Origin: a virus | Taxonomy: Duplodnaviria > Caudoviricetes | Virus record (IMG/VR): IMGVR_UViG_3300032893_000041 | Span: 241 to 64,240 of that record | Length of the DNA: 64,000 nt | Strand: one strand, 5' to 3' | Part shown: one piece after another, positions 1-64,000 of the stretch | Position numbering within the stretch: position 1 is the first letter of the stretch | Layout of the letters: each line of letters opens with the position of its first letter | Notes under the pieces: generated by a model | What the model was told of the DNA's origin: nothing | The model's input: only the letters and a program-made list of their open reading frames with translations | Databases searched by the model: none | Program-made: the position numbers and the translations under genes

Positions 1-1473
1 CGATCAATCGTCGTGCCAAACACAGTTCAGCAATATTGGGTCGACAACTCGACCACGGGCGCTTTTACGGTAGACGTAAAGACGGCGGCTCAAGTTACGC
101 CGGTTGCGATAACGCAAGGCCAACGAGCTATCATGTACTGCGACGGAACTAATGTTCTTGATGCCGATACGCAGGGTATTGCGACGCCAGTGGCCATCGC
201 GCAAGGCGGCACGGGTGCTACGACGGCACCTAATGCTCGCACTAATTTAGGCTCAACAGCGGTAGGTGACGCGCTATTTATTGCGGCTAGCGCAGCGGCG
301 GCACGTACGGCTCTCGGGTCCGGTGCCGTGGGCGACGCGGTCTTTACGGCTGGTACTTTCGCGGCGGCCGGCGCTGCCATGAACGCGGCCATACTCAATC
401 AAGCTAACAGTTTTTCCGTCAGTGGACAGACCATTTCAACCCTTGGGACTTCGTTTCTATTATCCCTCGGTAGTAGCGATGCTGGGTCGGGCGAGGCGGT
501 GGCCGCGCAATTTGCGCGCTCCAGCGGCAGCCCTGCCGACAACGATTTGTTGATGTCTCTGAGGTGGATGGGTCTTTCCAACGGACCGGTGCAGCGCGAG
601 TTTGCCGGCATGGTAGCTAAGGCCGTGCACGTTGCAAACACGGCAGAAGACGGTGAAATGCGGCACCGCACCATAGTGGCCGGCGCCGTGGCCGACCGCA
701 TGGTATTGGGCAAGGGCCTTCGCATTCAAGGCGCAGCCGGCGCCGATCCTACTGGTGGCGATACTGGAATCGGTTCAATCAATGCGGCTGGGTTGTATTA
801 TGTCAACGGCAACCCACTAGCGCTATCTGACATCATTACTACCGGCACCACGGCAGCGCCGGGTCTGTCTGATCACGGAAAACTATACGCGCCAACCGGT
901 GCCGGCTTTACGTTGACGTTGCCGCAGATTTCGACCGTTTTTCAAGGCTACAAGGTTGGCATTCATAATTATTGCGCCTCCGGCACTTGCATAGCCAATC
1001 GGTCATCGACTGACACGATTATAAGTCAGGGTACTGGTGGTCTCACCAGCCTTACCTTGCCGACGGTATCTGACCTAGTATGGTTCAAGGCCGACGTTGC
1101 CAATTCGCGCTGGCTGGTCGAAGGAGAGCGCAGTTTCGAATCCACGGCGGTGGCTCTTACTACCGGCGCTACCAACACTCAAGCACACAGCCTTGGAGTA
1201 CGGCCCAATTACGTGCAATTGTTCGCTCGTTGCGTCACGGCTGATAGTAACTACGCAGTGGGCGACGAGATACCGATGCCGGGCCAGTGCTACGCCGGGA
1301 GCAATGCCATTCAGAAGGCGTGCGATGCCAATGCAACCAACGTCTACATCATCCAAGGAACCGGCGGTGATGCTGCTAACTTCCGTCTTCTAGATCGTAC
1401 CTCGCCGGCCGCGCAGATATTGACCACGACGGCCAGTTGGAATCTCGTTGTACGCGCTCGCGTGGTGAATTAA
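1..1473 (+). CDS. Tail fibre/tail protein, C-terminal part (5' truncated; probably continues the ORF starting at 63259)
   Basis: Frame open from base 1 (RSIVVPNTVQQYWVDN...); contains the fibre-typical motif VAIAQGGTGATTAPNARTNLG; Ala/Gly/Thr-rich. Confidence 0.75.
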   Translation, partial: RSIVVPNTVQQYWVDNSTTGAFTVDVKTAAQVTPVAITQGQRAIMYCDGTNVLDADTQGIATPVAIAQGGTGATTAPNARTNLGSTAVGDALFIAASAAAARTALGSGAVGDAVFTAGTFAAAGAAMNAAILNQANSFSVSGQTISTLGTSFLLSLGSSDAGSGEAVAAQFARSSGSPADNDLLMSLRWMGLSNGPVQREFAGMVAKAVHVANTAEDGEMRHRTIVAGAVADRMVLGKGLRIQGAAGADPTGGDTGIGSINAAGLYYVNGNPLALSDIITTGTTAAPGLSDHGKLYAPTGAGFTLTLPQISTVFQGYKVGIHNYCASGTCIANRSSTDTIISQGTGGLTSLTLPTVSDLVWFKADVANSRWLVEGERSFESTAVALTTGATNTQAHSLGVRPNYVQLFARCVTADSNYAVGDEIPMPGQCYAGSNAIQKACDANATNVYIIQGTGGDAANFRLLDRTSPAAQILTTTASWNLVVRARVVN

Positions 1474-3032
1474 TGCCTGAGTGGACGCCAGTACCCATTC
1501 TTTTTAAGGCTGGTATAAAGCGAGACGGTACCCAGTTTGAAGGTAATTATTGCGTGGATGGTAAATGGTGCCGGTTCCTTCGCAATGGTTTGCCGGCAAA
1601 AATAAACGGATACCGCAGGCTCTCTTCATCGCTGCAAGGCCCGCCGCGCGAACTACATAACTTTAATAAAACTGGATATACATACGCGCACAACGGACAC
1701 CAGGGCGGCATCGAGCGCGTGTTACTGGACTCGATGGGTAACGTCGCCTCCATCGTGGATCGGACGCCGGCAGGATTTACCGTCGATGTTAATAATGACT
1801 GGCAGATAGAGGAGTTATTTGACGCTACCGGTTCCAAGACGAGCATCATTGCGCATGCAGCGCCGAATCTCGTCAATATTGATAACGCGACGGCCTTTCC
1901 TTACTACGTTGGTGATATCGACGGCGTCGCGGCGCTTACCGTGGTTGCGGCAACCGATTGCTCGGGCGGCGTCTGCACGTTGCACCCGTACGTAGTACGC
2001 TATTCGTCGGACGGCTTCATCGGGTGGTCGGTTCCGAATAAACCGGCCGATATCGTCGGCGCCGGGTCGGGTAATGCGCGCGTCACGGGGCAGAAGATCA
2101 TCAAGGGCCTTCCGTTGCGCGGAGGAAGTCAAGCTCCGGCTGGTATTTTCTGGTCCATTGACGCCATCATCCGCTGCTACTTCGTCGGGACGACCGCTGG
2201 TACGTTTGCATTCGATGAGATCACTAATCAGGCGTCCATTCTTTCGGCCAACTCGGTAATCGAGTACGACGGCATTTATTACTGGATTGGTGTCGATCGG
2301 TTCATGATGTACAACGGCGTCATTCAAGAAGTGCCCAACTTTTTGAATTTGGATTTCTTCTTTGATAACTTGAACTACGGATATCGCGGCAAGGTCTACG
2401 CGTTCAAAGTGACGCGGCGCGGCGAAATCTGGTTCTGCGCTCCGTTGTTCGGTGCTACTGAACCTAACTGGGCCGTGATTTACAACGTGCGCTTGTCGCA
2501 GGCCCTCGGCTATCCAGTGTGGTACGATACGCCGCTTCCAGACAGCGGGCGCGGCGCGGCGGCTTATGCGACCGTTCTACAATCACCGCTGATGACCGGC
2601 GTGGACGTGGCGTCCGGAACCTATTCGCTATGGCAGCACGAATACGGCGTGGACAGGGTTGACGGGGCTAACGCCTATGCGGTAGAATCTTACTTTGAGA
2701 CGGCGGACATGATGTACGCCACCATGCAGGCGGCCCCGGAACTGGCTAATAAGGCAATGCACTGCGAATTTATCGAACCGGATTTTGTGCAGATCGGCGA
2801 TATGACGGTCCAAGTAAGCGGTCGCGTCAATGCTCGGTCGCCACAGGTATATAGCAACCCAGTATCGTTCCCGGCATCGGCGGCTGGTGATTCTTTTAAG
2901 GAACTCGTGCCGATGAGAGAAGAACGTCGGCAGATGCGATTTAAGTTTAGTAGCAATGTTGCCGGCGGCTATTATCAGATGGGGCAAGCGTTAGCACATA
3001 TAGGCCCGGCCGAAGGAAGGATTCGGTCATGA
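1473..3032 (+). CDS. Tail tubular/nozzle-like structural protein
   Basis: ~520 aa beta-rich protein; ATG overlaps the upstream TAA; lies between fibre and internal proteins as in podoviruses. Confidence 0.55.
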   Translation: MPEWTPVPILFKAGIKRDGTQFEGNYCVDGKWCRFLRNGLPAKINGYRRLSSSLQGPPRELHNFNKTGYTYAHNGHQGGIERVLLDSMGNVASIVDRTPAGFTVDVNNDWQIEELFDATGSKTSIIAHAAPNLVNIDNATAFPYYVGDIDGVAALTVVAATDCSGGVCTLHPYVVRYSSDGFIGWSVPNKPADIVGAGSGNARVTGQKIIKGLPLRGGSQAPAGIFWSIDAIIRCYFVGTTAGTFAFDEITNQASILSANSVIEYDGIYYWIGVDRFMMYNGVIQEVPNFLNLDFFFDNLNYGYRGKVYAFKVTRRGEIWFCAPLFGATEPNWAVIYNVRLSQALGYPVWYDTPLPDSGRGAAAYATVLQSPLMTGVDVASGTYSLWQHEYGVDRVDGANAYAVESYFETADMMYATMQAAPELANKAMHCEFIEPDFVQIGDMTVQVSGRVNARSPQVYSNPVSFPASAAGDSFKELVPMREERRQMRFKFSSNVAGGYYQMGQALAHIGPAEGRIRS

Positions 3033-3259
3033 GCGTGGCAGTAGTTCCGAATCCAATAGGTCTTACGTTCAATCGATGGTCGGCGGAACTGTGCCATCAG
3101 GACGTAACGGTACCGTTGCCATTTTCGGAGGATCGCTGGCGAGATTGGGGAGCGCAGTTTTTGCTAGTTTCCGGGGCGGACCCGGCATTACCAAGTCCGT
3201 ATTCATTTAAAAAATGGCAGGACTGGGCTAGAGAGTTAAAGAAAAGCTTAAACGCATGA
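3029..3259 (+). CDS. Small Trp-rich hypothetical virion-region protein
   Basis: 76 aa; ATGA overlap with the upstream gene; W-x-D-W repeats. Confidence 0.6.
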   Translation: MSVAVVPNPIGLTFNRWSAELCHQDVTVPLPFSEDRWRDWGAQFLLVSGADPALPSPYSFKKWQDWARELKKSLNA

Positions 3260-3265
3260 GAGGGA

Positions 3266-4213
3266 TTGATGGTTAACCATCTGACTACGCAATTTCGGCG
3301 CGGCGGCCTCAAGGTGGCGGCTAATGCCGTGCGGAGCGCAGGGCGGTTCGGAGACAGGCACTTGGTGCACGTCAACGATCGAGAGCTGCGCCAGATGACG
3401 GACGCTTGGGGCGCCCCTACCGTCAATCCCGATACCGGTCAACCGGAGTTCTTTGACTTCGGTGGCCTTTTGGGCGACATCGTAGGCGGCATTGGGGACG
3501 TTGTGAATGCGGTCGGGCCTATCGCCGGCCCGATCATGAGTCTGTTTACCGGGGCGCCCGCCGCGCCCGGAACCGGTCAGCAAACTACCTATACGCCACC
3601 TATCGGTCAGGGTGGTCCGCATCTCACTACCATTGCCGCTCCGAGTTCATCGTCATCGCCGCTGTCTGGCCTAGCCAGCGTGCTAGGTGGATTCTTCAAC
3701 CCGAAAAAGAACCCGGTCGGCATGGGAGCGCTCGTTTCGCTCATTGATGCGCTTTACCCACCAAAGACACCATCCGTGGCCCAGCAATTTGCTACAGTGC
3801 AGAACGCGGCAACGAAAGGTGTTCCTGGATGGAATACGCCGCTGCCGACCGCGACCTATAACAACCCGCAAGTCATGCCGACGGGTGATCTCACTCGTTA
3901 TGGGGAGACGGGCGGGCAGGACTTCTATCCCGGCACGGACATGCCGGTCATTCAGAAGGCTCGAGGAGGCATGGGTCGCTTTCTAAACGGACCGGACGGC
4001 GGTCAAGAGGACACAGTGCCGGCCAATCTTTCGGACGGTGAATACGTCATGGACGCCACCACCGTATCCGACCTCGGAGACGGCAATCCCGCTGCCGGGG
4101 CTAAGAAGCTGGATCAGATGCGCGACCGCATCGCCCGCCATAAGGGCCGCCGGAAGCGCGTTCCTAACAAGTCTCATGCGAACGCGCTGGCATACCTTCC
4201 GGGAGCTAAATAA
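3266..4213 (+). CDS. Putative internal virion protein with two GG-preceded small domains
   Basis: FRRGG...GDRHLVHVNDRE...NPDTGQPEFF and KARGG...EDTVPANLSDGEYV motifs; GAGGG RBS. Confidence 0.6.
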   Translation: MMVNHLTTQFRRGGLKVAANAVRSAGRFGDRHLVHVNDRELRQMTDAWGAPTVNPDTGQPEFFDFGGLLGDIVGGIGDVVNAVGPIAGPIMSLFTGAPAAPGTGQQTTYTPPIGQGGPHLTTIAAPSSSSSPLSGLASVLGGFFNPKKNPVGMGALVSLIDALYPPKTPSVAQQFATVQNAATKGVPGWNTPLPTATYNNPQVMPTGDLTRYGETGGQDFYPGTDMPVIQKARGGMGRFLNGPDGGQEDTVPANLSDGEYVMDATTVSDLGDGNPAAGAKKLDQMRDRIARHKGRRKRVPNKSHANALAYLPGAK

Positions 4214-5353
4214 ATGAGCATCGGATCATTTCTCTTCGAGGGTACGACGCCACCGCCTAAGACGACGGCGAGCAGCACGTCCACTCAATACCCGCAATGG
4301 TACACCGACTATCAGAAGGGGTTGTTGGCTAAGGCGGATGTTCTCGGAGCGCAGCCGGCACCCGTCTACGGTGGGCAGCGCGTCGCCGCCTTGCAGCCGC
4401 AACAGCAGCAAGCTTTCAACTTGGCGAGTTCTAGTGTCGGTAAGTACCAGCCGCTGTTGAATGAGGCGCAGGCCGGTTACGAGTCGGCCAGCAATCCGAA
4501 TCTTAATTCGGATGTGTTTAACTCATATAAGTCTCCGTATATCAACGATGTGGTAAATCAAATTGCGACGCTGGGTAACCGAAACCTGATGGAGAACGTG
4601 CTGCCCAACGTATCCGACCAGTTCATCAGGTCTGGCCAGTTCGGCTCGTCACCGCAAGGAGAATTTACGGCTCGAGCCATCCGGGACAGCGATGCTAACG
4701 TCCTCAATGCGCAGACGCAAGCGTTGCAGGCGGCCGAAGAAGCCGCGATGTCTAACTACCAGACCGCCATGGGCCGCCAGATGACCGGCGCCAGCAACCT
4801 TGCTGGCCTCGCCGATACCAGTCAGGGCATTGGCCTCAAGGATATCGGAACCCTAGAGGCTGCTGGTTCGGAACAGCAACAGCAACAGCAGAAGAATCTC
4901 GATACCGCATACTCCGATTGGCAAGAGCAGACGGCCTATCCTCGCAATACGGTGGACTGGATCAGTCAAGTTCTCAACGCGCAGACCCCTTCGGCCGTCA
5001 CGTCGAACGTGTCCACGCAGCCAGCGGGATACGTCAATCCGTCGCCGTTGCAGAGCTTCCTTGGCACCACGGCGGCCTTCTCGGGCCTCAAGAAGGGCGG
5101 CCTCGCCAAGTGTAAGGGCGGTCGCATGAAGTATGACATGGGCGGCCCCGTATACCCACGTGCCCTCCGCGTGGCACCGCCGCCGGTCCCAATGACGGAT
5201 GACTCGCGCTATGGATGGATTCGCAATCGATCAGTACAACCAATGGTGAGTCCGCCATCTCCGACAGGTGCCGATCCGCGCTACGGATGGATTCGCCGTC
5301 CATCAATTATGCCGAATGCCAGGAAGGGCGGCCTCGCCCTCTGTGGAGCATAG
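4214..5353 (+). CDS. Putative DNA ejection/pilot internal virion protein
   Basis: Gln/Ala/Ser-rich helical protein (YKSPYINDVV, GQFGSS); C-terminal cluster of GG motifs. Confidence 0.6.
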   Translation: MSIGSFLFEGTTPPPKTTASSTSTQYPQWYTDYQKGLLAKADVLGAQPAPVYGGQRVAALQPQQQQAFNLASSSVGKYQPLLNEAQAGYESASNPNLNSDVFNSYKSPYINDVVNQIATLGNRNLMENVLPNVSDQFIRSGQFGSSPQGEFTARAIRDSDANVLNAQTQALQAAEEAAMSNYQTAMGRQMTGASNLAGLADTSQGIGLKDIGTLEAAGSEQQQQQQKNLDTAYSDWQEQTAYPRNTVDWISQVLNAQTPSAVTSNVSTQPAGYVNPSPLQSFLGTTAAFSGLKKGGLAKCKGGRMKYDMGGPVYPRALRVAPPPVPMTDDSRYGWIRNRSVQPMVSPPSPTGADPRYGWIRRPSIMPNARKGGLALCGA

Positions 5354-5356
5354 CCG

Positions 5357-7039
5357 ATGGGCGCCTTGCAGATTATGACCGATCCGCCGCAGGATGATGT
5401 TGATCCGCAGGACGCGGCCGAGAATGCCTTGGTCGGAGGCGCGGAAGGTTACGGTGATCCGGCCACGGGCTATGGCCTCGACATCAACGATCCGTCAGCG
5501 TGGATACCGGACACGTCGTCCGCTCAATCTGCCTTGGCCAAAATGCGTTCGCTGTCCGAGTCTTATCTCGGCGGCGAAGACATGGGGCAGGCATTCGACG
5601 AGATAAAGCAAAGCAAGTTGAACGCCTTGCGCGCGGCCCGCGCCGCGTATCAGCCGCCGGTTGATCGCTCAAACCTCGCCCGGCTGGCGCTTGGCGCGGC
5701 CATGATGCAACCGACGATATCCGGGCATCTAAGCGAAGGCATCAGCAACGGGATACAGGCGATGTTGCCGTGGTTGGCGGCGCAGCGCAACACGGAAGAT
5801 TACAACCGGCAGGGTCTGGCGGGAATAAGCGCTCAGGAGGCAGAGCTTCCGGGCGATATTCTGTCGTCTCGCCTCACGACCGGCACCGATCTCTTGACCA
5901 AGGCACAAGAACTTGAATTCAAGATTCGCGACCTGCAACAGCGCGGTCTATGGCAGCAGATGAGCGCGGCGGCGCGGCTCAAAGCCGCCAACATCATGGC
6001 GCAGGCTAGGCGCGATACCGCGAACATTAATCAGCAAGGTAGCAACGAGCGGCGCATGCAGGGTCTCGTTCAGCAGGCGCAGACGCTCGCCAAGCAAGAC
6101 GCGCAAAACCTCATTGCCATGCATTACAACCTGCCCGCCGATCAATACGACAAGTGGGTGGACGACCGGACCGCCCATATCATGCAAAGCTGGGGATACA
6201 AGCCGGAAGACTATCAGGGTGTGTTCAACGTCGGGCAGCAACCGAACCCGGCGGAGGCTGAACTACAAAACGAACTTAGCCAGGAAGCCGTGCAGCGCGA
6301 CCCTGGCGGGGCTATTCCCCCTTCGGCCGCCGCGCCGGGCGCGTCTGGTCCGCACCCCGGTGACTTCCATGTTCCGACAGGCTCGACTGCCACGCCCCCG
6401 GCGGTTAAGCCTCAGACGGCGGCAGCTCCTCCTCAACCGGCTGCCGCCGTCGCCACCCCGGACGCTACCATAGCGGCGGCTGAGAACGCAACCGGGTCCG
6501 GCAATGATTGGAGCAGAGCTGCCGCTCAGTTAACGCCGCAGGAGCAGAAGGACGTTGATACGGCGGACGAGAATACTAACACTCTGATGATGGCTGAGAA
6601 GGGCCTCAATGACGCGTTGGCGCTGAACGACAAGGCATGGGGTGGGGCGCTGGCGGGTGCGCATGCATGGGTGCAGCGCAATCTGCGCGGCGTCGTGCCG
6701 GGTTATCACATGTCCGATGAGGCCGTCAACACGACCAATTTTCAGAACATCATCGACCAGCAAGTATTGCAGAACCTAAAGGCGTCGTTTGGCAGCACCG
6801 GCATCACGGAAGGCGAGCGCGCTTTCTTACGGACCGTGCAAGGGTCGGTCAATTTGTCGCCGGAGGAGCGGAGGCCGATTCTGGAACGCGGCAAACTGTT
6901 CATTGCTAAGCGGCGTCAATACAACGAGTGGAAGTCGAAGGCTATCCGCGACGGCAACTACCGCAATCAGTCGTACGCGGAATATCTGAAATCGATCAAC
7001 GACCCGATGTACGAGCAGATAGTGGGGAAGACGCCATGA
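5357..7039 (+). CDS. Putative internal virion/ejection protein
   Basis: 560 aa Ala/Gln-rich with Pro/Ala linker; C-terminal FGSTGITEGERAFL-type domain; starts MGAL. Confidence 0.6.
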   Translation: MGALQIMTDPPQDDVDPQDAAENALVGGAEGYGDPATGYGLDINDPSAWIPDTSSAQSALAKMRSLSESYLGGEDMGQAFDEIKQSKLNALRAARAAYQPPVDRSNLARLALGAAMMQPTISGHLSEGISNGIQAMLPWLAAQRNTEDYNRQGLAGISAQEAELPGDILSSRLTTGTDLLTKAQELEFKIRDLQQRGLWQQMSAAARLKAANIMAQARRDTANINQQGSNERRMQGLVQQAQTLAKQDAQNLIAMHYNLPADQYDKWVDDRTAHIMQSWGYKPEDYQGVFNVGQQPNPAEAELQNELSQEAVQRDPGGAIPPSAAAPGASGPHPGDFHVPTGSTATPPAVKPQTAAAPPQPAAAVATPDATIAAAENATGSGNDWSRAAAQLTPQEQKDVDTADENTNTLMMAEKGLNDALALNDKAWGGALAGAHAWVQRNLRGVVPGYHMSDEAVNTTNFQNIIDQQVLQNLKASFGSTGITEGERAFLRTVQGSVNLSPEERRPILERGKLFIAKRRQYNEWKSKAIRDGNYRNQSYAEYLKSINDPMYEQIVGKTP

Positions 7040-7099
7040 ACGTATCGAACTTTTCGACGGCGGTTAACGACCCCATATTTCTAGTGAAGGAGAGGTCCC

Positions 7100-7189
7100 A
7101 TGTGGGTCCTATGGTTGATACTTGGTGTGGTGGTCTTAAGGATCGCCATGTGGCAACTCGGAGTGTGGTTCGTCCAGCGCTTCCGGTAG
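7100..7189 (+). CDS. 29-aa hydrophobic membrane peptide (not in ORF track)
   Basis: AAGGAGAGG RBS then MWVLWLILGVVVLRIAMWQLGVWFVQRFR*. Confidence 0.5.
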   Translation: MWVLWLILGVVVLRIAMWQLGVWFVQRFR

Positions 7190-7199
7190 GAGGCGCCTG

Positions 7200-8843
7200 A
7201 TGGGTGCCCTCGCGGACCTCGCGTTGACCGCCTTAAAGCGGGCGGCAGCGGGATCAGCCACGGGCGCCGGGATGGCCGCCATTACGTCGGGCGGCGATCC
7301 TTCGGCCATCGGGACGGGCGCTATCGGTGGCGGGATTGCCGGCGGGGCGACCACGGGCCTCGGGCTGACGGGCGGCGCTCTGGCCAAGATGGCAGGCACC
7401 ATGCGCGACCCGGCCAACCGGGCGCGGGCCATGCTTTTGAAGCGGATGGAGATGGACAGCCTGTCTCCGTACGAGCTGGGCATGCGGGCCAATCAGGGAC
7501 GACCCGGCGTGACGCCGTTGTTCACCCACGGCAAGCGCAACCTCTTGACGCTGACGGAGATGGGCTATCAGCAACCGGGTCCGGGTCGCAACGTCGTCGA
7601 CGACTATTACAAGCAATTCTTTCAGAACCAGGGCAACCGCGTTCAAAACGCCGTCAACTTCCATCTAGGCGCTGATCCGCGTGCCACGCAGACAGTAAAG
7701 GCATTGCAGACGTTGAAGCAGGCCGCCGCCGACCCGCTGTATAAGGAAGCGTACGCGAACCTTCCGGACTTCCACGATGAGGAGATGGACGACATCTTGG
7801 CACGGGCGGAGAAGCTGGGTGCCTTCGGCAAGATGCAAACGATACAGACGGCGGACAAGAGCGTGCCGCAGGACCTACCACGGTCCGTCGAGTTGGAAGA
7901 CGGAACGAAGGTCTACCGTATGGGGACGCAGCACGCAGACCTCGTGAAGCGCGGCCTGGACTCGATCATCAACGACCATACCGACGACATGACTGGGCGC
8001 ATGGACGACGTTGGCCGCGCCGTAACCGGCCTCAAGAAGCGTTTCCTCGACCGCATGGACGAACTGAACCCGGCATACGCGAAGGCGCGCAAGGCATGGA
8101 GCGATCCGACTACGTCGCAGAATGCCGTTAACATGGGCGTCAAGTTCCTCAGCACGCCGGTCGATCAGATGGACCACTGGGTCGAGAAGTTCGACCACCT
8201 GTCGGACGGCGATCAAGACTTCTTTCGCACGGGCGTGGCCACTGGCATCCGCAACCGCATGCTGTCCGGCACGGAAGGTCAGGATGTGGTGAAGAAGTTC
8301 TTCACCAACAAGGCGTCGCGCGAGAAGTTGCGGGCCATCTTCCCCGATCAAGCGTCCTTCGACGCGTTCGCCCGGAGCATGGACGAGGAACTGCGCATCG
8401 CCGGAAGCAAGAACGTCGTAACCGGCAATTCCCGCACGGCGGGCCGTCAGATCGAGCAGAGCCAGCTCGAGCCGCAGGACCTGGACCTGTTTGGCGACAT
8501 CATGCATCTGGCTCGCGGCAACCCGATTCCGCTGGTCGGCAGCGTGTGGCGCCGCTTGCAGGCCAGGGGCATCGGTCCGGAGACGAGCCACGAGCTGCTA
8601 AAGATGCTGTACGAGAGCGACCCCGGCAAGATCAAGGCACTGGCATCTACATTGCGGGGCCTGCAACGGAAGACGCGCGCCATCCAGACCGGAAAGGGCG
8701 CGGTCGGAACCGGGGTAGCCGGCGGGGCGGGCGCCCTGGCCGGCGTCGATATTGGGCAGGACTTCACGGGTGGGCCGGGTGATGATAGTACGGTGTCACG
8801 CGACGATCCGGTCGACATCGACTCCATTCCTGGTGTACAGTAG
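7200..8843 (+). CDS. Putative internal virion/ejection protein
   Basis: 547 aa; Gly/Ala-rich ends; GNSRTAGR motif typical of phage DNA-transfer proteins; starts MGAL. Confidence 0.6.
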   Translation: MGALADLALTALKRAAAGSATGAGMAAITSGGDPSAIGTGAIGGGIAGGATTGLGLTGGALAKMAGTMRDPANRARAMLLKRMEMDSLSPYELGMRANQGRPGVTPLFTHGKRNLLTLTEMGYQQPGPGRNVVDDYYKQFFQNQGNRVQNAVNFHLGADPRATQTVKALQTLKQAAADPLYKEAYANLPDFHDEEMDDILARAEKLGAFGKMQTIQTADKSVPQDLPRSVELEDGTKVYRMGTQHADLVKRGLDSIINDHTDDMTGRMDDVGRAVTGLKKRFLDRMDELNPAYAKARKAWSDPTTSQNAVNMGVKFLSTPVDQMDHWVEKFDHLSDGDQDFFRTGVATGIRNRMLSGTEGQDVVKKFFTNKASREKLRAIFPDQASFDAFARSMDEELRIAGSKNVVTGNSRTAGRQIEQSQLEPQDLDLFGDIMHLARGNPIPLVGSVWRRLQARGIGPETSHELLKMLYESDPGKIKALASTLRGLQRKTRAIQTGKGAVGTGVAGGAGALAGVDIGQDFTGGPGDDSTVSRDDPVDIDSIPGVQ

Positions 8844-8847
8844 CATC

Positions 8848-9216
8848 ATGGGCGCCATATCCAAGATCATTCAAGAATTGAGGGCCGCCGCTCAGTTCGG
8901 TGACCATGAGATGCGGCAGACGGCCTGGGAGAAGCTGTTGGATGAGCATGCGGTCCAACCGGGTCATATTCGTCCCATTAGTGCTGGAGACCTGGGAGCC
9001 GATCCGTCCTTGCAACACGACTTGGACCGCTACGTCAATCATTTCAACATCTATCACGACCCCAATGCTGAAAAGTACCTGACCGGGGGTGACTGGCGCG
9101 ACACCCACGAGGACGACGCCTGGGAGCACCTAGAAAATATGGAGCAGGACATCCTGGACCAGATAGCCCCAGTGGACGAGAGAGCCGGGGCCATCGCTAA
9201 ATTAAGAGCGCAGTAA
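8848..9216 (+). CDS. Small putative cargo protein (starts MGAISKII)
   Basis: ATG 4 nt after the upstream stop; TAATG coupling to the next gene. Confidence 0.55.
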   Translation: MGAISKIIQELRAAAQFGDHEMRQTAWEKLLDEHAVQPGHIRPISAGDLGADPSLQHDLDRYVNHFNIYHDPNAEKYLTGGDWRDTHEDDAWEHLENMEQDILDQIAPVDERAGAIAKLRAQ

Positions 9217-12200
9217 TGGGTATCAAGGACTTTCTCTTCTCGGTCGCGGAGGAACTGGCGAAGTCGGCCAAGCAGCCAATGCCGCTCAAGGATTGGCAGG
9301 CTTATCTTCGGCCGGGGCGGGTCCTCACCCGGGGTGGCATCCAGTTCCCGCTGCGCAAGGACGAGGTCCAGCACGGGGCGCTAGGGAAGCTGGGTCCGCA
9401 GATGGGGTCGGCCGATGTACTGTCGCCGGACGAAATGGGAACCCTCCTCCACAACGTGCGGAAGTACTCGACCGACATGCCGGAGTTCCAGACCCATCAG
9501 GCCGGGACCACGTCGCGCGGCATGGCATATAATGACCGTATGCACTACAAGGACCAGTACCAATTGCCCGGCCCGAAGCTGGGGCAGTCGGAGGAGCTGA
9601 CGACGTTGCCGAGTTCAGATTTCGTCGCCTCCACCGCGCACTTCGGCGGCAAGCCGGGCCTGCTGTCGTGGTCGCGCACGACGCGGCGGCCGGTGATAAG
9701 TCCCGAGAATGACGTGGTAAACCCAGGCGACGGGGGCGAGACCGCCCAGCACATCGAGGAAATCCAGTCGGACTGGCACCAGCGGGGGCGGGACGAAGGA
9801 TACGCATTGGGGCCGGATGCTGCAGAAGAATATGATCGACTGAGAAATAAACTTAATACTAGCATGAACAGCAATCCCATATATACAGCTTACACGAAGA
9901 CGACGAGATGGGGCGATAAGTCATTTGACTGGTGGATCGATCACGACGGGTCGGGTTTTTCAATTTTAGATAACCCGAAACGTTTTGGTATGACGCCGGA
10001 AGATGTAAGAGACTATACTAGAATGAAGAAATTATATTGGGGCTTGAGGGGCAATAAACCTCCTCCCGCTCCCTACAAGGACACCTACGCCGAGTTGGAA
10101 CTCAAGAAGAACATCGCCAAGGCGATCGACCAGGGCGACTCTTACGTCACCTGGACAACCGGCGACCAGCAGGCGGACCGTTGGGGACAGGCGCTGCGCA
10201 ACACGGTCGACGAATTGCATTGGAAAAAGACGCCGGACGGCAAGTATACGATCATCCCCATGAAAGGCGGCAACGAACTCGGAGCGGACGGGCGCTTCGA
10301 GAACCTGTCGCCGGCCGACCTCGGGGACACCGTCGGCCGCGACATCGCAAAGCGGATAGTGGAGGGGGAGGGGCGCCACCAGCCGCTCAGTGACCAGGAG
10401 AAGGCCCGCCTGGATCAGTATATTCAGGACCGGGATGAAGCTGTCAATCGGTCATCTGAAATTTCGAACCAGATCAGTGATCTGAATCAGGAAAACCGCC
10501 AATTATACGAAACTGAAACAGACGGCGGACGGCAGCGAGTCGATAATCTTACTCGCATGGCGGCCCTGGCGCGAGAGCGTGACCGGCATCAGCACTTGAT
10601 ACGAGAGACTTCTCATAATTGGGACTACAACGATCTGGCCCGCCGTTATGCAGCATTTAACACCATGGGGCCGGACGCAGGCGTCATCACCAGCGACAAC
10701 CTCACCATTGGCGGCCGGGGGATGCGGAAGTTCTATGACCGCGACGTGCCGGCCGCCGCCAAGAAACTGGCCGATCAGTACGGCGGCGAGGTCACCAAGA
10801 TAAAGATACCGGGAGAGAGCGCCGGGTCCGATATTCCACCAAATGTTCATGCCCCCATGGTCACGTTGTTGGCGGAAGGACACCCCAACAGCGGATCTTT
10901 AGATGAAGACGATGTGCACGACAATATTCATCAGATTCTAACATCTGTTGCCGGGGGCGAAGACGAGGGAGCGCCACAATACATAGATGACGCCGCTTAT
11001 CGGGTCATCAAGGCCATCAACGAGCCGCATAGCAACCCCGACATCGAAGATTATGATAATTGGTATTCAGCCCTGAACGGTCTAAAAGGGGCCTTGCAGG
11101 AACATTATCGAATGCAGGCCAAGCCGCAGGAGGTCCACGCGCTGCGCCTAACGCCCAAGATGGTGGAGAACGTGAAGAAGATCGGCCTGCCGCTTTTTAG
11201 TGCTGGCACCGCCGCCGCCATGGGCCTGCCGAAGGACTATTCGCCTGATGGGTCGCCCGCGCAAGGGTTCGCGGAAGGTGGTCTGGTGAAGGGACTATTT
11301 AAAGCAGCTCTCAGACACATAGATACCGGAGAAATTTACACGGGTGCTAATCATTTAGACGCTCTTGCCGATTATGTAAGTAAGAACCACCCGAATTTGT
11401 TAAATGCGTCTGACGCTAGAAACTTAAGCATGGACCTTCCTACCAGCAAGGATGATTTTTTGAATTCCATACTACCTAAGTTGGAAGACGGATTTGTAAA
11501 CAGTAACGGCGATTTTGTAACGCGCCATCAAGCCTTATCCGACATTCGTAATTCACAGCCTATGAACGTGGTGGATGAAGAACTCGGCCTTCATTCTTCG
11601 GATTTAGACAACGAAGGCACTTCAATATATGATCCCCATGTCTTACCTCCTGACATTGAGGGATACATTAAGGAAATATCGCAATTACGTCCGGGAGTAA
11701 CCGACGACGGCAAGTCCGCCCTTGATTATTACTTAGATCACGTACGGCATTACGTGACAAACGTGTATAACGGCGATAAGAAAAAAGTGCGTAACGCAAT
11801 AAATACGCTGACGGAGGCGTGGAATGATCCTCATGCTACAAATGAGCCGTACGGCAATTGGTTAAACGCGAATCAGAAGTTTAGTAATTCCTTGACGGCG
11901 CGCACGCCCTCATCGAATACGAAGTTTGCTTCCGGTGGTCTAATCTCGCGGCCTCAGCCGAAGAAGCCACTGCCGGACACGGAACTGGATGCGCTTACCG
12001 CCAATGCGCAAGACCCGTTTTGGTGGGTGCAGGGTTACCGGGCGCCGGTCGATCCCAACGTATTCTCCTACTGGGAAGACCCGCCGCGCGGCGATACCGC
12101 CGCCGACCCTATATCCGGGACGATCAATGATGTCGGCTCTGCGCTAAATGCGTTCATCGGGTCCGGGATGCAGGACCTTACCCCAGAGTCCGGACCGTTG

Positions 12201-13202
12201 GACATTGCCGCCGCCCTAGGCAATGACCTCGCCACGGTAATGACCGGCGGCGGCAAGCTATCTGAGGCCGTAGCCAAGCCAGCTTTGGAATTGCTTTCCA
12301 AGGTTTCACCGGCATTCAAGCGCATGTCACCACTGGCGATGCTCGGTATCCATTCGAAGGCCAACCAACCAGCCGAACCCGAATCTAACCCTATCTCGGA
12401 TGAACTATGGGACCTACAAGCGGCTAAGAACGCGTATTACGACCCGTATGCGCCGCGCGGATGGAACGTTCCAGAACAGCCGGGTTTGGACATACCGGGC
12501 ATGGCCAGGGGTGGGTCCATCTTCGACCGGCTGTCCGGGCCGCATCGGGCGATGCATGAGGCGCTCTACCGGCTGCCGGGTATCGACGACCTCCCGGAGA
12601 CGCCGCTGCCGGCTGCGTCCGGGGCCACGGGAGTGGCCTCTGGCACCTGGACCCCCACCACTATAGCCGCGACCCAGCCGACGCTTCTCCAGAGCGCTCC
12701 CGTGGGCCAGGACGGGGTGTCTCTGACCGACATCCTCGGGTCGCCGCCGGTCCTGCGCCCAGGCCATCTTCCGGTACCCCCACACCCCGATATAAGTATG
12801 GAGAACGACATGAGAACGTGGAAGACTACCGCCCCACCCGCCATCGAGCCGCTGATTCAGGCCGCCGCGACCCAGCATGGCGTGCCGCTGGCGGGCCTGC
12901 GGGCGCTGCTCGAGCAAGAGAGCGCTTTCGACCCCCACGCGGTGTCGCCGGTCGGCGCCAGGGGGATAGCGCAATTCATGCCGGCCACGGCCAGGGACTT
13001 CGGCATCGACCCCTTCAATCCGACGCAGGCCATTCCGGCCGCCGCCAAGTACCTGCGGGCGCTCTACGACAAGTTCGGGTCATGGGACAAGGCCCTGGCC
13101 GCCTACAACTGGGGCCAGGGAAACGTCGCCCGTCACGGCATCAACGCCTTGCCCAAGGAGACGGCCGATTACGTCGCCAATCTCGGCCCGCAGTTTAGCT
13201 AG
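9216..13202 (+). CDS. Large multi-module (polyvalent-type) internal virion protein with C-terminal lytic transglycosylase (SLT) domain
   Basis: SLT motifs QESAFDPHAVSPVGARGIAQFMPATA and ALAAYNWGQGNV; EEIQSDWHQ motif; internal FAEGG/FASGG/MARGG junctions. Confidence 0.8.
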   Translation: MGIKDFLFSVAEELAKSAKQPMPLKDWQAYLRPGRVLTRGGIQFPLRKDEVQHGALGKLGPQMGSADVLSPDEMGTLLHNVRKYSTDMPEFQTHQAGTTSRGMAYNDRMHYKDQYQLPGPKLGQSEELTTLPSSDFVASTAHFGGKPGLLSWSRTTRRPVISPENDVVNPGDGGETAQHIEEIQSDWHQRGRDEGYALGPDAAEEYDRLRNKLNTSMNSNPIYTAYTKTTRWGDKSFDWWIDHDGSGFSILDNPKRFGMTPEDVRDYTRMKKLYWGLRGNKPPPAPYKDTYAELELKKNIAKAIDQGDSYVTWTTGDQQADRWGQALRNTVDELHWKKTPDGKYTIIPMKGGNELGADGRFENLSPADLGDTVGRDIAKRIVEGEGRHQPLSDQEKARLDQYIQDRDEAVNRSSEISNQISDLNQENRQLYETETDGGRQRVDNLTRMAALARERDRHQHLIRETSHNWDYNDLARRYAAFNTMGPDAGVITSDNLTIGGRGMRKFYDRDVPAAAKKLADQYGGEVTKIKIPGESAGSDIPPNVHAPMVTLLAEGHPNSGSLDEDDVHDNIHQILTSVAGGEDEGAPQYIDDAAYRVIKAINEPHSNPDIEDYDNWYSALNGLKGALQEHYRMQAKPQEVHALRLTPKMVENVKKIGLPLFSAGTAAAMGLPKDYSPDGSPAQGFAEGGLVKGLFKAALRHIDTGEIYTGANHLDALADYVSKNHPNLLNASDARNLSMDLPTSKDDFLNSILPKLEDGFVNSNGDFVTRHQALSDIRNSQPMNVVDEELGLHSSDLDNEGTSIYDPHVLPPDIEGYIKEISQLRPGVTDDGKSALDYYLDHVRHYVTNVYNGDKKKVRNAINTLTEAWNDPHATNEPYGNWLNANQKFSNSLTARTPSSNTKFASGGLISRPQPKKPLPDTELDALTANAQDPFWWVQGYRAPVDPNVFSYWEDPPRGDTAADPISGTINDVGSALNAFIGSGMQDLTPESGPLDIAAALGNDLATVMTGGGKLSEAVAKPALELLSKVSPAFKRMSPLAMLGIHSKANQPAEPESNPISDELWDLQAAKNAYYDPYAPRGWNVPEQPGLDIPGMARGGSIFDRLSGPHRAMHEALYRLPGIDDLPETPLPAASGATGVASGTWTPTTIAATQPTLLQSAPVGQDGVSLTDILGSPPVLRPGHLPVPPHPDISMENDMRTWKTTAPPAIEPLIQAAATQHGVPLAGLRALLEQESAFDPHAVSPVGARGIAQFMPATARDFGIDPFNPTQAIPAAAKYLRALYDKFGSWDKALAAYNWGQGNVARHGINALPKETADYVANLGPQFS

Positions 13203-13452
13203 TTGTCTCTTCGGCCGGTGGTGAATATTCCGTCAGAACGCCGCCCTTGACGATGTATAGTGGCTTTTGCTTGTTCGCCACTTTCTGCGCGTCGATCTTG
13301 CCACGGTTGTAAGCAGAGACCTCCACTTCGTTTAGCGCGATGTTGATGTTCTGGACGAAGTTGGCCTGCTGCACGACCAGGATGGATTGATCGCCGCCCC
13401 TCTTCATCCACTCGTCATGGGCCTTGTAGATTTCCTTAATCTTTGGATGCAT
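13195..13452 (-). CDS. Hypothetical protein
   Basis: 85 aa; last gene of the minus-strand arm, converging on the late arm. Confidence 0.5.
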   Translation of the reverse strand: MHPKIKEIYKAHDEWMKRGGDQSILVVQQANFVQNINIALNEVEVSAYNRGKIDAQKVANKQKPLYIVKGGVLTEYSPPAEETTS

Positions 13453-13633
13453 TTTCCACTCCGAACTGAACGTAAAGGACCAGCGACATGGGGAAGAACA
13501 ATACGACAGGTTCCCCAGGTGACGCCGCCAGATACACGCCTTGTGGCGTTATTTGGGCATCATACCCGTCGTAGGAATTAGACGCCTTTGGTCGTCCAAT
13601 GACGAGGTCCCGACTAATTATTACGCGGTCCAT
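13436..13633 (-). CDS. Hypothetical protein
   Basis: 65 aa; coupled to the DHH gene (TGATG). Confidence 0.45.
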   Translation of the reverse strand: MDRVIISRDLVIGRPKASNSYDGYDAQITPQGVYLAASPGEPVVLFFPMSLVLYVQFGVENASKD

Positions 13634-14475
13634 CAGAGCAGCCCCAGCTCTGCCAGTTTGTTGAATGGGACCTCGAACCCGGCGGCGTTCTTGTGTCCGC
13701 CGCCGCCGTAGCGGAAGGCAATGACCGACACGTCCTCACCGTCCGGACGCGACCGAAGGGAGAAGACGCGGCCGGACGGTGTGTCCCAGTAGCAGGCAGC
13801 GAACGGGTGATCTTTTGCCATCATGTGGCCGGCATCGGAGGTCATGGTGTAAGGCAGGCTGGCTACCGGGACCTCGATGCCGCCGATGGTCATGAAGCGC
13901 TTGCAGACCTTTACCAGTTCCCGAACGTCCTTGTCGTGCTTCTTCATGATCGCGGCGCCCTCGTTGCGCCAGTCGGCCAGGAAGACCTCGTCCTTCGACC
14001 GGCGAACGAAATCGGTCCAGGTTTCAAGATCATATTCTTCTGCGAACAGCCGCGCCGTGATTTCACGCGTCCCGTCGTACTCGAACTTCCAGAGGTCGCG
14101 GTCCTCGACGATGTCGATGAGCGGCGGGCGCGGCATGCTGGGATTATAGAAATCCCAAGCGAGGCCGGCGCCAGACCGCAACATATCGAATGCGATGTTC
14201 AGATTATCGGACCCCTTGATGTTGGCGAGGTCCGCGATGGCGGACTTGTGGTGGTCGATAATGAGGACGCTGGACGCCTTGCGCGCCATCTCTTCCACGA
14301 CCTCCCGCTTGTAGGAGAAGTCCACCATGATGACTTCCCGGTCGGTCACGTCCGGTGGTTCCTTCTGGTAGATGCCGGGGTAGAGTTCGACCTCTCCCTT
14401 GTACGCGTTCCAGACGACCCAGGCGGCGGTAAAGCCGTCCTGGCAGTTGGCGTGGTAGATGCAGAGCGGCTTCAT
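13633..14475 (-). CDS. DHH/DHHA1-family phosphoesterase
   Basis: YHANCQDG, VDFSY, IDHHKS, EDRDLW and GGGGHKNAAGF motifs; GGAGG RBS. Confidence 0.9.
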   Translation of the reverse strand: MKPLCIYHANCQDGFTAAWVVWNAYKGEVELYPGIYQKEPPDVTDREVIMVDFSYKREVVEEMARKASSVLIIDHHKSAIADLANIKGSDNLNIAFDMLRSGAGLAWDFYNPSMPRPPLIDIVEDRDLWKFEYDGTREITARLFAEEYDLETWTDFVRRSKDEVFLADWRNEGAAIMKKHDKDVRELVKVCKRFMTIGGIEVPVASLPYTMTSDAGHMMAKDHPFAACYWDTPSGRVFSLRSRPDGEDVSVIAFRYGGGGHKNAAGFEVPFNKLAELGLL

Positions 14476-14559
14476 GTTACCTCCAAAAGGCTGCGAATAG
14501 GAAGATCACCGTCCCGATCAGGACGACCACGAACACTATAACTTCGGCCGGTGTCAGTC

Positions 14560-15045
14560 TCATATTTCGCCCATCATCACGATGCAGTAGTGATTCTTTA
14601 ACTCTGCCCACCGATCCTGCAAGAATGGACGGCTCTCGTTGAGCCACTCGCCCTCGGGCGTGATGACGCAGTCGGGCAGCGTGGTCATGTACATGGGGTC
14701 GTTGAAGATGTCCTTCAACCGGAAGAGGTCATCCCAGCCGGCCAGCGGCTTGGCGCCGAAGGTATGTTGCAGGTACTCAGCCCATTTCTGCGACGGGCGG
14801 AGGTTCAACCACTTGGCATCCGGGTTGCGGCGCGTCATCGCCTTCCCCTCGCCGTTGCAGAAGCGACAGTTGACGAGGCCGATGCGACCGTCGCCGCCGC
14901 AGACGCCACACTTGATTTCGTACGGCGTAACCTCCCGGTTCATGTCAAACTTCCGGCCGGCATCGAGGAACCGCTGGCGCAGTTCCTCTCTAGAAATGCC
15001 GTTGTGCGGAAGGGATGGCACGATCAGGACTGAAAATTCCTTCAT
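14560..15045 (-). CDS. Hypothetical protein with DnaJ-type zinc-finger repeats
   Basis: CGVCGGDG and CRFCNGEG (CxxCxGxG twice); AGGAG RBS before ATG at 15045. Confidence 0.6.
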   Translation of the reverse strand: MKEFSVLIVPSLPHNGISREELRQRFLDAGRKFDMNREVTPYEIKCGVCGGDGRIGLVNCRFCNGEGKAMTRRNPDAKWLNLRPSQKWAEYLQHTFGAKPLAGWDDLFRLKDIFNDPMYMTTLPDCVITPEGEWLNESRPFLQDRWAELKNHYCIVMMGEI

Positions 15046-15050
15046 TTCTC

Positions 15051-16583
15051 CTACTCCAGGAAGATGAGTTCGTTGCGGGCGCGGGTAATGGTCACATAAA
15101 GCAGGTTCTGCTCTTGCTCCTGCTGCCATTCTTGCCGCGCCCACTTCGACGGCATCAGGGAAGGCTCGAGGACGTAAACCCGGTCGAACTCGAGGCCCTT
15201 CGACTTGTGCGCCGTCATCAACAGCACCATGCGCGCGTCGGCGTCGTCAGTAAACATCGCGTCGAGCCGGTCCTTGAGCGCCTGCACTGTCTGCTCTTCC
15301 TCATTCAAGTGCCCGATCACGGCCTGGATGGCGGCAACCTTGTCGAAGACGCCTTCGGCCTTCTGTTCCTGACCCTTGGCGATGAACTTGGCGCTTTCGC
15401 GCTGCGCCCACGCTTCCAGCTTCGTCTCCAGCGCCAGCAGGTCCTTCGCCCGCATCTTCTCGATCAGCTTGATCAAGCCGCTTCCGATTTCTCGGCCGAG
15501 AACCTTGCAGCCGACGCCCTGGCCGATAAGGTCATATGCCTTGGAGATGAGCGGCGCGGTGTTGCGGCAGATAATCGCCTCGCCGGCCGAAAAGACTGGG
15601 ACCTCGATAGTCGGCTGGCGTGTATTCTCGTCAATGCCACGCTCCAACGAACGCACTACGCCTTCCGGTGCCGTCTCCGCCGCCTCGATGTAAGGGACGA
15701 TGCTCTGCGCCTTGGTAACGACGTTCTTGGCGCAGCGATATGAAATGGTGAGGGGTAGCTCGACGCAGGAAAATGCCTGCTTGATGTTGTCCATCGCCGA
15801 TGCGTCGGCGCCACGGAACCCGTAGATGGCTTGCCGTCGGTCGCCGACCGCGACCAGCCGTCCGGTCGTCGGCTTGAGCATCCGGCGCAGCATGGCGAGC
15901 TGCACGCCGTTGGTGTCCTGCGCCTCGTCCACGAACACCCAGTCGTGCTGGAAGAACTTGGCATTACGGAGGAGCGGCATGTAGAGCATGTCGTCGAAGT
16001 CGATCAGCGACGGGCCGCCCTCGCGGGCATCGGCCGTGCGGATCGAATGCGCCAGAAGCTTCCGGGCGATGGCAATGCCATCCGCCTCGACGGCGTCGGT
16101 GCTGTCCAGCGACACATCGTAATGGTCGATCAGGTGCGCCCATACGTCTGGGCTGTCCGGTGCCAGGAACCCCATGCCGATCTGACGGGCCAGCGATACC
16201 AGCTTACAGGCAAAGGACGAGTAATTGCGAACGTCATCGTCGCCGAAGTGCGCCTGCATGAGGTCGCGCAGCTTGTCCTTATTGACGTTTACGTTCTTCC
16301 GCTTGACAAAGTTCCAGGCGCTCATGCCGACCGAATGGAAGGTCTGCGCGCGGACGGAAGCCGGAACGCGGGTTTTGAGTTCATCCGCGATGCGCTTGTT
16401 GAAGGCCAGGAAGGAGGTCACGGCGCCCGGCGGTAGGAGTTCGAGCGCCCGGACGATGGTCGTGGTCTTGCCAGCGCCTGCCACGGCGGTTACCAGGGCG
16501 GACCCCCGGCCGGTGGAGACGAAGTCGAACACTGCCTGCTGGTAGGGCGACGGGACGAAAGGCTTCTCGTTCGGGAGGTTCAA
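15051..16583 (-). CDS. UvrD/Rep-like superfamily 1 helicase
   Basis: AVAGAGKTT, VDEAQD, VGDRRQAIYGFRGAD, TAHKSKGLEFD, YVTITRAR. Confidence 0.93.
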   Translation of the reverse strand: MNLPNEKPFVPSPYQQAVFDFVSTGRGSALVTAVAGAGKTTTIVRALELLPPGAVTSFLAFNKRIADELKTRVPASVRAQTFHSVGMSAWNFVKRKNVNVNKDKLRDLMQAHFGDDDVRNYSSFACKLVSLARQIGMGFLAPDSPDVWAHLIDHYDVSLDSTDAVEADGIAIARKLLAHSIRTADAREGGPSLIDFDDMLYMPLLRNAKFFQHDWVFVDEAQDTNGVQLAMLRRMLKPTTGRLVAVGDRRQAIYGFRGADASAMDNIKQAFSCVELPLTISYRCAKNVVTKAQSIVPYIEAAETAPEGVVRSLERGIDENTRQPTIEVPVFSAGEAIICRNTAPLISKAYDLIGQGVGCKVLGREIGSGLIKLIEKMRAKDLLALETKLEAWAQRESAKFIAKGQEQKAEGVFDKVAAIQAVIGHLNEEEQTVQALKDRLDAMFTDDADARMVLLMTAHKSKGLEFDRVYVLEPSLMPSKWARQEWQQEQEQNLLYVTITRARNELIFLE

Positions 16584-16615
16584 GGTCTGGCTCCTATAAG
16601 GGTGTCGGTCCCTTA

Positions 16616-16644
16616 AAAATAGTGTGCCTGAGGCCCTCTGTCAA
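16616..16644 (-). promoter_or_regulatory. Sigma70-like promoter for the UvrD-like gene
   Basis: Minus strand TTGACA-17 nt-TATTTT upstream of a TATAGGAG leader. Confidence 0.55.
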
Positions 16645-16913
16645 GATATCTTCTTTCCGTAGGCTACGTCTTCCAGTATTCGCATGGGGGGAGGCTCCTT
16701 ACCACAGCCACGGCAAAGCATGGGGGTAGTTCGACAGCATGGTAAGGCGTCGCCGCCGGTACAGGCGCATTCTACCAGGGATACCACTCTGACTGGCGAT
16801 GGTGAACGCCACGGCATCCACTGCTTTAATCCTTCCTCCGTCCAACAGAAAACGACTTTCCCGGACCCGTAGCACACGCAATCAGTCGTCGGAGTCATCT
16901 CCGAAGTGGTCAT
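16641..16913 (-). CDS. Cys-rich hypothetical protein
   Basis: 90 aa with several CxxC/CxC pairs. Confidence 0.35.
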   Translation of the reverse strand: MTTSEMTPTTDCVCYGSGKVVFCWTEEGLKQWMPWRSPSPVRVVSLVECACTGGDALPCCRTTPMLCRGCGKEPPPMRILEDVAYGKKIS

Positions 16914-16980
16914 AAGGATGCTCTGCGTAGTACGTCGCCCACAAAAGCGCCGCCAACAAGCCGATGATGAGCCGCAGCAT

Positions 16981-18396
16981 TCATTTGTTCCTCAGTTCCG
17001 TTATAAGGTCCAGCTTCTTTTGCAGCGCGTACGCGGTCTTCCTCTCGACCGAAGAGGCGACGATGTCGATATAGGTAACGCAATCGGCGTCCTGGCCGTG
17101 CCGGTGATTGCGGTCTTCGGATTGCAAGCGGTTGCCTAGCGAGAAGCCGTTCTCAAAGAAGACCGTGGTCGAACAACGGTCGCGACCCTGGCCGCCTAAC
17201 AACGTGTGGCCCATGCCGCCGACGGAGTCTTGAGCGATCATGACGCGGCGTTCAGTCTGCTGGTTGAAGCGATTCTTTTCGTCCTCAAGCGTCGCTTGGT
17301 CTAATCCTCCGCGCATGACGCTGGGGTGGAAGTCTCCAAGGACCTCCTTTAAAATATCGACGGCCTGACGGTGCCGGCAGAATACAAGCATCTTACCGCC
17401 GCATTCTTCCATCACGGCGCGGACTTCTAGTGCCTTCGGGTTGCGCTTCGGCTCGACGAGGTCGTGCGTTCGGCCTTCCTCATCGATGATGAAGCCGGAA
17501 CTGATCTGCTGCAACTTTTCGAGCTGCGTGATGACCATCGGCGCCGTGACCGCCTCGTCGCCCAGCATGACCATCAAGTCTTCCTGCATTTCCTTGTACA
17601 GGGCCGCCTGCTTCTTCTCCATCTTGACTTCGCGCGGCGGCGGGAACACCTTGGGCGGGAGGTCGGTCCATTCGGACTTGGTGGCCGAAAAGGAGCAGGA
17701 CTCGAGCAGTTGTTGCAACTCCGCCTTATTCTCTTGCCGCAGGCCGATTACTTGCTTGCCCAGGTACCCGCCCATCACGGCGTAGCGGTTGCGAAACTGA
17801 TAAGGATTGCCCAGCGGCTGCCGGATGAAGCGAAGCTGCGACCACCAGTCCATGACGTTGTTTACCATCGGCGTTCCGGACAGTGCGCGGGTCGTGTGCG
17901 CGAACGGTGCCAGCGATATCATCTTCTTGGTGGTGGACGCCTGGAAGTTTTTGATGCGGGAGGTTTCGTCGGCCACGAGCATGAAGCGCCCGTCCCATGT
18001 CTTAGCAAAGTCGCGCACCCAGTCGCCGCCGGAATAAAGCAGCGCCTCGTAATTCATAATGTAGATGCGCGGCATGTCGCGTATCTTGCCGGGCGGCGGC
18101 CACGCCTCGGGCCACACCCACAGATCGACGTTTTGCACGCCCCACGCCTCGACTTCCGTGGCCCAGTTCCACTTGAGCGAGTTCGGGCAGATGACCAGCA
18201 GGTGTTGCACCGCGTCCTGGCGAACCAGCTCCACGTATTCGTTAAGCGCCACCGCCGTCTTGCCCGTTCCCATGTCCATCCAATATCCGAATCCTTTATG
18301 TCCGAATGATCTCTTTAATGCCTCCACTTGAACTGCATAAGGTTTTCCGCGCAAGTGCCACATAACGCCGGTACCGTTCTTTCCAATGCTTTCCAC
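16981..18396 (-). CDS. SNF2-like superfamily 2 helicase (alternative start 18363)
   Basis: MDMGTGKT, VADETSRIKN, LSGTP, QSEDRNHRHGQ. Confidence 0.9.
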   Translation of the reverse strand: MESIGKNGTGVMWHLRGKPYAVQVEALKRSFGHKGFGYWMDMGTGKTAVALNEYVELVRQDAVQHLLVICPNSLKWNWATEVEAWGVQNVDLWVWPEAWPPPGKIRDMPRIYIMNYEALLYSGGDWVRDFAKTWDGRFMLVADETSRIKNFQASTTKKMISLAPFAHTTRALSGTPMVNNVMDWWSQLRFIRQPLGNPYQFRNRYAVMGGYLGKQVIGLRQENKAELQQLLESCSFSATKSEWTDLPPKVFPPPREVKMEKKQAALYKEMQEDLMVMLGDEAVTAPMVITQLEKLQQISSGFIIDEEGRTHDLVEPKRNPKALEVRAVMEECGGKMLVFCRHRQAVDILKEVLGDFHPSVMRGGLDQATLEDEKNRFNQQTERRVMIAQDSVGGMGHTLLGGQGRDRCSTTVFFENGFSLGNRLQSEDRNHRHGQDADCVTYIDIVASSVERKTAYALQKKLDLITELRNK

Positions 18397-18724
18397 CGTT
18401 AAGTTCTCCCTTGGCGAAGGATTTTATCATGTTGCAGTTAGCGCACAACAACTGGTATTCTTTTTGCCGTGGCAGCCGTCTTAATTTTGCGTATATGCGC
18501 CCGCCTGTTTCCTTACGTTCTTTTTCTCCTCCCCCGTTAACATGGTCTATGCACAGTGCGCGTGCGTCTGTAAACCCGCAATGACGACATTTGCCGCCGT
18601 ACTTTTCAAATACTTCTAATTTAACGCGAAGTCGCCACTCGGCATCTTTCTCCCGGCCTCTATTTTTACGGTACGTCTTCATATACGCCCGCTGTTGTTC
18701 AAGAGTACCATGGTAGGGCATCAT
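18296..18724 (-). CDS. HNH-type (zinc-binding) endonuclease 1
   Basis: CRHC...LCIDHVNGGG...YQLLCANCN; AT-richer than flanks; overlaps the helicase 5' end. Confidence 0.8.
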   Translation of the reverse strand: MMPYHGTLEQQRAYMKTYRKNRGREKDAEWRLRVKLEVFEKYGGKCRHCGFTDARALCIDHVNGGGEKERKETGGRIYAKLRRLPRQKEYQLLCANCNMIKSFAKGELNGGKHWKERYRRYVALARKTLCSSSGGIKEIIRT

Positions 18725-19104
18725 TCGCTTGCCTTCAATCTTTTCCAAACAATCATGGCGAAGTTGGCTACGTCGGCGCATTCCTCCATGGCTTCTTCCG
18801 GCGTCTGATATTGGACCGCCACGGCCAGCTCCTCAACCTCGATGCGCAGCAATTGCAACAGGGCCGGAATGGGAAGCTTCGGCTTGATCAGCTTGTCCTT
18901 ATTGGCAACAAGCTTTGCTTCCATGGCGTCTAGGAAGGTGTTAAGTTCGGGTCGGCGAGATAGGCCACCGAGTTCCCGCGCGTTGCGTATCTCGCCTTTG
19001 AATGCGCCAGGAGGAGCGGGATTTGGACAGTTCACTCGACCGCAATAATATTGCATATCGTCTCCACACTGAAAACACCCCCGGTCGTGACTCATTTTGC
19101 CCAC
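18721..19104 (-). CDS. MazG-like all-alpha NTP pyrophosphohydrolase (MazZ/DUF550-like)
   Basis: EVEE...EECADVANF (ExxE...ExxD) motif; directly downstream of the purZ-like gene. Confidence 0.7.
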   Translation of the reverse strand: MGKMSHDRGCFQCGDDMQYYCGRVNCPNPAPPGAFKGEIRNARELGGLSRRPELNTFLDAMEAKLVANKDKLIKPKLPIPALLQLLRIEVEELAVAVQYQTPEEAMEECADVANFAMIVWKRLKASE

Positions 19105-20216
19105 TCCGGTACGGCGCGGTTGGCGAAATAGCGGATGACTGTGTCTTCGTCCTCCGTCACGTCCTCCTGGTGCGGGCCGAACGAATAGACGTGCTGGCAG
19201 TGCCGGCCTAGGACTTCCTTTTCTATGTTCTCCATCTGGGCCAACCGGTGCCAGAACTCGTTTGGTCCGCGAAGGTAGTCGACGAAGGTCAACGCTACGA
19301 TGTCTGGTCGGTTGAGCGATAACGCGGCGGCGTACTGATCATTGGACCACGTGGCTATACGCCGGATGCGCTTTGAAACGGTGGTGCGCTCGGGTTCGAT
19401 GCCGGGAAAGGCATCTTCCCATCGAAGTTCCTGGCTATCCGGATAGAAAGGACCAGAGTCCCCGATCTGCTCTCCCATTTCATTGAACGAGTGCCCGACG
19501 CGAATGGGAAAGGTACGGACGACCATGGCCACGTTACCGAGAAAGGAGGGGTGTATTCCGGCATCGTTGAAGCCAGAACCGACCCAACAGTCGCGAGAAG
19601 TCGTGTACGGGTAGATATGACCATGGATCAACCCCAGTCCGGTTCCCTGTGGAATTTCGACGGTAACGGCAGCGCGATTTTCAAGATATTCGTTTAGATT
19701 GAGGTCATCGATGTAGGGCGCAATCTTTGGCTCGCCAGCAGCGACGCGCGCCCGGCGCAGCACCTTGCCGGCCAATGTCTGGCCGACGCCCTTTTGGATG
19801 GCGCCATACTTGATGCCGGGCGACTGCTCGATGTCCTTCGCTGCCGCCTTGGCTTCCTCGGTGATGATCGAGGCGCGCGGATGGATGACGAGGCGTTGTA
19901 TGATGCCGCCGTGCGTTCTTTCGCATTCAGCAATCTCTCGCTTTAACGTGGCCACGTCGATGATGGACCCGCCGTTGATGTACACCTTGGACTCACGGCG
20001 GATGACGCCCACGGTCGGCAGATGGTAACAGATGAACTTGGTGCCGTTCTTGTACTGGGTCGTGTGACCCGCCTGCGCCCCGGCGTTCGTTGTGGCGATA
20101 TCGACGCCCTCGGAGCAGGCGTTATGCGCCAGCCACGCCGCAATCTGCCCCTTGCCTTCGGACCCAAATTGTCCACCGACCAGGACCGCCGCACTGCCTT
20201 TTTCTGCCCACTTCAT
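19092..20216 (-). CDS. purZ: PurZ/PurZ0-like adenylosuccinate synthetase paralogue (2-aminoadenine pathway)
   Basis: PurA-fold motifs with Ser replacing the catalytic Asp (GGQFGSEGKG vs GDEGKG); AGHT, YPYTTSRD, RTFPIRVG, ERTTVSKRIRR, LTFVDY. Confidence 0.85.
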   Translation of the reverse strand: MKWAEKGSAAVLVGGQFGSEGKGQIAAWLAHNACSEGVDIATTNAGAQAGHTTQYKNGTKFICYHLPTVGVIRRESKVYINGGSIIDVATLKREIAECERTHGGIIQRLVIHPRASIITEEAKAAAKDIEQSPGIKYGAIQKGVGQTLAGKVLRRARVAAGEPKIAPYIDDLNLNEYLENRAAVTVEIPQGTGLGLIHGHIYPYTTSRDCWVGSGFNDAGIHPSFLGNVAMVVRTFPIRVGHSFNEMGEQIGDSGPFYPDSQELRWEDAFPGIEPERTTVSKRIRRIATWSNDQYAAALSLNRPDIVALTFVDYLRGPNEFWHRLAQMENIEKEVLGRHCQHVYSFGPHQEDVTEDEDTVIRYFANRAVPEWAK

Positions 20217-20638
20217 GTTCGCACTGTGATCCTTTTCAAGATGTCGTTGATGGGGAAAGTACCGCCGCGTGGACGGTTAAACCACGGTTGATATTCGCAT
20301 TCGATAATGCCCGTATTATAGCCCGTGCCAGCCAAGACAGACAAGTGCGCCGGATGAGCGATGTCCGGCACTTTCGTGAACAGCAGCCATCCGGCGGATT
20401 GTCCTGCGTCATGGAAGCGCTTTATCGTCTCGATTTGCAGTGCCGACAGATTCAATGGTAGCTGGTTCGTCTTTCGCCACTTTTCGTATTTACATTCGAT
20501 GAAGACGCCATGCCAGCCGGGCATCTTGACGAACAGATCGAGGAAGCCGGCCTGAAAGCGGGACCGCGTCTTGAGCGCCAGCCCACCCGCCGCGCGCACA
20601 TCCTTGCAGAAGTGGTCCTCGGCCAGATGCTCGTTCAT
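20213..20638 (-). CDS. PD-(D/E)XK / VRR-NUC-like nuclease (resolvase-like)
   Basis: E...GFLDL...FIECK...LSALQ pattern. Confidence 0.7.
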   Translation of the reverse strand: MNEHLAEDHFCKDVRAAGGLALKTRSRFQAGFLDLFVKMPGWHGVFIECKYEKWRKTNQLPLNLSALQIETIKRFHDAGQSAGWLLFTKVPDIAHPAHLSVLAGTGYNTGIIECEYQPWFNRPRGGTFPINDILKRITVRT

Positions 20639-22548
20639 ACCTTCATCTCCTCCTGCATCTCGCCGTAAGTCGCCACGGCCCAGTTGCGGCCTTCCTTGGC
20701 GTCCACATGCAACGGGATGTCGATCTTTATGACGGCGGTCGGCGAGTCTTTATCCACGTCCGTCATGATGCGCAGTGCTTCCCGATATTGCCACTCATAA
20801 ACCGGCATAAACTGATAAGCGAGGTCATCGTGGATCGAGTTGAGAAGGTTGGTATCGTCGCCTTCGGACTCAAAGAACTCGTCTATCTCGCACATCTTTA
20901 ATTTGATGATGTCGGCATTGCCGCACTGTAGCAGCCGATTTAATGCCTTGTATTCCTCGCCCATCTCCTTTAGCCGCGCCCGTCGGCCGAGAAGGGAGAT
21001 CACGTAGCCGCGCGACCGCATGCGGGCACCGGATTCTTTTTGTATGCGTTTGATTTCGGGCATCGAGTTGTGGTAGTCGTTGATGATGGCATACGGGTCC
21101 ACGTCCGTCGCTCCCGCCGCGCGCAGCATGGCGGCAATCTTTCCGACGCCCGCTCCGGTTAGGATGGCCTGATTGATGACCTTGCCGTACTGGCGCCACG
21201 GTTCCTCTTTCGTGCCGAAGACGGACATCGACACGGCAGAGTGCGCATCGATATGCGGCACGGCCCGGTATCCGTCCATCAGCACCTTGACGCGCCCGTA
21301 ATAGGCGAGCAGAACCGGTTCAATCTGACTGTAATCGGCGGAGGCGAACACTTTTCCTTCGTCCGGGATGAAGATCGAGCGCAGCAGTTTGCCCAGCTCC
21401 TTGTTGCGCTTATGAAACTGTTGCAAGTTTGGCTCGTTGCTAGACAGGCGGCCGGTAATGACGCCGAACTCATCATTGCGAAGCTGATTGTAATTAGTGT
21501 GAACGCGACCCTTCCAGATATGCCGTTCCTTGAGCGGGATCAGAAATGAGTCTTTTAAATGCTCATATTTGCGCGCTGCGAGGATAGAGCGGCCGAGAGG
21601 ATTAGTTTGTAGCCACGCCTCGGTGAAGGAAATCTTACCGCCCGGCGTCCGTGCGAAATCCTTGTCTTGCATTCCCAGCGCCCGGAATGCGGGTTCCAAC
21701 TGCGTCGGCGCCTTGGGATTGGTCAGGGTCGGCGGCAGGATTTCCTTGGCACGCTTCAACTTGCCATCTACAATATCGATCACTTCATCGAGCCGACCCT
21801 CATCGAGCCGCATGCCGCGATGTTCCATACGGAAAAGAACGCGCGTCAACCGGCGTTCGACCTCCCATACTTGAACCATCTGCTGCGCCTCAATGTCCAG
21901 GCGCTGGCGGTCCTTCAATCGCCACGTGGCGCTCCCGTCACCCGTGGCGTAATCGACGCCTATCGCATCATCGCCGGCAAGGCGCCAGAAGTTGCCCATC
22001 GTTTCCTTGGCGACCGGTTGGCCGCCAAACTTTCCCGCCAGATGTTTGTATAGCGGGCCGCCCTTCTTGCCCTCGATGTTGAAATATTCGCAGCAGGCGT
22101 CGAGAGTAAACTGCTTCATAAACTCGTTGATCATGGCCTGCGTGACCATGGTGTCTTCGGTCAAACCAGTAATTAAAACTTTAGACACGGGGTTAGCCGC
22201 AAAGTGTAAATCAAATTTCTCGTTATGACCTATCCAACGCAACTCGCGACGAGCCAGCGCTATCTTGGCTAACGCTTTTTCAAATGGGTGTTGTTTGTCT
22301 TTCGATCCGTAATGCTCCGTCGTTGGTGCTTTCCAATCCAGAAGGTTCTTCCCGCCGCCGTGGCGAACTGGAATGTAATAGGTGTCGGAAGGATTGGCTG
22401 AAAACGTAAAAACCCAACCGCATACAAAATTCCTGCGCCAGTCCAACCCGCTGGTTTCAACATCCAATACCACTTCATGGGTGGTGGAATCCGCAATACG
22501 GCGTAGAACTATTTCGGCTTGTTGATCAATTTTCAATCTTTCCTCCAT
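20635..22548 (-). CDS. polA: Family A DNA polymerase with 3'-5' exonuclease, no 5'-3' exonuclease (candidate DpoZ-type)
   Basis: Exo DVETSG, HNEKFD, YATGD; TGRLSSNEPNLQQ; motif A DYSQIE; motif C IHDD; divergent motif B. Confidence 0.92.
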   Translation of the reverse strand: MEERLKIDQQAEIVLRRIADSTTHEVVLDVETSGLDWRRNFVCGWVFTFSANPSDTYYIPVRHGGGKNLLDWKAPTTEHYGSKDKQHPFEKALAKIALARRELRWIGHNEKFDLHFAANPVSKVLITGLTEDTMVTQAMINEFMKQFTLDACCEYFNIEGKKGGPLYKHLAGKFGGQPVAKETMGNFWRLAGDDAIGVDYATGDGSATWRLKDRQRLDIEAQQMVQVWEVERRLTRVLFRMEHRGMRLDEGRLDEVIDIVDGKLKRAKEILPPTLTNPKAPTQLEPAFRALGMQDKDFARTPGGKISFTEAWLQTNPLGRSILAARKYEHLKDSFLIPLKERHIWKGRVHTNYNQLRNDEFGVITGRLSSNEPNLQQFHKRNKELGKLLRSIFIPDEGKVFASADYSQIEPVLLAYYGRVKVLMDGYRAVPHIDAHSAVSMSVFGTKEEPWRQYGKVINQAILTGAGVGKIAAMLRAAGATDVDPYAIINDYHNSMPEIKRIQKESGARMRSRGYVISLLGRRARLKEMGEEYKALNRLLQCGNADIIKLKMCEIDEFFESEGDDTNLLNSIHDDLAYQFMPVYEWQYREALRIMTDVDKDSPTAVIKIDIPLHVDAKEGRNWAVATYGEMQEEMKV

Positions 22549-22859
22549 CCACGCGCAAACTCTTTGTTTTCCCTGGCTTTAATTATATTACAATTAGCAC
22601 AAAGCAATTGATAATCTTTGGACCGTGGTAATTTAGACAAACGAACGATAGTTGAAAACACACCAACGCGGCGGTTGGTTCCGGTTTTCTTTTTATGACC
22701 GTCCCCGTTAACGTGATCGATGCACAACACGCGCGAGTCACTAATTTTGCACCGTTTACATTTTCCACCGTATTTTTGTAATACGATATTACGTAAACGA
22801 TCATAATACGCTCTATACATCGCACGAGTTTTTACAGGGTCGCGTATGCGTTTAGCCAT
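22533..22859 (-). CDS. HNH-type endonuclease 2 (paralogue of endonuclease 1)
   Basis: CKRC...LCIDHVNGDG...YQLLCANCN; AT-rich; overlaps the polymerase start. Confidence 0.8.
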   Translation of the reverse strand: MAKRIRDPVKTRAMYRAYYDRLRNIVLQKYGGKCKRCKISDSRVLCIDHVNGDGHKKKTGTNRRVGVFSTIVRLSKLPRSKDYQLLCANCNIIKARENKEFARGWRKD

Positions 22860-23130
22860 GGCTCGTACTCCGCGACCACATATAAAGGACATAGTCATAT
22901 TGCCAGTCGTTCGATTGCTCGAGCCTTTCCAGCAGGTGCTTGGCCAGGATGGGTGGCATCTCCATCAATTCCAAATCGGTGATGTAATCGAGGTCGTCCA
23001 AACATGCGCTTAGCCAGCGGTTATTACGCCGGATGCGAAAGTAGGCGCGGCCCTCGTACAAAGTCAGCCGCGCCTTGTCGCAACCGTTGTTTGGGTTATG
23101 GCTGGCGCAGGAAGTGGCGTCCTTATTCAT
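22852..23130 (-). CDS. Hypothetical protein
   Basis: 92 aa, overlaps both neighbours. Confidence 0.45.
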   Translation of the reverse strand: MNKDATSCASHNPNNGCDKARLTLYEGRAYFRIRRNNRWLSACLDDLDYITDLELMEMPPILAKHLLERLEQSNDWQYDYVLYMWSRSTSHG

Positions 23131-23348
23131 TCACAACCCGCCTTCGCGTTGAGCCGGGCGCGGATACCGCGTAGCCAGTCCCACTGGGCCGGCGACAGGG
23201 CGATGGCCTGTCCATATTTTTCGAAGCGCTCCCGCTGGTCCGCGATGAAGGATTGTTCCCTTGGTGACGACCGGATTTCGTCACCGAAGTCGCGATGCAA
23301 CTCGAAGAACTCTTCGAGGAACCGGTGTTCGTCGTCGGTGACGGTCAT
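23127..23348 (-). CDS. Hypothetical protein
   Basis: 73 aa; EQSFI...LSPAQWDWL small helical motif. Confidence 0.55.
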   Translation of the reverse strand: MTVTDDEHRFLEEFFELHRDFGDEIRSSPREQSFIADQRERFEKYGQAIALSPAQWDWLRGIRARLNAKAGCE

Positions 23349-23355
23349 TTAGGGT

Positions 23356-23655
23356 TCATCCTTGTGGCTTGTCGATAAACTGTTGGACGAAGGTCGGATG
23401 CAGCATTCCCATCGAGCGTAATAAGTGAATGAGTCCAACCATCCGTCCGTCCGACAACTTGAGCGCATTTTGACCGACGAACGATACGTCAGTCATATTG
23501 TAATGCTTCTGGCCGTCCCACACGATAGTACAGTTCCGGAACATCACCAGTCGAAAATCCTTGCCGCCGATGTCCACCGTCTCGCCGTCGAATATCTTAC
23601 CGGAAATGAACTCGGCGTCCGGCACGGGCGATATCGGCGCTACGTTGTCTTCCAT
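23356..23655 (-). CDS. Hypothetical protein
   Basis: 99 aa; GGAGG RBS. Confidence 0.55.
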   Translation of the reverse strand: MEDNVAPISPVPDAEFISGKIFDGETVDIGGKDFRLVMFRNCTIVWDGQKHYNMTDVSFVGQNALKLSDGRMVGLIHLLRSMGMLHPTFVQQFIDKPQG

Positions 23656-23719
23656 AAGACCTCCCTGGAAAAAAAGACCAGCGGACGGTGAGTGGGACCC
23701 TTCATCCGCCGGCCCCTCG

Positions 23720-23749
23720 AAGGCCGTTCGGAGGCGCTCGGACGGCCTT
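23720..23749. terminator. Stem-loop downstream of the SSB-like gene
   Basis: AAGGCCGTTCG-8 nt-CGGACGGCCTT inverted repeat. Confidence 0.45.
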
Positions 23750-23766
23750 TGATATTGAAGCTACCG

Positions 23767-24663
23767 TCAGTACTTCGGGCGGTCGGCGGGCGCTCCCGTG
23801 GTCCCTTCCGCGCCAGAAACGTCGGCCGCTGCGTTCTCCAGGTCCTCGTCCCTGATCTTTGGAGCGTCCTTGAGGAACTTCTCGTAGAACTCCCGGTAGA
23901 GCGCGGCCTCGTCGGCGTCCTCCACGAACCCGTTGGCGACGTAGCGGACGTTAAAGAACGGTCCGGACGGCCCCTGGTCCTCGATGGATTGCAGCTTGAA
24001 GCGCTGACCCCAGGCGGCCACGCGGCTCATCTTGAGTTTGCCCAGCACGGCCTTCGCGGCCTTGATCTGAGAGCGCTGATTGGTGACGATGGACGGCGAC
24101 AGATGCGGGAAATCCGTCAACATGCAGCACATGTTGTACATGCGCGTGCCGGCCGGCTGTGACTGCGGGTCGTCTGGGTCGGACGTGCCGAATTCGAGCA
24201 GGCGCGACTCAACGACGTTGGACTTAGTCGCCCACTTCACGGTCTTCTTGTTCTTCAACTGAACATCGAAGACGGCATTAGACGGCTGCCACTTGACGAG
24301 ATCATCGGTCCGGGCCAGGATGCCGCCGCCGCTCTCGCGCGGGCGCCACAGCATGGCGCGGATGTCCGAGTAGACGATCACGAGGTCGATCTCAGGTCCG
24401 AGAATCTCCTCCGTGATCGTGTGGAAGAAGTCACCAGGCTTGAGGCCGTCGATGGCGTTGAGTTCCTCGGAGATGGCCTGAGCTAGCTTGATCAGGGGGA
24501 GGGCTACGTCCGACCCCCTGATGCTTTCGGTTCCCTGGCCGCCGGTTCCCCGCAAATGCTCCGGGATGACGGCGAGGTCGCCGCCCTGCCCGGTGCGGGT
24601 TACTGCGGTGGACGGCTTCTTGGGTTCGGGTCTGGATGGTGCGCGTGCGGCGGGTTTCGCCAT
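23767..24663 (-). CDS. Putative ssDNA-binding/replication protein
   Basis: 298 aa in the replication block; LPLIKLAQ...PGDFF pattern; acidic tail ending in an aromatic residue. Confidence 0.55.
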   Translation of the reverse strand: MAKPAARAPSRPEPKKPSTAVTRTGQGGDLAVIPEHLRGTGGQGTESIRGSDVALPLIKLAQAISEELNAIDGLKPGDFFHTITEEILGPEIDLVIVYSDIRAMLWRPRESGGGILARTDDLVKWQPSNAVFDVQLKNKKTVKWATKSNVVESRLLEFGTSDPDDPQSQPAGTRMYNMCCMLTDFPHLSPSIVTNQRSQIKAAKAVLGKLKMSRVAAWGQRFKLQSIEDQGPSGPFFNVRYVANGFVEDADEAALYREFYEKFLKDAPKIRDEDLENAAADVSGAEGTTGAPADRPKY

Positions 24664-24729
24664 GGTGGTCTTTCTCCTATAATGAGTGTAGCAGGACGGT
24701 CAGGTTACTATGGGCGACCCGGTGCCGTC

Positions 24730-24920
24730 CAGTCCGGATCGTGAAGTCTCATCCGTGTAGGGGAAACGTCTTGACCTCTCTAAATCCGCATGTTTCGCAA
24801 TAGCGCTCCTGAACGGTAACACGGTCTTCCCTGTCCTGAATAGTGTGGACGCGCGATACCGTCTTCGATTCCCACTTGGACCATCGATGACCCCAAAAAC
24901 ACGTCCACCATCGTATCATC
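24730..24920 (-). CDS. Small Cys/His-motif hypothetical protein
   Basis: MIRWWTCFWGHRW...RYCETCG; boundaries approximate and the stop codon was not resolved. Confidence 0.35.
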
Positions 24921-25446
24921 ATTTCACCTTCGTGACGGAGGTCGTCTTCATGATCGCCGACTTGAAGAGGTCGGGGTCGAGTTCCTTTCCCTCTTCGGCC
25001 ATCGCCTTGGCGGCGCTCGCCAGCGTGCCGGCGTTCACCGTCTCGATGATCAGTTCGGACAGGCCGTTGTCGCGCAGCCATTGCTTGGCCTTGTCCTTGT
25101 CTTCTCCGACCGATACTCGCAGGAGTTCGGATACTGTCACCCGGAACTTGGCACCGTCTTCGCCGATGGTGACGGTGGACACCTTGTTATCTTCGAAGAG
25201 TTGCGGGATGATCTCGCCTTTTAGGCGGCCGAGAAGAGTTTGGGCGCCGTCCATCGAGTTCTGGAAGCTGTCGAGCGCGTCGCGCAGGCCGATATAGAAG
25301 GCGGCCACGGCGGCGGGTTCCTTTTTCAATTTATCGAAGGCGCGCATCGTTGCCGTTGAGAACTTCAACGCGTCGGCGGCGAGGAGAACCGAAGGCTTTG
25401 GCTTCTTCGGCGTGGCCTTCTTCTTGGCGACCTTAGCTGTGGTCAT
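24919..25446 (-). CDS. Conserved phage replication-region protein
   Basis: Lys-rich N-terminus; QWLRDNG...IIETVNAGTL motif; adjacent to the SSB-like gene. Confidence 0.6.
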   Translation of the reverse strand: MTTAKVAKKKATPKKPKPSVLLAADALKFSTATMRAFDKLKKEPAAVAAFYIGLRDALDSFQNSMDGAQTLLGRLKGEIIPQLFEDNKVSTVTIGEDGAKFRVTVSELLRVSVGEDKDKAKQWLRDNGLSELIIETVNAGTLASAAKAMAEEGKELDPDLFKSAIMKTTSVTKVK

Positions 25447-25618
25447 GTTCGTCCACCTTGGCGTCGCCTTGCACCTTGTCGACAGCCGTGGACAGTTCAT
25501 CCAGGGTATCTGCGTCGATGGCGTCGAATAGGTCGTTGATTTGTGATTTGGTCAAGATGACCGTTTGCTGGATATCGTCATTCTCGACGACGCCGATGGT
25601 TATGTAGAACTTCGTCAT
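25433..25618 (-). CDS. Small acidic hypothetical protein
   Basis: TATAGGAG leader before ATG. Confidence 0.55.
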   Translation of the reverse strand: MTKFYITIGVVENDDIQQTVILTKSQINDLFDAIDADTLDELSTAVDKVQGDAKVDEHDHS

Positions 25619-25629
25619 GGCTCTTGCTC

Positions 25630-25962
25630 CTATATGAGTTGAATGGTTGCGGGGTAGTAAGCCTGTTCCTTGCCGTCGTACTTCAATGCTACCACGCGGT
25701 GGTAGCCTAGTCTACCTAGCATCATGAAGCAAACGGCAACGCCCAGCATGTCGCCGACGATGGCGACATAGTCGATGTCCGGCCGGTACTCATAGCGTAG
25801 GAAGATGTTGCGGGCGCGCTCCGCCATGAAGCGCATGCGTTCATCGACTTCGTCGGGATAAGTAGAGCGCGTGAAAATCGTGATGCGCTTGCCGAACTCG
25901 TCCAGCTTATCGAGGTTGAAGCGCTCCTCGTCCTGGGTTACGAACACTCGCGGTCTGGTCAA
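25630..25962 (-). CDS. Hypothetical alpha/beta protein (TTG start)
   Basis: TATAGGAG leader places the start at 25962; VFVTQ...DYVAIVGD...LKYD. Confidence 0.6.
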   Translation of the reverse strand: MTRPRVFVTQDEERFNLDKLDEFGKRITIFTRSTYPDEVDERMRFMAERARNIFLRYEYRPDIDYVAIVGDMLGVAVCFMMLGRLGYHRVVALKYDGKEQAYYPATIQLI

Positions 25963-26073
25963 ATCGGTCGTACTCCTATATAAAATCGCGGCGGGGGACA
26001 TTGGCCGATCCAACGAAATCGGAGGCTCCCCCGCCGCTGAATCGCCGCGACCGTTGGTGCCGGGTGATTGTTA

Positions 26074-26259
26074 TTAAAACAGGTCGATGAGCAAGTCGAT
26101 CGGTCCGCGCGAACACGAGCCGTCCGGTCGTCCGTCATACTTGCCGTCGAAGGCGTTTTTGCAGATCGACTTGTAGATGCCGCCCTGCACGAAGCTGTTG
26201 CCGTCCTTAGCCGCACAGGCGCTCAGCGCCAGGGCGACTATGACCAGTGCCTTTTTCAT
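26074..26259 (-). CDS. Small lipoprotein
   Basis: MKKALVIVALALSA-C lipobox; two further Cys. Confidence 0.65.
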   Translation of the reverse strand: MKKALVIVALALSACAAKDGNSFVQGGIYKSICKNAFDGKYDGRPDGSCSRGPIDLLIDLF

Positions 26260-26299
26260 GTCAGTATCTTCTCTCACAAAGGAAGTCGATGGCGCCCCC

Positions 26300-26656
26300 T
26301 TACAGGGACGCCACCTTCTTGCCGTTCACGTCGATGGACTTGCCGTTACGGACGACGCCGCGCAGCGCGTTGCCGGCGGCCATGCGGCGCAGGCCCTCGT
26401 TGAGCTTCGACCAGCTATCCTTGATCTCGACGCCGTTGGCTTTGGCCACCTTGATGACCTCGTCGGCCGACAGACCTCGCAGGGCCGCCGATACGCGGTC
26501 GCCGTTGTCGATGACCTTCTTCTTCTTACCGTCGGCATCCTTGATCTCGGTCGCCTCATACTTGTACTTGCTGCGGTCGATCACGTCGCCGGCAGCATCA
26601 GCCTTCGCGGCCTTAGGCGCTGCCTTCTTGGCGGCCTTCTTTGCACTCTTTGCCAT
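26300..26656 (-). CDS. Lys/Ala-rich protein with NxGxxRMxxxNxLR domain (paralogue A)
   Basis: Histone-like KKAAKKAAPK N-terminus plus shared C-terminal domain. Confidence 0.7.
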   Translation of the reverse strand: MAKSAKKAAKKAAPKAAKADAAGDVIDRSKYKYEATEIKDADGKKKKVIDNGDRVSAALRGLSADEVIKVAKANGVEIKDSWSKLNEGLRRMAAGNALRGVVRNGKSIDVNGKKVASL

Positions 26657-26737
26657 GGGGTTCCTCTCTTTGTCTAAGCGTTTCTGCGGCAAGTAACAAA
26701 CCATAACCGGCCTTATACTGTCAACCGGGTTGGTTCA

Positions 26738-27349
26738 TCAGCGGTCGGCGTCCGCGTATGCTTCGACCGTCTGGTTGTACCAGTATCGGACCTCTGTAGT
26801 CACTTGCCGCTGGGTATTGTACAGCGGCCCGTCGTTGTGAATTTCGATCCAGTTCATTCCCCAGCGCTTCGGATCGAGCCGCTTGCGGCTGTCCCACTTC
26901 TCCTGTTCCTTGGGTCCCCGGTGCAGCAGGACGAGCAGCATATGGAACTTGTGACCCACCGCTTCCACGACCGAGTCAACTTCTTCATCGAAGCCGGCGT
27001 CCGGGACGACGACCGACCGCTTTAACGTGGCGTACTGGTCGAGATCGTGTGCCATCATGTGTCCAAACACTCGCCTTCCCATGCGCGGCTTGGCCCAGCC
27101 TTCCGAGATGCCAATCATGAGATCGCGGACCTCGGCGTAATGGAGCGCCGGATGCGATTTTCCCTTATGATTCTCCACGATATCGTCGATGGTGGAGCGC
27201 GGCAGATTGAAGAAGCCGGCCAGGGCGCGACGGATTGGTTCAGCGAATCGGTGCTTTACGTATCCGTCGGCCACCAGAACGTTCGCCACGGCGGTATCCT
27301 TGCCGGCGCGCGGTGGGGCATTGACGAAGACTAGGGCGGGCTTCTGCAT
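26738..27349 (-). CDS. Deoxynucleoside monophosphate kinase
   Basis: P-loop-like NAPPRAGKDT, FAEPIR, VRDLMIGISE, VVPDAGFDEE, IHND. Confidence 0.8.
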   Translation of the reverse strand: MQKPALVFVNAPPRAGKDTAVANVLVADGYVKHRFAEPIRRALAGFFNLPRSTIDDIVENHKGKSHPALHYAEVRDLMIGISEGWAKPRMGRRVFGHMMAHDLDQYATLKRSVVVPDAGFDEEVDSVVEAVGHKFHMLLVLLHRGPKEQEKWDSRKRLDPKRWGMNWIEIHNDGPLYNTQRQVTTEVRYWYNQTVEAYADADR

Positions 27350-27456
27350 TGTAATATTTCCTCTCCTGGTTCAAACTGTTCGCATTTACACGATCTACAC
27401 GAAATGGAACCAAATAATACGTCTTCATGGTCCTCCGCCGGATGACCACACACGCA

Positions 27457-27487
27457 AAACAGACCCCGCCCATCTTGGGCGGAGTCC
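27457..27487 (-). terminator. Intrinsic terminator
   Basis: Minus strand GACTCCGCCC-AAGAT-GGGCGGGGTC followed by TGTTTT. Confidence 0.55.
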
Positions 27488-27540
27488 AGTTTCAGTCGGT
27501 TGTGATGTAACTTGTCGCCCAACGGGCATCACCCCCTTTC

Positions 27541-28149
27541 TTATTCCTCCGTGATCGGCGGGATGGTCTTGCCTCGGATGACGACCTTCTCACCGTGGCG
27601 CAGCATCGCGCGCAGCCGGTTCGAAACGTTCATCCGCGCCATGCCGGGGTTGAGGTCCTTATACGACGGGTTCCACACGTCGTGGCGGTCGGCGATGTCC
27701 TCCAGAGCGTTCCAGTCGAGCGCGAACTTATTTTTCGCGTCCTTGACCGGCTTCAACACGGCCTCGCGCAGCGCCACGTCGAGGTCGTCGCCGGAACCGC
27801 CGCCCTTGTTCATGTACTCGGTGTGGTACTTGAGGACCATCACGCCCGACCGGCCGGTCTTGAGCGTCTTCTTGGTCGCCTCGGGGTCGCCGTTCACGGT
27901 CGCGGCCTTGCGCGCCTTCTTGGACTTCGCCTTCGGGGCGGCCTTCTTGGCCTTCGGCGCCGTGGCCGGCGTCGAGACCTGCGACTTGATGTGGTTCTGG
28001 ATTTGCGCCATCAGCGCCTTGCCGTCCGTGCCGGAAACGGAAAAGCCGGAGAAGTCGTGGGTGAAGGTCATCGTGTCGTCATTGTTCAGGGCGATGCTGA
28101 CGCCCAGCTTGCGAGCCTGCTTGGTGATCATGTGATGAAGCTTGGCCAT
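27541..28149 (-). CDS. Lys/Ala-rich protein with NxGxxRMxxxNxLR domain (paralogue B)
   Basis: APKAKKAAPKAKSKKARK linker; LNPGMARMNVSNRLR. Confidence 0.75.
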   Translation of the reverse strand: MAKLHHMITKQARKLGVSIALNNDDTMTFTHDFSGFSVSGTDGKALMAQIQNHIKSQVSTPATAPKAKKAAPKAKSKKARKAATVNGDPEATKKTLKTGRSGVMVLKYHTEYMNKGGGSGDDLDVALREAVLKPVKDAKNKFALDWNALEDIADRHDVWNPSYKDLNPGMARMNVSNRLRAMLRHGEKVVIRGKTIPPITEE

Positions 28150-28202
28150 TTGGGTTCGTTCTCCTATAGGGTTTCGAGGTAGGGCGGATTGCCCGTCCCC
28201 TA

Positions 28203-28231
28203 AATATAAGCATTTAGAGGCCCCGCGTCAA
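28203..28231 (-). promoter_or_regulatory. Sigma70-like early promoter
   Basis: Minus strand TTGACG-17 nt-TATATT. Confidence 0.65.
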
Positions 28232-28251
28232 GTATTTACATGAATGAGAGT

Positions 28252-28506
28252 TCATGGACATACCGTCAAGCGACGGTAGTCCTTCCAGGGGGCCTCTCGC
28301 CGCAAAAGTTCTCGAAATGCACCCATTTCGGGCGGCGCCACGTAATAAGAACCATCCGGCAGCCGCCGCGCCCGGCTGGCGCACCACGCCGATATGACCA
28401 CGTCCTTTTCGAATTCCTTGGCGCGGGCCTCATATTCTCGCACGCCCTCCATCGGGTCGCGTGGAAAGTTATCGTATCCCCGCACTAACGTGGCAGCATG
28501 CTTCAT
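28252..28506 (-). CDS. Hypothetical protein
   Basis: 84 aa; ATGA overlap with the upstream gene. Confidence 0.45.
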   Translation of the reverse strand: MKHAATLVRGYDNFPRDPMEGVREYEARAKEFEKDVVISAWCASRARRLPDGSYYVAPPEMGAFRELLRREAPWKDYRRLTVCP

Positions 28507-28877
28507 TTCGTCAGTACCTTGCCGGCCTTGAGCGCCGCGCGGATGGCATTCATGGCACGCATCTTGGCCACGCCGCCGTTTGGCGCCCCGTCGAGGACGA
28601 CCGAGAGGTTGTTGGTGGCGCAGAACGCCTTGATCTCGGGGATGGTCAGGCCCTTGGCATATGCGATGATGTCGTCGCCGGCCTCGAGCGGGTCTTTTGG
28701 TATGTTTTGTACATCGGCCGGACCGCTGGTAGCAGTTGCCGTCACGGTATTTTCTTTGGCCTTCTTCGCGGAAGACGCGCCGCGCCGCTCTCTGTCCTGT
28801 CCCATCTTGTCGTTCTCCGTGTATTCGGTTATGAGTTTCGGTGGATCGAAGTTCAGATCGACGATCAGTCGTGGCAC
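28503..28877 (-). CDS. Protein with NxGxxKMxxxNxIR domain (paralogue C; GTG start)
   Basis: TATAGGAG leader before GTG at 28877; PNGGVAKMRAMNAIR. Confidence 0.65.
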   Translation of the reverse strand: MPRLIVDLNFDPPKLITEYTENDKMGQDRERRGASSAKKAKENTVTATATSGPADVQNIPKDPLEAGDDIIAYAKGLTIPEIKAFCATNNLSVVLDGAPNGGVAKMRAMNAIRAALKAGKVLTK

Positions 28878-29907
28878 GGGTCTTTCTCCTATATGGTTCA
28901 CTGTCCCGGGTCGATGTCCCCCAGCCCGGTCGTGGGTATGTACTTCCTTTCGTCCACGTTGCCCAGAACGTAGTTGGTGCTCTCCAGGTAGGCGACCTGG
29001 ACCCACTCGCAGTGCATGGTGCGCAAGTTCTGAACGCGGACAGCCAAATCAGGAGTCATTTGATCACGGTATAGGCGTCGCATCTCCGGCCCGGCCACGA
29101 CCTCCCATTGGGGCGGCGGCAACGAGCGGCGCCTGCCCCTGGGATTGTAGTAGCGGACGCCCTTCTGGAACACGGTCACTGGTAGTGGCCCGGCAAGTAA
29201 TCTTCCATGTCGAGCATCTCCATCAGGGCTTCCGCGTTGCTCCTGTACCGTGGGTACTTGGCGCGGTGAGCCTCGAGGTCTTTCGCGACGAGCGCCCATT
29301 CATCCTCATCCATGTCCGGCAGTTCGTACGCCACGAGCGTGGCGGGGTCGTCGGTGCCGGCGGCCTGCGGCTTGCGCCCGCTGGCCTGGAAAAACGTCGG
29401 TCCCTTCGCCATGTCAGACCACTGCCGATAGGACGCGGGCATGGTTGCGAAGCGTGCGCGCCTCGCGTTCAATCTTCTCGGCCCGGTCCAGCATGACTTG
29501 CCGGAAGCAAGGCGGTGCGTCAGCGGACAGCACCCGGCTGGCGAGCGCGGTTGCCTTCATGTGCCACAGCAGGCACTTGACGGCAACGGGGTCTCGGAGG
29601 ACTGCCTTTCTTACCTTCATCGATCGTCCCTTCTCACATGTGAAAAAAGTGCAAGGAAAGCAAACCGCACCCGGAGAGGGAAGCGGCTAGCGTGAATATC
29701 AACACCCATTTCATGAATTCCAATGCTCCATCATGGCGTGGATTTCATCGGCGCGATAGTTGACGATGGCGCCGTGCAGTTTCCGGTGTGCCGCCATCAA
29801 CATAGCGTAGATGACGGCGTCCGGCGGGCTTGCGTGGCCCAGCGTCTCCGCCGCCTTGCGGGCGGCGGAGACTGCATTCAGTTCGTTTTCGCTGATGGCT
29901 GGATTGG

Positions 29908-30897
29908 TCATGCGATCCTCGCTTGGGTTGACTTGTGGACCTGAGGGTCGAGGCCGATGGAGGCGCCGTCCGTATAGCCGGCGCAGTATCCGGAATGATC
30001 GCGGTTGTCTTTCCGGGTGCGGCCCGACGATCGGCCGGCATGCCGGCGCAGCCATTCCTGCCATTCCTTCTCGGCCTTCGCCTTCTGCGCGGCGGCTTCC
30101 TCCGGGTGCGCCAGTTCCCAGGCGGCCCGCTCCTCGCGGGCCTTCTTCGCTGCCTGTTCGGCCTGATAGCGGTCTGCTGCCCAGCGGGCTGACGTGCCTT
30201 CGCCATAAAGATGGTCGATGTTGGCGTCATGTTCCGATTGGGTGTAAGTCGCCAGATCGACGCCCGATGACTGCGGCGCGGCGCCCGGATGCTTCGAGCG
30301 GGCGGCTGCTTCGCGCGCCTTCGCCTCTTCCGCCATTTTCATTTCATAGCGGCGCTGACGCAACTTCTCACCCAGGCGCTCGGCGACGCCTTCGCGATAG
30401 GACGCGGCCCAGCGGGTGAAGAACTGGGTATGGTCCTGATTCAGCCGGTCGCGTACCAGTCGCTCGATGGCCTGCTCCAGGTATTCGGCCATGATCTGCG
30501 TGGACACGACGTTGACCTTGCGCCCCAGCACCTTGTGCTTGAACGTCTTGCGTCCCATCCGGCGTTCACCATTAACGTCCTTGTAGACGGCTTGCTTAGT
30601 GTAGTCCATCTCGGTGGTTGCCCAGTACATGCAGAAGTTGAGTTCAGCAACCGACTGCCACAGCGAGCGCTGCCACTTATACAGACCGCCCTTGAGTCGT
30701 ACGTCACCGCGCGACTTGTCGGCCGGCGCGTCGCCGACGCTCGCCATGTCGAGATTATACTGGGCCAGGAGTTCCTGGACCTTGGCCATGGCGGCGGCAG
30801 CCTCGGCTTCGTTCGGGTTGTTGCCGGCCAGGGCCAGCAGCTTCTCGATCTTGCGAATGGCGGCTTGGGCTTCCGGGGTGAGTTCCTGATTTGTCAT
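29908..30897 (-). CDS. DUF2786-like N-terminal domain protein
   Basis: IRKIEKLLALA...NEAEAAAAMAKVQELLAQYNL; C-terminal GYxAG. Confidence 0.75.
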   Translation of the reverse strand: MTNQELTPEAQAAIRKIEKLLALAGNNPNEAEAAAAMAKVQELLAQYNLDMASVGDAPADKSRGDVRLKGGLYKWQRSLWQSVAELNFCMYWATTEMDYTKQAVYKDVNGERRMGRKTFKHKVLGRKVNVVSTQIMAEYLEQAIERLVRDRLNQDHTQFFTRWAASYREGVAERLGEKLRQRRYEMKMAEEAKAREAAARSKHPGAAPQSSGVDLATYTQSEHDANIDHLYGEGTSARWAADRYQAEQAAKKAREERAAWELAHPEEAAAQKAKAEKEWQEWLRRHAGRSSGRTRKDNRDHSGYCAGYTDGASIGLDPQVHKSTQARIA

Positions 30898-30900
30898 GGT

Positions 30901-31116
30901 TCAAGTCCTCAACACGTAGTATTTGGCCTCGGCCAGCCCCCGGATGATGCCAGGGTTAGCCTCGATCTGCGCGGCCGAAGGAAGGACGACCGGGACGTAG
31001 CGACCCTGGCCGTTGACGGCGACCAGGGATACCAGTTCCTCGGGCAGGGCACTCAACTTCCGTAGAGCGCCGTCGATGGTGATGTAGGAATGGGCTTCGT
31101 TAAGGTTGATCTCCAA
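30901..31116 (-). CDS. Hypothetical early protein
   Basis: TATAGGAG leader, TTG start. Confidence 0.55.
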   Translation of the reverse strand: MEINLNEAHSYITIDGALRKLSALPEELVSLVAVNGQGRYVPVVLPSAAQIEANPGIIRGLAEAKYYVLRT

Positions 31117-31148
31117 GGTCTTGCTCCTATATGAAGTTATCGGTCTCG

Positions 31149-31179
31149 TTTATATGGGTATTCAAAGGTCCCATGTCAA
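31149..31179 (-). promoter_or_regulatory. Sigma70-like early promoter
   Basis: Minus strand TTGACA-17 nt-CATATA(AA). Confidence 0.55.
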
Positions 31180-31268
31180 GTATAGGGGTGGCGCGTCACG
31201 TTACCCAAGGTCGAATCCACGGTGCGTGGGCTTGCGAACGGCCAAGCCATTGGACCCTGCCCTATTCA

Positions 31269-31532
31269 TCATTCACGCGGCGCGTCCTTCATGACGACGA
31301 TGGTCTGGCGCCGGTCCTCCGCCTCTTGCAACAGACGCTTCTTGTAGGACTCGGTTGCCCCGAACGTGTTGGACAGCGGACCGCCGACGCGCAGAGCGCC
31401 CTGGCTGCCGACATATAGGAAGCCGCGCCCGCCCTTGTTCTTAAACACGACATACTTGCGGGTCTTCTGGTCCGGAGCACGCTCGTAACCCAGCGTCTCT
31501 AACGCCGCGATCAGTTCTGATTGCTTCGTCAT
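31269..31532 (-). CDS. Hypothetical protein
   Basis: 87 aa coupled ORF. Confidence 0.5.
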   Translation of the reverse strand: MTKQSELIAALETLGYERAPDQKTRKYVVFKNKGGRGFLYVGSQGALRVGGPLSNTFGATESYKKRLLQEAEDRRQTIVVMKDAPRE

Positions 31533-31829
31533 GCATCACCCGTCTTATTATTTATTTCGGCCACGATCTTCACCCAGCGATTGAGAGATTGACGCGATGA
31601 CGCGCGTTGAGCCGGCGTCAACATTGGACTTTGCAGTTTTTTAGTCAGGCGGCTGATCCGCTTCCTAGCGTACTCGCGGCGGGCGCGCATCTGCTCCACA
31701 TATTCCTTAGCATGCGCTTCCGTCTCGAATTCTTCGACGTGGCCGTCATCGAATTCCAGGAACCACGGCCCGCCAAGGCCCAGCTCCTTAATTTCGGCAG
31801 CGCTAAGGTCGGTGCGATGGATTTGCATG

Positions 31830-32078
31830 TCACCCCTCGCAACCGCAGGAGGGGCAAACCGGCGACACGGAATCCAGCGGCTCTTCGAAGCCGCACTGGA
31901 TGCAGACGGACAGACCTTTCGACTTATCGAGGCCGCGAGGGAAGACAGACGGAAATGCCCGCCGCACCCACGTCTGACAACGCAAAGCGAAGAACGGCGA
32001 GAACGGCCAGCGGGGCGCGAGGCCCACGGAGGCCGAACAGAAGAAATCCTCGAGACGGACGACGAGAGAACGCAACAT
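31830..32078 (-). CDS. Hypothetical protein with C-terminal zinc ribbon
   Basis: CIQC...CPSC; TATAGGAG leader. Confidence 0.45.
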   Translation of the reverse strand: MLRSLVVRLEDFFCSASVGLAPRWPFSPFFALRCQTWVRRAFPSVFPRGLDKSKGLSVCIQCGFEEPLDSVSPVCPSCGCEG

Positions 32079-32109
32079 GAGGTCATGCTCCTATAAAAGT
32101 TGAAGTAGG

Positions 32110-32138
32110 ATTAAAGCACACCCCGCCTCCGCCGTCAA
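32110..32138 (-). promoter_or_regulatory. Sigma70-like early promoter
   Basis: Minus strand TTGACG-17 nt-TTTAAT. Confidence 0.55.
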
Positions 32139-32153
32139 GATATTACAGGGGTC

Positions 32154-33875
32154 CTAGTCGCAGGAGCGCGTTCCGTCCGCCGCGATCTTGCAGGCCGCGC
32201 CTTCAACGGGAAGGTTGGAGCGCACGTCGCGCACCACGGCGCCGCGCTTTCCGGTCGGGTTGTACGTGGTCAGACCCTTAGCCCCGCCTTCCCAGGCCGC
32301 CATGTAGATGCCCTTGAACGCGTCCCAGTTGCATCGATCATCGATGTTACACGTCTTGGCGACGGCGGAGTCCACGTGGCGCTGAGCCGTAAACAGCACG
32401 TTTAAGTGGTCCTCAGTACTGCATTCGACGGAGGTCTTGCCCGTCGTACCGAACACTCGCAGACCGTAGTCCTGCAAGGTCACTTCTCGTTCGCCGTCTG
32501 GCATGCGCGACACGCGCTTCTGTTCCAAGAAGATGACCGGCTCGATGCCGCCGGACACGTTGTCGGCCGAAAGAGAAATAGTGCCGGTGGGGGCGATGGA
32601 GGTCAGGTGAGAGTTGCGGATGCCGTGGCTTTCGATTCCGTCCTGGATAGCCTTGGGCAACGTCTGGATGAAGCCGCCGGACAGATAGTCGTCCCGCTTG
32701 AGCGCGGGGAAGCTGCCCTTCTCCTTGGCCAGCTCGATGGAGGCCGCATAGGTCTTGATCTTGAGCGTGCCGAGTACGCGGTTGGCCTCCATCAGGAAGC
32801 CGGGCGACCCGTACGGATGGCCCAGCGCCTCGATGGCGTTGGCCAGTCCGGTGACGCCGATGCCCATGCGCCGCTTTGACTTGGCGGATTCCTCCTGCTC
32901 CTTCATCGGGTAGACGGCACGATCCACGACGTTGTCCATCGCGCGCACGATGTGATAGAGGTCGTCCTCCATGGAGTTGAGGTCCAGGTATAATTCCTTG
33001 TCGTAGGCGGTCTTGCGCACGTACTTGACGAGGTTGACGCTGCCCAGCAGGCAGGCGGCGTGCGCCGGCAACGGCTGCTCGCCGCATGGGTTGGTGGCCT
33101 CGATGCGCTCGCAATACCATAGATTGTTCATGCGATTGATCGTGTCGAGGAAGATTACGCCGGGTTCAGCCCAGTCCCAGGTCGAGCGCATGATCATGTC
33201 CCACAGCGCGGTGGCCTTGATGGTGCGTATGCGCCGGCCGGCGAAGCGGAGGTCGAAATTGGCATCGGCCTGCACGGCGGACATAAACTCGTCGGTCACG
33301 CCGACGGAGATGTTAAAATTTCGAAAGCGATGCTCGTTCTGCTTACACTGCACGAACTCTTCGATGTCCGGGTGATCGACGCGCAGCACGGCCATCTGCG
33401 CGCCCTTTCTTTCCCCCACCGATCGCAGTACGCCGCCCATGGCGTTGAATAGTTCCATCCATTCGACCGGCCCGGTGGCTTGACTGCCCAGCGTCGATAT
33501 CGCAGCGCCCCGGTAGCGGATGCGGGAAAAGTCGTAGCCGACGCCGCCGCCCAATCGCATGGTGTCGCCGGCCTGCCCCAGCACCTTCATGATCGAGGTC
33601 ATCGAGTCGCGGATGATACCAGAAACGAAACAGTTGTATGGAGTGACGATGCGCGGGCTGCCCATGGCGTTCTGCACGCGTCCGCCCGGTAAAAATCGTT
33701 GATCGAGTAGGATGTCGCGGTAGGCCCGGAAGTGGTCTTCGCCGTCCTTGAGAGCGTCGGCCTGCCTAGTGGCGCACTGCTCGAAAGACTCGTTGATGGC
33801 TCGATATTTAGCAGCGTGTAATTCCTGTGAGAAGGGAAGCGTCGGCCCGTATGTCATCTTTTTATTCCCCGTCAT
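32154..33875 (-). CDS. nrdJ: Ribonucleotide reductase, probably class II (B12-dependent)
   Basis: YNCFV, GGGVGYDFS, ATNPCGEQ, IAPTGTIS, C-terminal Cys pair; no beta-subunit gene seen. Confidence 0.88.
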   Translation of the reverse strand: MTGNKKMTYGPTLPFSQELHAAKYRAINESFEQCATRQADALKDGEDHFRAYRDILLDQRFLPGGRVQNAMGSPRIVTPYNCFVSGIIRDSMTSIMKVLGQAGDTMRLGGGVGYDFSRIRYRGAAISTLGSQATGPVEWMELFNAMGGVLRSVGERKGAQMAVLRVDHPDIEEFVQCKQNEHRFRNFNISVGVTDEFMSAVQADANFDLRFAGRRIRTIKATALWDMIMRSTWDWAEPGVIFLDTINRMNNLWYCERIEATNPCGEQPLPAHAACLLGSVNLVKYVRKTAYDKELYLDLNSMEDDLYHIVRAMDNVVDRAVYPMKEQEESAKSKRRMGIGVTGLANAIEALGHPYGSPGFLMEANRVLGTLKIKTYAASIELAKEKGSFPALKRDDYLSGGFIQTLPKAIQDGIESHGIRNSHLTSIAPTGTISLSADNVSGGIEPVIFLEQKRVSRMPDGEREVTLQDYGLRVFGTTGKTSVECSTEDHLNVLFTAQRHVDSAVAKTCNIDDRCNWDAFKGIYMAAWEGGAKGLTTYNPTGKRGAVVRDVRSNLPVEGAACKIAADGTRSCD

Positions 33876-33879
33876 GATC

Positions 33880-34047
33880 AGCCCCACTTGAGAACGAGGC
33901 GGGCGCGCACCCCTCGAAGAATGCGCGCCCGCTGGCAATTTCCATTATCTGCGATGTGCGTGTGACCCAGCTAGACCATGGTCCTCTCCTCTGTCAGTTG
34001 GCCGCGACAAGGCACTCACCCTCAGGCCGTGTGTACCCGGTATGGTA
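33880..34047 (-). ncRNA. Candidate structured leader RNA upstream of nrdJ
   Basis: ~170 nt intergenic; perfect GCGGGCGCGCA/TGCGCGCCCGC stem plus smaller hairpins. Confidence 0.35.
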
Positions 34048-34223
34048 CTACCGGCGGCGGGTGGTGTCTAGTGGCTTTAGTGAAGAGGAGTTCACGGTCG
34101 CCTCTCGAATCAGGCCGCGCCGGGCGACTTCGCGCCACAGCTCGCCTGAAATCTTGAGCGCGGCGTCGAGCGCCTCCAGGACGGTGGTATCATCGAGGTC
34201 CTTGATTTCGACGCCGCGCCACT

Positions 34224-34832
34224 TCATCCGGTCTGACCGGGATCGAAAGGTTCGGACTCGCAAATGCCCGAATGTTCTTGCGGCGGGTCCAACTTATCAA
34301 GTTCGGCGGCGATGACCGGCGGCGTATGAGCGCCGTCGATGTCGCGCGTGTCTACTGGGCCGCTTCCCATCTTGGAAAACACGGCCGGCGACGCGCCCTT
34401 GGACGCAAACTGATAGCGCCCGGCGTAGGGCTGCACGGTAGGTTCGTCCAGGATGTGGAAGACCACCTGGGCAATGGGCGCTCCAGCCGGGATAAAGACG
34501 CGGCGCGACGAGTGGTTGGAAATCTCGAGCGTCAGCGCCTTGCCGACCCAGCCGGGTTCAATGACGGTGTTTTGCACGCAGATGCCCATGCGCGCCCAGG
34601 TGGACTTATCGTGGACGACGCCTAGCAAATCCCACGGCATGTTGAAGCTTTCAATCGTCGAGGCCAGCTTAAAGTGCCCCGGCGACATCTCCAGTTCCTC
34701 GGCGACACGCACGTCGTAACCGGCCGGTGAAAGACCAAAAGTCAAGCCATGGGCATGGGTCCGTTCATGGAACGGCTCGATCATGTAGTTGTTGGCGCAG
34801 TATCGGCGAATTGTTTGCGCGGATGCGATCAT
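34224..34832 (-). CDS. dcd: dCTP deaminase (dUTPase-like fold)
   Basis: GLSPAGYDVR, DKSTWARMG, VIEPGW, LTLEISN, IAQVVF, YAGRYQ. Confidence 0.85.
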   Translation of the reverse strand: MIASAQTIRRYCANNYMIEPFHERTHAHGLTFGLSPAGYDVRVAEELEMSPGHFKLASTIESFNMPWDLLGVVHDKSTWARMGICVQNTVIEPGWVGKALTLEISNHSSRRVFIPAGAPIAQVVFHILDEPTVQPYAGRYQFASKGASPAVFSKMGSGPVDTRDIDGAHTPPVIAAELDKLDPPQEHSGICESEPFDPGQTG

Positions 34833-35079
34833 GATACCACGGTCTCCCTTGAACGATTGATTCGCCCGGTCCCTTGCGGTTCCATGGCAACAAAAACATC
34901 TGGCCGTCCGAGTACGCCACCATGCCGTCGAAGTTGCGGGTGGTGCGATGTTCGAAGGAGTCCAGCGGCACGGCCACGAACCCGCCGTCCGCCGCATCGT
35001 TGCCGTGCAACATGCAAGCTCGATGGCGGTACTCGATGACCCAGTTGTTGAGGATGCGAAGCCGCACGATGGAACCTAT

Positions 35080-35111
35080 AAAAAGAACCCGCCGCAAAGA
35101 GCGGCGGGTCT
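35080..35111 (-). terminator. Intrinsic terminator
   Basis: Minus strand ACCCGCCGC-TCTTT-GCGGCGGGT followed by TCTTTTT. Confidence 0.7.
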
Positions 35112-35407
35112 AGTTTGCGTGTGGGGGAGGCTGAACCGCATCTCTGCGGTCGGCTTCACCGCCGGCCACAGTGGGGTGGCCGGCGAAGAAAGATAAACAT
35201 GGGCGCCCGTCCTTGGTCAAGGCGTCACTATGAATGATCATGATCTTGCCTCCATTACGCATTGCGCCTTGTCGAGTACCGCCCCAGTAAAGACCACGTG
35301 CACGGCATGCCGGTGCAGCATGATTTTGCATTCATCCATCGAATGGAAGCCGGTTACGTGCAGCACGGCGTTCCAATACCCAATATGCCAGAGCAGGACG
35401 AGCGTGA

Positions 35408-35626
35408 TCATTGATTGTCTTTCCAACGATCCCGAATATCGGTGCAATCGGCATAGAACCCACTTCCGGCGCTAATGGCGCCGTATCTGCCTAATTGACC
35501 GATCAGGGCAGCCAATATAGACACGTCTATCGCCAGTTGGCGGACCGCCTGCGGGTCCAAGACCTCCGTTACGTCAAAGATGTGCGGGTTGGAGGTCGGC
35601 TTCTCGATGCGTCGAATTACCTTCAT
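35408..35626 (-). CDS. Hypothetical protein
   Basis: 72 aa in the same orientation as neighbours. Confidence 0.4.
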   Translation of the reverse strand: MKVIRRIEKPTSNPHIFDVTEVLDPQAVRQLAIDVSILAALIGQLGRYGAISAGSGFYADCTDIRDRWKDNQ

Positions 35627-35630
35627 GTAT

Positions 35631-35843
35631 TCACCCCATCTTCGTGTGTTGAAACTGGCCCTTCACGTCGGAGACGAACGCCTTACCGACTGAGGGCGCC
35701 TGCAACAGGCCGAGATAGACGTGTTCCGGCACGTCGTGGTAGACGTACTCGCCGCCGGACTTGAAGTGAACGTGAAGCTGGCTACGGTCCTTATCGTAGC
35801 CGACGCTTCTTATCGTCGACGACTGAACGTGATGCATCTTCAT
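35631..35843 (-). CDS. KTSC domain protein
   Basis: SSTIRSVGYD...LHVHFKSGGEYVYHDVP...APSVGKAF; GGAGG RBS. Confidence 0.88.
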   Translation of the reverse strand: MKMHHVQSSTIRSVGYDKDRSQLHVHFKSGGEYVYHDVPEHVYLGLLQAPSVGKAFVSDVKGQFQHTKMG

Positions 35844-36303
35844 ATCTTTAACTCCTCCAACGATAGCTGGGCTGCCGTAATCGGCGCCAGTCCTTGCCTG
35901 ATGCCCGAAATAAAAAACGCCATCCACTCGGCGTCAAGTCCTTTCGTACGCGCTATCATGAAGGCGCCGCAGACTCCGCGCGTATCTCGCAGTATCTTGG
36001 CCCAGATGATCTCATCGAGGCCGTCCTCCCATGATGGGTGGTTGTGAAGGTCTATGACGGTGCGCGGCATCAGTCCTGCTCCTCGCTGCCGCGCTCGGCT
36101 GGGGGCTCGGGGTCGAGGTGGTTCCATTTGACAGTTCCGTAGGTTCCATCATCCCAGGTGATGAACGCCTCGCCATCAGAGGTGAACTCGTCAGCCCGGC
36201 CGTGACGGCCGTCCAGGCGGTAGACAACGCGATCACCGGCCTTCATTCCGAGAGCACCGTTGCGATGGCCGAGCAACGCTAGTGGGTGTGGCGGAAAGTC
36301 CAT

Positions 36304-36690
36304 CTATTCCCCCTCCTTCGTGCTGGCGGCTTGCCCGGCGTTCTTGACCTGGCCCTCGTAGGCCGCGCACCGCTCGGTCAACTTGGTGATCTGCTCGTCC
36401 TTCGCGTCCAGGGCGTCGGCGGCGGTGCGGATGGTTGCCCGCGCCTTATCCGTCCATGTGAGGTAGTCGGCGTAAGCCATGCCCTCTACTAAGTCCCGCA
36501 TCTCCGCTGTGTCGGCAGACGCGGGGGGCTGCGCGGCGCGGGCTTCACGCAGTGCGCGGGCGACGTTGTTCACCAAGTCAGCAATCGGGCAGTCTTCGTC
36601 ATTCTGCCATGCAGTGACGATAGTGTGGGCGCGGTCAGCGGCCCAGTCCACCACCGTCCCGGCGGCGGGTGCGGGCGTGGGGGTGTTCAT
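36304..36690 (-). CDS. Hypothetical protein
   Basis: 128 aa Ala-rich coiled-coil; coupled to neighbour. Confidence 0.45.
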   Translation of the reverse strand: MNTPTPAPAAGTVVDWAADRAHTIVTAWQNDEDCPIADLVNNVARALREARAAQPPASADTAEMRDLVEGMAYADYLTWTDKARATIRTAADALDAKDEQITKLTERCAAYEGQVKNAGQAASTKEGE

Positions 36691-37109
36691 GGCTTATTTC
36701 TCCCCCACGGTCCCGACTGCGCGTGCGGCTGTAAGCGTGCCACTTCCGCCTCCAGCGCCGCGCAGCGCAGTCTGGCCGCTTGGAGATCGGCGAGCAGTTG
36801 GGGGCCGGCATCTTGCAAATAGCGGCCCATGTTGCCGACCGTCTCGCCTCGTCGCAGCCAAAATGCCAGTTCCTCCCGCCGCCCCATCTCCCCGCCCACG
36901 TCCGCACGCTGCAGGGCTGCGAGGGTGCGGAGGATGGTGGCGACTTGTTCAGCCTCTTCCAAGCTCATGGAAAAATACGAGCCATTAGGAGGATCATGTG
37001 GTGCGAAGGGATCATCCAATTCTGAGCGGAATTTGACCGCCAGCCGTTCGATCTCCTCCGGCGGGGGCAGCGCGGCCAGCGGCTTGGCGGCGTCAACTTT
37101 TGTCATCAA
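36687..37109 (-). CDS. Hypothetical protein
   Basis: 140 aa; overlaps the primase stop; GGAGG RBS. Confidence 0.5.
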   Translation of the reverse strand: MMTKVDAAKPLAALPPPEEIERLAVKFRSELDDPFAPHDPPNGSYFSMSLEEAEQVATILRTLAALQRADVGGEMGRREELAFWLRRGETVGNMGRYLQDAGPQLLADLQAARLRCAALEAEVARLQPHAQSGPWGRNKP

Positions 37110-39280
37110 TAACCTCCGTGTGCGTTGAGAAAGGTGATGGCGCGTACCTTGATCGGCCGTCCGCCGACGCGCTTATTGAAGGATGGAAAGCCCAGCCGGG
37201 TCATTCGCGTACCGAAGGTAACGTTGGACATCGGCTTATGGCCGGACGCCTTGGCCCACTCCATGTAGCGCATGTAGACCGACATCGACTCTTCGGCCGG
37301 CTCGACTCCATTCGGTATCTCGTAGTCCGGGTGCTTCATGGCGAGGCCCTGGTGCGTCTGATCGATCAGGAATTGAAGCGCCTGATTGTTCTCTTCGGTC
37401 AACTGATTGATCTTGATCTTGTGGATGCGAGGTTTCTCAAAGCCGCCGCGCGCTCGAAGTCGCAGGTACCCGGCCGCCATACGGTTGAAGATGCCCGGCA
37501 GCTCGGACTTAAGCTTGTTCGACAGAGAAAGGTCTTGTTCATTTTCTCGTAGCGACTCTCCACAGTGCAGATATAGAAGCCGTCGCTCAATCGCTCCACT
37601 ATCGTCCGAGTATCTAAAGTTCTCGTTGCCGACGATGATGACGCGAGCCGTAATGGTGGCATAAGTCTGTTCCTTGTAAAGTTCGCGGACCGGGACGCGG
37701 TCGCCGCCGGTTATGGCCTTGAACATCCGGTCCGCCATGGCCGACATTCCGGACACTTCCGGCGAGATGTTGACGAGCCGCCCGACCATGGCAGTGCGGG
37801 CGCGCTCCTCATTGAAGGTGTCGATGGTGGAAGCCGACACGGCGTCCGGCGCATGCAGCATATGGATAAGGTTGATGAGCGTGGACTTACCGGTGCGCGT
37901 CTCCCCCACCACGGCCAGCGCCGTCTGGAAGGAGATGTCCGGCACGAGCGTCAGGCCAATAAACTCCTCGAAGTTCTGCACCGACAGTTCCTGGTCTCGT
38001 AATCGCTCCTCGTCCGACCTAGGATCGTCGTCGGAAGCCGGTGCTTGCTTGAAGACGCGTTTAATGAAGCGGTCGTAAGTCGGGCACTTGGCGCCCCGGT
38101 CGAAAGAAAAGGGGAGACGATAGAGGATGTAGTCCTCAGGCGACCCTTGTTCGGTGAAGTCGCCAGACATGAGGTCGAACGTGCCATTTTGAAGGCGCAC
38201 CTTTGGAACGTGAATGTCGGGCCAGACCTCGACCATCGACCGAAAAGTAGACAGGGCCTCCCGCATGTCCTTATATCCTATACGAAACTCGTTGATGAGA
38301 CGCGTCTCCAAAGGCTCGAGCCGCTGGGGTACCCAACATCCGTCGTGATACCTGAGCATGGCTCCCGGCTGCCTTCGTAAAAACGGAAGGCCACCCAACG
38401 CGCCGGCCAGCCACTCGGCCCGCAACAGCGACGCCGGTACCTTCTTGGAAGCCACGTCGGTCTGGAATCCCTTGTTGCGAGCGGACTCGACGAGGTTGAT
38501 GATGCGCTTCTCATAAATGCGGTCGTCCCAGTTGTTGTGGCCATGGACGGCCAGACACTCATCCACCGCGCGGCGGCAGCGGGCAAGAATGAAGTCATCA
38601 GGACAGCCGGCCTCCACCATGGCGGCGGTCGCGCGCATGAGGGAGTCATCGACGGTCCCGCCGCCGCCCGGCCCGTGCCATGACATGTCGTTGATGAGGA
38701 ACCACGGCGAGTCCGGCTTGTTGACGGCGGTCTTAATCTCTGCTACAACCCATTCGTCAATGAGTGGAAGTTGGGTGATTGGCGTGTTCTCGAGCGTGAT
38801 CTCGGAGCGCCACTCGTAGGGGCGCTTGGTGTCTGGGTGAATCGACGGCGGGATGACCGTCTGATTACCGGCGCCCATGAAGTCTATGACCGTGAAGCGC
38901 TTACCGGTGACCGAGTCCTTGCGATGAAACTTGGCGGACTTCATGGAATGGGCGGACCGCACCAGGAAGGTGATACCCTTGCTGCCGAATTTGGCTATCG
39001 GATCGCCGGGGATGGCCGAACGGACGCGCTGAATGAACAGCTCGTCCTTGATGTCGATGTCGATCCCGACCAGGAAGGACTCTTTGTCGACCTCGGTGCC
39101 GAGAAGGACACCCAGGTTCCATTCCCTCCCCTGCGTAAAGTACCGATGAATCTCGTCCGGCTTTATTCTGAACTCTAAGAAGTTGGAGTCATTCGGGTAC
39201 TTGGCCTTGCCAGCGATAGGGATGACGTGGTATCCTAGCGCCGCGATCTTTTTGGCTGATTGAATGACGGAGGACGCCAT
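37106..39280 (-). CDS. Bifunctional primase-polymerase domain fused to D5-like SF3 helicase
   Basis: N-terminal GYHVIPI...NLGVLLG...IDID...QTVIPPSIHPDTKRPYEW; Walker A GETRTGKST; FKAITGGD; AIERR. Confidence 0.88.
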   Translation of the reverse strand: MASSVIQSAKKIAALGYHVIPIAGKAKYPNDSNFLEFRIKPDEIHRYFTQGREWNLGVLLGTEVDKESFLVGIDIDIKDELFIQRVRSAIPGDPIAKFGSKGITFLVRSAHSMKSAKFHRKDSVTGKRFTVIDFMGAGNQTVIPPSIHPDTKRPYEWRSEITLENTPITQLPLIDEWVVAEIKTAVNKPDSPWFLINDMSWHGPGGGGTVDDSLMRATAAMVEAGCPDDFILARCRRAVDECLAVHGHNNWDDRIYEKRIINLVESARNKGFQTDVASKKVPASLLRAEWLAGALGGLPFLRRQPGAMLRYHDGCWVPQRLEPLETRLINEFRIGYKDMREALSTFRSMVEVWPDIHVPKVRLQNGTFDLMSGDFTEQGSPEDYILYRLPFSFDRGAKCPTYDRFIKRVFKQAPASDDDPRSDEERLRDQELSVQNFEEFIGLTLVPDISFQTALAVVGETRTGKSTLINLIHMLHAPDAVSASTIDTFNEERARTAMVGRLVNISPEVSGMSAMADRMFKAITGGDRVPVRELYKEQTYATITARVIIVGNENFRYSDDSGAIERRLLYLHCGESLRENEQDLSLSNKLKSELPGIFNRMAAGYLRLRARGGFEKPRIHKIKINQLTEENNQALQFLIDQTHQGLAMKHPDYEIPNGVEPAEESMSVYMRYMEWAKASGHKPMSNVTFGTRMTRLGFPSFNKRVGGRPIKVRAITFLNAHGGY

Positions 39281-39380
39281 AACCTCTCCCCAATACGGTT
39301 TAACAAAAAGTCAGGATAACATCCCGGAGGGGGAGTGTCCATCACGGACAGTGAAGAGAGGTTCACTAGGGTCTCACATA

Positions 39381-39688
39381 ACCGGTTACATTCGCTACGC
39401 TATATGTAACTGGTCTGAGGAGTCGCTACGTAGCGTATCGGCGGAGGGGCAAGAGGCCCGCGCTCCGGCGCCTGTTACTGATGTTACTGGTTTCAGTACC
39501 CCCACTTTTTATACGAGAAGAGAGGGGAGGGGATTATTTGACAGAAGTAACGGAGAGGTAAAAAAGGGGGCGACCTCCACCGGTAACACCCGCTACGCGG
39601 CCTTCTCGGCCGCTCCTGCGGTCGCTACGGTAGCGGATCGGCCCGCTACAGGCCGTTACTTCGGGTAACTAGTATCGATGAGGTAACT
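39381..39688. repeat. Divergent intergenic region rich in GTAAC/GTTAC and GCTAC/GTAGC repeats (candidate origin or pac region)
   Basis: About 9 GTAAC/GTTAC and 7 GCTAC/GTAGC copies in ~310 bp; inverted repeat ACCGGTTACA...TGTAACTGGT. Confidence 0.55.
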
Positions 39689-39690
39689 AT

Positions 39691-40278
39691 ATGGTCGATA
39701 AATACCCTAACGAGACTCCCCGGATTGACTGGGCCGCCATCGAGGCGGACTATAAGGCCGGCATCCTGAATGATGGAATGATCTGCGCGAAGTGGGGAAT
39801 CTCACTGTCGAATCTTCGCCGAGTGGCGAATAAGCACCAGTGGAAGCGACAGGAGATCGCGCACGTGAATCCACCACCGTTCGGCGGCGGCACTCCGGCC
39901 GGGAACACGCTGTCTGATACCGAAGTCGCTGGAATGCAGGCCCGCCAGTTGATGGCAATCGTTCATGAACATCGGCGCGACATTCAGAAGATTCGGGGTC
40001 TGGCGAGCCTTCTGTTTGAGCGCACGATGCTGATTCTCGACGGTCAGGAAGTCTCTCGTGCGTGCTTTGGCGGCCGAGAATCGCCGGCTGACATGATGAT
40101 GAAATTAGCTAAGACGATGTTTGAGGCGATCAAGATGGAGCGCGAGGTCCTCGGCATGTCGTCCATGACGCAGTTGTCGGACCCGGAGGCAGTGGACGGC
40201 GGCGAGGAGTGGCATCAGGTCGTCAAGAAGTTGGATGAACTCTACAAAGAGAAGGTTGGTAAGTCCCACGATGACTGA
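39691..40278 (+). CDS. terS: Terminase small subunit
   Basis: N-terminal HTH IDWAAIEADYKAG...ICAKWGIS; immediately upstream of terL. Confidence 0.75.
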   Translation: MVDKYPNETPRIDWAAIEADYKAGILNDGMICAKWGISLSNLRRVANKHQWKRQEIAHVNPPPFGGGTPAGNTLSDTEVAGMQARQLMAIVHEHRRDIQKIRGLASLLFERTMLILDGQEVSRACFGGRESPADMMMKLAKTMFEAIKMEREVLGMSSMTQLSDPEAVDGGEEWHQVVKKLDELYKEKVGKSHDD

Positions 40279-41821
40279 TGCTCTCGTTGATCTTCGGCCG
40301 CGACGGATAACGCTCAATCCGCTTGCCGCTATCGCGGATATGCGCATGCTTTGGTTGCACGAGGCGCGGCCAAAGCAACTAGCTCCTCCCGGCGACTGGC
40401 TGACGTGGCTTAACCGTTGCGGTCGCGGCTATGGCAAGACGCGATTGGGCGCGGAAGAGATTTTATGGCGGGCCGGTACTAGGCCTAATACGCGGTGGGC
40501 CGTTCTGGCGCCGACGTACAATGACTGCCGCTTTACTTGCTTTGAGGGCGAGTCCGGCATTCTGGCACGGCTGCCGCCGGTCTGCATCACTAAGAATGGA
40601 TGGAACAAGTCGTACCTCGAGCTTAAGTTGTGGAACGGGTCGGAGATTCGTGGATTCGCGGCCACGGAACCGGGCCGCATTCGAGGTCCGCAGTTTCATG
40701 GCGGCTGGTTCGATGAGCTGGCGGCTGCTGCGCGCGAGTCGTTGGAGGAGGCATGGTCCAACTTGCAATTTGCGTGCCGCTTGCGTTACGAGGACTTCGC
40801 CCCTCAGATCATCATCACGACGACGCCGAAGCCGATTCCGATCATCAAGAAGATTCGACTGGCGCCCGGCACGATCACTACGAGCGGCTCGACCTACGAG
40901 AATAAGGAAAACTTAGCGCCGTCATTCTTCGACCGCATCGTTCAGTATGAAGGCACCCGGATCGGGCGCCAAGAGATTCATGGCGAGGAGATCGACCCGG
41001 AGGAAGCCGGCATCGTCAAGCGGTCATGGTTTAAGCTGTGGCCGATGAAGAACGGCTTACCTCGATTTCAGTTGGTCATCATGTCGCTGGACACGGCGTT
41101 TAAGGAAAAGCAATATGATAAGAACAATGACCCCGATTATTCTGCTTGTACTACTTGGGGCGTGTTTAATATACAGACCGGCGTGGAGAGGTTGCCGGGT
41201 GGCGTTGAGAAGAAGAAATATCGTGCCAACGTTATGCTACTTGATGCTTGGCGTGATCATCTCGGGCTACCTGATCTGGTTGATAAAGTACGCGCTCAAT
41301 CTCGGCTGACGTTCGGCGCCATTGAGACGCCACTAATCAAGAGCGCTCTTTATGGGGTCGTGCCGTCGCGCATCTCGGGCAAGGGGCGCAAGGTCGATCT
41401 GATCGTAATTGAGGACAAGGCTAGCGGCATCAGCCTGATTCAGACGTTGGCCAAGCACAAGGTATTCGTGCACCCTTACAATCCGGACGGCGCGGATAAG
41501 GTGATGCGTCTTCATATCGTGTCGCACATTCCGAATTCGGGCATCGTGTGGATACCGGAGAGCCGCTCGACCATCGACATGGAACCGAGTGATAAGAAGT
41601 TCTCTGCGTGGTCGGATGAGTTCTTGGACGAGGTCTGCACGCAGCCGAACGCCGACTACTGGGATTACACCGATACATTCACGCAGGCGCTACGAGTTCT
41701 CGTTGATAAAGGAATTCTGTCCGTGACCGTGCCGAAAGCGTACGAGAAGGACCCGGACGCATCACCGCCGCCGGGGCGGCGCGGCGGGCGTCGTCGTCGC
41801 CATAATCCGTATGGCAGCTAA
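40271..41821 (+). CDS. terL: Terminase large subunit
   Basis: RPKQ, GRGYGKT, RGPQFHGGWFDE, TTTP; nuclease SLDTA, DYSA, IEDKASG, DYTDT. Confidence 0.95.
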   Translation: MTDALVDLRPRRITLNPLAAIADMRMLWLHEARPKQLAPPGDWLTWLNRCGRGYGKTRLGAEEILWRAGTRPNTRWAVLAPTYNDCRFTCFEGESGILARLPPVCITKNGWNKSYLELKLWNGSEIRGFAATEPGRIRGPQFHGGWFDELAAAARESLEEAWSNLQFACRLRYEDFAPQIIITTTPKPIPIIKKIRLAPGTITTSGSTYENKENLAPSFFDRIVQYEGTRIGRQEIHGEEIDPEEAGIVKRSWFKLWPMKNGLPRFQLVIMSLDTAFKEKQYDKNNDPDYSACTTWGVFNIQTGVERLPGGVEKKKYRANVMLLDAWRDHLGLPDLVDKVRAQSRLTFGAIETPLIKSALYGVVPSRISGKGRKVDLIVIEDKASGISLIQTLAKHKVFVHPYNPDGADKVMRLHIVSHIPNSGIVWIPESRSTIDMEPSDKKFSAWSDEFLDEVCTQPNADYWDYTDTFTQALRVLVDKGILSVTVPKAYEKDPDASPPPGRRGGRRRRHNPYGS

Positions 41822-41827
41822 GCCAAA

Positions 41828-41857
41828 TTGACACGGGAGCGCCGGCTGGCGTAGGAT
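41828..41857 (+). promoter_or_regulatory. Sigma70-like promoter
   Basis: TTGACA-18 nt-TAGGAT. Confidence 0.6.
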
Positions 41858-41863
41858 GGCGGT

Positions 41864-42000
41864 ATGCGGTGGGTAGGCGGTGACTTCCTAGGAGCGCACG
41901 TAGCCCCCATCATCCAGGGCGAGGGTGCCAGTAATGAGTCCAAAGAGCTGTGACACGGCCAGCTACATTATTGGAACAACACCCTCCCCGGATGCTTTTT
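41864..42000 (+). ncRNA. Candidate ~135 nt structured RNA ending in a U-tract
   Basis: Nested pairings CATCC/GGATG, GAGGGTG/CACCCTC, CCAGTAATG/CATTATTGG, AGCTG/CAGCT followed by TTTTT. Confidence 0.55.
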
Positions 42001-42001
42001 A

Positions 42002-42856
42002 ATGGGAGCGCTGTCTCAAATTCTATCAGAGTTGACTAACGTTGCTCGCCAGGGCGTGCGTAATGTTGCCCGCGAGGGTAAGCGCCAGGGTCATGAATGG
42101 GCGACCGCCGGCCCAAACGTCGAGACGAGAGACCCTATCTTGATGTCAATTCCGGAGCGGTTGATGTCTACGTCCGGCGAGCGCAATCGGGTAAACGATA
42201 TCTATAAGTTGCATGAATACTCGCTAGGACCGAACGCCAGCATCGATCCGCATCGGGCGTCGCTGGGCGACCCCTATTTCACGGTGCATAATCACCCGAC
42301 CGGATTTCCGTCGCCTTCGTCGGCAGACCTAAACTTTCATAATTGGATGCCGACGCCGGATAAGCACGAGATGATAGTGGCTGGCGTGCCGCATTGGAGA
42401 GACCCAGTGATGGGTGATTACCAGTGGCGGGGTGAAGACCCGCATTGGATAGGGCTGGGGCCGTTATCCGGCATTTCGCGTTACTCGACGCCGGGCGGCG
42501 TGATCGACCGCGACTCGCAGCGGGATTATGCGTCGAGGGTTTACCAGCACATGGCGCGAGGGTTGACCGACCTCGTAACTAACCCGGACACGACCGTTCG
42601 GTACGTGCCGAAAGGCAGCGGCTCGCTGCATGACGACATCAAGGCCGCCATCGATGCGCCGGACATCGAGCCGTGGGATTCCTATAGACAGTATTTTGGA
42701 AGCTTCCCGTTGCGCAACATGGCCGAGCGCTCGCCTAATGACGTGCGCTACCAATTGCAGATGCATCACCCGCTGGATCAGCACATCTATGATTCGATCT
42801 TCGACGTGATGAAGCGACACGGTGCGCTCGACAAGGCAGAAGGCGGACTGGTCTGA
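42002..42856 (+). CDS. JAB/MPN+ (JAMM, RadC-like) domain protein with C-terminal AEGGLV
   Basis: HNHPTGFPSPSSAD fits HxHx7Sx2D; upstream Glu candidate in GHEWA. Confidence 0.7.
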   Translation: MGALSQILSELTNVARQGVRNVAREGKRQGHEWATAGPNVETRDPILMSIPERLMSTSGERNRVNDIYKLHEYSLGPNASIDPHRASLGDPYFTVHNHPTGFPSPSSADLNFHNWMPTPDKHEMIVAGVPHWRDPVMGDYQWRGEDPHWIGLGPLSGISRYSTPGGVIDRDSQRDYASRVYQHMARGLTDLVTNPDTTVRYVPKGSGSLHDDIKAAIDAPDIEPWDSYRQYFGSFPLRNMAERSPNDVRYQLQMHHPLDQHIYDSIFDVMKRHGALDKAEGGLV

Positions 42857-43947
42857 TGGGAGCGCTCGACAAGATCATCCGCGCAAATCTCGCGCACCTG
42901 GAGGAACTTCTAGGCCATTCGACCGTGCCGGTGGGTCCCGCCGCCCACGAGGAGGCACGACGCGCGGTGTCGATGGGAGTAGCGCCATCATGGGCACAGG
43001 CGCAGGCAAAGGGCCTCCCGCTTGATCCCGTGAGCATTGAGAACCGTGCCAACGCGCTAGGCTTTACCAATCGAGCGTTTCATGGCACGCATCGTTTTCC
43101 GTTCGACGAGATGGATGAAGGTGACCGCCAATTTTCGGAAGACCCAACCGACTATGACTTTCATTCATTGGAGGGCCGCCGGATCGTGCCGGAAGACCCG
43201 GACACGACCGTGTCTCGTTATCTTGGTGCACACATTTCACGCGGTCCGAAGATAGCGCAATACTTTACGGGGTATAAGCGTAGTCCTTATACAGCCGTTC
43301 TAAACCCGATGACCCAAGAATATGAGCCTATAGGTGGAGTTGCTTACCAACATATTGCCATGCCCGGTGGTCGCATCATTCCACTTCGGTTCCGTGGCTC
43401 GCAATATGAGCTGCCGCAGAAGTGGTTGTTTAGTGATTCTGTAAACCGTCGTATGCTACCTGATGAGCGACCTGATTTAAATAAACCGATCTTTGATGAC
43501 CTTGCCGTGGATATCGATGCGGCGACGCACGCACTCCTGGCCGATCCAGAGTTTGCGCGCTCTACGGCGCATGGCGAGGGTACGCCGTCCTTCGACAAAT
43601 TGAGACAACTGAGTGATCGCGGTAATGAATACGACATGCGGCGGTTTGTTCAGGCGCGACACAATGACCTCAATCCGTTGATGATGTCGCCGGGTGAGGA
43701 AGACCCTGATTACCTTGATCCCAATACGCTGCAATCAATCATGGATATTTATCGCGGTAACCTCTTAGGGCGCGGTCATTCCGTGATTCGTTATCACAAC
43801 ACCATGGAAAACGAAACGATGGGTGCTCCATCCGCTGATTCTTACATCGTGTTAGACCCCAGTCGGGTGCGCGGTCCGTCGGCGATCTACGACCCGGACC
43901 TCAGCCACCTAGGCGGGCTGAGTTATTTTGAAGGTGGAGAAGTTTGA
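42856..43947 (+). CDS. Putative ADP-ribosyltransferase (ART-PolyVal-like) with C-terminal FEGGEV
   Basis: AFHGT...LGAHIS..P..AQYF...GGRIIPL...SYIVLDPSRVRGPSAIYDP pattern. Confidence 0.6.
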   Translation: MGALDKIIRANLAHLEELLGHSTVPVGPAAHEEARRAVSMGVAPSWAQAQAKGLPLDPVSIENRANALGFTNRAFHGTHRFPFDEMDEGDRQFSEDPTDYDFHSLEGRRIVPEDPDTTVSRYLGAHISRGPKIAQYFTGYKRSPYTAVLNPMTQEYEPIGGVAYQHIAMPGGRIIPLRFRGSQYELPQKWLFSDSVNRRMLPDERPDLNKPIFDDLAVDIDAATHALLADPEFARSTAHGEGTPSFDKLRQLSDRGNEYDMRRFVQARHNDLNPLMMSPGEEDPDYLDPNTLQSIMDIYRGNLLGRGHSVIRYHNTMENETMGAPSADSYIVLDPSRVRGPSAIYDPDLSHLGGLSYFEGGEV

Positions 43948-46688
43948 TGCCGCCGCTTGATCCAGACGACCAGGACCCCAACATGCCGCAGTCGCCGGAC
44001 GGCGAATATGCCGAGATTCCGGACGATGAAGGTGACCCCGACGTGCAGGAAAATGAGGACGGGTCCGCCATCGTTCAATTGAGCGATAAGACGGAGGTCG
44101 ACGAACACGAGGAGTTCTTTGCCAATCTGGCGGAGAAGCTGCCGCGCCACTATCTGTCGGCGATGGCGACCGAACTGCTCGATCTCATCGAGAAGGACCA
44201 GGAGTCGCGCAAGTCTCGTGACAAGTTATACGCGGAGGGCCTCAAGCGTGCCGGCCTTACCGATGATAAGGGTGAAGACAGCAGCACCGGATTTGAGGGC
44301 GGTAGCACCGTCACGCACCCGGTTATCATCGAGTCGTGCATTGATTTTGCGGCGCGCGTCGTCAAGGAGCTGTTGCCGCCGGAAGGTCCGGTAAAGGACA
44401 AGGTCATCGGTACTGCGACCAACGCGAAGGTGGAGAAGGCCCGTCGCAAGGTCAAGCATATGAACTGGCAGCTAACCCAGCAGATCAAAGAATTCCGCCC
44501 GATGATGGAGCAGGGCTGCACACAGATTCCGCCGGGCGGCGCTTTCTATATGAAGATGTGGTGGAGCAAGACGCTGGGTCGCGTCACTTGCAAGGCGGTC
44601 TATGTCGACGACGTTTACTTGCCTTATTCGGCCTCTTCGTTCGAGACGGCGCTGCGCCGGACGCACGTTATTTACACGACTGACCAGGAGTTCGAGCAGG
44701 ATGTGGAATCCGGCATGTATGCGACGCCGGATTATCTGACGGGCGCGGGACAGGAACCGGAGAAGTCGGAGACCAGCAAGACCAGCGATGAGGTCGAGGG
44801 TAAGGAATCGACCGGCTATAATGAGGACGGGCTGCGCGTGCAATACGAGACGCAGCTTTGGAAGGTGATCGATGGCGACGATTACGCACAGGGAGAGCTT
44901 GCTCCGTACATTGTTACTATCGACCTCGTGTCGCGTTCCATCGTCGGGATTTATCGCAACTGGGACCCCGAAAAGACCGACCTGTTCGAGGAACTCCCGA
45001 TCATGGTCGAGTTTCCTTTCATTCCATGGCGGGGCGCCTTTCCTCTCACCATCTTCCATCTCATCGGTTCCTTGTCCGTTGCGGCAACGGGCGCTCTACG
45101 ATGCCTACTCGATTCCGGATTTGTAAATACGGTTCCGTCGCTGGCCAAGTTGAAAGGCGGGCTGGGCGACGACGGCGGCCAGTCGAAGGACTTCCAGCCG
45201 GGTGAAGTGACGGAGATTAACGGCGGCCTTGCTACCGACGACGTGTCGAAGCAGGCGTTCCAGATGAACTTCAATCCGCCGGCCCCGGTCTTGTTCGAGC
45301 TGCTGGGCTTCCTGGTGGACGCGGCCAAGGGCGTGGTGCAGACGACCTTCGACGAGCTGGCGGATTCGAATGCCAACGTGCCGGTGGGTACGACGCTGGC
45401 CCGCTATGAGCAGGGCACCGTCGTGTTTTCGTCCATCCACGCACGGTTGCACGCGGCCCTGGCGCAAGTGTTCGCCATTTTGCACCGGCTCAACAAGTTC
45501 TACCTCAAGGACAGCGTCACCAAGGACGAGGCCGGCGAAATCCTGGCGTACCGCAGCGATTATGAAGGCCCGGTGGACGTGGTTCCCGTGTCCGATCCGC
45601 GCATCTTCTCCGATACGCAGCGGTTCGTGCAGATTTCGGCGGTGGTGCAGCGCGCGACCAACAATCCGCTGTACAAGCAGCGCGAAGTAGAAAAGCTATG
45701 GCTCAAGCAGACGCACGTTCCGGAGGCAGAAAAGCTTCTGGTGGATGAGCCGACGCCGCGCCGCATGAACGCGGTTAACGAGAACCTCGCCCTATTGATG
45801 AAGCGACCGGTATCGGCCTTCCCCGAGCAGGATCACGAGGCACATCTCAACACACATCTTCCCTTCATGATGTCGCCGGTCATCGGGGCGCTGCCCATCG
45901 TCGTGCCGGCGCTCTATCCGGAGATGTTGCAGCACGTCATCGAACACGTCGGCTTTTGGTACGTCAGTAAATACCACGATGAGATGAGCCGAGCGGCGGG
46001 TGTCGAGATCACGGAGCTGATGGATGAAGACCCGCAGATCATGGCGGAATTTGACCGGTTCGTGGCGAAGGTGACACCGACCATCATGAAGGAGATGGAT
46101 AAGACGTTTGCCAAGTTGCCGCCCATCATAACGCAGGCACTGCAATTGTTGCAAAAGATGTCGCCGCAACAGCCGCAAGACCCGACCGCTCAAGCGCTGG
46201 CGGCGGAAACCGCGCGAAAGGGCCAGAAGGATCAGATGGACGCCAAGGCGGCGGACCAGAAGGTGCAGTTGAGCGCGGCGGAGTTGAAGTTGCAGGCGGC
46301 CAAGCAACAGCAGGACGCCGAACAGGCGGCGGCTGACCGGCAGGCACAGCAACAGAGAGACGCGCAGGCCGCCCAGTTGCAGCAGCAGAAGGACCAGCAA
46401 CAGGCCGACCTGCAAGCACAACAGCAGGCCCAGGCCGCCGCCGATGCCGAGAAGCAACGACAGCTCGATGCGGCCAAGCTGGCGCAGGACGGTGAGAAGC
46501 ACCTGCGCGACGCGGCACAGGCCGCCGCCGACATGCAGGCCGAGAACGACCGCAAGGCCGCCGACTTGCGGGTCAAGACTGACGTGAACACGGCGGATAA
46601 CGAAACGGCCTTAACAATTGCGAAGATGGAGGTAGAGGCCGGCAGGAAGAGCAATATAAAGACTGGAACTGGAATCAACCCGCAATAG
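43947..46688 (+). CDS. Portal protein (P22-like, long Gln/Ala coiled-coil tail)
   Basis: 913 aa downstream of terL; FEGGSTVTHP, PVGTTLA, PVSDP, AFPEQDHEAH. Confidence 0.85.
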   Translation: MPPLDPDDQDPNMPQSPDGEYAEIPDDEGDPDVQENEDGSAIVQLSDKTEVDEHEEFFANLAEKLPRHYLSAMATELLDLIEKDQESRKSRDKLYAEGLKRAGLTDDKGEDSSTGFEGGSTVTHPVIIESCIDFAARVVKELLPPEGPVKDKVIGTATNAKVEKARRKVKHMNWQLTQQIKEFRPMMEQGCTQIPPGGAFYMKMWWSKTLGRVTCKAVYVDDVYLPYSASSFETALRRTHVIYTTDQEFEQDVESGMYATPDYLTGAGQEPEKSETSKTSDEVEGKESTGYNEDGLRVQYETQLWKVIDGDDYAQGELAPYIVTIDLVSRSIVGIYRNWDPEKTDLFEELPIMVEFPFIPWRGAFPLTIFHLIGSLSVAATGALRCLLDSGFVNTVPSLAKLKGGLGDDGGQSKDFQPGEVTEINGGLATDDVSKQAFQMNFNPPAPVLFELLGFLVDAAKGVVQTTFDELADSNANVPVGTTLARYEQGTVVFSSIHARLHAALAQVFAILHRLNKFYLKDSVTKDEAGEILAYRSDYEGPVDVVPVSDPRIFSDTQRFVQISAVVQRATNNPLYKQREVEKLWLKQTHVPEAEKLLVDEPTPRRMNAVNENLALLMKRPVSAFPEQDHEAHLNTHLPFMMSPVIGALPIVVPALYPEMLQHVIEHVGFWYVSKYHDEMSRAAGVEITELMDEDPQIMAEFDRFVAKVTPTIMKEMDKTFAKLPPIITQALQLLQKMSPQQPQDPTAQALAAETARKGQKDQMDAKAADQKVQLSAAELKLQAAKQQQDAEQAAADRQAQQQRDAQAAQLQQQKDQQQADLQAQQQAQAAADAEKQRQLDAAKLAQDGEKHLRDAAQAAADMQAENDRKAADLRVKTDVNTADNETALTIAKMEVEAGRKSNIKTGTGINPQ

Positions 46689-46700
46689 GAGGTTACATTC

Positions 46701-46880
46701 ATGGCGATCGATGTGAAATTCCTGCCGCTCCACAAGGGCATCGCGATGGGGCTGCACCAAGAGACGAAAAATTCGGCGAACGCCGGACCGCGCTCGAACT
46801 ATGCCAAGGGTGGGGCGGTCTCTCGGCCGGGAAAGAAGGCGCCCGCATTCACGAAGAAGCCTTCGAAAGCCAATTGCTAA
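46701..46880 (+). CDS. 59-aa basic protein with YAKGGAV motif (not in ORF track)
   Basis: AGGAGG RBS; MAIDVKF...NYAKGGAVSRPGKK... Confidence 0.6.
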   Translation: MAIDVKFLPLHKGIAMGLHQETKNSANAGPRSNYAKGGAVSRPGKKAPAFTKKPSKANC

Positions 46881-46901
46881 CGGACCGGGAGGCGTGCTAG
46901 C

Positions 46902-47096
46902 GTGATCGAGCGGATAATTCAATTGCTCACCGAAGAGAGGTCACGGTTTTCCGTGGAGATGCTCAGCAAAGGTTTCAACGGCGACTCGTCCTATTTGGCC
47001 GGTAAGGCCGTGGGGCACGTGGCCGGCTTGAGCCGGGCGCTCGACGTGATAGCCCAGTTACTCTCTGCGGAGGAGAAAAGGGAGAAAAAACTCTGA
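46902..47096 (+). CDS. Small head-region protein
   Basis: 64 aa; GGAGG RBS; Y...VG...GL motif; lies between portal and GroES. Confidence 0.6.
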   Translation: MIERIIQLLTEERSRFSVEMLSKGFNGDSSYLAGKAVGHVAGLSRALDVIAQLLSAEEKREKKL

Positions 47097-47542
47097 TGTC
47101 GCAAGTCAGTCATTTGAACGTCTCCATGGGATATGATTCCTTGGAGGAGGCATTCCCGGACGTGGAATGCGGGCACGTCGCCCTAGGTACCACCGTCATC
47201 GTTCAGTTGCGCGTCCCAAAGTCGAAGACCAAGGGCGGCGTGATATTGGCATCGGACACGCGCGATACCGAACAGTGGAACACGCAGGTTGCCAAGGTCG
47301 TCGAGGTCGGGCCGGTTGCGTTTCGCAACCGTCAGACCATGCAGTCGTGGCCGGAGGGTGCGTGGGCGAAGAAGGGCGACTACGTGCGTGTGCCGAAGTA
47401 TGCGGGTGATAAGTGGCAAGTCGAATTCGTTCCGAAGGGGCGCATGCGCACTCAGGACGATGTCGCGATCTTCTGCATCTTTAACGATCTGGAATTAAAG
47501 GCCAAGATTCCGGACCCGTTGACCGTCAAGTCGTTCGTCTAG
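47096..47542 (+). CDS. groES: Co-chaperonin GroES-like protein
   Basis: KTKGGVIL, AKVVEVGP, KKGDYVRVPKYAG, IFND. Confidence 0.85.
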   Translation: MSQVSHLNVSMGYDSLEEAFPDVECGHVALGTTVIVQLRVPKSKTKGGVILASDTRDTEQWNTQVAKVVEVGPVAFRNRQTMQSWPEGAWAKKGDYVRVPKYAGDKWQVEFVPKGRMRTQDDVAIFCIFNDLELKAKIPDPLTVKSFV

Positions 47543-47559
47543 TCTGAAAGGAGACTGAC

Positions 47560-48573
47560 ATGGCACGTGAAGACAACCAGCCGGACGAGATCGAGGAAGA
47601 TGGCGAGTATGTGGACATTCCAGACGAAGAGGAAGCGGGCGCTAGTGCGTCTGCTACGGCTGACGCTGGGCGGGGGACTGCCGCTGCCGACGCTGGTGCG
47701 GCTGATGCGGACCGTACGGCGGTCGAGGAAGGTGACGAGCGTGAAGCGCGGCGCGAGGCCCGACGGCTCGAGCGCAAGCAACGCAAGGAGCGCCAGCGGC
47801 AGGCTCGCGATGCCAACAATACTGAGATACGCCAGCTTAAGGACACCGTAGCGGAACTGCGCGGCCAGATTGACGCCTTGTCGAGGCGGACGCAGGGGCA
47901 TGATGTTCAAACCGTCAAGCAACAAATGGCGATGGCCAAGAATGCCTACGATACCGCTAATCGGCAACTGGCGGCGGCACTCAAGGCGAACAACGGCGAC
48001 ATCGCCATCCAGGCATTGGCCAATCGCGATGCCGCGATTGATCACTACCGGCAACTGGAAGTGATCGACAGGCGCATCGCCGCCGTGCCGGATGCCAAGC
48101 CGGGCGTGCGGGAGAAGCCGCACCCCGACGCAGTCCGTGGGTACAACAGTTTTCGCAGAGATAACCCGTGGTTCGACCCTGAACTTAAGGACGAGGACTC
48201 GCGCATTGCGTTTGCAATCGATGAGGGCCTCGAAGACGAGGGCTTCGACATGCGGACCCAGGAATACTGGGACGAGCTGGAGGACCGCCTGCGGGAGCGG
48301 CTGCCGCATCGCTATGAGGAGGAAGGTTCCAACGGCAAGGCTAATGGTGGGCGCGCGAACGGCCAGGAGCGGCGCCGGGGCGGACCTCCCGTGGCGGGCG
48401 GGTCGCAGACCGGGGGGCAGCGCATGGAGGGGCGCAAGGGCGTCTTCGTGGCGCGGGAGCGCGTCGATGCGCTCAAGGAATTGGGCGTGTGGGATGATCC
48501 CAAGCAACGCGCCCGCTATATCAGGGCGTATCGAGAGTACGACAAGCAACATCAGCGGACTGAAAGGAGCTAG
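47560..48573 (+). CDS. Putative scaffolding protein
   Basis: Acidic N-terminus, coiled coil, NPWF, EYWDELEDRL; upstream of the capsid genes. Confidence 0.65.
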   Translation: MAREDNQPDEIEEDGEYVDIPDEEEAGASASATADAGRGTAAADAGAADADRTAVEEGDEREARREARRLERKQRKERQRQARDANNTEIRQLKDTVAELRGQIDALSRRTQGHDVQTVKQQMAMAKNAYDTANRQLAAALKANNGDIAIQALANRDAAIDHYRQLEVIDRRIAAVPDAKPGVREKPHPDAVRGYNSFRRDNPWFDPELKDEDSRIAFAIDEGLEDEGFDMRTQEYWDELEDRLRERLPHRYEEEGSNGKANGGRANGQERRRGGPPVAGGSQTGGQRMEGRKGVFVARERVDALKELGVWDDPKQRARYIRAYREYDKQHQRTERS

Positions 48574-48578
48574 TTATC

Positions 48579-49256
48579 ATGGGTAGGAAAGATGAAGATC
48601 GCCTTGGTAACGACCCGGACCGTCCGGGCATGGTAGAGCCTCTGGCGCCGTCGCTGGAACAGATGGCCACCATGTCGCCGCGCGCAGCGCGACGCGATAC
48701 CGGGCGCGATCAGACGCGGGAAGCAAACGACCGCGCCCACACCGAAGATCGGGAGGAGGAAGACGACGAACGGCTCGAGATGTTTATCTCAACGTTCCTC
48801 AACAACACTCTTCCGGAAATGCCGGATATTCCCGGCTACCATCTGTGCTGGTTGTCAACGACCAACACGAAAGATACGATTCACATGCGTCTTCGCATCG
48901 GGTATCAGCTTGTGAAGCCTGAGGAGATTAGAGGCTGGGAAACGGTCAAGCTGACGAGCGGCGACTACGCGGGTTACGTCGGGGTCAACGAAATGGTCCT
49001 GGCCAAGCTTCCGAATCGTCTGTATCAACGCTACATGCAGGCAGTCAGTCACGATATGCCGATGGACGAAGCTTCCAAGATGCGGTACAAGGTCGAGAAC
49101 GCCAACGAGAACGCTCGTGCGGTGAAATCGAGCGTCACTGACATTGACGGAAACATCGCTGCCATGGACAGGCATGCGCCGGTCCCGGATTTCAACGATC
49201 CGAACTGGAGACCTCCTGCCTACTACATCGAGCAGATGCTCAGAAAAGGAACGTAA
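48579..49256 (+). CDS. Conserved head-region protein
   Basis: PDIPGYHLCW...GYQLVKPEE...VGVNEMVLAKLP. Confidence 0.6.
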   Translation: MGRKDEDRLGNDPDRPGMVEPLAPSLEQMATMSPRAARRDTGRDQTREANDRAHTEDREEEDDERLEMFISTFLNNTLPEMPDIPGYHLCWLSTTNTKDTIHMRLRIGYQLVKPEEIRGWETVKLTSGDYAGYVGVNEMVLAKLPNRLYQRYMQAVSHDMPMDEASKMRYKVENANENARAVKSSVTDIDGNIAAMDRHAPVPDFNDPNWRPPAYYIEQMLRKGT

Positions 49257-49262
49257 TCCCAA

Positions 49263-49844
49263 ATGCCTTCGGTATCAGGTCCTTACGGGCTTGTCCCGAC
49301 GTATCATCCCGACGGGCTGATGAGGCCGCATCAGATTCGCCTGACTAAGGCGCTTGCTGAGGCGACGCCGACTCTCTATCAGAATCAGCCGGTTGCGATC
49401 GATCCGACGGGCAGGCTCGCCCAGGCGGCCAACGCGGCGGACTGGTGCGGCACCTTCCAGGGTGTCGAATACCAGGACCTCACTGGCCGTCCCGTCGTTC
49501 AACCAGCCTGGATCAACGGACAGCTCGTCCGCGATCTGGGCAACGATTCCGCGCGTTTCACTTTTACGCGCGACCCCTACATCGTTTACAAGATTCAAGG
49601 TTCTGCCGCAATGGCGTTCGACGACCTCGGTGAACAGGCGGCATTCTTGAACATCGCGGCCGGCAACACGACCACGTTGCTTTCTTCGGCCGCGCTCGAC
49701 CAGTCTACCGTTGCTTCCGGTCAGAACATGATGAAGATCGTGAACATCGATCCGAGTCCGTTCAACGACTGGACCGACGCCTTCCCGGACGTGCACGTTC
49801 AAGTCGCACGTCATCAGGAAGTCGCGGCTAAGGCCGGCTTCTAG
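49263..49844 (+). CDS. Putative capsid decoration/minor capsid protein
   Basis: 193 aa immediately upstream of the MCP; PYGL, GTFQGVEY, DPYIVYKIQ. Confidence 0.55.
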   Translation: MPSVSGPYGLVPTYHPDGLMRPHQIRLTKALAEATPTLYQNQPVAIDPTGRLAQAANAADWCGTFQGVEYQDLTGRPVVQPAWINGQLVRDLGNDSARFTFTRDPYIVYKIQGSAAMAFDDLGEQAAFLNIAAGNTTTLLSSAALDQSTVASGQNMMKIVNIDPSPFNDWTDAFPDVHVQVARHQEVAAKAGF

Positions 49845-49858
49845 GAGGGATGTAGACA

Positions 49859-50770
49859 ATGGCAACACCAATGCGGTCTACGGACTTCCGCTCCATCGTT
49901 GAGCCGATTCTCAACGAGGAGTTTGACGGCGTCTACGATCAGCGCGCCGACGAATGGAAGCAGGCTTTCAAGGAAGAGAAGGGGATCGAGCGCAACTACC
50001 ATGAAGAGCCGATGCTTTACGGCTTTGGCGCCGCTCCGGAACTTCCCGACGGCATGCCGGTCAATTATCAGGCCGGCGGCATCATCTTCATCAAGCGGTA
50101 CGTGTATCGCGTCTACGGACTGGCCTTCGCGCTGACGAAGGTCCTCGTGGAAGACGGCGATCATATTCGCATCGGTCAGATTTACAGCCGTCACTTGGCT
50201 CAGTCATTGATCGAGACCAAGGAGACGCTGTGCGCTAACATTCTCAACCGCTCCTTCAATGCGTCCTATCCCGGCGGCGACGGCGTGCCGCTGGTGTCGG
50301 CCTCGCATCCCATCGTCGTGGGCACGTTCTCAAACCTGCTCACGTCGGCGGCCCTGTCGCAGACGAGCGTCGAGCAGGCGCTGGTTGCAATCCGGAACGC
50401 GGTCGATCACAATGGCAAGCGCATCCGCTTGAACCCGTTGAAGATCATCAATGCGCCGGCCAACGTCTTCCAGGCGGAGACTATCTTGAAGTCGGTGCTG
50501 CGCACCGGCACGGCCAACAACGACATCAACCCGATCAAGTCGATGGGGCTGTTGTCGGGTGGGCAGGCGAACCTCGCCCGTCTTACTTCGGCCACCGCGT
50601 GGTGGATCGAGACCGACGCCGACCGGGGCTTGCAGATCAAAAAGCGTCGCGGACTGGAGAAGTCCATGGAGGGCGACTTCGAGACGGACTCGATGCGCTA
50701 CAAGTCGACTGAGCGCTACGACGAGGGTTGGACTGATCCTCGCTGCGTTTGGGGCAACCAGGGCCTCTAG
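49859..50770 (+). CDS. Major capsid protein
   Basis: 303 aa; strong AGGAGG RBS; GGDGVPLVSASHP, EGDFETDSMRYK..ERY..GWTDPR. Confidence 0.85.
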   Translation: MATPMRSTDFRSIVEPILNEEFDGVYDQRADEWKQAFKEEKGIERNYHEEPMLYGFGAAPELPDGMPVNYQAGGIIFIKRYVYRVYGLAFALTKVLVEDGDHIRIGQIYSRHLAQSLIETKETLCANILNRSFNASYPGGDGVPLVSASHPIVVGTFSNLLTSAALSQTSVEQALVAIRNAVDHNGKRIRLNPLKIINAPANVFQAETILKSVLRTGTANNDINPIKSMGLLSGGQANLARLTSATAWWIETDADRGLQIKKRRGLEKSMEGDFETDSMRYKSTERYDEGWTDPRCVWGNQGL

Positions 50771-50842
50771 ACGTGCTTATGGGTTTTGCCGGGGTCCCAA
50801 TAAAACCTCGGCTTCATCTCTAGCCCTTCATGGGGTAAATGG

Positions 50843-51607
50843 ATGACACACGTATCAGACGACATCTACCTTGGTAATGCCAAGCTAACTCCCGCCGATC
50901 CGCTGCCGGCGGCAGGCGCTGCGCCTCCCACGGGCGGCTTTGGCATCGGCCCGATGGGACGCATCTACGTATGGGACACAGTTCCTGTAGCGCTCAACAC
51001 GGCGGCCCTTTCTGCTTTGGCCACGCTGGCGGGCGCCGGCAACCTCGCTCTGCGAGCCGGCGTCGGCGGCGTGACTGCCGTCGTCAATGGACGCGGCGAG
51101 ACGGTTTATCAGTTCGACGTGCCGCGAGCAGTGTCGATCACGGCGGCGGCAGGCGCGACGACGCGCAACTATACTGTCACCGGCTACGACCGTTACGGCC
51201 AGAAGATGTCGGAACTCATTCCGAACGTCGCGGCTTCTTCGACCGTCAATGGTAAGAAGGCGTTCTATCAGGTCCTTTCGGTCGCGGTGGACGGCGCCAC
51301 GACCAATAACGTATCGGCCGGTTCGAGCGACATTCTTGGTTGCCCGATCCGGTTCACCGACTTCGGCTACATTATCCACGTTGGCTGGAACAACACCTTG
51401 GCCGACGCCGCTGGAACTCCGGTCAACGCGGACGCGACCGCACCAGCAACCAACACGGGCGATGTGCGCGGCACCTATACGCCGCCATCGGCGACCGATG
51501 GCGCTAAGCGGCTCGTCATGTCGCTGGCGGTTCCGGCGATTGCCGCCGGGCCGAACGCCAACCGTATCGGTGCCTACGGCCTCGATCAGAACTTGGCTGC
51601 GCAGTAG
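50843..51607 (+). CDS. Structural protein (capsid/head associated)
   Basis: 254 aa Ala/Gly/Thr-rich; DVPRAVSIT, TVTGYDRYGQ, GKKAF, TGDVRGT. Confidence 0.6.
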   Translation: MTHVSDDIYLGNAKLTPADPLPAAGAAPPTGGFGIGPMGRIYVWDTVPVALNTAALSALATLAGAGNLALRAGVGGVTAVVNGRGETVYQFDVPRAVSITAAAGATTRNYTVTGYDRYGQKMSELIPNVAASSTVNGKKAFYQVLSVAVDGATTNNVSAGSSDILGCPIRFTDFGYIIHVGWNNTLADAAGTPVNADATAPATNTGDVRGTYTPPSATDGAKRLVMSLAVPAIAAGPNANRIGAYGLDQNLAAQ

Positions 51608-51816
51608 TTTGATGCTCCCGCTTCAATATGCGACGCTCTACGTGTCGAGCGAGCATCGCGAGCTGATCTTGCGCCGTTATGGCAATATGACGCTTTATAT
51701 TGCCAAGGTGCACGGTCGCGAGTTGAAGCGGGAGACGCGCCTAGTGGACACGTTATGGAAATTGGAGTTGGGGCCTGCAATTCCAATGCTTTCCCAACCG
51801 CAGAGGAGATTAGTAC

Positions 51817-52107
51817 GTGGCTAAGAAGAAGGATACGGACGACGGTTTGTCGCAGACTCAATCCGAAGAGGGACGCGATGAGGCGTCCTTGACGCAACCG
51901 CTTGAAATGCCCGATCCGGCATTAGTTACCATGACCAATGCCGATTACAACCGGCTGTCCGCTGAACACGGCAATGCGCACAACATGTGCGAGGTCGTTC
52001 ACGGCAAGAGCCTATTAAAGGCGATCCAGCGAGACGGGTTCGTGGAGCTGTTCCTCAGCCCTTTACCGAGAACCGACGGTGGGGTAGGGACTCCGGCGGG
52101 GAACTGA
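51817..52107 (+). CDS. Hypothetical protein
   Basis: GAGGAG RBS, GTG start. Confidence 0.5.
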   Translation: MAKKKDTDDGLSQTQSEEGRDEASLTQPLEMPDPALVTMTNADYNRLSAEHGNAHNMCEVVHGKSLLKAIQRDGFVELFLSPLPRTDGGVGTPAGN

Positions 52108-52166
52108 GAGAACTCCTACAATTCTACCGGGACGTACTTGACATCATCGTGAGGAGAGCAAATCAC

Positions 52167-52385
52167 ATGGCGGACGAACTCAAGAATCTCCAGACCAACG
52201 CGGCGGCATTGAAGAGCGGTCTGACCGATCTGTTCTCGCTGGCCGATACGCTCAAGGCAAGACTCGACGCGCTGGGCAGTCAGACTTCCATTAGTCCGGC
52301 GGATGTGCAGGCGGTGGCCGACGACTTGGCGACTGACTTGCAGGCCGTCAAGGACAAGATCGCGGCCGATACGCCGTCGACTTAA
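52167..52385 (+). CDS. Small coiled-coil protein
   Basis: GAGGAG RBS; MADELKNLQ... Confidence 0.55.
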   Translation: MADELKNLQTNAAALKSGLTDLFSLADTLKARLDALGSQTSISPADVQAVADDLATDLQAVKDKIAADTPST

Positions 52386-52400
52386 GGCGATCGATCCAAT

Positions 52401-52429
52401 GGGCGCTTCTAACGGGGGTAGAAGCGCCC
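52401..52429 (+). terminator. Intergenic stem-loop
   Basis: GGGCGCTTCTA-7 nt-TAGAAGCGCCC perfect inverted repeat; no U-tract. Confidence 0.45.
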
Positions 52430-52445
52430 TATCAGGAGTAAATAG

Positions 52446-52757
52446 ATGAGCGCCAATCAGACAAGAACCAGAGGCGTACGCATCGCGGCCACGGGCTTCA
52501 TACATGCCGACGTGGCTAAGCGCCTGTGGGGCTTCTATGTGAACGTCGGGTCTGGACAGCTTACCATCCGGGATGGTGGGGCCGCCGGCAACGTCGTATG
52601 GGATTCCGTGACGGTCCTGAACCAATGGATTGAATTTACGGCGCCCATCGTCGCCACTCACCCTGGTCCGACCGGTGAACCCGGTTCTTCATTGGCTGGC
52701 GGCCTGCACGTCACGCTGGCCGGCGGCCTCGACATAACCTTTCAGGTGGACTACTGA
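52446..52757 (+). CDS. Small beta-rich structural protein
   Basis: AGGAG RBS; LTIRDGGAAG...GLHVTL. Confidence 0.55.
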   Translation: MSANQTRTRGVRIAATGFIHADVAKRLWGFYVNVGSGQLTIRDGGAAGNVVWDSVTVLNQWIEFTAPIVATHPGPTGEPGSSLAGGLHVTLAGGLDITFQVDY

Positions 52758-52759
52758 TC

Positions 52760-53977
52760 ATGGGAAAAACTCTCAAGTATGGAAGTCACGACTTTCCAAC
52801 GTCGTTTGGCTTCACTGGTTCTTCCGGTAGCGGGCCGGTCAAGGTCCGCAGTCACACCCGGACGCGGGCGGCGCCAAAATCCTCCCTGCCGTCGCCCGCG
52901 ACTTCTTCGGAGCGGATTCCTCCGCGCGGGGTGATGAAGAATCCGGCGGTGTTCGATGCCAGACGGTCTACCGGCGAGTCCGTCCTCCCGTCCGGCGTTA
53001 TGCACTCCAGTAAGGCGAAGGCGGCCTTCGGCAACACGCCCAGCGGGGGCGAGAATATTGCGCCCGCCGGCAAGTTGAAGTCGGTAAACAGTCTGGCGCG
53101 CGGCGGCAAGCTAAAGATCAAAGTAAAGAAGGGTGCGCTGCATGAGGAACTCGGCATCGCCAAGGACGCGCCCATCTCATCCAAGCGTTTGTCTGCAGCT
53201 AAGTCCAAGGCCAAACACACCGGGAACAAGAAGCTGTTGAAGCGGGTCGTTTTTGCCGAGAACGCTCGCAAGTGGAATCATGCTGATGGCGGGGCGGTCA
53301 CGCGCCCCGAAGTCAAGAAGATTGCGGACCGAGAGGTCGCCGTCCACAACCGCAACCCCAACGCTCATCCGAATATGGCTGGCGGTGGGCGGGTTCGCAA
53401 GCGCAATTATGACACGGGCGGTGCCGTCCCTTCGGCCGTCCCATTGGTGCACGGGAACAGCGCCTATCAGGGTAGTTCCGTGGACAACATCGACGGTCAG
53501 GCGCAGCAGACGGACCGGGCCGTGGACGTATATGGTCGCGGGTCGGCACCGATGACCAAGGAGGCTATCGCGGCGGCCATTTCCAACGCCATGGGTCTCA
53601 TGGGCGGCCTCGGACCGATTGAGACCGCCATGGCTACGGGATTGGAACGAGCGACGGGTAGCGCTCCGGGATCGCTCGGCGGCATCCAAGACGTGCCGGG
53701 CTACGTAGGCCCTAACCCAGCCGGGCGGACTGCGATAGCATCCGGAAAGGCTCTCTTAGGCTCGCAACAAGCAGCGGACCGGGCTGCCTCCATGGCGGCG
53801 CGGGAAGGCACCAGCTTCGGCGGCGGGACTGGCAACACGTCAGTGGCCGGCGGGCCGTCAGTCGGCGGCCTCGCCATCGGCAACGACGGGCGGGTGGCCG
53901 GCGGCATCAGGCGAGGCGGCGCCATCCGAAAGGTACGCGGCTTCAACGGCAAACCTTTAGTAGGAGTAGGAAGTTGA
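52760..53977 (+). CDS. Basic low-complexity protein with five GG motifs (putative internal head polyprotein)
   Basis: LARGG, HADGG, MAGGG, YDTGG, IRRGG; KKGALHEELGI...KRVVFAENARKW module. Confidence 0.65.
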   Translation: MGKTLKYGSHDFPTSFGFTGSSGSGPVKVRSHTRTRAAPKSSLPSPATSSERIPPRGVMKNPAVFDARRSTGESVLPSGVMHSSKAKAAFGNTPSGGENIAPAGKLKSVNSLARGGKLKIKVKKGALHEELGIAKDAPISSKRLSAAKSKAKHTGNKKLLKRVVFAENARKWNHADGGAVTRPEVKKIADREVAVHNRNPNAHPNMAGGGRVRKRNYDTGGAVPSAVPLVHGNSAYQGSSVDNIDGQAQQTDRAVDVYGRGSAPMTKEAIAAAISNAMGLMGGLGPIETAMATGLERATGSAPGSLGGIQDVPGYVGPNPAGRTAIASGKALLGSQQAADRAASMAAREGTSFGGGTGNTSVAGGPSVGGLAIGNDGRVAGGIRRGGAIRKVRGFNGKPLVGVGS

Positions 53978-54091
53978 CGCAGCGACAGGACGACATTCAG
54001 GCGCTGGGCAAGATCAAACAGCGTTACGATAATGAGGCCGGCGCGATGATCGGTCGCGCCATCCGATACTTGCAACGGTTGGAGGCCGAAG

Positions 54092-54268
54092 ATGCCGCTC
54101 AAGAAAGGCAGCAGCCAAGCGACGATCAGTCACAACATCGAAGAAATGGTGGAAACCGGGCATCCGCAGAACCAAGCGGTAGCGGCGGCGGAGAGGACGG
54201 CACACCCCAACTCCAAGAAGCCGGTTAAGAAGGCCAAGGGTGGTCTGATCAAGATGTCACCCTATTAG
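54092..54268 (+). CDS. 58-aa basic protein [16 protein letters not shown]... ending [12 protein letters not shown] (not in ORF track)
   Basis: GGAGG RBS; G.P..QAVA motif; GG motif near the C-terminus. Confidence 0.6.
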
Positions 54269-54279
54269 GGGGACGATAG

Positions 54280-55365
54280 ATGGCGGCAATCTCCGTCGGA
54301 CAGACGAGCTTCACACTATCGAAGATGCTGGACCACGCGTTCCGGCGCTGCAAGGTGCCGGCGCAGAAAATTACCTCGGAGCTGCAAGCTACGGGCCGCG
54401 AGTGCATGCAGCTCATCCTGATGGACTTGCAGAACCGCAAGAAGCCGATGTGGTGCAAGGAGAAGCTGCTCTTGCCTATTTATCAGGGCGAGGCGGAAGT
54501 AATGTTGCCGGACGGGACGATTGACGTGATCAAAGCGTTTTATCGTACTGTGCCGCGCGTCGGCGACTCCTACAACACGTCGGCGGGCGGCACGGCGTCC
54601 CTGGCGGATGACGGCGATCTTTCCACGAGCTGCACACAGACGGCGCCTAACGGTTACATTTCGGTGCAGTCGTTCTCGCTGACCACCATTAATACGGTCG
54701 GTCTTATGCCGAACGGTGATCAGTTTTACAATCTCGTGTTCGAGGCATCAAACGACGGCGTCACGTGGACGCTGGTGCAGACGATCGATCCGCCGTTCGG
54801 AGAGGTTACGTCTTTCTATCCCGACAAGAAATGGGCGTGGTACGATGTAGTTTCGCCGGCCTCGGCTTTGTTCTTCCGCGTGCGGGAGACCAGCGGCGGA
54901 ACGCTGAACCTTCGAGAGCTGGTCGTGTGTTCGCAGCCGCTCGACACTCTGATGTATCGGATGAACCACGACCAGTATATGTTGCAGCCGAATAAAGTGG
55001 CGCAAGGGCGCCCGCTGCAATATTGGCTGAACCGTCAGATGGACAATCCAGTCATCACCTTGTGGCCACCGCCCAGCTTTGCTGAAATCCTGAATTGTCT
55101 GTATGTGTGGCGGTCGCGTTACATCGCCGACGTGCAGGACGTAAATCAGCCGATTGAGGTACCGCGTCGCTGGTATGAAGGTATGACGTGGAAGCTGGCG
55201 GACTCGATCTACAAAGAGCTGTCGCCTGAGATGACGGACCCCAGTGTGGCACCCGCCATCCTGGAGGGGTTGCAAACGTCATGGTCGCCGATGATGGCGG
55301 AGGAGCGAGACGATAGCCCGATCCAAGTAACATTCAATCTGCGCCGGTATACGAGGGCCAGATAA
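54280..55365 (+). CDS. Head-tail adaptor/tail tubular protein with inserted discoidin-like domain
   Basis: AFRRC N-terminus; PNK..QGRP.QYW...LWP.P; internal ADDGDLST...EASNDGVTWT...FFRVR. Confidence 0.6.
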   Translation: MAAISVGQTSFTLSKMLDHAFRRCKVPAQKITSELQATGRECMQLILMDLQNRKKPMWCKEKLLLPIYQGEAEVMLPDGTIDVIKAFYRTVPRVGDSYNTSAGGTASLADDGDLSTSCTQTAPNGYISVQSFSLTTINTVGLMPNGDQFYNLVFEASNDGVTWTLVQTIDPPFGEVTSFYPDKKWAWYDVVSPASALFFRVRETSGGTLNLRELVVCSQPLDTLMYRMNHDQYMLQPNKVAQGRPLQYWLNRQMDNPVITLWPPPSFAEILNCLYVWRSRYIADVQDVNQPIEVPRRWYEGMTWKLADSIYKELSPEMTDPSVAPAILEGLQTSWSPMMAEERDDSPIQVTFNLRRYTRAR

Positions 55366-55655
55366 TGCCTAAGTGGCTAGATACCACTGGCCGGACAACA
55401 CTAGGCATCGGCATCTGTGACCGCTGCAAGCGAAAGTTTTCGCTAGACGATCTTTATCCGGACCCGAATTCACCGGGATTGCGGGTGTGCGCCAAGGACT
55501 GGGACATCTACGACCCATACCGGCTGCCGCCGCGCGAGACCGAAGACATCACGCTTCCCTTCTACCGCCCGGATGAAGCCTTGATAGTGACAACGACACC
55601 GTCTCCGGTGGCGACCGTCACTGTGATCAACGGGAATTTCTTCTGGAACGTCTGA
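55365..55655 (+). CDS. Small zinc-binding virion-region protein
   Basis: GICDRC...GLRVC...DPY..RPD. Confidence 0.65.
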   Translation: MPKWLDTTGRTTLGIGICDRCKRKFSLDDLYPDPNSPGLRVCAKDWDIYDPYRLPPRETEDITLPFYRPDEALIVTTTPSPVATVTVINGNFFWNV

Positions 55656-55656
55656 A

Positions 55657-58542
55657 ATGACGATCCTCGACACTCCTTCCGCCGCCGCCATAATCAAGGT
55701 AGAGCAGTTTCCAACTGCGGTCCTGCCTAAAGCTACCGTGCCGTTGGCCGGCACGGAGCTGATGGCGATAATTCAGAGTGGCAACGACGTTTATGCTGGC
55801 GTGTCGGACATCACGGCGGCGCAGTCGGTACAGACGCAAAACCTGCACGATCTGATCATTTCAGGTAATACGGCGGGCGTGACGGCCCTGGTGTCGTCCG
55901 GCACGTTGACGCTGGCCGGCGGCAATAACATCACCTTGTCGCAGGCCGGAAACGCGATCACGATATCAGGCGCAGCCGGTGGTGGTGCCAATTTTTCGGC
56001 CGGCGTAAGCAATCTTGGAAACACGCTAGGCAGCACCGGACTTACCGGAACCCAGTTAGTATTGGTCGGCGGCAACAACGTCACTCTGTCGCAGTCTACC
56101 GGACCTAACGGCGGGTCGGTGACCATATCGGCGTTCAATCAGTCGGCACAGACGCAGGATCGTTTCGACCTTACCATTTCCGGCAATACCGCCGGTGCGG
56201 GAGCGCTGGTGTCGTCCGGCACGTTGGCGCTGGCCGGTGGTAACAATATTACCTTGTCGCAGGCCGGCAACGCTGTCACCATCTCAGGAGCGGCGCTTAC
56301 CGCCGGGTCCGACACTATTGGTATGTCGAACCTTGGAAATACTGCCGGTACGTCCGGCGTGGTGTCGGGCGACTCCATCCGGGCGCTCATCGTCGGCGGA
56401 CCGAACGTCACCATTAGTCAATCAGTTGACGCCGGCAACAGATCGGCGACTTTGTCAGTATCGGTGGCGGCACAGACGGCCGAGTCTAATACGTTCGGCA
56501 TGTCTAACCTTGGGAACACTGCCGGTACGTCCGGAGTGATCTCGGGCAATCAGCTTCGCATGCTGGTAGTCGGTGGTCCCAATATTACAGTGTCGCAGTC
56601 CACCAACGCGTCGAGCGCGACGCTGTCCATTTCGGCCGCCGCGCAGACGGTGCAAACGCAGAATCTTTTCGCACTTACCATCTCCAGCAATACGGCGGGC
56701 GCCGGGGCGCTCGTATCGTCCGGCACGTTGACGCTGGCGGCGGGCGCCAATATTACGTTGTCACAAAACGCCGGCAACGCCATCACCATCATAGGCCCTT
56801 CTCCTTCCGGCGGTGCCTTCTCGGCCGGCGTCAGCAATCTCGGCAACACGGCAGGGTCGACCGGCGTATCCGGAACGCAACTGGTGCTGGTCGGAACAAA
56901 CGGTATTTCACTGTCGCAGTCGACTGGCGCGGCGGGCGCAACCGTCAGTATCAACTTTACGCAGTCGGCCGAAAGTAACACGTTTGGCGCCTCAAACCTT
57001 GGTAACACGGTCGGCACGTCCGGCGTAGTGTCCGGCAATCAACTGCGTATGATTGTGGTTGGCGGACCGAACGTCACGATTTCACAATCGATTAACGGCT
57101 CGAGCGTTACCCAATCGATTTCCGTTGCAGCGCAGACGGTTCAAACGCAAAATCTTGTAGACGTTACTGTCGGCGGCGTTAATACAAATGGCGTGCTTGC
57201 CCTCATATCGTCTGGCACTATGACTTTGGCAGCAAGCGGGCCTCTTATAATATCGCAAGCCGGTAATGGTTTAACATTTAGTGCGTCCAATGTTATATTT
57301 CCTAGTGACGTGCTGGGCATGTCAAATCTTGGAAATACGGCTGGTACGACCGGCGGCATTACTGGAACTGGGTACAGCTTTTTCTTGGCCGGCGGTGACA
57401 ATATTACGCTTAGCCAATCGGCCGGTGCGCCATTTAATGCGGCCACTATCAGTATTAGTGCAAACCCGCCGTTCGTGGCGGGCGTCAGCAATTTAGGCAA
57501 CACGGCGGGCGCTACGGGGGCTACCAGCACGCGCCTTGTGCTGGTTGGGTCGAACAACATTACCTTGTCGCAGACTACTGGCGCGGCGGGCGCAACGGTA
57601 AGTATTATAGGCGCGGCCGGCGGAGCGGCAGGAACAAATACTTTTGGTGCCAGCAATCTTGGAAATACCCTAGGTACCAGCGGAGTGATCTCAGGTACCG
57701 GCTTGCAAATGATCATTGTCGGTACCAACAATGTTACAATTAGTCAATCTATAAACGGTTCATCCGCTACACTTTCTGTAGTTGGACCAACTCTATTTTC
57801 GGCTGGCATCAGCAATTTAGGCAACACGGCCGGTACTTCGGGTCTGGCGTCCAATCGCATCGTGCTGGTCGGCACCGATACCATCAAGTTGTCGCAATCG
57901 AGCAGCGGTGACAGCGCAACTATTTCATTTGGCGAAAATGTCACGTTTAGCCAGTACGCGCCGTTCATGCTGTATGCGCCGCAAACAGTAAATGAAAGTA
58001 ATGCCACAGCGCATTTCCATCCATTTAAGGTAGAGCGATATGCTTCGGCGACTCGGGTGGATATTTATCGGTCGTTCTCGCTGGGCAGTACCGGGACGAT
58101 TACGGCTACGCACTCACACGCGGTGGCCATTTATACCAAGAACGCGTCCACCTTGTCGGCGGCCACCATCGGTGGCGCCAGCGTTGGAATTTCATACACG
58201 AGTACACAATCTAATGCTAGTTACAACGGTATGCGGCGACTTTCTATTGGTATGAACGTTAATTTAACGCCGGGTGAGTATTGGTTGGGTGTGTGGTACC
58301 GTAGTAGTGGTGGACAATTGTCAGCATCAGATTTTATAGTTATGATTCCTACGGGCGCAATGGTAGTAAGTGGAGATTTTGGGGCGGCCAGCAATGCTTC
58401 TGCTCAAGTGGTATTAGGTATGGGTGCATTGTCGGCATCGTCTACCACTTTAAATAGTAGTGTTGCATTTTCAGATATTGTATTGTCTAATCAATCAATG
58501 TGGCGAATGATGTACGCAAACATGGTCAATCTAACGGTCTAG
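55657..58542 (+). CDS. Ser/Thr/Gly/Asn-rich repeat fibre-like protein
   Basis: 961 aa; 9 SNLGNT-containing and 4 NTxG..AL(V/I)SSG-containing ~50 aa units. Confidence 0.75.
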   Translation: MTILDTPSAAAIIKVEQFPTAVLPKATVPLAGTELMAIIQSGNDVYAGVSDITAAQSVQTQNLHDLIISGNTAGVTALVSSGTLTLAGGNNITLSQAGNAITISGAAGGGANFSAGVSNLGNTLGSTGLTGTQLVLVGGNNVTLSQSTGPNGGSVTISAFNQSAQTQDRFDLTISGNTAGAGALVSSGTLALAGGNNITLSQAGNAVTISGAALTAGSDTIGMSNLGNTAGTSGVVSGDSIRALIVGGPNVTISQSVDAGNRSATLSVSVAAQTAESNTFGMSNLGNTAGTSGVISGNQLRMLVVGGPNITVSQSTNASSATLSISAAAQTVQTQNLFALTISSNTAGAGALVSSGTLTLAAGANITLSQNAGNAITIIGPSPSGGAFSAGVSNLGNTAGSTGVSGTQLVLVGTNGISLSQSTGAAGATVSINFTQSAESNTFGASNLGNTVGTSGVVSGNQLRMIVVGGPNVTISQSINGSSVTQSISVAAQTVQTQNLVDVTVGGVNTNGVLALISSGTMTLAASGPLIISQAGNGLTFSASNVIFPSDVLGMSNLGNTAGTTGGITGTGYSFFLAGGDNITLSQSAGAPFNAATISISANPPFVAGVSNLGNTAGATGATSTRLVLVGSNNITLSQTTGAAGATVSIIGAAGGAAGTNTFGASNLGNTLGTSGVISGTGLQMIIVGTNNVTISQSINGSSATLSVVGPTLFSAGISNLGNTAGTSGLASNRIVLVGTDTIKLSQSSSGDSATISFGENVTFSQYAPFMLYAPQTVNESNATAHFHPFKVERYASATRVDIYRSFSLGSTGTITATHSHAVAIYTKNASTLSAATIGGASVGISYTSTQSNASYNGMRRLSIGMNVNLTPGEYWLGVWYRSSGGQLSASDFIVMIPTGAMVVSGDFGAASNASAQVVLGMGALSASSTTLNSSVAFSDIVLSNQSMWRMMYANMVNLTV

Positions 58543-58553
58543 CGGGGCAATCA

Positions 58554-59300
58554 ATGGTAGGCAGGCATAACGACAATCTGAAAGAAAGTGTAGAACGGTT
58601 GCATCGGGGCCGCACTTATGAAGACTTGACCACGATCATCGTTGTTCCGACGCGCGGCGAGATACCAGCCAAGGTAGTCGGGTCGTGGATGGGACTTATG
58701 CGCCCGATGAACCAAGTGTGCGCTGGTCCGGACTTTTGGGCGGGATATGAGGTCGGCGACGCGTACAATCGCGCGGTAGAAGCCATCCTTGCCACGAATG
58801 CTAACATTCGAAAACAGCAACCGGCGGGCCGCCCATTCCGATACATGCTGACATTAGAGGATGACAACATTCCGCCTCCAGACGGCATCTTGAAGCTTAT
58901 GGAAAGCATCAAGGACTACGATGCCGTCGGCGGTCTGTACTGGACCAAGGGTGAGGGTGGGCAGCCCATGATCTATGGTAACCCAAATGTGACGCCGCGT
59001 AACTTTGTGCCACAGATGCCGGTGGCAGAAGCCATCCAGAAATGCAACGGTCTCGGCATGGGCTTCACGCTTTTCCGCATCGAGCTGTTGGAAAAGATGG
59101 CGCCGGACATGCCAAAAGGGTCGGACGGCGTGCGCCAGTGGTTCCGCACTGTGCAGGAATGGTCGGCGGAAAAGGGAGGCAAGGCGTTTACTCAGGACTT
59201 GTGGTTCTTCGATCAGGCGGCCAAGTACGGAGCGAGAGTCGCCAGCGACAATCGAGTACACGTGGGGCACTACGACAAGATCAACGATATCGTCTGGTAG
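58554..59300 (+). CDS. GT-A fold (GT2-like) glycosyltransferase
   Basis: IIVVPTR, YNRAV, YMLTLEDD (DxD-like), GMGFTLF, TQDLWF, VGH. Confidence 0.75.
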   Translation: MVGRHNDNLKESVERLHRGRTYEDLTTIIVVPTRGEIPAKVVGSWMGLMRPMNQVCAGPDFWAGYEVGDAYNRAVEAILATNANIRKQQPAGRPFRYMLTLEDDNIPPPDGILKLMESIKDYDAVGGLYWTKGEGGQPMIYGNPNVTPRNFVPQMPVAEAIQKCNGLGMGFTLFRIELLEKMAPDMPKGSDGVRQWFRTVQEWSAEKGGKAFTQDLWFFDQAAKYGARVASDNRVHVGHYDKINDIVW

Positions 59301-59313
59301 AAAGGTTGAGGAA

Positions 59314-60324
59314 ATGAAAGCACTTATCACTGGCGGGGCGGGTTTCATAGGCCACCATGTGGTGGACTATCTGCTCAAGAATACCGGCTGGGAGCTGACG
59401 ATCTTGGATCGGCTCGATGGCAGCGGCAATCAGATGCGATTGATGGAGCTGGATGACTGGTACTATTCTTGGTCCAAAGGAAGAGTAAAATTTTGCTTCC
59501 ATGACCTCCGGGCGCCGTTTTCCGATCAGGTGTCGGCGCAGATTGGAGAACACGAGATCGTGCTGCATCTGGCGGCGGCGACGCACGTTGATCACTCTAT
59601 CCGCGACCCGTTGTCATTCGTGATGGACAACGTCGTATCTACTTGCAACCTACTTGATCACGTGCGCAAGGTCGGATGCGACAAGATGATTTACTTCTCG
59701 ACTGATGAGGTCTTTGGTCCGGCGATATACGGCACGGCGCATGCCGAATGGGATCGCTATCGGTCCGGCAACCCGTATGCCGCCACCAAGGCCGGCGCGG
59801 AAGAGCTGTGCGTCGCCTACCAGAACACTTACCGCGTGCCGGTCATCATCACACACTGTATGAACGTGTTCGGAGAGCGCCAGCACCCGGACAAATTCAT
59901 CCCCGGAACGATAGCTCGAGTGTCGCGCGGTGAGAAGGTCCTCATTCATTCCAATGCTGCGCGGACCAAAGCTGGATCGCGCTTCTATATTCATGCGCAG
60001 TCGGTAGCGGAGGCCCTGTTGTTTCTTCTCGAGCAGGGTTTCGTGCCGGGCGACAAGTACAATATCGTAGGAGAACGCGAAGTCGACAACCTCGAGCTGG
60101 CAACGATGATTGCCAATTACGTCGGCAAAAAACTGATCTACGAGATGGTGGACTTTCATTCTTCTCGGCCGGGCCACGATTTGCGTTACGCGCTCGATGG
60201 TCGAAAGATGGCAGCGATGGGGTGGGGGCCTACGGCGGGGCTAGAGGAGCGTCTACAGTCGGTGGTGACATGGACGCTGAACAATCCGCATTGGCAACTA
60301 GGGTTGAGGAGTGCTGCAGAATGA
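59314..60324 (+). CDS. rmlB: dTDP-glucose 4,6-dehydratase-like NAD-dependent SDR
   Basis: TGGAGFIG, LAAATHVDHSI, STDEVFG, YAATK, QHPDKFIP, RPGHDLRYALD. Confidence 0.88.
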   Translation: MKALITGGAGFIGHHVVDYLLKNTGWELTILDRLDGSGNQMRLMELDDWYYSWSKGRVKFCFHDLRAPFSDQVSAQIGEHEIVLHLAAATHVDHSIRDPLSFVMDNVVSTCNLLDHVRKVGCDKMIYFSTDEVFGPAIYGTAHAEWDRYRSGNPYAATKAGAEELCVAYQNTYRVPVIITHCMNVFGERQHPDKFIPGTIARVSRGEKVLIHSNAARTKAGSRFYIHAQSVAEALLFLLEQGFVPGDKYNIVGEREVDNLELATMIANYVGKKLIYEMVDFHSSRPGHDLRYALDGRKMAAMGWGPTAGLEERLQSVVTWTLNNPHWQLGLRSAAE

Positions 60325-60911
60325 ATGACGGAAATACAGTGCTTGCGCCGTCGCTGGTTCGGATCGATCTCGGGGCGGGGCAGAATAAGAAGGAAGGATT
60401 CACCGGCATGGACCGGTGGGAGGGGTCAAACATCGTCCACGATCTCTTGGACCTTCCGTGGCCATTCGAAGATGGAAGTGTCGACGAGCTGCATTGCAGT
60501 CACGTCATGGAACATTTCGTTGGCGAAGACCAGATGAAGATCATGGATGAGGCATTCCGGGTTCTGAAATTTTCGGAAGCGGATGCGTCGTCAACCATCG
60601 GAACGTTGACCGTCATTGTTCCCAGTTGGAATTCCGTGCGCATGTGGCAGGACCCGACTCATAAGTCGCCGTTTCCAGATGCCAGGGCGCACTACTTCAA
60701 CAAGGAATGGAGGACGCTGAACAAACTTGATCATTATCCGATCAAGAGCGATTTCGACTTCACGGCGTTCTATCAGATGATCGATCCGGGCAATGGCATT
60801 CCGGGCTTTATTACCAGATCGAGAGAAGCCCAGCTCTTCGCCATGCATTACTACAACAACGTGATAGCAGACACGACCATCGTGTTCCGGAAGGCGCGTC
60901 GGAAAGCATAA
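60321..60911 (+). CDS. Class I SAM-dependent methyltransferase
   Basis: IDLGAG, DL..LPWPFEDGSVD, SHVMEH, EAFRVLK, DPTH. Confidence 0.85.
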   Translation: MNDGNTVLAPSLVRIDLGAGQNKKEGFTGMDRWEGSNIVHDLLDLPWPFEDGSVDELHCSHVMEHFVGEDQMKIMDEAFRVLKFSEADASSTIGTLTVIVPSWNSVRMWQDPTHKSPFPDARAHYFNKEWRTLNKLDHYPIKSDFDFTAFYQMIDPGNGIPGFITRSREAQLFAMHYYNNVIADTTIVFRKARRKA

Positions 60912-60925
60912 AGGGCAGTAGGACC

Positions 60926-61342
60926 ATGAGTGTCCAAGAAGCACAAATTCCACCGCATGCGGCAACTCGTCGAGATAACGTCAATCGTTGGGTAGAAGAC
61001 CCTTATTTTAAGCTACTTACGCGCGGCGCTATGCTATTCGTAACGTTGGCGGCGGCACCGGTCATTGGGTGGACGCTAAAGACCCTGATCGATGTGACGA
61101 ACGTCCAGAGCGGTCTGGCCATCGTGCAGTCTCAACAGCAGTCGCAGATATCGGCGATACAAATCGCACAGGCTAAGATTGTCGATGCCAGCGCGGTTGA
61201 AATCCAATCGCGCATTGCCAACGACTCCACGCAGGCAGCAAAGATCGAGTCGCTCAATGATCAGGTGCGCAACAACACTTCTGGCATTGAGAAGCTCTAC
61301 GACAAGATCGAGATGTTGTACAAGGATGGATTGAAACGATGA
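60926..61342 (+). CDS. Membrane protein with coiled coil (holin/lysis-associated candidate)
   Basis: One hydrophobic segment followed by heptad repeats. Confidence 0.45.
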   Translation: MSVQEAQIPPHAATRRDNVNRWVEDPYFKLLTRGAMLFVTLAAAPVIGWTLKTLIDVTNVQSGLAIVQSQQQSQISAIQIAQAKIVDASAVEIQSRIANDSTQAAKIESLNDQVRNNTSGIEKLYDKIEMLYKDGLKR

Positions 61343-61638
61343 GAGAGATCATCATGGGTTCAGCGGGCGGCATTGGCGGGGCCGGCATCAGTAAGTCGGT
61401 GGCTGATTACGTCAACTGGGGATATGAAACGTTTCACGGAACGCCGTTCCCCGACTACATCAGAGAGGACAATGCGACGACAGCACTGTTCCTCATCGGC
61501 CTGTTGGGTTCGTATCTGGCGGTGAAGTTCGTGCCGAAGGACCCGACTAGCGTCGATAGCAAAGTAAACAGCGCATTTGCGGCGGGGGTTGGTAGTGAAA
61601 AGAAGAGGCAGAACGATGAAGACGGCGTTACTGCTTAG
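61339..61638 (+). CDS. Small membrane protein (holin candidate)
   Basis: ALFLIGLLGSYLAV hydrophobic segment; charged C-terminus. Confidence 0.45.
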   Translation: MREIIMGSAGGIGGAGISKSVADYVNWGYETFHGTPFPDYIREDNATTALFLIGLLGSYLAVKFVPKDPTSVDSKVNSAFAAGVGSEKKRQNDEDGVTA

Positions 61639-61725
61639 CATCGGATACTTCGCTGGGTTGTTTACGATTCCAGCGTACTACTACGCACCATATCTGTTGA
61701 GGTTGATACCTCGGAAAGGCTCTAA

Positions 61726-62061
61726 ATGAAAATGGCACTTCGATGCGTGGCCTTCGCGGTTATCATGATCGTCGCGGGCTGTACGCATGACTCGCCGTCG
61801 GCGGGTCTCCTGGCCATCGACCAAGATTTCACCAAGGCTGCCGGTCGCGTGGTGGCCTACGAAGCTCTTCCGCCTTGCTCGGCAACGGTCACTGCTAATT
61901 GCCGTGATCAGGCCGTCGTCGACGCGCTCAAGGCGGACGTGAACGACGGCGATGCGAAGCTGGACGCGGCATGGAAGACGCTGGCGTCGGCGGACATCGC
62001 CACGGCGGGGGCGGCTCGCGATACGCTCAAGGCTGACCTCACCAAGAATCATGTGCAGTAG
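61726..62061 (+). CDS. Lipoprotein (spanin-like candidate)
   Basis: Signal peptide ending IVAG-C; additional Cys pair. Confidence 0.6.
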   Translation: MKMALRCVAFAVIMIVAGCTHDSPSAGLLAIDQDFTKAAGRVVAYEALPPCSATVTANCRDQAVVDALKADVNDGDAKLDAAWKTLASADIATAGAARDTLKADLTKNHVQ

Positions 62062-62070
62062 GAGGAATTC

Positions 62071-62271
62071 ATGGGCATAGGTGCGATCCTGCTACTCATC
62101 AGCAATCTGCTTCCGCAGATCGAGGACGGCGTCGAAGAGGCCGTGCCGCTTCTGCAAAAGCTCAGTGGTCTCGTCGCGAACCTCTTCCACGGCAAGGACC
62201 CGACGCCGGAAGAAATTCAGGCAGTCCAGGCCGCCCGGAAACTGGTCGTCGCCGCCGTTAACCGGGGCTAA
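62071..62271 (+). CDS. Small amphipathic protein
   Basis: AGGAGG RBS; 66 aa. Confidence 0.55.
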   Translation: MGIGAILLLISNLLPQIEDGVEEAVPLLQKLSGLVANLFHGKDPTPEEIQAVQAARKLVVAAVNRG

Positions 62272-62362
62272 GGCATCTAGCGTCCAGGGTCCCGGCATGC
62301 TATTCTATCTTCGGCCGGGACTCTGGAACGAGGGTACCACTGATTCATAAGAGTTCCAGGGA

Positions 62363-63262
62363 ATGGCAACAACCCTAACTTTTGATTCCTTACAGGCGGA
62401 CATGGTAGCGTACTACGAACGTGGTACGCCGATCACGGACCCGACTGTAGTAAACCAGATTCCACGACTCATCAACAACGCCGAGAGGAGAATAGCTAAG
62501 GAACTAAAGGTCCTAGGATTTTTGGTTCCTTCGCTATTCATCATGATACGCGGTCAGGCCGTCTATGACAAACCGGACCGCTGGCGAGAAATAGTCTCGA
62601 TCAATTACGCCTTGCCGACGCTGTATACGACCGCGTCGAGACAGGCGGCGGCCGGCGTGCGCACTCTGGTCTTTCAGAAGCCGCACCCCTTCTCGGTTGG
62701 AAGTTCTATCGTGGTGATAGGCGTCGGCGGGTCCGGCTACAACTCAGTGGTGGCAGGCGTCTCGATATCGACGTATGTCGTCACGGCGACCACGCAGTTG
62801 AGCGTTACTTACTTCAATGGCGCCACGACCGAAGGATTGACGGCGGATACGGGTGGAGTCGTATATTTGCAACCGAACAAGCGGCAGCCATTATTTACGC
62901 GTCCGTACGAGTACATCCGCAATTACTGGCCAGACGACTCAGTCCTCGGGACGCCGGAATTCTACGCTGACTACGATTACGGCCATTGGATAATGGGGCC
63001 GACGCCACAATTTACGGTTCCAGCAGAATTTAACTACTACGAGATGCCGCAATTGCTCGATGCCGGCAACCAGCAGAACTGGGTGACGGAGTACGCTCCG
63101 GAACTGTTGCTGTACGCGTCATTGCTTGAGCTGGCACCATTCTTAAAGAATGATGAGCGCATTCCGACATGGCAGTCGGCTTATGATCGGGCGGCTTCGG
63201 GTCTGTCGCAACAGGACATCGGGCGCATGAAGGATCGGGCGGCGGAAAGGAACACTGAATGA
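62363..63262 (+). CDS. Tail tubular/adaptor-like protein with inserted beta domain
   Basis: INNAERRI, GTPEFYA, GPTP, LLYASL; insertion HPFSVGSSIVVIGVGGSGYN. Confidence 0.6.
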   Translation: MATTLTFDSLQADMVAYYERGTPITDPTVVNQIPRLINNAERRIAKELKVLGFLVPSLFIMIRGQAVYDKPDRWREIVSINYALPTLYTTASRQAAAGVRTLVFQKPHPFSVGSSIVVIGVGGSGYNSVVAGVSISTYVVTATTQLSVTYFNGATTEGLTADTGGVVYLQPNKRQPLFTRPYEYIRNYWPDDSVLGTPEFYADYDYGHWIMGPTPQFTVPAEFNYYEMPQLLDAGNQQNWVTEYAPELLLYASLLELAPFLKNDERIPTWQSAYDRAASGLSQQDIGRMKDRAAERNTE

Positions 63263-64000
63263 CGACCTCCTTCACTAGCCTGTTTGGCGGGACAGTAACC
63301 GCTCCATCACAGGTCAGTTATTCGGCTCTGACGATATCGGCCGACACGGAGCTTCAATGGCCGTTGGAAGCGTCTAGCCCGACCCTACCTGTCGTGGCCG
63401 ATACGATGGACGTTACGGCAACGGTTGGCGGCCTGCATCTGGTGTTACCGGATGCAACGCTGGTAGGACCAGCGTCGGCGATCTTGATTTCGAACGTTGG
63501 CGCCAATGATTTCATTCTGCGAAATAATCTGTCTGTCGATCTTACTTCAATAACAGCAGGACAGACCTTCTTAATTTACCTGACGGGCACGTCGGACGCT
63601 GGTGGTACATGGCGTTTTGTGCAGATAGGAGCGACCACTGCCTCCGCTGTGGCTTCGGCGCTGGCCGGTAACGGCCTTAAGGTTACGGGTTCGCTCCTAG
63701 CGCTGGCCATACCGACGTTCGATAAGAACGTGTCGGGGTATACTATCGGTGAGGCAGACCGGGCGCATCTTTTGCGCTGGACCGGCGGCGTTGGTACTTT
63801 CAACCTTCCAGACCCCACGACGATGGCGAGCGACTTTATTACGCTCTTTCGCAACGATGGGTCTGGCATCTTAACTTTACTGCCGGCGGTAGGGACCATC
63901 AACGGCGCGGCCTCGGTTACGGTTAATCCCGGTGGGTCCGGGTTCATCATTGATAACGGGTCGCTCTATATTACCGTGGGCATCGGTCTTAGCCAGACGG
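63259..64000 (+). CDS. Tail fibre/tail protein, N-terminal part (3' truncated; not in ORF track)
   Basis: ATGA overlap; open frame MTTSFTSLFGG...ITVGIGLSQT to the window end. Confidence 0.75.
   Translation, partial: MTTSFTSLFGGTVTAPSQVSYSALTISADTELQWPLEASSPTLPVVADTMDVTATVGGLHLVLPDATLVGPASAILISNVGANDFILRNNLSVDLTSITAGQTFLIYLTGTSDAGGTWRFVQIGATTASAVASALAGNGLKVTGSLLALAIPTFDKNVSGYTIGEADRAHLLRWTGGVGTFNLPDPTTMASDFITLFRNDGSGILTLLPAVGTINGAASVTVNPGGSGFIIDNGSLYITVGIGLSQT

Follow-up and report, generated by a model that had tools for sequence, protein, structure and literature searches.

A recurrent Gly-Gly motif in late proteins of a tailed phage as a possible module-end or junction signal

The late proteins of this phage carry a motif best written as Phi-[A/K/D]-x-G-G-x-[V/I], in which Phi stands for F, Y, M or, sometimes, K, R, L or H, and its copies appear to represent one short linear motif that is maintained by selection at the protein level. 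We tentatively propose that in ejected proteins the motif signals the end of a module or a junction and that it is linked to their processing, although a docking tag that stays uncut is almost as probable. Hypothetically, the motif would form an exposed turn that bears two hydrophobic anchors, closing one module and separating it from the next, and a cut at or next to it would free a wall-degrading or effector module from ejected proteins that consist of several modules. Judging by gene position and family, the motif proteins are probably virion components that are ejected by way of the tail. We infer that those encoded here are cut at the motif and that one common partner, either a protease or a surface of the channel or portal, reads all copies; the phage's own JAB-like protein would be only one candidate for such a protease.

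The motif and its carriers

The window, that is, the whole stretch of DNA analysed, comprises 64,000 nucleotides (bases 241-64240 of a 64,240-base phage genome, a single contig). Its gene set of 37 late proteins (12,079 aa) and 45 early proteins (8,514 aa) was picked heuristically from the ORF list and third-position G+C, without a gene finder. All 18 copies reported in an initial annotation of this DNA were confirmed at their positions, as were the GG-plus-two-residue ends that it had described for two enzyme-like proteins (42002 and 42856). The carriers include ejection proteins (3266, 4214, 9216), small basic late proteins (46701, 52760, 54092) and the effector-like products of two cargo genes that lie between terminase and portal (42002, 42856); they are listed here together with two ejection-arm proteins that share a feature with the cargo proteins.

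3266..4213, plus strand: 315-aa ejection-type protein; weak copy FRRGGLK at nt 3293-3313
From nt 3956, plus strand: long tape-measure-type module of the 3266 protein, KARGG...PANLSDGEYVMDA
4214..5353, plus strand: 379-aa DNA ejection protein (phrog_4287) with a divergent C-terminal tail; four copies, LKKGGLA (5087-5107), KCKGGRM (5108-5128), YDMGGPV (5132-5152) and ARKGGLA (5318-5338), the last 7 residues before the stop
5357-7039 and 7200-8843, plus strand: two ejection-arm proteins without the GG motif, with an N-terminal MGAL start
9216..13202, plus strand: 1328-aa protein of internal or ejection type, with an SLT transglycosylase at its C-terminal end (residues 1213-1310); FAEGGLV (nt 11268-11288), FASGGLI (11925-11945) and MARGGSI (12501-12521)
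42002..42856, plus strand: 284-aa JAB/MPN-like protein with an N-terminal MGAL helix, a JAMM signature (E32, then H-N-H-P-x6-S-x2-D at residues 96-109) and C-terminal KAEGGLV (nt 42833-42853) directly before the stop
42856..43947, plus strand: 363-aa cargo-like protein, starting MGAL and ending YFEGGEV (nt 43924-43944) directly before a stop that overlaps the start of the portal gene
46701..46880, plus strand: 59-aa protein directly after the portal gene; YAKGGAV at nt 46800-46820
52760..53977, plus strand: 405-aa basic, glycine-rich late protein between capsid and adaptor genes; LARGGKL (53093-53113), HADGGAV (53279-53299), MAGGGRV (about 53375-53395), YDTGGAV (53408-53428) and IRRGGAI (53906-53926)
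54092..54268, plus strand: 58-aa protein with a phrog_2423 N-terminal domain; KAKGGLI at nt 54230-54250, 6 residues from the C-terminal end

Using the annotation's pattern, which like the others was drawn up only once the copies had been seen, the late proteins contain 12 matches versus 1.12 +/- 1.09 in 300 shuffles within each protein, none of which reached 12, and the early proteins contain 3 versus 0.79, a number reached in 12 of 300 shuffles. A narrower core, [AD].GG[LASE][VI], occurs 9 times versus 0.56 in late proteins (0/300) and 0 times versus 0.17 in early ones. The bare GG dipeptide is only mildly in excess (late 125 versus 106.8, early 67 versus 47.1), and reversing the strict pattern reduces its late matches from 9 to 1. 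A position matrix (PSSM) trained on 28 sites, all external to the window and to its close relative G001, finds 4 late sites at a threshold of 7 bits and 6 at a threshold of 5 bits, compared with means of 0.10 and 0.30 and a maximum of 2 in 200 shuffles; it finds no site in the 45 early proteins. In its specific form the motif is restricted to late proteins, in line with the late-arm occurrence noted in the annotation.

Roughly half of the 18 copies count as strong. Five reach at least 5 bits in the external matrix and three more score 3.9-4.5, the best being FAEGGLV of the 9216 protein (15.1 bits), with the 46701 copy at 11.7 and FASGGLI at 5.3; the sixth late site lies in the 47560 protein (GG at residue 263) and was not among the copies first reported. 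LKKGG, KCKGG, ARKGG, FRRGG, KARGG, LARGG, IRRGG and YFEGGEV score low, though several of these are nonetheless conserved in G001. The loose form, [FYM]..GG.[VI], is on its own a common, generic turn: it occurs in early enzymes (4 versus 0.5), in the major capsid protein and, in relatives, at a conserved terminase site, and a broader version matches a GroES-like loop. Codon usage differs between the copies, and thus the motif is no DNA repeat and the constraint acts on the protein. Pfam covers the motif in none of the 8 motif-bearing proteins scanned, and the literature searched gives no characterised function for it, in agreement with the annotation. No prohead or other protease was found in the 25 of 37 late proteins scanned with Pfam, PHROGs or both.

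The MGAL start of the two ejection-arm proteins without the motif is common to the cargo proteins 42002 and 42856; it is present in 4 of 37 late proteins versus 0.055 expected across all 82 proteins, and the G001 homologues of the two ejection-arm proteins start with MGAM and MGAI.

Conservation and distribution

The motif recurs at matching gene positions in two relatives, G001 and MW202545. G001 retains 13 of 15 motif GG versus 18 of 29 other GG, at an overall identity of 1725/2686, which is a modest excess. Both GG of the 3266 protein are retained, as are all four of the 4214 protein despite poor alignment of its tail; only the motif-holding half of the 46701 protein is conserved, and four of the five copies in the 52760 protein are kept, the remaining one falling within a deletion. 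The 42856 homologue starts MGALDRII and ends YEEGGLV at its stop, and the 54092 protein has a homologue with the C-terminus KKAGGGLVKMKW in G001 and a counterpart ending FKKGGKVNW in MW202545. The portal of MW202545 is 39% identical to that of the window, and its 33 late proteins contain the strict pattern 9 times versus 1.2 +/- 1.0. Pattern matches are found in its 890-aa gene between terminase and portal (three, and one more by eye), in the 449-aa counterpart of the 52760 protein after the capsid genes (seven, with an additional near-C-terminal GG in the tail), in a small protein (one, 3 residues before the end) and in its ejection proteins (three).

In a wider clade of 79 loci around portals ~30% identical, where counts are non-independent because the loci are homologous, the loose form occurs 50 times versus 7.5 +/- 2.7 in 718 plus-strand proteins and not once in 406 minus-strand proteins, whereas the narrow core [AD].GG.[VI] is unenriched (25 versus 19.1 +/- 4.1). 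The second residue after GG is V in 46 and I in 4 of the 50. Small Lys-rich proteins carry these sites, whose median distance from the protein end is 22 residues, and the proteins have no BLAST-detectable similarity to the motif proteins of the window. Caulobacter phage RW shares head and portal genes with the window phage; its gp066c has two copies and the C-terminus RYMDGGRV, and outside gp066c the pattern scan returned nothing beyond a 44-aa ORF and a single other late protein.

For the 42002 protein, only three homologues, all remote, were found among 1.84 billion representatives. The JAMM signature with its upstream Glu is invariant in all four members, and Pfam Prok-JAB matches all four (best E 7.3e-5), with every score under the curated cut-offs; the fold prediction for the 42002 protein has a pLDDT of 33. 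Although the proteins are only 28-34% identical, the motif A-[ED]-G-G-x-V is conserved at their ends in 4/4 sequences, preceded by L-D-Y in the homologues, so that the aligned positions L-D-x-A-x-G-G-x-V are invariant. Two homologues stop at the motif while the third goes on with an extra ~100-aa domain, and the motif is therefore either an end or a junction. In the window too, as the annotation had it, copies sit at C-termini or at apparent module boundaries; the proteins concerned are, judged by position and family, virion-internal or ejected. No JAB gene lies at the syntenic position in G001 (a contig 59% complete), and none was found in MW202545 or the 79 loci, where the pattern gave one chance match in a minus-strand ORF. 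The 42856 protein has no Pfam match, and its ESM Atlas lead, ART-PolyVal, scores 0.89, below the tool's bar of 0.9. From sequence, the 42002 and 42856 proteins look like injected effector modules, one JAB-like and the other with this sub-threshold lead. Residues 600-1200 of the 9216 protein have no homologue in the protein collection searched.

Residues 224-273 of the 3266 protein match three PHROG tape-measure families, RW gp066c and the tape measure proteins (TMPs) of actinophages; the TMPs matched include those of Rhodococcus, Streptomyces, Corynebacterium, Gordonia and Nitrincola phages. Among solved-structure TMP sequences the module matches Douge gp16 in two stretches (E 1.5e-28) and JBD30 (E 1.5e-9), and its profile matches lambda gpH weakly (E 0.15). 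The motif heads a module of ~45 residues located C-terminally in siphophage TMPs, the proteins that long-tailed phages eject, and the TMPs examined have additional solitary copies downstream of it. Since that module is widespread and the motif recurs in unrelated protein families of phages of Actinobacteria and Proteobacteria, the novelty implied by the annotation is not supported; the motif is not private to the window phage. The ejection or internal proteins of T7 and P22 are without it, and it is therefore not universal. In T5, according to Linares et al. 2023 (PMC10038345), pb2 is cleaved after R1127, which splits off its muralytic part, and the resolved anchor consists of the 43 residues preceding the motif. 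A-E-G-G-M-M, which fits the motif, follows R1127 directly, and this A-E-G-G is the sole A-x-G-G among five GG in 1219 residues.

Readings of the motif

Cleavage after GG, which the annotation had in view, is not supported: the sole mapped cut at such a motif that we checked, in T5 pb2, precedes the A of A-E-G-G, and some copies of the motif have Pro following GG. T5 is a single data point, and any protease could cut a flexible Gly-rich linker irrespective of the motif. For proteins with the motif at their very end, a cut before A would free just a hexapeptide, an outcome hard to explain as processing, and the near-invariant V/I two residues past GG, with termination right there in five proteins, suggests a determinant of binding rather than a site of cleavage. 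Nearly as probable is that the motif serves as an uncut docking or packaging tag for one virion surface (portal, scaffold, capsid interior or tail channel), which would recruit internal proteins and interchangeable cargo to the procapsid or hold them in the channel, with multiple copies acting multivalently. Pro at +1 is compatible with binding, the five copies in the 52760 protein and seven in its MW202545 counterpart fit multivalency, and the motif outlasts the divergence of small proteins beyond BLAST detection; both cargo proteins share the MGAL helix with two ejection proteins, and the module that the motif heads is, in the JBD30 authors' prediction, a 'hook' by which the TMP is anchored in the baseplate. 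However, RW has few matches outside gp066c despite the same head and portal genes, the T7 and P22 proteins manage without the motif, and in T5 the motif sits at the cut, outside the resolved anchor. Also counting against the junction signal are the scan of 25 late proteins that gave no protease, the retention of the motif in G001, whose syntenic position has no JAB gene, the motif's absence from the T7 and P22 proteins and the unenriched narrow core in the 79 loci.

The copies might instead have no common function, being glycine turns and basic low-complexity tails that are alike owing to composition and to the shared ancestry of a few repeats, with the T5 coincidence due to chance. The generic loose form, the poor matrix scores of about half the copies, the unenriched narrow core in the 79 loci and the modest excess in G001 all point this way, yet we consider it improbable, since strong matrix sites are missing from early proteins and shuffles, the reversed pattern is rare, and the ends of highly diverged 42002-family proteins preserve the motif without variation, while it is also present in unrelated families across two host phyla. 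Less probable still, and close to the annotation's idea, is that a JAB/JAMM-like peptidase encoded by the phage itself performs GG-directed cleavage, in which the 42002 protein would mature itself and the other tagged proteins by cutting after or at GG like deubiquitinase-type JAMM enzymes. The invariant signature, the Prok-JAB matches and the tag on the enzyme-like protein itself favor this, as does the hydrophobic-x-G-G shape, which we take to resemble the tails read by such enzymes. Lambda gpK, a JAB-bearing tail protein, also has a signature that aligns locally with 42002 (hhalign probability 34%). This reading is opposed by the sub-cut-off Pfam scores and poor fold prediction, by motifs in G001, which has no JAB gene at that locus of its 59% complete contig, and in MW202545 and the 79 loci, where no such gene was found, by the absence of a ubiquitin-like domain upstream of the copies and by the position of the T5 cut; moreover, Iyer et al. 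2017 (PMC5512222) argue that RadC-type JAB domains act on nucleic acids rather than peptide tails. Finally, G-G-hydrophobic-hydrophobic copies could mimic the GroES-type mobile loop and so engage host GroEL while proteins fold or assemble, as the phage's Cpn10-like protein (47096-47542) has a tag-like loop, K-T-K-G-G-V-I-L. We regard this as very improbable: 65 aligned Cpn10-like proteins from other loci mostly have a single G followed by I/L-I/V-K with no aromatic anchor, and residues after GG in the wider clade are K-V-K, only one of them hydrophobic.

Comparison with known systems

Short peptides load cargo into shells in the T4 capsid targeting sequence and the encapsulin cargo-loading peptides, and the adenovirus protease site, (M/I/L)-x-G-G, marks cuts of virion precursors beside two glycines. 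These differ from the present motif in sequence, enzyme or receptor, and virus group, and no homologues of their proteases or shells were tied to the motif in the window phage. The JBD30 authors predict that the TMP is anchored by two helices and a hairpin made of residues 1022-1066; this stretch coincides with our profile match at 1018-1069, which begins G-F-A-S-G-G, but they propose cutting at 1066, on the far side of the module, and the region is unresolved in the map.

Iyer et al. 2017 (PMC5512222) describe phage proteins with effector domains (RadC-type JAB, ADP-ribosyltransferase) that are packaged with DNA and presumably split into modules by processing; the passages considered describe no shared end motif, and the term 'linker' is absent from the paper's text. 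The 42002 and 42856 proteins and the portal-adjacent 890-aa gene of MW202545 fit this picture of polyvalent proteins, but in the window the modules are mostly separate genes, and a zincin peptidase and a MuF anchor were not found. In P22, the gp7 leader is removed by host OpdA (note in record BK000583). This is likewise processing of an ejection protein, here by a host peptidase, and the 20-residue leader ends right before K-G-G-K-G-G; however, it is N-terminal and its sequence is off the motif.

Lambda gpH is cut within a glycine-rich C-terminal region that holds two motif copies (a long form at GG 736-737 and a short one at GG 781-782). The Ur-lambda paper (PMC12617516) gives products gpH* and gpHC of ~78 and ~14 kDa from an unmapped site estimated near residue 710. 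By our computation a cut after residue 733 yields 79.8 and 12.5 kDa, and one after residue 710 yields 77.7 and 14.6 kDa, which fits the reported masses at least equally; the lambda site is approximate. T5 pb2 differs from the window in that its cut precedes A rather than following GG, and in having one copy as opposed to 18 candidates, many in small enzyme-less proteins. Even so, it is an ejected multi-module protein cut between its channel-forming and wall-degrading parts, and in the 1328-aa protein of the window MARGGSI lies ~110 residues upstream of the SLT domain.

A glycine-glycine peptide in the late proteins

The source contig is a single piece of 64,240 bases with a 127-base overlap between its ends. 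By portal identity its nearest named relatives are the Caulobacter phages RW, KcrB, RLK and GB2A (47%), followed by the uncultured phage MW202545 (39%) and, at ~30-33%, the roseophages CRP-901 and CRP-902 and the pelagiphages HTVC027P and HTVC023P. Pelagiphages among its portal relatives are classed as Podoviridae in a published abstract. Genes were called by hand from open reading frames, with third-position G+C as a heuristic. The late genes lie on the plus strand and run from ~39.3 kb across the contig end to 13.2 kb, in the following order (single numbers are gene starts).

40235-41821, plus strand: terminase
42002 and 42856, plus strand: two small genes between terminase and portal
43944-46688, plus strand: portal
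47096-47542, plus strand: Cpn10-like protein
47560, plus strand: scaffold
49859, plus strand: capsid
52760, plus strand: basic glycine-rich protein
54092, plus strand: small protein
after 54092, plus strand: adaptor and tail genes
3266, 4214, 5357, 7200 and a last gene, plus strand: ejection arm, the last gene's 1328-aa product carrying an SLT transglycosylase at its C-terminus

The portal has a Q/A/K/D-rich C-terminal extension of ~150 residues (46200-46688). Homologues of the Cpn10/GroES-like gene within the head module gave 66 BLAST matches among 79 metagenome loci, and a co-chaperonin at a fixed position amid structural genes is unusual.

The peptide Phi-[A/K/D]-x-G-G-x-[V/I], where Phi is F, Y or M and sometimes K, R, L or H, recurs in these proteins. 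The initial annotation listed 18 copies and read them as a shared cleavage, capsid-loading or ligation signal on virion cargo; all 18 are present at the coordinates given. Its pattern occurs 12 times in the 37 late proteins (1.12 expected; 0 of 300 shuffles reach 12) and 3 times in the 45 early proteins (0.79 expected; 12 of 300 shuffles reach 3). Within-protein shuffles predict 0.56 late matches to a narrower core that occurs there 9 times and in the early proteins not at all, and by the same measure the GG dipeptide alone shows scarcely any enrichment. In late proteins the reversed pattern is rare. Because these patterns were written post hoc, we also built a position-specific matrix from 28 sites, all of them from other phages and proteins. 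At a score of at least 5 bits it finds 6 late sites, against a shuffle mean of 0.30 (maximum 2 in 200 shuffles), and 0 early sites. This outside matrix gives low scores to about half of the 18 copies (the R/K-G-G type and YFEGGEV), and several copies sit in basic, low-complexity tails. The loose form [FYM]..GG.[VI] is found also in early enzymes (4 vs 0.5 expected) and in the capsid protein, which has no copy of the specific form; a broader version of it also matches the Cpn10 loop, and the scaffold has no copy.

Since the codons differ among copies, the constraint acts on the protein, and a repeat of the DNA itself is ruled out. It is firmly supported that the motif is a protein-level signal specific to predicted virion-internal or ejected proteins, in which it marks module ends and junctions.

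Conservation among relatives

A close relative is G001, an uncultured contig of 34.1 kb, estimated to be 59% complete, whose proteins are 43-78% identical to those of the window in BLAST matches. The motif is conserved in these homologues: GG is retained at 13 of 15 motif positions, against 18 of 29 other GG dipeptides, at an overall identity of 64%. One of the two losses is a deletion and the other a GGG counted twice; among the retained copies are those in the tail of 4214, which aligns poorly. Its homologue of 42856 terminates in Y-E-E-G-G-L-V, and in the 59-aa protein encoded at 46701 the motif-holding half is the sole part conserved. Identity with G001 is complete over the N-terminal 36 residues of 52760 (52760-52870) and 46% over the whole protein.

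MW202545 has the motif at the same gene positions as the window. There are 3 pattern matches, and one more by eye, in its 890-aa product between terminase and portal, 7 in a 449-aa protein 3' of the capsid genes, one in the small protein corresponding to 54092, 3 residues before the end, and 3 in the ejection proteins. In an ejection protein of this phage the run CCCCACCC precedes A-S-G-G. Many small motif proteins of the window, G001, MW202545 and several metagenome loci have a Cys near the C-terminus, after the motif, with ends such as KANC (window and G001), LCGA, PAKC and GGAC (window sites 46872-46880 and 5345-5353). No relatives of the 1328-aa protein were found in viral contigs, and its residues 600-1200 matched only themselves in the protein collection.

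The wider clade was sampled through the 79 loci, whose portals are ~30% identical; the locus corresponding to G001 was left out, and terminase-like proteins, proteins >700 aa and exact duplicates were dropped before counting. The form [FYM]..GG.[VI] occurs 50 times in 718 plus-strand proteins (7.5 expected) and 0 times in 406 minus-strand proteins, counts that are not independent events because the loci are related. The consensus there is [YM]-K-K-G-G-K-V-K; it stands in small Lys-rich proteins, with a median distance of 22 residues to the end. The narrow A/D core shows no enrichment (25 vs 19.1 expected). The loose form also picks up a GG site, R-[FY]-R-x-G-G-[FLY]-[IV], that is conserved in the large terminase of 68 of the 79 loci, ~25 residues from the end and before an acidic tail ending in Y-Y. 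We considered this site as a shared portal-docking peptide and rejected it, as the window's terminase has K-G at the corresponding place and a different tail (41650-41700). The site was therefore treated as a structural turn and terminases were left out of the counts.

Putative cargo between terminase and portal

Terminase and portal are separated by a gap in which variable, cargo-like genes lie: two in the window (41822-43947), one in G001 (1479-2507 of locus L003) and one in MW202545 (38151-40823 of L009). In RW it holds only a tRNA-Val. Among 68 more distant loci only 8 have an open reading frame in the gap, so the hot spot is not general.

The 42002 protein has three detectable homologues among 1.84 billion representatives (28-34% identical), and the signature E ... 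H-x-H-x7-S-x2-D (E32, H96, H98, S106, D109) is invariant in all four aligned members. Each of the four matches Prok-JAB below threshold (best E 7.3e-5). Pfam scores for 42002 fall under the curated cut-offs (RadC, 15.9 bits vs 22.1; Prok-JAB, 14.3 vs 25), profile matches in the PDB are to RadC (E 0.4) and AF2198 (E 1), and of the 10 structure rows from the Atlas, 5 belong to JAB, Prok-JAB or RadC clusters, each scoring below the tool's bar. The AlphaFold2 model has a mean pLDDT of 33, too low for fold assignment. A-[ED]-G-G-x-V is retained in 4/4 proteins of the family; it forms the terminus of two homologues, and the third extends beyond it into a further domain. The protein has no match in phage records, and no family member was found in viral contigs or genome contigs. 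For 42856 no homologue was found beyond G001, and in Pfam ART-PolyVal (PF18760) did not match even at E 10; the one lead to this family, from the Atlas (feature score 0.89, 161 shared features), lies under the tool's 0.9 bar. No ubiquitin-like beta-grasp family appeared in Pfam scans of 21 of the 37 late proteins.

Both proteins, and the G001 homologue of 42856, start with M-G-A-L and end in G-G-x-V. The M-G-A-L start is shared by 5357, 7200, 42002 and 42856, making 4 of the 37 late proteins and none of the 45 early ones, where 0.055 would be expected across the full set of 82, and the four starts use different codons. The G001 homologues of these proteins begin MGAM, MGAI and MGAL, and the remote homologues of 42002 have G-A-L-x-x-L-x-E-L at residues 9-17. 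MGAL may represent another tag, at the N-terminus, on the same set of proteins. In the literature the nearest frame for this cargo is the 'polyvalent proteins' packaged in virions that Iyer et al. 2017 describe (PMC5512222). According to the available part of that paper, such proteins typically carry ADP-ribosyltransferase and RadC-type JAB domains, and the authors argue that nucleic acids are the more likely substrate of the latter; the word 'linker' has 0 occurrences in that part.

A tape-measure module and the reading of the motif

Over residues 224-273, the 3266 protein matches three PHROG families of tape measure proteins (TMPs; E 6e-6 to 9e-4) and 20 phage records, mostly TMPs of Rhodococcus, Streptomyces, Corynebacterium, Gordonia and Nitrincola phages. 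The shared module spans ~45 residues with the short motif at its head, running from [FY]-A-T-G-G-Y-V through G-P-G-T-G-T-S-D-S-I-P-A to L-S-x-G-E-[FY]-V. Defined as [FY]-A-x-G-G-x-V, G-P-G-x-G-x-S-D and I-P-A-x-L-S-x-G-E-[FY]-V, this long form is seen in one window copy only (3266), the other 17 being short forms; further solitary short copies stand a few dozen residues downstream of TMP modules. The RW protein gp066c has two copies, one in a module and one at its C-terminus, R-Y-M-D-G-G-R-V. At 315 aa, the 3266 protein is not the long, helical, tail-length-setting protein that defines a TMP; it carries a module common to TMPs and is not itself one. Pfam covers the module in none of 3266, 4214, 52760, the P1201, CoffeeBean and Nitrincola TMPs, T5 pb2, lambda gpH and RW gp066c. 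Against PDB sequences a five-sequence module profile matched Douge gp16 (two stretches, E 1.5e-28) and the JBD30 TMP (E 1.5e-9), and its match to lambda gpH was weak (E 0.15); the 3266 protein as a single-sequence query matched nothing there, nor did the portal and capsid. A full-text search with motif peptides gave nothing on phages among the matches listed, and longer peptides had no match; on tape measure, GG motif and cleavage together, nothing relevant was among the matches listed.

We hypothesize that the motif would be a junction signal linked to cutting, a reading held tentatively and at somewhat under an even chance. Processing is favoured because of a coincidence at the T5 cut, the neighbourhood of the lambda cut and the position between modules. 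Scans of 25 of the 37 late proteins with Pfam, PHROGs or both turned up no protease family, prohead or other, and the motif does not qualify as a prohead-protease maturation site. The sole hint of a protease comes from 54092, whose first 54 residues marginally match the start of a protease PHROG (E 0.01). In this protein (58 aa, phrog_2423) the N-terminal 35-45 residues (54092-54200) recur in 123 phage records; in BcepB1A and Acinetobacter phages what they match is the beginning of annotated head maturation proteases. The lack of a protease among the scanned proteins would suit an uncut tag that serves docking only, as would the near-invariant V or I after GG, the proteins that terminate exactly after that residue, the copies with Pro after GG and the small multivalent proteins; we regard docking alone as possible, on the doubtful side.

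That the copies have no common function is unlikely, and even if the motif is a mere turn, a widespread tape-measure module that Pfam does not cover in the scanned motif proteins has been documented. A cut directed by the phage's own JAB-like protein 42002 seems very unlikely, there being no JAB at the syntenic place in G001 (59% complete) or on other loci. The tags might also mimic the GroES mobile loop and hook a chaperonin. GG or G followed by three hydrophobic residues does hold for the phage's own Cpn10-like protein, but the tags have only one or two hydrophobic residues after GG, the loops of Cpn10-like relatives are without GG, and the tags do not qualify as GroES mobile loops; this idea is scarcely credible.

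There is also a wider proposal that we consider distinctly unlikely: across tailed phages, Phi-A-x-G-G-x-V might serve as a general 'exit signal' on proteins departing via the tail, common to podophage ejection proteins, injected effectors and siphophage TMPs and read by one conserved step, a cut or a hand-over in the channel. For most phages, how internal and ejected proteins are selected, held and released is not understood. If the proposal is true, tagged foreign proteins (with an MGAL start) would ride in the virion and reach cells; a role of the motif in loading, if it has one, would offer a handle for placing chosen proteins into phage particles.

Among known systems, the motif is absent from the ejection proteins of T7 and P22. 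Loose likenesses were noted in T7 gp6.7, which ends A-F-G-G-K-K (L090 865-1131), gp7.3, which holds A-R-A-G-G-K-K and ends G-G-G-I-N-I (L090 1536-1835), and gp13, which ends T-K-G-G (L100 3108-3524). In P22 the host protease OpdA removes a 20-residue leader from the ejection protein gp7 (record BK000583), and the cut sits just before K-G-G-K-G-G, a sequence that differs from the motif. The JBD30 authors, in the part of their account available, predict that TMP residues 1022-1066, which are the module, form an anchoring hook; as far as the available accounts go, the module is not resolved in the Douge, JBD30 or lambda TMP structures. The available text of the Ur-lambda paper of 2025 (PMC12617516) names T5 and lambda as the only TMPs shown to be cut. 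T5 pb2 is cut after R1127, between a hydrophobic stretch and the muralytic part, according to the available text of Linares et al. 2023 (PMC10038345), and in the T5 record A-E-G-G-M-M follows R1127 directly, the sole A-x-G-G among the five GG of pb2. For lambda, the same part of the Ur-lambda paper puts gpH* at about residues 1-710 and describes the exact site and catalyst of the cut as still unknown. The motif copies of gpH have GG at 736-737 and 781-782. Computed fragments are 79.8 and 12.5 kDa for a cut after 733 and 77.7 and 14.6 kDa for one after 710, so similar that masses do not decide between them. A motif that stands at the T5 cut, lies close to the one in lambda and turns up again in effector-like cargo and the ejection proteins of podophages yields a concrete and cheap prediction for both model phages; in lambda the exit signal, if real, would place the gpH cut beside residues 733-738.

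What the first reader, a model, noticed from the sequence alone, without database searches (positions are those of the whole stretch)
5357..43947. Shared MGAL/MGAI N-terminus mirrors the sequence following internal GG motifs
Seen: otherwise unrelated ORFs begin MGALQ (5357), MGALADLAL (7200), MGAISKIIQEL (8848), MGIKDFL (9216), MGALSQILSEL (42002) and MGALDKIIRANL (42856). The internal junction AEG-GLVKGLFKAAL would expose a similar Gly-hydrophobic amphipathic start if cut between the two Gly. Known: Met is normally removed before Gly, and sortase-type transpeptidases join a C-terminal motif to an N-terminal Gly. Inference (speculative): the N-terminal G-x-L helix is an ejection or targeting signal, or the acceptor for head-to-tail ligation of cargo proteins into a chain.
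Basis: partly seen in the sequence, partly recalled or inferred. Interest (0 to 1): 0.7.

Follow-up and report, generated by a model that had tools for sequence, protein, structure and literature searches.

The report
Shared N-terminal tag on phage cargo
Six otherwise unrelated internal proteins of an uncultivated tailed phage begin with almost the same few residues, most likely an address label for packing them into the virus head, which offers a testable handle on how short-tailed phages load protein cargo.

Summary
The window is a complete 64 kb phage genome, distantly related to Caulobacter phages KcrB and RW. Five ORFs start MGA[LI] (5357, 7200, 8848, 42002, 42856) and a sixth starts MGI (9216). 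About 0.06 such starts are expected by chance (Poisson P about 9e-9). Codons differ, so selection acts on the peptide. The proteins share nothing beyond the first 11-18 residues.

All carriers lie in the ejection-protein cluster or between terminase and portal. One is a relative of ART-PolyVal ADP-ribosyltransferases. Another carries a RadC/JAB-like motif that scores below threshold. The only close relative, at about 70% identity, keeps M-G-A-aliphatic in 4 of 5 orthologues. Distant homologues lack it.

The claimed mirror of internal GG junctions is partly real. [GM]GA[LI] occurs 11 times against 2.2 expected, and the AEG-GLVKGLFKAAL junction ranks 18th of 16,986 internal windows. Most GG sites, however, are not followed by a tag-like helix.

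My best reading, at confidence 0.45, is a lineage-specific capsid-targeting or ejection tag like the T4 capsid targeting sequence. Its docking partner is unknown. Sortase-type ligation has no support: there is no sortase, no LPXTG-type motif near any C-terminus and no protease. I rate it a new variant of a known kind, of moderate interest.

The parts
5357..7039 (+). 560-aa internal virion protein starting MGALQIMTDPPQ. Its C-terminal part matches phrog_24990. It has an internal KAWGG-ALAGAHAW at residue 429.
   Evidence: The G001 orthologue starts MGAMQILTNPPQ and keeps the KAWGGALAG site.
7200..8843 (+). 547-aa internal virion protein starting MGALADLALTAL (phrog_5880), with a strong AGGAGG ribosome-binding site upstream.
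   Evidence: The G001 orthologue (71% identity) starts MGAIGDLLWTLA. Distant homologues carry about 130-150 extra N-terminal residues and no tag.
8848..9216 (+). 122-aa protein starting MGAISKIIQELR. It matches no family.
   Evidence: The G001 orthologue starts MGAISKIMRATI.
9216..13202 (+). 1328-aa multi-module ejection protein starting MGIKDFLF. Three [FM]-A-x-G-G sites, with their first Gly at residues 688, 907 and 1099, split it into four parts. The C-terminal part is an SLT lytic transglycosylase (residues 1213-1310).
   Evidence: The G001 orthologue starts MAIKDLLF, so the Gly is not kept.
11268..11312 (+). Internal junction FAEG-GLVKGLFKAAL. It is the one Gly-Gly site whose downstream sequence clearly resembles the N-terminal tags.
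   Evidence: rank 18 of 16,986. Conservation could not be tested: the G001 contig ends before it and no homologue of residues 670-915 was found.
42002..42856 (+). 284-aa orphan starting MGALSQILSEL and ending KAEGGLV. It contains HNHPTGFPSPSSAD, which fits a RadC/JAB-type metal-site pattern only below threshold.
   Evidence: The gene is absent from G001 between terminase and portal.
42856..43947 (+). 363-aa protein starting MGALDKIIRANL and ending YFEGGEV. It is a divergent relative of ART-PolyVal ADP-ribosyltransferase domains of phage polyvalent proteins. The tag is helix 3-20 of a separate N-terminal three-helix unit.
3266..4213 (+). First ejection protein (315 aa). It has an internal GM-GALVSLIDALY at nt 3722 and a KARGG site followed by the family-wide GP.GG..D..PA.LSDGEYV module.
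4214..5353 (+). DNA ejection protein (phrog_4287), starting MSIGSFLFEG. In relatives the same protein starts MG[VI]LDFLF[QE]G. LKKGGLAKCKGG and ARKGGLALC are conserved islands within a diverged tail.
52760..53977 (+). 405-aa virion-module protein with five Gly-Gly sites (LARGG, HADGG, MAGGG, YDTGG, IRRGG-AIRK). Four are conserved in G001 amid indel-rich sequence.
46701..46880 (+). Small ORF just after the portal gene, carrying NYAKGGAV. The motif is conserved in G001.
43944..46688 (+). Portal protein (914 aa) with a Gln/Ala/Lys/Asp-rich C-terminal extension of about 160 residues. It is a candidate docking site for the tags; this is inference only.
   Evidence: Barrel precedents: PMC12002296 and the PMC4992974 abstract.
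47560..48573 (+). Scaffold-like protein (weak Phage_scaffold match). It is an alternative candidate receptor for the tags.
49859..50770 (+). Major capsid protein (Phage_capsid_4) with no fused protease part. It is an alternative candidate receptor for the tags.

Best explanation
M-G-A-[L/I] plus a short, mostly helical hydrophobic-periodic stretch is a portable N-terminal address tag. This phage lineage has placed it on its internal virion proteins. These include the ejection proteins encoded at 5357-13202 and two effector-type cargo proteins encoded between terminase and portal: an ART-PolyVal relative and a protein with a RadC-like motif.

The tag would dock these unrelated proteins onto one shared site inside the assembling head. 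Candidate sites are the portal's C-terminal extension, the scaffold, or the inner face of the capsid protein. Docking would get the proteins packaged and place them to leave with the DNA. This works like the capsid targeting sequence of T4 internal proteins.

Shown: the shared tag, its restriction to the virion-internal modules, peptide-level selection, conservation in the close relative, and the cargo-like nature of one carrier.

Inferred: that the carriers are in the virion, that the tag binds anything, and what it binds.
For: 1. Five MGA[LI] starts against 0.064 expected, P about 9e-9. Codons differ and upstream DNA is unrelated.
2. The carriers share no similarity beyond residue 18, so the tag is a short transplantable element and not a sign of paralogy.
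3. All carriers lie in two late-gene blocks. One block contains a PHROG 'DNA ejection protein', an SLT-bearing 1328-aa protein and phrog_5880. The other lies between the terminase and portal genes.
4. The 42856 protein has 19 homologues in 1.84 billion representatives. Of 15 scanned, 8 match PF18760 ART-PolyVal at E <= 0.01, 6 of them above the curated cut-off. Its model (pLDDT 71, pTM 0.72) matches large phage polyvalent proteins in BFVD, 7 hits at E <= 0.001. It weakly matches a cyanophage A4 pre-ejectosome chain (Z 6.2) and ART toxins (Z 4.2-4.7). Phage polyvalent-protein domains are proposed to be packaged in the head and injected (PMC5512222, passages).
5. In that model the tag is a confident helix (residues 3-20, pLDDT 80-90) in a three-helix unit separate from the catalytic domain.
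6. G001, at 56-71% protein identity, keeps M-G-A-aliphatic in 4 of 5 orthologues.
7. Precedents. [quoted passage not shown] In cyanopodophage A4 the N-terminal helices of ejection protein gp29 intercalate between portal barrel helices (PMC12002296).
Against: There is no direct evidence that any carrier is in the virion or that the tag binds a head component.

The tag is absent from Caulobacter phage KcrB orthologues, from 7 of 7 distant homologues of the 7200 protein and from most ART homologues. Only P0002 has it, and P0018 starts with a near variant, MAGALSRIARRI. Whatever it does is not essential to this protein class.

Only two genomes of the lineage exist in the collections searched, so the conservation evidence is thin.

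In G001 the 9216 orthologue has Ala for the Gly. The strictly shared core is only four residues. Two of the six tags (5357, 7200) are not notably amphipathic.

No prohead protease was found, so the T4-style removal of the tag has no counterpart here.

The same four letters also occur inside ejection proteins of this and other lineages with the Met retained. A purely N-terminal signal does not explain that.
Confidence: 0.45

Rival explanations
1. Module-boundary relic, with or without cleavage. The tag is the helix that normally follows a hydrophobic-Ala-x-Gly-Gly linker in multi-module (polyvalent-type) virion proteins. Where modules became separate genes, the upstream protein ends ...GG plus two residues and the downstream one starts M-G-A-L. 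If a protease cuts at or after the Gly-Gly, free-standing and excised modules would have near-identical N-termini.
For: [GM]GA[LI] is enriched: 11 against 2.2 expected, 6 of the 11 internal, all in late proteins. The 42002 protein ends KAEGGLV, the next gene starts MGALDK, and the 9216 protein reads FAEGGLVKGLF in one chain. In alignment A2, 13-14 of 16 ART homologues keep Gly-Gly at the domain end. It is either followed by two residues and a stop (P0002, P0004) or continues into a helix and further domains (P0003, P0018). Gly-Gly islands are conserved between the window and G001 within otherwise diverged, indel-rich stretches. GG plus two residues plus stop ends the first ejection protein in many related loci.
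Against: The hydrophobic-[AS]-x-GG motif is not enriched over shuffles: 11 against 8.0 +/- 2.9, with 194 of 1000 shuffles reaching 11. Only one of about 14 Gly-Gly sites is followed by a clearly tag-like helix. The best-scoring internal copy, at 7200 residue 59, is not conserved in G001. No protease was found. The RadC-like gene is absent between terminase and portal in G001 (an incomplete record) and from complete KcrB, although both keep Gly-Gly motifs. RadC-type JAB domains are argued to lack the ubiquitin-tail groove (PMC5512222). C-terminal GG tails in downstream versus upstream ORFs number 32 of 159 against 45 of 337, P = 0.06, and the rows are not independent.
Confidence: 0.15
2. Post-ejection function. 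The N-terminal helix acts after release, either by binding or inserting into host membranes or by nucleating assembly of the trans-envelope ejection channel. It would not act in packaging.
For: Four of six tags rank in the top 16 of 60 N-termini for helical hydrophobic moment. Ejection proteins of short-tailed phages refold and assemble in the envelope, and membrane-spanning helices are conserved in some of them (PMC8954989, passages). An amphipathic helix forms the proposed channel of N4 gp52 (PMC13434306).
Against: The same tag sits on proteins whose expected site of action is the cytoplasm (the ART-like and RadC-like proteins). Mean hydrophobicity is low and the tags are short. The 5357 tag runs straight into a Pro/Asp-rich stretch.
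Confidence: 0.15
3. No dedicated function. The shared start reflects lineage history or a mild preference, for example efficient removal of the initiator Met before Gly (established knowledge, not tested here) or helix capping.
For: The invariant core is only four residues. Homologues elsewhere do without it. The 9216 orthologue tolerates Gly to Ala.
Against: The probability from composition is about 9e-9. The starts are confined to one functional class. Codons differ, so this is not a recent DNA copy. The core is kept in 4 of 5 orthologues, although tag identity lies above the whole-protein figure in only 2 of the 3 pairs for which both were measured and below it in the 7200 pair (6 of 12 against 71%).
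Confidence: 0.1
4. An N-terminal Gly exposed by Met removal accepts a C-terminal Gly-Gly-tagged partner in a sortase-like or ubiquitin-like transpeptidation, chaining the cargo head to tail.
For: Two cargo proteins end GG plus two residues, and the next protein starts M-G. Met removal before Gly is expected; this is established knowledge, not tested here.
Against: A six-frame Sortase family search finds 0 matches at E <= 1. No peptidase, transpeptidase or E1-like Pfam family appears in about 65 proteins. No LPXTG-like motif lies near a C-terminus. The Gly-Gly follows an ART-type domain, not a ubiquitin-like fold.
Confidence: 0.02

Closest known systems
Capsid targeting sequence (CTS) of phage T4 internal proteins (IPI-III, Alt)
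   Same: A short N-terminal peptide is the only thing shared by otherwise diverse proteins packed in the head and injected with the DNA, including an ADP-ribosyltransferase (PMC3012670; PMC5512222).
   Different: The phage type, the sequence and the head-assembly system are all different. The T4 tag directs proteins into a scaffolding core and is cut off by the prohead protease (the cleavage is recalled, not read in a call). No protease gene was found here. Packaging of the carriers is not shown.
N-terminal helices of ejection protein gp29 in cyanopodophage A4
   Same: In a short-tailed phage, the N-terminal helices of an ejection protein slot between the C-terminal barrel helices of the portal (PMC12002296). 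This phage's portal also has a long C-terminal extension.
   Different: In A4 one protein does this, using 92 residues. Here six proteins share a tag of 4-18 residues. No sequence similarity was tested or claimed.
Encapsulin targeting peptides
   Same: These are short Gly/hydrophobic/basic peptides, for example GGDLGIRK and GSLNIGSLK as printed in PMC10960027. They load unrelated cargo by binding a pocket on the inner face of an HK97-fold shell protein. The phage's Gly-Gly islands (GGAIRK, GGAVTR, GGKLKIKVKK) and tags look loosely similar.
   Different: Encapsulin peptides are usually C-terminal. The resemblance is by eye only, and no binding test against the capsid protein was run.
Polyvalent proteins of phages (Iyer et al. 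2017)
   Same: The ART-PolyVal and RadC-type domains are typical components, predicted to be packaged and injected (PMC5512222). The fold matches large polyvalent proteins.
   Different: Here the domains are separate small proteins, each with the same N-terminal tag and a Gly-Gly tail, and not one giant chain. In the passages read from that paper, 'glycine' occurs 0 times.
Sortase substrates and acceptors
   Same: A Gly at the mature N-terminus could in principle act as a nucleophile.
   Different: There is no sortase, no sorting motif near a C-terminus, and a single Gly in place of an oligo-Gly acceptor.

Membership tests
T4-type capsid targeting sequence | A short N-terminal peptide shared by otherwise unrelated head-internal proteins | tested here: met
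T4-type capsid targeting sequence | Tag removed by a phage prohead protease at a conserved site | tested here: not met
   No protease family in any called protein. The capsid protein matches only the capsid part of fused protease-capsid PHROGs. Cleavage itself is not testable here.
T4-type capsid targeting sequence | Carriers present in the virion, and the tag sufficient to package a foreign protein | not testable with these tools
   Needs virion proteomics and fusion experiments.
Sortase-mediated ligation | A sortase-family transpeptidase is available | tested here: not met
   PF04203 six-frame search of the whole phage record: 0 matches at E <= 1. The host genome is unknown.
Sortase-mediated ligation | An LPXTG-type sorting motif near the donor C-terminus | tested here: not met
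   Regex over all six frames. The only hit in a real late gene is NPDTG at about residue 54 of the 3266 protein, which is not C-terminal.
ART-PolyVal (PF18760), for the 42856 protein | A direct match to the Pfam model above its cut-off | tested here: not met
   0 families even at E <= 10.
ART-PolyVal (PF18760), for the 42856 protein | Homology to members and a shared fold | tested here: met
   8 of 15 phmmer homologues match PF18760, 6 above the cut-off. BFVD gives 7 hits at E <= 0.001 to large phage multi-domain proteins, with named ART-PolyVal entries only at weaker E (0.018 and above). Matches to solved ART toxins are weak, Z 4.2-4.7.
RadC-like JAB domain (PF04002), for the 42002 protein | A match to the family model above its cut-off | tested here: not met
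   15.9-16.4 bits against a cut-off of 22.1, covering model positions 69-87 only. NCBIfam RadC gives E 0.006, far below its cut-off. The fold was not obtained (pLDDT 35).
RadC-like JAB domain (PF04002), for the 42002 protein | The His-x-His ... Ser-x-x-Asp metal-site pattern (pattern recalled) | tested here: met
   HNHPTGFPSPSSAD read directly from the translation.
Encapsulin-type targeting peptide | The peptide binds a pocket on the inner face of the HK97-fold shell protein | not tested
The resemblance to the peptides printed in PMC10960027 is by eye.
Ubiquitin-like Gly-Gly C-terminus processed by a JAB peptidase | A beta-grasp domain before the Gly-Gly, and an E1-like activating enzyme | tested here: not met
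   The Gly-Gly follows an ART-type domain. No ThiF/E1 family appears in the Pfam scans.

The most novel reading that the evidence does not exclude
The phage runs a portable two-part cargo-addressing code. An N-terminal (M)GA[L/I] helix and recurrent hydrophobic-Ala-x-Gly-Gly-[A/L]-[V/I] islands act as short docking motifs. They fix unrelated proteins, including split-up 'polyvalent' effector domains, to the inner face of the HK97-fold shell or to the portal, in the manner of encapsulin targeting peptides. In addition, the 1328-aa protein is cut at its Gly-Gly junctions, so that each released module starts with the same Gly-helix as the free-standing cargo proteins.
Probability: 0.1. Interest if true: 0.8.

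Novelty: new variant of a known kind. Interest (0 to 1): 0.5.

Why it matters
How short-tailed phages select and load ejection proteins and effector cargo into the head is largely unknown. The reviews and structure papers I read describe where these proteins sit, not how they are addressed.

A short shared tag on six unrelated proteins would be a concrete, mutable handle on that step. It would extend the T4 targeting-sequence principle to a very different phage. It could also serve as a tool for packing foreign proteins into podovirus capsids.

The finding further suggests that ART-PolyVal and RadC-type domains can be delivered as separate tagged proteins and not only as one giant polyvalent chain.

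Tried and rejected
Complex prediction of the portal C-terminal region (residues 715-914, three copies) with residues 1-45 of the 42856 protein gave score 0.00 and verdict 'no answer'. It counts neither way.

AlphaFold2 on the 42002 protein alone gave pLDDT 35, which is unusable. Its ESM-Atlas neighbours include Prok-JAB and RadC clusters, but all lie below TM 0.5 and feature score 0.9. A PDB sequence search gave nothing relevant. A word-index search found only the protein itself.

Foldseek of the ART model against the PDB found 0 matches at E <= 0.001.

The search for shorter stand-alone homologues of residues 670-915 of the 9216 protein returned none of 1137 candidates. The Atlas search of residues 1-690 returned nothing at or above 0.9.

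Searches for more members of the lineage returned only G001 or nothing.

A within-locus scan of 6100 protein pairs for shared N-termini found 7 at the 99.9% null level, which equals chance. It also missed the window's own tags, so the test was too blunt.

The Gly-Gly motif shuffle test was not significant. C-terminal GG-tail enrichment gave P = 0.06 on 48 of the 80 loci, and the rows are not independent.

On internal translation starts at internal MGAL sites: no clear Shine-Dalgarno sequence lies upstream in 7 sites examined, which is inconclusive.

The idea that the RadC-like protein cuts the Gly-Gly sites is weakened by its absence between terminase and portal in G001, its absence from KcrB, and the literature view of RadC.

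A look-up of earlier findings for this genome returned nothing.

Full report
WHAT THE WINDOW IS

The window is almost all of a 64,240-base virus record with direct terminal repeats.

- The late genes on the + strand encode small and large terminase, portal, a GroES-like protein, a scaffold-like protein, an HK97-type capsid protein, adaptor and fibre proteins, and a cluster of ejection proteins.
- The early and replication genes lie on the - strand.
- The nearest named phages are Caulobacter phages KcrB, RW, RLK and GB2A, with 47% portal identity. More distant relatives are Roseobacter and Pelagibacter podophages.

THE OBSERVATION

The six starts are exactly as described. Five of the six ATGs are the first possible start of their open frame. 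The sixth (8848) follows the previous stop by 5 nt and is conserved in a relative.

I tested chance on a crude set of 60 proteins. These came from 85 greedy long ORFs, minus 25 on the minority strand of each block.
- Five proteins start MGA[LI] against 0.064 expected, P = 8.7e-9.
- The tetrapeptide [GM]GA[LI] occurs 11 times against 2.2 +/- 1.5 in shuffles, and 0 of 1000 shuffles reach 11.

Codons for Gly, Ala and Leu/Ile differ between genes and the upstream DNA is unrelated. The constraint is therefore on the peptide, not on a copied piece of DNA or an RNA element. Blastp among the carriers finds nothing beyond the first 18 residues.

WHO CARRIES THE TAG

Four carriers (5357, 7200, 8848, 9216) follow the conserved virion protein at 1437-3032 and two ejection proteins. 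The block includes a PHROG 'DNA ejection protein', phrog_5880, and a 1328-aa protein ending in an SLT transglycosylase. The other two carriers lie between terminase and portal.

The 42856 protein:
- It has 19 homologues in 1.84 billion representatives.
- Of 15 scanned, 8 match ART-PolyVal, 6 of them above the cut-off.
- Its model (pLDDT 71) matches large phage polyvalent proteins in BFVD.
- It weakly matches a cyanophage A4 pre-ejectosome chain and ART toxins.
- It does not match PF18760 directly.

The 42002 protein:
- It is an orphan.
- It contains HNHPTGFPSPSSAD, which scores below threshold against RadC and Prok-JAB.
- I treat this as a lead only.

Both domain types are typical of phage polyvalent proteins, which are thought to be packaged and injected (PMC5512222, passages).

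RELATIVES

Only one close relative exists in the collections searched. It is a 34 kb contig, G001, with 56-71% protein identity.
- It keeps MGALDRIIRSRL, MGAMQILTNPPQ, MGAIGDLLWTLA and MGAISKIMRATI.
- Its orthologue of the 9216 protein starts MAIKDLLF.
- It lacks the 42002 gene.

KcrB's ejection proteins do not start this way. Neither do 7 of 7 distant homologues of the 7200 protein, which carry about 130-150 extra N-terminal residues. Most ART homologues also lack it; one, P0018, starts MAGALSRIARRI.

In the wider family (80 loci) a different but related start, MG[VI]LDFLF[QE]G, marks the phrog_4287 ejection protein. It resembles the window's MGIKDFLF.

The tag is thus a lineage-specific device.

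THE 'MIRROR' OF GLY-GLY JUNCTIONS

The junction FAEG-GLVKGLFKAAL exists. Its 11-mer ranks 18th of 16,986 internal windows for similarity to the tags.

The better-scoring internal copies are:
- TG-GALAKMAG at 7200 residue 59, not conserved in G001.
- GM-GALVSLIDALY at nt 3722, conserved in G001.

KAWGG-ALAGAHAW at 5357 residue 429 is a further internal [GM]GA[LI] site and is conserved in G001; it did not reach the top 25 of the similarity scan.

Most other Gly-Gly sites are followed by basic or mixed sequence, not a tag-like helix.

The hydrophobic-[AS]-x-GG motif is not enriched over shuffles. Even so, the Gly-Gly sites are conserved islands within diverged, indel-rich stretches when the window and G001 are compared.

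The Gly-Gly at the end of the ART domain is kept in 13-14 of 16 homologues. In some it is followed by two residues and a stop. In others it continues into a helix and more domains.

So a Gly-Gly module end and a Gly-Ala-Leu module start do look like two faces of one boundary. The evidence is suggestive, not strong.

MECHANISM

I favour a capsid-targeting or ejection tag (confidence 0.45). T4's internal proteins share only such a sequence (PMC3012670). In cyanopodophage A4 the N-terminal helices of an ejection protein slot between portal barrel helices (PMC12002296). In the ART model the tag is a confident helix in a separate three-helix unit.

The docking partner is unknown. The one complex job, against the portal extension, gave no verdict and is not counted. 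An encapsulin-like mode, binding the capsid protein's inner face, is an untested alternative (PMC10960027).

THE LIGATION IDEA

Nothing supports it.
- No sortase family in six frames.
- No LPXTG-type motif near a C-terminus.
- No peptidase, transpeptidase or E1-like family in about 65 proteins.

The RadC-like protein is an unlikely Gly-Gly processing enzyme. G001 (between terminase and portal) and KcrB lack it yet keep the motifs. RadC domains are argued to lack the ubiquitin-tail groove.

LIMITS

- All of this is sequence inference on an uncultivated phage with one close relative.
- The gene set used for statistics is crude.
- The junction could not be checked for conservation.
- Supplements of the papers cited were not consulted.

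VERDICT

I rate the finding a new variant of a known kind, interest 0.5.

Noticed in passing
window 19092-20216 (-), 34224-34997 (-), 13633-14475 (-): An adenylosuccinate-synthetase homologue of only 374 aa (PF00709, E 6.5e-30) sits beside a dCTP-deaminase/dUTPase-like gene and a DHH-family gene. From memory, this set recalls the PurZ pathway of phages that replace adenine with 2-aminoadenine.
   Followed up: no
window 47096-47542 (+): A GroES/Cpn10-like co-chaperonin gene lies between portal and scaffold. KcrB has a gene annotated co-chaperonin GroES at the same place.
   Followed up: partly
window 55657-58542 (+): A 961-aa late protein is built from many copies of a unit of about 55 residues (...SNLGNTAGTSGV.SG..L..VGG.N.T.SQS...). 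Copy number differs from G001, whose protein is 1071 aa.
   Followed up: no
window 58500-60911 (+): An NAD-dependent epimerase/dehydratase gene, a methyltransferase gene and an unassigned 266-aa gene lie inside the structural module. They may modify sugars on the virion or the host surface.
   Followed up: no
window 3266-4213 (+), residues 224-295; L027:5844-8801: The first ejection protein ends in a family-wide module (A-[KR]-G-G ... GP.G..D.IPA.LSDGEYV.DA...LGDG...). The module also matches tape-measure PHROGs. Its function is unknown.
   Followed up: partly
L019:4675, L027:6633, L083:6938, L086:10943, L087:16545: M-G-A-L, with the Met retained, recurs inside ejection proteins of several other lineages of the wider family. 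No clear ribosome-binding site lies upstream.
   Followed up: partly
L002 (KcrB record positions 57120-59923): In KcrB the large terminase is annotated as two CDSs, with a SAM-dependent methyltransferase gene between them.
   Followed up: no
window 46701-46880 (+): A small ORF right after the portal gene carries NYAKGGAV, conserved in G001. KcrB has a small gene at the same place.
   Followed up: partly

Follow-up and report, generated by a model that had tools for sequence, protein, structure and literature searches.

The locus considered in the present work raises the question of whether a family A DNA polymerase (PolA) that lacks both aromatic residues of helix O, and that is encoded beside purZ in a phage genome devoid of datZ, might by itself choose between adenine (A) and 2-aminoadenine (Z), or whether its unusual helix has a different meaning. 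Up to now, only two Z-DNA-specialised polymerase lineages have been described, i.e., the phiVC8-like and the Wayne-like DpoZ, and Pol I enzymology regards the O-helix aromatics as all but immutable. A natural experiment would be provided by a third and far larger lineage linked to purZ, in which both aromatics are gone and which includes members with and without DatZ, making two questions testable: the part played by helix O in the A/Z choice, and the upkeep of a Z genome without a dATPase.

The whole stretch of DNA that was analysed, referred to here as the window, takes in 64,000 bases of a 64,240-base virus record, which carries direct terminal repeats and is estimated to be 100% complete.

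The polymerase gene and its catalytic motifs

The gene (20635..22548, minus strand) is an intact ORF coding for a family A DNA polymerase of 637 residues with a 3'-5' exonuclease domain, a member of the purZ-linked lineage that shares the NQxxxTG motif. The protein matches the Pfam family DNA_pol_A (PF00476) with E=1.7e-49 (169.2 bits vs. a cut-off of 34.3) and phrog_17 with 1.3e-85; its best NCBIfam family is NF038380 (phage_DpoZ_1), which it matches with 256.6 bits vs. a cut-off of 500. The AF2 model has a mean pLDDT of 91.6 and is helical over residues 451-463.

Motif B (helix O; 21154..21195, minus strand) reads RQYGKVINQAILTG and embeds R452, K456, N459, Q460 (at the position of F762) and T464 (at the position of Y766). 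Its counterpart in E. coli Pol I is RRSAKAINFGLIYG, so that F762 is replaced by Q, G763 by A and Y766 by T; the two segments align without gaps both in HMMER (against Klenow) and in MAFFT (where T7 gp5 was included besides E. coli Pol I). According to the alignment, R754, K758, N761 and G767 of E. coli Pol I are retained, and the canonical residues of motif B (Phe, Tyr or Leu at B3, position 762, and Tyr at B4, position 766) are absent, Gln460 and Thr464 occupying their places. A preliminary description of this DNA had reported an atypical motif B with Gln and Thr in place of F762 and Y766, and the translation and these alignments bear it out. The same description had pointed to variants of two other motifs; the translation of 20824-20928 (minus strand) yields both of them, and all the motifs fall within 20770-21360. 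Motif 6 reads QCGNAD (20911..20928, minus strand), the E. coli sequence being QGTAAD, and motif C reads SIHDD (20824..20838, minus strand), with the His-Asp dyad retained and an Asp at the position of E883. Motif A (DYSQIE; 21319..21336, minus strand) provides the catalytic Asp405, and its Glu410 is aligned with E710 of E. coli.

The match of the protein to the Pfam exo1 family is weak (20 bits vs. a cut-off of 23.6); the DEDDy exonuclease signature (D-x-E, D, Y-x3-D) is complete in the window, with D29 and E31 (Exo I), D113 (Exo II), and Y200 and D204 (Exo III) encoded within 21937..22464 (minus strand). In the alignment of 41 sequences considered below, all five of these residues are invariant in the lineage, as are D405, H573, D574, R452 and K456, and the catalytic residues expected of a PF00476 enzyme are all in place.

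Conservation of helix O

The conservation of helix O was evaluated in an alignment of 41 sequences sharing 43-63% identity with the window protein. All 41 have R452, K456, N459 and Q460, and both T464 and G465 are conserved in at least 90%. Since they are kept across sequences of only 43-63% identity, Q460 and T464 appear to be under selection rather than drift. Among the best 120 database homologues, the B3/B4 pair is Q/T in 115, Q/S in three, Q/A in one and L/Y in one, that is, Gln occurs at position 762 in 119/120 and Thr at position 766 in 115/120. Judging from these alignments, the Gln/Thr helix O is a lineage signature, neither a one-off nor a sequencing oddity.

In the available text of PMC8599892 and PMC10201439, the B4 Tyr is described as "otherwise strictly conserved" in PolA and a Phe at B4 as "unique" to two DpoZ clusters out of 19; as far as that text goes, the residues substituted in the window line the nucleotide and template pocket. 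Only Phe, Tyr and Leu are discussed at position 762 in the accessible portion of PMC6302109. A departure from the B4 Tyr is thus known, so far, three times independently, each in a purZ-linked lineage. In the alignment, four basal purZ-bearing relatives (L043, L050, L061 and L065) retain Leu/Tyr.

Phylogenetic placement and comparison with known polymerases

The trees were built on 85 sequences, with a small reference set of 13 named polymerases without D29-like enzymes. The supergroup with Thr or Ser at B4 is monophyletic (FastTree 1.0, SH-aLRT 100); joined by the basal Leu/Tyr and Met/Asn forms, which are purZ-linked, it makes up a group (0.973 and 94.9, respectively), which in turn is the sister of the phiJL001-like PolAs (1.0 and 99.9), the phiVC8-like DpoZ lying outside. 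The support of the NQT subclade is moderate (0.83 FastTree, 65.5 SH-aLRT). Alignment with the DpoZ clades and other PolAs, which the preliminary description had indicated as the way of placing the enzyme, sets the lineage outside both DpoZ clades and next to the phiJL001-like PolAs. We read the window lineage as a third purZ-linked PolA lineage, DpoZ-like in its gene context and apart from the phiVC8-like and Wayne-like DpoZ, on the grounds that it appears outside the former, far from the latter, without the helix-O insertion and below the NCBI DpoZ cut-off.

This lineage is large and known almost only from metagenomes. A prophage or cellular origin was considered and rejected: scanning 185,579 prokaryote genomes retrieved only three real relatives, all of them on short or MAG contigs, and gave neither a sign of prophages nor a host clue.

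The phiVC8-like DpoZ (PDB 7PBK), also called 'DpoZ-2', correspond to cluster #18 in the PolA classification by Czernecki et al. 2023 and include PMBT28, PSA28 and Barton. The statement of the preliminary description that DpoZ enzymes carry substitutions in the motif B region agrees with the available text of PMC8599892 and PMC10201439, where the phiVC8-like enzymes combine L455 and F459 with an insertion and the Wayne-like ones have an F at the Tyr position. The phiVC8-like clade and the window have in common a proofreading PolA encoded beside purZ and mazZ, a B4 residue other than Tyr and a non-aromatic B3; the phiVC8 motif C, too, lacks the Glu (HDS, like HDD in the window). The identity is only 24-28%, and B3/B4 is Leu/Phe vs. 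Gln/Thr in the window. The insertions of the phiVC8-like clade are described in the accessible part of PMC8599892 as two loops, one within helix O and the other, of about 20 residues, between helices O1 and P. In our comparison, the seven-residue helix-O insertion is found only in phiVC8, PSA28, PMBT28 and Barton, whereas the R452-x3-K456 spacing of the window equals that of E. coli; the window protein also lacks the long stretch inserted after motif B, and the window falls outside the phiVC8-like clade in both trees, with the small reference set they contain. The top Foldseek hit of the model is a phiVC8-like DpoZ (TM 0.77), and Klenow is equally good (TM 0.79); since DpoZ and Klenow are not separated, the fold is uninformative on DpoZ membership.

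The Wayne-like DpoZ (cluster #19, 'DpoZ-1', linked to PurZ0) share with the window a PolA linked to the purZ family and a B4 residue other than Tyr. The Wayne enzyme gives only a partial BLASTP match to the window protein (23% identity, E=4.7e-05) and has Phe/Phe at B3/B4; its module, according to the available text of PMC12884076, combines PurZ0 with DutZ/DmtZ, and the window PurZ is nearer to the PurZ proteins of OH, PMBT28 and phiVC8 than to that of Wayne.

The nearest cultured relative is the PolA of Ochrobactrum phage vB_OspP_OH (Wolominvirus), which is 33% identical across 96% of the protein. It likewise lacks aromatic residues at B3/B4 (Met/Ser) and belongs to the same Thr/Ser supergroup, of which OH is the sole cultured member; its helix O (GKRMAMGMLSM) has Ala at the N761 position, Met at B3 and Ser at B4. 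The gene order in OH (polA, nuclease, DUF6378, purZ, NTP pyrophosphohydrolase, an HD '5'-nucleotidase' homologous to DatZ, helicase) is the same as in the window, but OH, unlike the window, keeps DatZ and DUF6378 and has a 41-kb genome of the podovirus type.

The sister group of the window lineage, i.e., the phiJL001-like PolAs (cluster #11: phiJL001, YuA, Pam3, R5C and HTVC023P), shares with it a DYSQxEP motif A and an Exo II-Exo III segment longer than that of E. coli; unlike the window, these enzymes have Tyr at B4 and Leu or Phe at B3. phiJL001 is presented without 2-aminoadenine genes in the available text of PMC8599892.

Lastly, cyanophage S-2L uses a non-selective PrimPol and excludes adenine through DatZ, according to the accessible portions of PMC8599892, PMC10201439 and bioRxiv 10.1101/2025.10.22.683976. 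It is, hence, a Z-genome phage in which the A/Z choice need not sit in the polymerase; compared with S-2L, the window has no DatZ but has a PolA. A PrimPol/D5-type protein (a PrimPol-helicase) is also encoded in the window, at 37106-39280. Since basal purZ relatives keep Leu/Tyr and S-2L replicates with a non-selective PrimPol, the Gln/Thr substitutions are dispensable for the replication of a Z genome.

The purZ neighbourhood in the window and in its relatives

The gene for PurZ (succino-amino-deoxyadenylate synthase type; 19092..20216, minus strand) follows polA in the same orientation, at a distance of 419 bp. Its product matches phrog_1211 (2.9e-59), is 39% identical to the PurZ of Ochrobactrum phage OH, and has NF038379 as its best NCBIfam family (206 bits vs. 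a cut-off of 300). The P-loop reads GGQFGSEGKG, with a Ser at the position of the catalytic Asp of PurA, and a Ser in place of this Asp is what phage PurZ sequences have in the available text of PMC12884076. Between the two genes lies that of an endonuclease-like protein of 141 residues (20213..20638, minus strand; phrog_93 'endonuclease', 7.3e-07), and the same slot is also occupied in many relatives, as found by tblastn.

Downstream of purZ, a small MazZ-like NTP pyrophosphohydrolase of the MazG type (127 residues; 18721..19104, minus strand) with a Cys-rich N-terminal extension is encoded. It is matched (E=6.8e-28) by a custom family HMM with phiVC8 p26 and the OH 'NTP pyrophosphohydrolase' among its members; in Pfam its sole match, to PRA-PH, is weak (E=0.0099). 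An HNH endonuclease of 161 residues (18296..18781, minus strand; phrog_2255, 6.3e-09) takes the slot holding DatZ in relatives, and the module ends with a conserved gene for an SNF2-family helicase (16981..18396, minus strand; Pfam SNF2-rel_dom 2.8e-20, phrog_62 1.2e-93), which is found downstream in most of the related loci.

We checked the same neighbourhood in 80 viral loci (IMG/VR) picked by polymerase similarity alone. A PurZ homologue is encoded 1-5 kb downstream of polA in 77 of them, and two of the three remaining loci stop less than 1 kb past polA. The P-loop is of the Ser type in 75 out of 78 PurZ matches, the search pattern having missed the other three. All the loci with the NQxxxTG motif have a Ser-type purZ shortly downstream (36/36), an association that may stem from one acquisition event, in which case the count would not represent 36 independent observations. 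A motif common in phages without purZ would have spoken against a link between the two; the opposite was found, and this count, together with the trees, upholds the view that the window encodes a distinct polymerase type tied to purZ.

Absence of DatZ and of other dATP-clearing genes

The canonical Z-cluster (PurZ, MazZ and DatZ) is incomplete in the window, as DatZ, the YfbR-like HD dATPase, is absent. Searching the complete genome (64,240 bp) for PF12917, PF13023 and PF01966 (DatZ/HD) did not retrieve any match, and an HMM built on the DatZ of 61 relatives matched no ORF of the window even at E<=10; the absence of DatZ noticed beforehand is, thus, substantiated. No NDT (PF05014) or MazG (PF03819) match was found in the whole genome. 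The DUF550 (PF04447) and DUF5664 (PF18909) profiles also gave no match in the whole genome, blanks that are weak alone since the positive controls matched nowhere; both a tblastn search with the PMBT28 MazZ and a custom HMM of the DUF6378/DUF5664 type were negative for the window.

A DatZ-like HD gene is kept in 30 of the 33 NQxxxTG relatives whose purZ-to-SNF2 interval is fully visible, being missing in three, and in the sister Met/Leu-Thr clades DatZ is missing in 8 of the 26 slot-complete loci (L070 corrected by hand). On the basis of these proportions (3/33 vs. 8/26), the loss of DatZ is scattered and independent of the Gln at B3. The idea that the motif explains the missing DatZ does not hold, since most same-motif relatives with a complete slot keep the gene; the motif is a lineage trait, with or without DatZ.

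Possible role of the polymerase

The window PolA is probably the replicative proofreading enzyme of a Z-making phage, belonging to a third purZ-linked lineage with a DpoZ-like gene context. According to this model, the host genome of the polymerase would be that of a complete 64-kb lytic-type phage, making Z nucleotides through PurZ and the MazZ-like enzyme. The lineage is marked by a helix O of the GK-x2-NQ-x3-TG form, in which the aromatics that pack on the templating position and on the nucleotide to be inserted have become Gln and Thr, and its module would be inherited as a unit: polA, a small nuclease gene, (DUF6378/DUF5664), purZ, mazZ, (datZ) and the SNF2 helicase gene. The polymerase would copy Z:T-containing DNA and incorporate dZTP. 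The gene context typical of DpoZ, i.e., polA within a purZ cluster, is found in the window, and from the gene content we infer a Z genome and a preference for dZTP; Q460 and T464 would have a role, too. Two metagenomic 'DpoZ homologs' increased dZ incorporation in vivo, as stated in the available text of bioRxiv 10.1101/2025.10.22.683976.

Since basal relatives pair purZ with a normal Tyr, the B4 Tyr was presumably lost inside an already purZ-linked stock; the pre-insertion and nascent-pair pocket might thereby have been adapted to Z, or relaxed towards it in a tolerated way. Whatever discrimination against A there is may come in part from the intact exonuclease, a share already suggested for that of the phiVC8 DpoZ. 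In the present phage, datZ and the DUF6378/DUF5664 gene are simply absent, an HNH endonuclease filling the datZ slot. As datZ is missing and the motif does not take its place, the exclusion of adenine would have to depend on the polymerase and its exonuclease or on what PurZ and MazZ do to the nucleotide pools, or else would be incomplete.

A different scenario, which we consider rather unlikely, is that the enzyme is an ordinary non-selective replicase, its helix O a historical accident and its link to purZ a matter of shared module ancestry, with the nucleotide pools alone deciding on Z, as in S-2L. The trees allow a single ancestral acquisition to account for the purZ association, and the canonical Leu/Tyr of the basal purZ-linked relatives and the precedent of S-2L, as far as described in the sources given above, are in line with it; on the other hand, a Gln460 that is invariant and a Thr464 conserved in at least 90% at 43-63% identity argue for selection, the B4 Tyr is strictly conserved elsewhere across PolA clusters, with all the known exceptions being purZ-linked, and, without DatZ, DUF550 or DutZ, pools alone seem weak for the exclusion of A.

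That the loss of the B4 Tyr is a convergent and required adaptation to Z-DNA (Phe twice; Thr, Ser or Asn here), with NQxxxTG selecting dZTP at insertion and thereby sustaining DatZ-free Z genomes, we regard as improbable. The narrower proposal that the Gln/Thr helix O itself excludes dATP at insertion, letting the phage dispense with DatZ, appears quite improbable, too. It is consistent with a genome without DatZ and every other known dATP-clearing family searched, with the position of the substituted residues along the nucleotide/template pocket (in the available text of PMC8599892 and PMC10201439), and with the confinement, so far, of a non-Tyr B4 to purZ-linked lineages; nevertheless, motif and DatZ occur together in 30/33 slot-complete relatives, so that the motif does not correlate with the loss of DatZ, and DatZ is also missing in 8/26 slot-complete sister Met/Leu-Thr loci. 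Moreover, the evidence on the phiVC8 DpoZ in the accessible part of PMC8599892 puts discrimination largely in the exonuclease: the authors of that structure consider single polymerase-site substitutions unlikely to explain the Z-vs-A preference and suggest the exonuclease domain, and they judge the B4 substitution (also PMC10201439, in the text available) unlikely to affect the A-vs-Z choice.

The presence of a PrimPol/D5-type protein in the same genome might suggest a degenerate PolA, inactive or confined to repair, with the PrimPol-helicase at 37106-39280 as replicase, but the invariance of its catalytic residues and exonuclease carboxylates throughout the lineage, the intact ORF, the confident fold and the fixed position in dozens of genomes make this extremely improbable. 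In Taq Pol I, these two helix-O positions are not known to tolerate anything but Tyr/Phe exchanges in vivo, which counts in favour of such a degenerate enzyme.

The NQxxxTG polymerases are candidate tools for the production of Z-substituted DNA. Should the enzyme be non-selective, it would still represent a clear exception to the Phe/Tyr/Leu-762 scheme by which viral PolAs are classed in metagenomes.

Additional genes of the window

A second HNH endonuclease, paralogous to that in the datZ slot, is encoded immediately upstream of polA (121 residues; 22533..22898, minus strand; phrog_2255, 6.1e-09). The two HNH proteins are 50% identical over 84 residues (BLASTP E=2e-27) and are the sole two copies in the window.

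An ORF of the dUTPase superfamily (approximately 34224-34835, minus strand) was evaluated as a DutZ-like substitute for DatZ and rejected, as it gave no BLASTP match to the Wayne DmtZ-DutZ at E<=0.01. Nothing favours a role of its product in dATP clearance, and we read it as an ordinary Dcd: it passes the NCBI dCTP deaminase equivalog (98 bits vs. 92.8), and its gene adjoins that of a ribonucleotide reductase.

Sequence and Conservation of the Window Polymerase

The polA gene of the window (20635..22548, minus strand) is an ORF coding for a 637-aa family A DNA polymerase, which matches Pfam DNA_pol_A (E=1.7e-49), PHROG 17 'DNA polymerase' (1.3e-85) and, weakly, the 3'-5' exonuclease family. 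Its translated motif B, corresponding to helix O, is RQYGKVINQAILTG (21154-21195, minus) and pairs without gaps with RRSAKAINFGLIYG, both in the HMMER comparison with the Klenow fragment and in the MAFFT alignment with E. coli Pol I and T7 gp5. In E. coli Pol I numbering, Arg754, Lys758, Asn761, and Gly767 are retained, while Phe762 is replaced by Gln460, Gly763 by Ala, and Tyr766 by Thr464 (positions 762 and 766 are hereafter B3 and B4). The preliminary description had reported Gln and Thr at both aromatic positions together with QCGNAD and IHDD variants; the alignments and the translations (QCGNAD through SIHDD, 20824-20928; DYSQIE, 21319-21336; both minus) proved it right in every detail. 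Residues 451-463 are helical, as expected for helix O, in an AlphaFold2 model built from 41 homologues (mean pLDDT 91.6).

When a large protein collection was searched, 8,000 candidates were scored and 5,128 proved to be significant relatives; identity to the window polymerase is 43-62% for the best 119 (the window's own protein excluded). Among the best 120 listed of the 5,128, B3/B4 are Gln/Thr in 115, Gln/Ser in three, Gln/Ala in one, and Leu/Tyr in one. The 41-sequence alignment shows no variation at R452, K456, N459, and Q460 of helix O and at least 90% conservation at T464 and G465, which argues that this odd helix is under selection. Equally without variation are D405, H573, and D574 in the polymerase part and D29, E31, D113, Y200, and D204 in the exonuclease, so that the enzyme looks active and proofreading. 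At the level of sequence, these data demonstrate a proofreading PolA that is intact and whose selected helix O is aromatic-free. One member of the lineage (P0095, 863 aa) has extra HNH (PF13392) and intein-type (PF14890) domains, and this insertion within the polymerase looks like an intein or a homing endonuclease.

Placement among Known Polymerases

According to PMC8599892 and PMC10201439, Tyr at B4 is 'otherwise strictly conserved' and Phe at B4 is 'unique' to two DpoZ (Z-linked PolA) clusters among 19 PolA clusters; the two DpoZ groups match PurZ0 and PurZ, according to PMC12884076. Nasko et al. 2018 (PMC6302109) sort viral PolA genes solely on whether residue 762 is Phe, Tyr, or Leu. Neither a Gln/Thr helix O nor a third lineage was found described in the literature on DpoZ, on PurZ with polymerases or metagenomes, and on Ochrobactrum phage vB_OspP_OH (OH), a scope exclusive of the 2021 Science PurZ/DpoZ papers and of supplements. 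A 2025 preprint (bioRxiv 10.1101/2025.10.22.683976) presents two new metagenomic 'DpoZ homologs', in figure form only.

Unlike the window enzyme, the phiVC8-like DpoZ (phiVC8, PSA28, PMBT28, and Barton) harbor Leu/Phe at B3/B4 and a seven-residue helix insertion, and that of Wayne harbors Phe/Phe; Tyr at B4 is kept by the non-Z phages phiJL001, Pam3, YuA, R5C, and HTVC023P, as well as by E. coli and T7. The window enzyme shares 33% identity with the PolA of OH, 27.6% with the Klenow fragment, 27.5% with PMBT28 DpoZ, 27% with phiJL001 PolA, 24% with phiVC8 DpoZ, and 23%, over a partial match, with Wayne DpoZ. The NCBI DpoZ model is its top-scoring family, yet with 256.6 bits versus a cut-off of 500, and Foldseek ranked phiVC8 DpoZ first, with an equally good Klenow match.

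Of 94 aligned rows, nine were removed as fragments shorter than 540 aa or exact duplicates, and trees were built from the remaining 85 sequences over 584 columns. The enzymes with Thr/Ser at B4 form a monophyletic supergroup (FastTree 1.0, IQ-TREE SH-aLRT 100), which groups with the basal forms (0.973; 94.9); the phiJL001-like enzymes are the sister group of the whole (1.0; 99.9), and phiVC8-like DpoZ falls outside. Support for the NQxxxTG subclade of the window is only moderate (0.83; 65.5). The window lineage is thus distinct from both known DpoZ groups, and the preliminary interpretation, which had named a distinct polymerase, is to that extent supported; that the lineage is a separate purZ-linked PolA lineage is very probable.

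Gene Organization and Linkage to purZ

Of the 64,240 bases in the virus record, which has direct terminal repeats and an estimated completeness of 100%, the window covers 64,000. On one strand, the following genes succeed one another: an HNH endonuclease (22533-22898, minus), polA, a 141-aa endonuclease-like gene lying between polA and purZ, purZ itself (19092-20216, polA strand; phrog_1211, 2.9e-59; the diagnostic Ser is present in its P-loop, GGQFGSEGKG), a 127-aa MazZ-like MazG-type gene (18721-19104, minus), a second HNH endonuclease (18296-18781, minus), and, lastly, an SNF2 helicase. The MazZ-like protein was recognized (E=6.8e-28) by a custom HMM of MazZ-type proteins, among them phiVC8 p26 and the OH 'NTP pyrophosphohydrolase'. 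It has a Cys-rich N-terminal extension of about 30 residues (CFQCG...CGRVNC), not apparent in the shorter MazG-type ORFs (107-120 aa) of the relatives compared. The two HNH proteins are paralogues (50% identical, no further copies in the window) and bracket the polA-purZ-mazZ block.

Elsewhere, the genome harbors a UvrD-type helicase, a ribonucleotide reductase (32154-33938, minus; Ribonuc_red_lgC, E=9.7e-105) adjoined by a dCTP deaminase (about 34224-34835, minus; NCBIfam equivalog, 98 bits versus a cut-off of 92.8), and a 724-aa PrimPol/D5_N/DUF5906 primase-helicase fusion (37106-39280, minus), so that PolA and a PrimPol-type enzyme are both present. Directly upstream of the replication module, three consecutive genes (23767-26013, minus) match the gp34-like, gp33-like (DUF7307), and gp32-like families of Pseudanabaena phage Pam3.

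IMG/VR gave 210 pattern matches and 145 relatives, and the best 80 were kept, by polymerase similarity only. A PurZ homologue lies 1-5 kb downstream of polA in 77 of these 80 loci. Two of the exceptions (L027 and L044) have under 1 kb of sequence left beyond polA. The third, L058, has a canonical Leu/Tyr helix and shows no purZ, DatZ, or SNF2 match across the 10 kb downstream; it may represent a basal, non-Z relative of the lineage. Of the 78 PurZ matches, 75 visibly have the Ser-type P-loop, the search pattern having missed the remaining three. The usual order is polA, small nuclease, DUF6378 or DUF5664 gene, purZ, mazZ, YfbR-like HD gene (datZ), and SNF2 helicase. In the 185,579 prokaryote genomes scanned, only three real relatives were found, all on short or MAG contigs; purZ and DatZ are present in one.

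Across this set, helix O forms a graded series. Gln/Thr characterizes the NQxxxTG clade, with purZ in 36/36 loci (a count partly read by eye: L037 as NQT, L027 as NQ...L); Met/Thr the NMxxxTG clade and (G/A/S)MGMLT/S the OH-like clade, both with purZ; and Leu/Tyr or Met/Asn the basal forms, most of them with purZ. Two basal, purZ-linked loci (L049 and L051) have Asn at B4 (NMGLINW, NMGMLNG), a further state of a normally invariant residue. Gene order and linkage show that polA has been inherited together with purZ and mazZ, and the window enzyme, as judged from its sequence and neighbors, is a DpoZ-like PolA in a reduced Z-cluster.

Possible Nucleotide Selectivity

In the scenario that we propose, the phage would carry a Z genome and its polymerase would copy Z:T DNA and take dZTP. 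The change at B4 would either adapt the pre-insertion and nascent-pair pocket or be a relaxation of this pocket that the enzyme tolerates, and it probably followed the linkage to purZ, because basal purZ-linked forms keep Tyr. The exonuclease may contribute to the rejection of A. That the enzyme prefers Z is, in our judgment, about as likely as not. Among the Foldseek matches is PDB entry 3hpo, titled Bst 'Y714S mutant bound to G:T mismatch'; if Bst Y714 is equivalent to E. coli Y766, as we assume, this title brings to mind that mismatch handling is altered when a small residue takes the place of this Tyr. The main rival explanation, in which helix O is a lineage marker devoid of selectivity and the nucleotide pools decide incorporation, appears rather unlikely. 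The authors of PMC8599892 and PMC10201439 doubt that Phe at B4 decides between A and Z, and they implicate the exonuclease domain. A purZ-linked Gln/Thr lineage is relevant to research on Z-DNA and on PolA fidelity.

Absence of datZ

The absence of DatZ noted in the preliminary description was borne out. In the complete genome no match was found to the YfbR-like, HD_3, and HD families, nor to DUF550, DUF5664, NDT, and Pfam MazG (the DUF550 and DUF5664 searches are weak alone, their controls having matched nothing); moreover, 61 DatZ-like ORFs of relatives were made into an HMM, which retrieved nothing from the window even at E<=10, and a custom HMM indicated that a DUF6378/DUF5664-type gene is absent from the window as well. 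According to PMC12884076, DatZ is 'mostly' encoded by PurZ phages, together with MazZ-2 or DUF550; in the cultured phage OH, the annotated '5'-nucleotidase' belongs to the DatZ family of the relatives. In the window, the second HNH gene stands between mazZ and the helicase, where relatives have datZ, in an interval with no room for a datZ remnant. The presence of a paralogous HNH exactly there suggests that a homing-endonuclease insertion may have accompanied the loss of datZ.

Considering only relatives with a fully visible purZ-to-helicase interval (L070 corrected by hand), DatZ is kept in 30 of 33 NQxxxTG loci, being missing in L012, L029, and L036; in the Met/Leu-Thr clades it is kept in 18 and missing in eight. 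The loss of DatZ is recurrent, scattered, and independent of the helix O sequence. The causal step of the preliminary interpretation, in which the motif was the reason for the missing DatZ, is thus unsupported, and the motif is very unlikely to be what lets the phage do without DatZ. L029 and L036 have, between mazZ and the SNF2 helicase, a 554-556-aa ORF whose N-terminus resembles, by eye only, the ribonucleotide reductase of the window.
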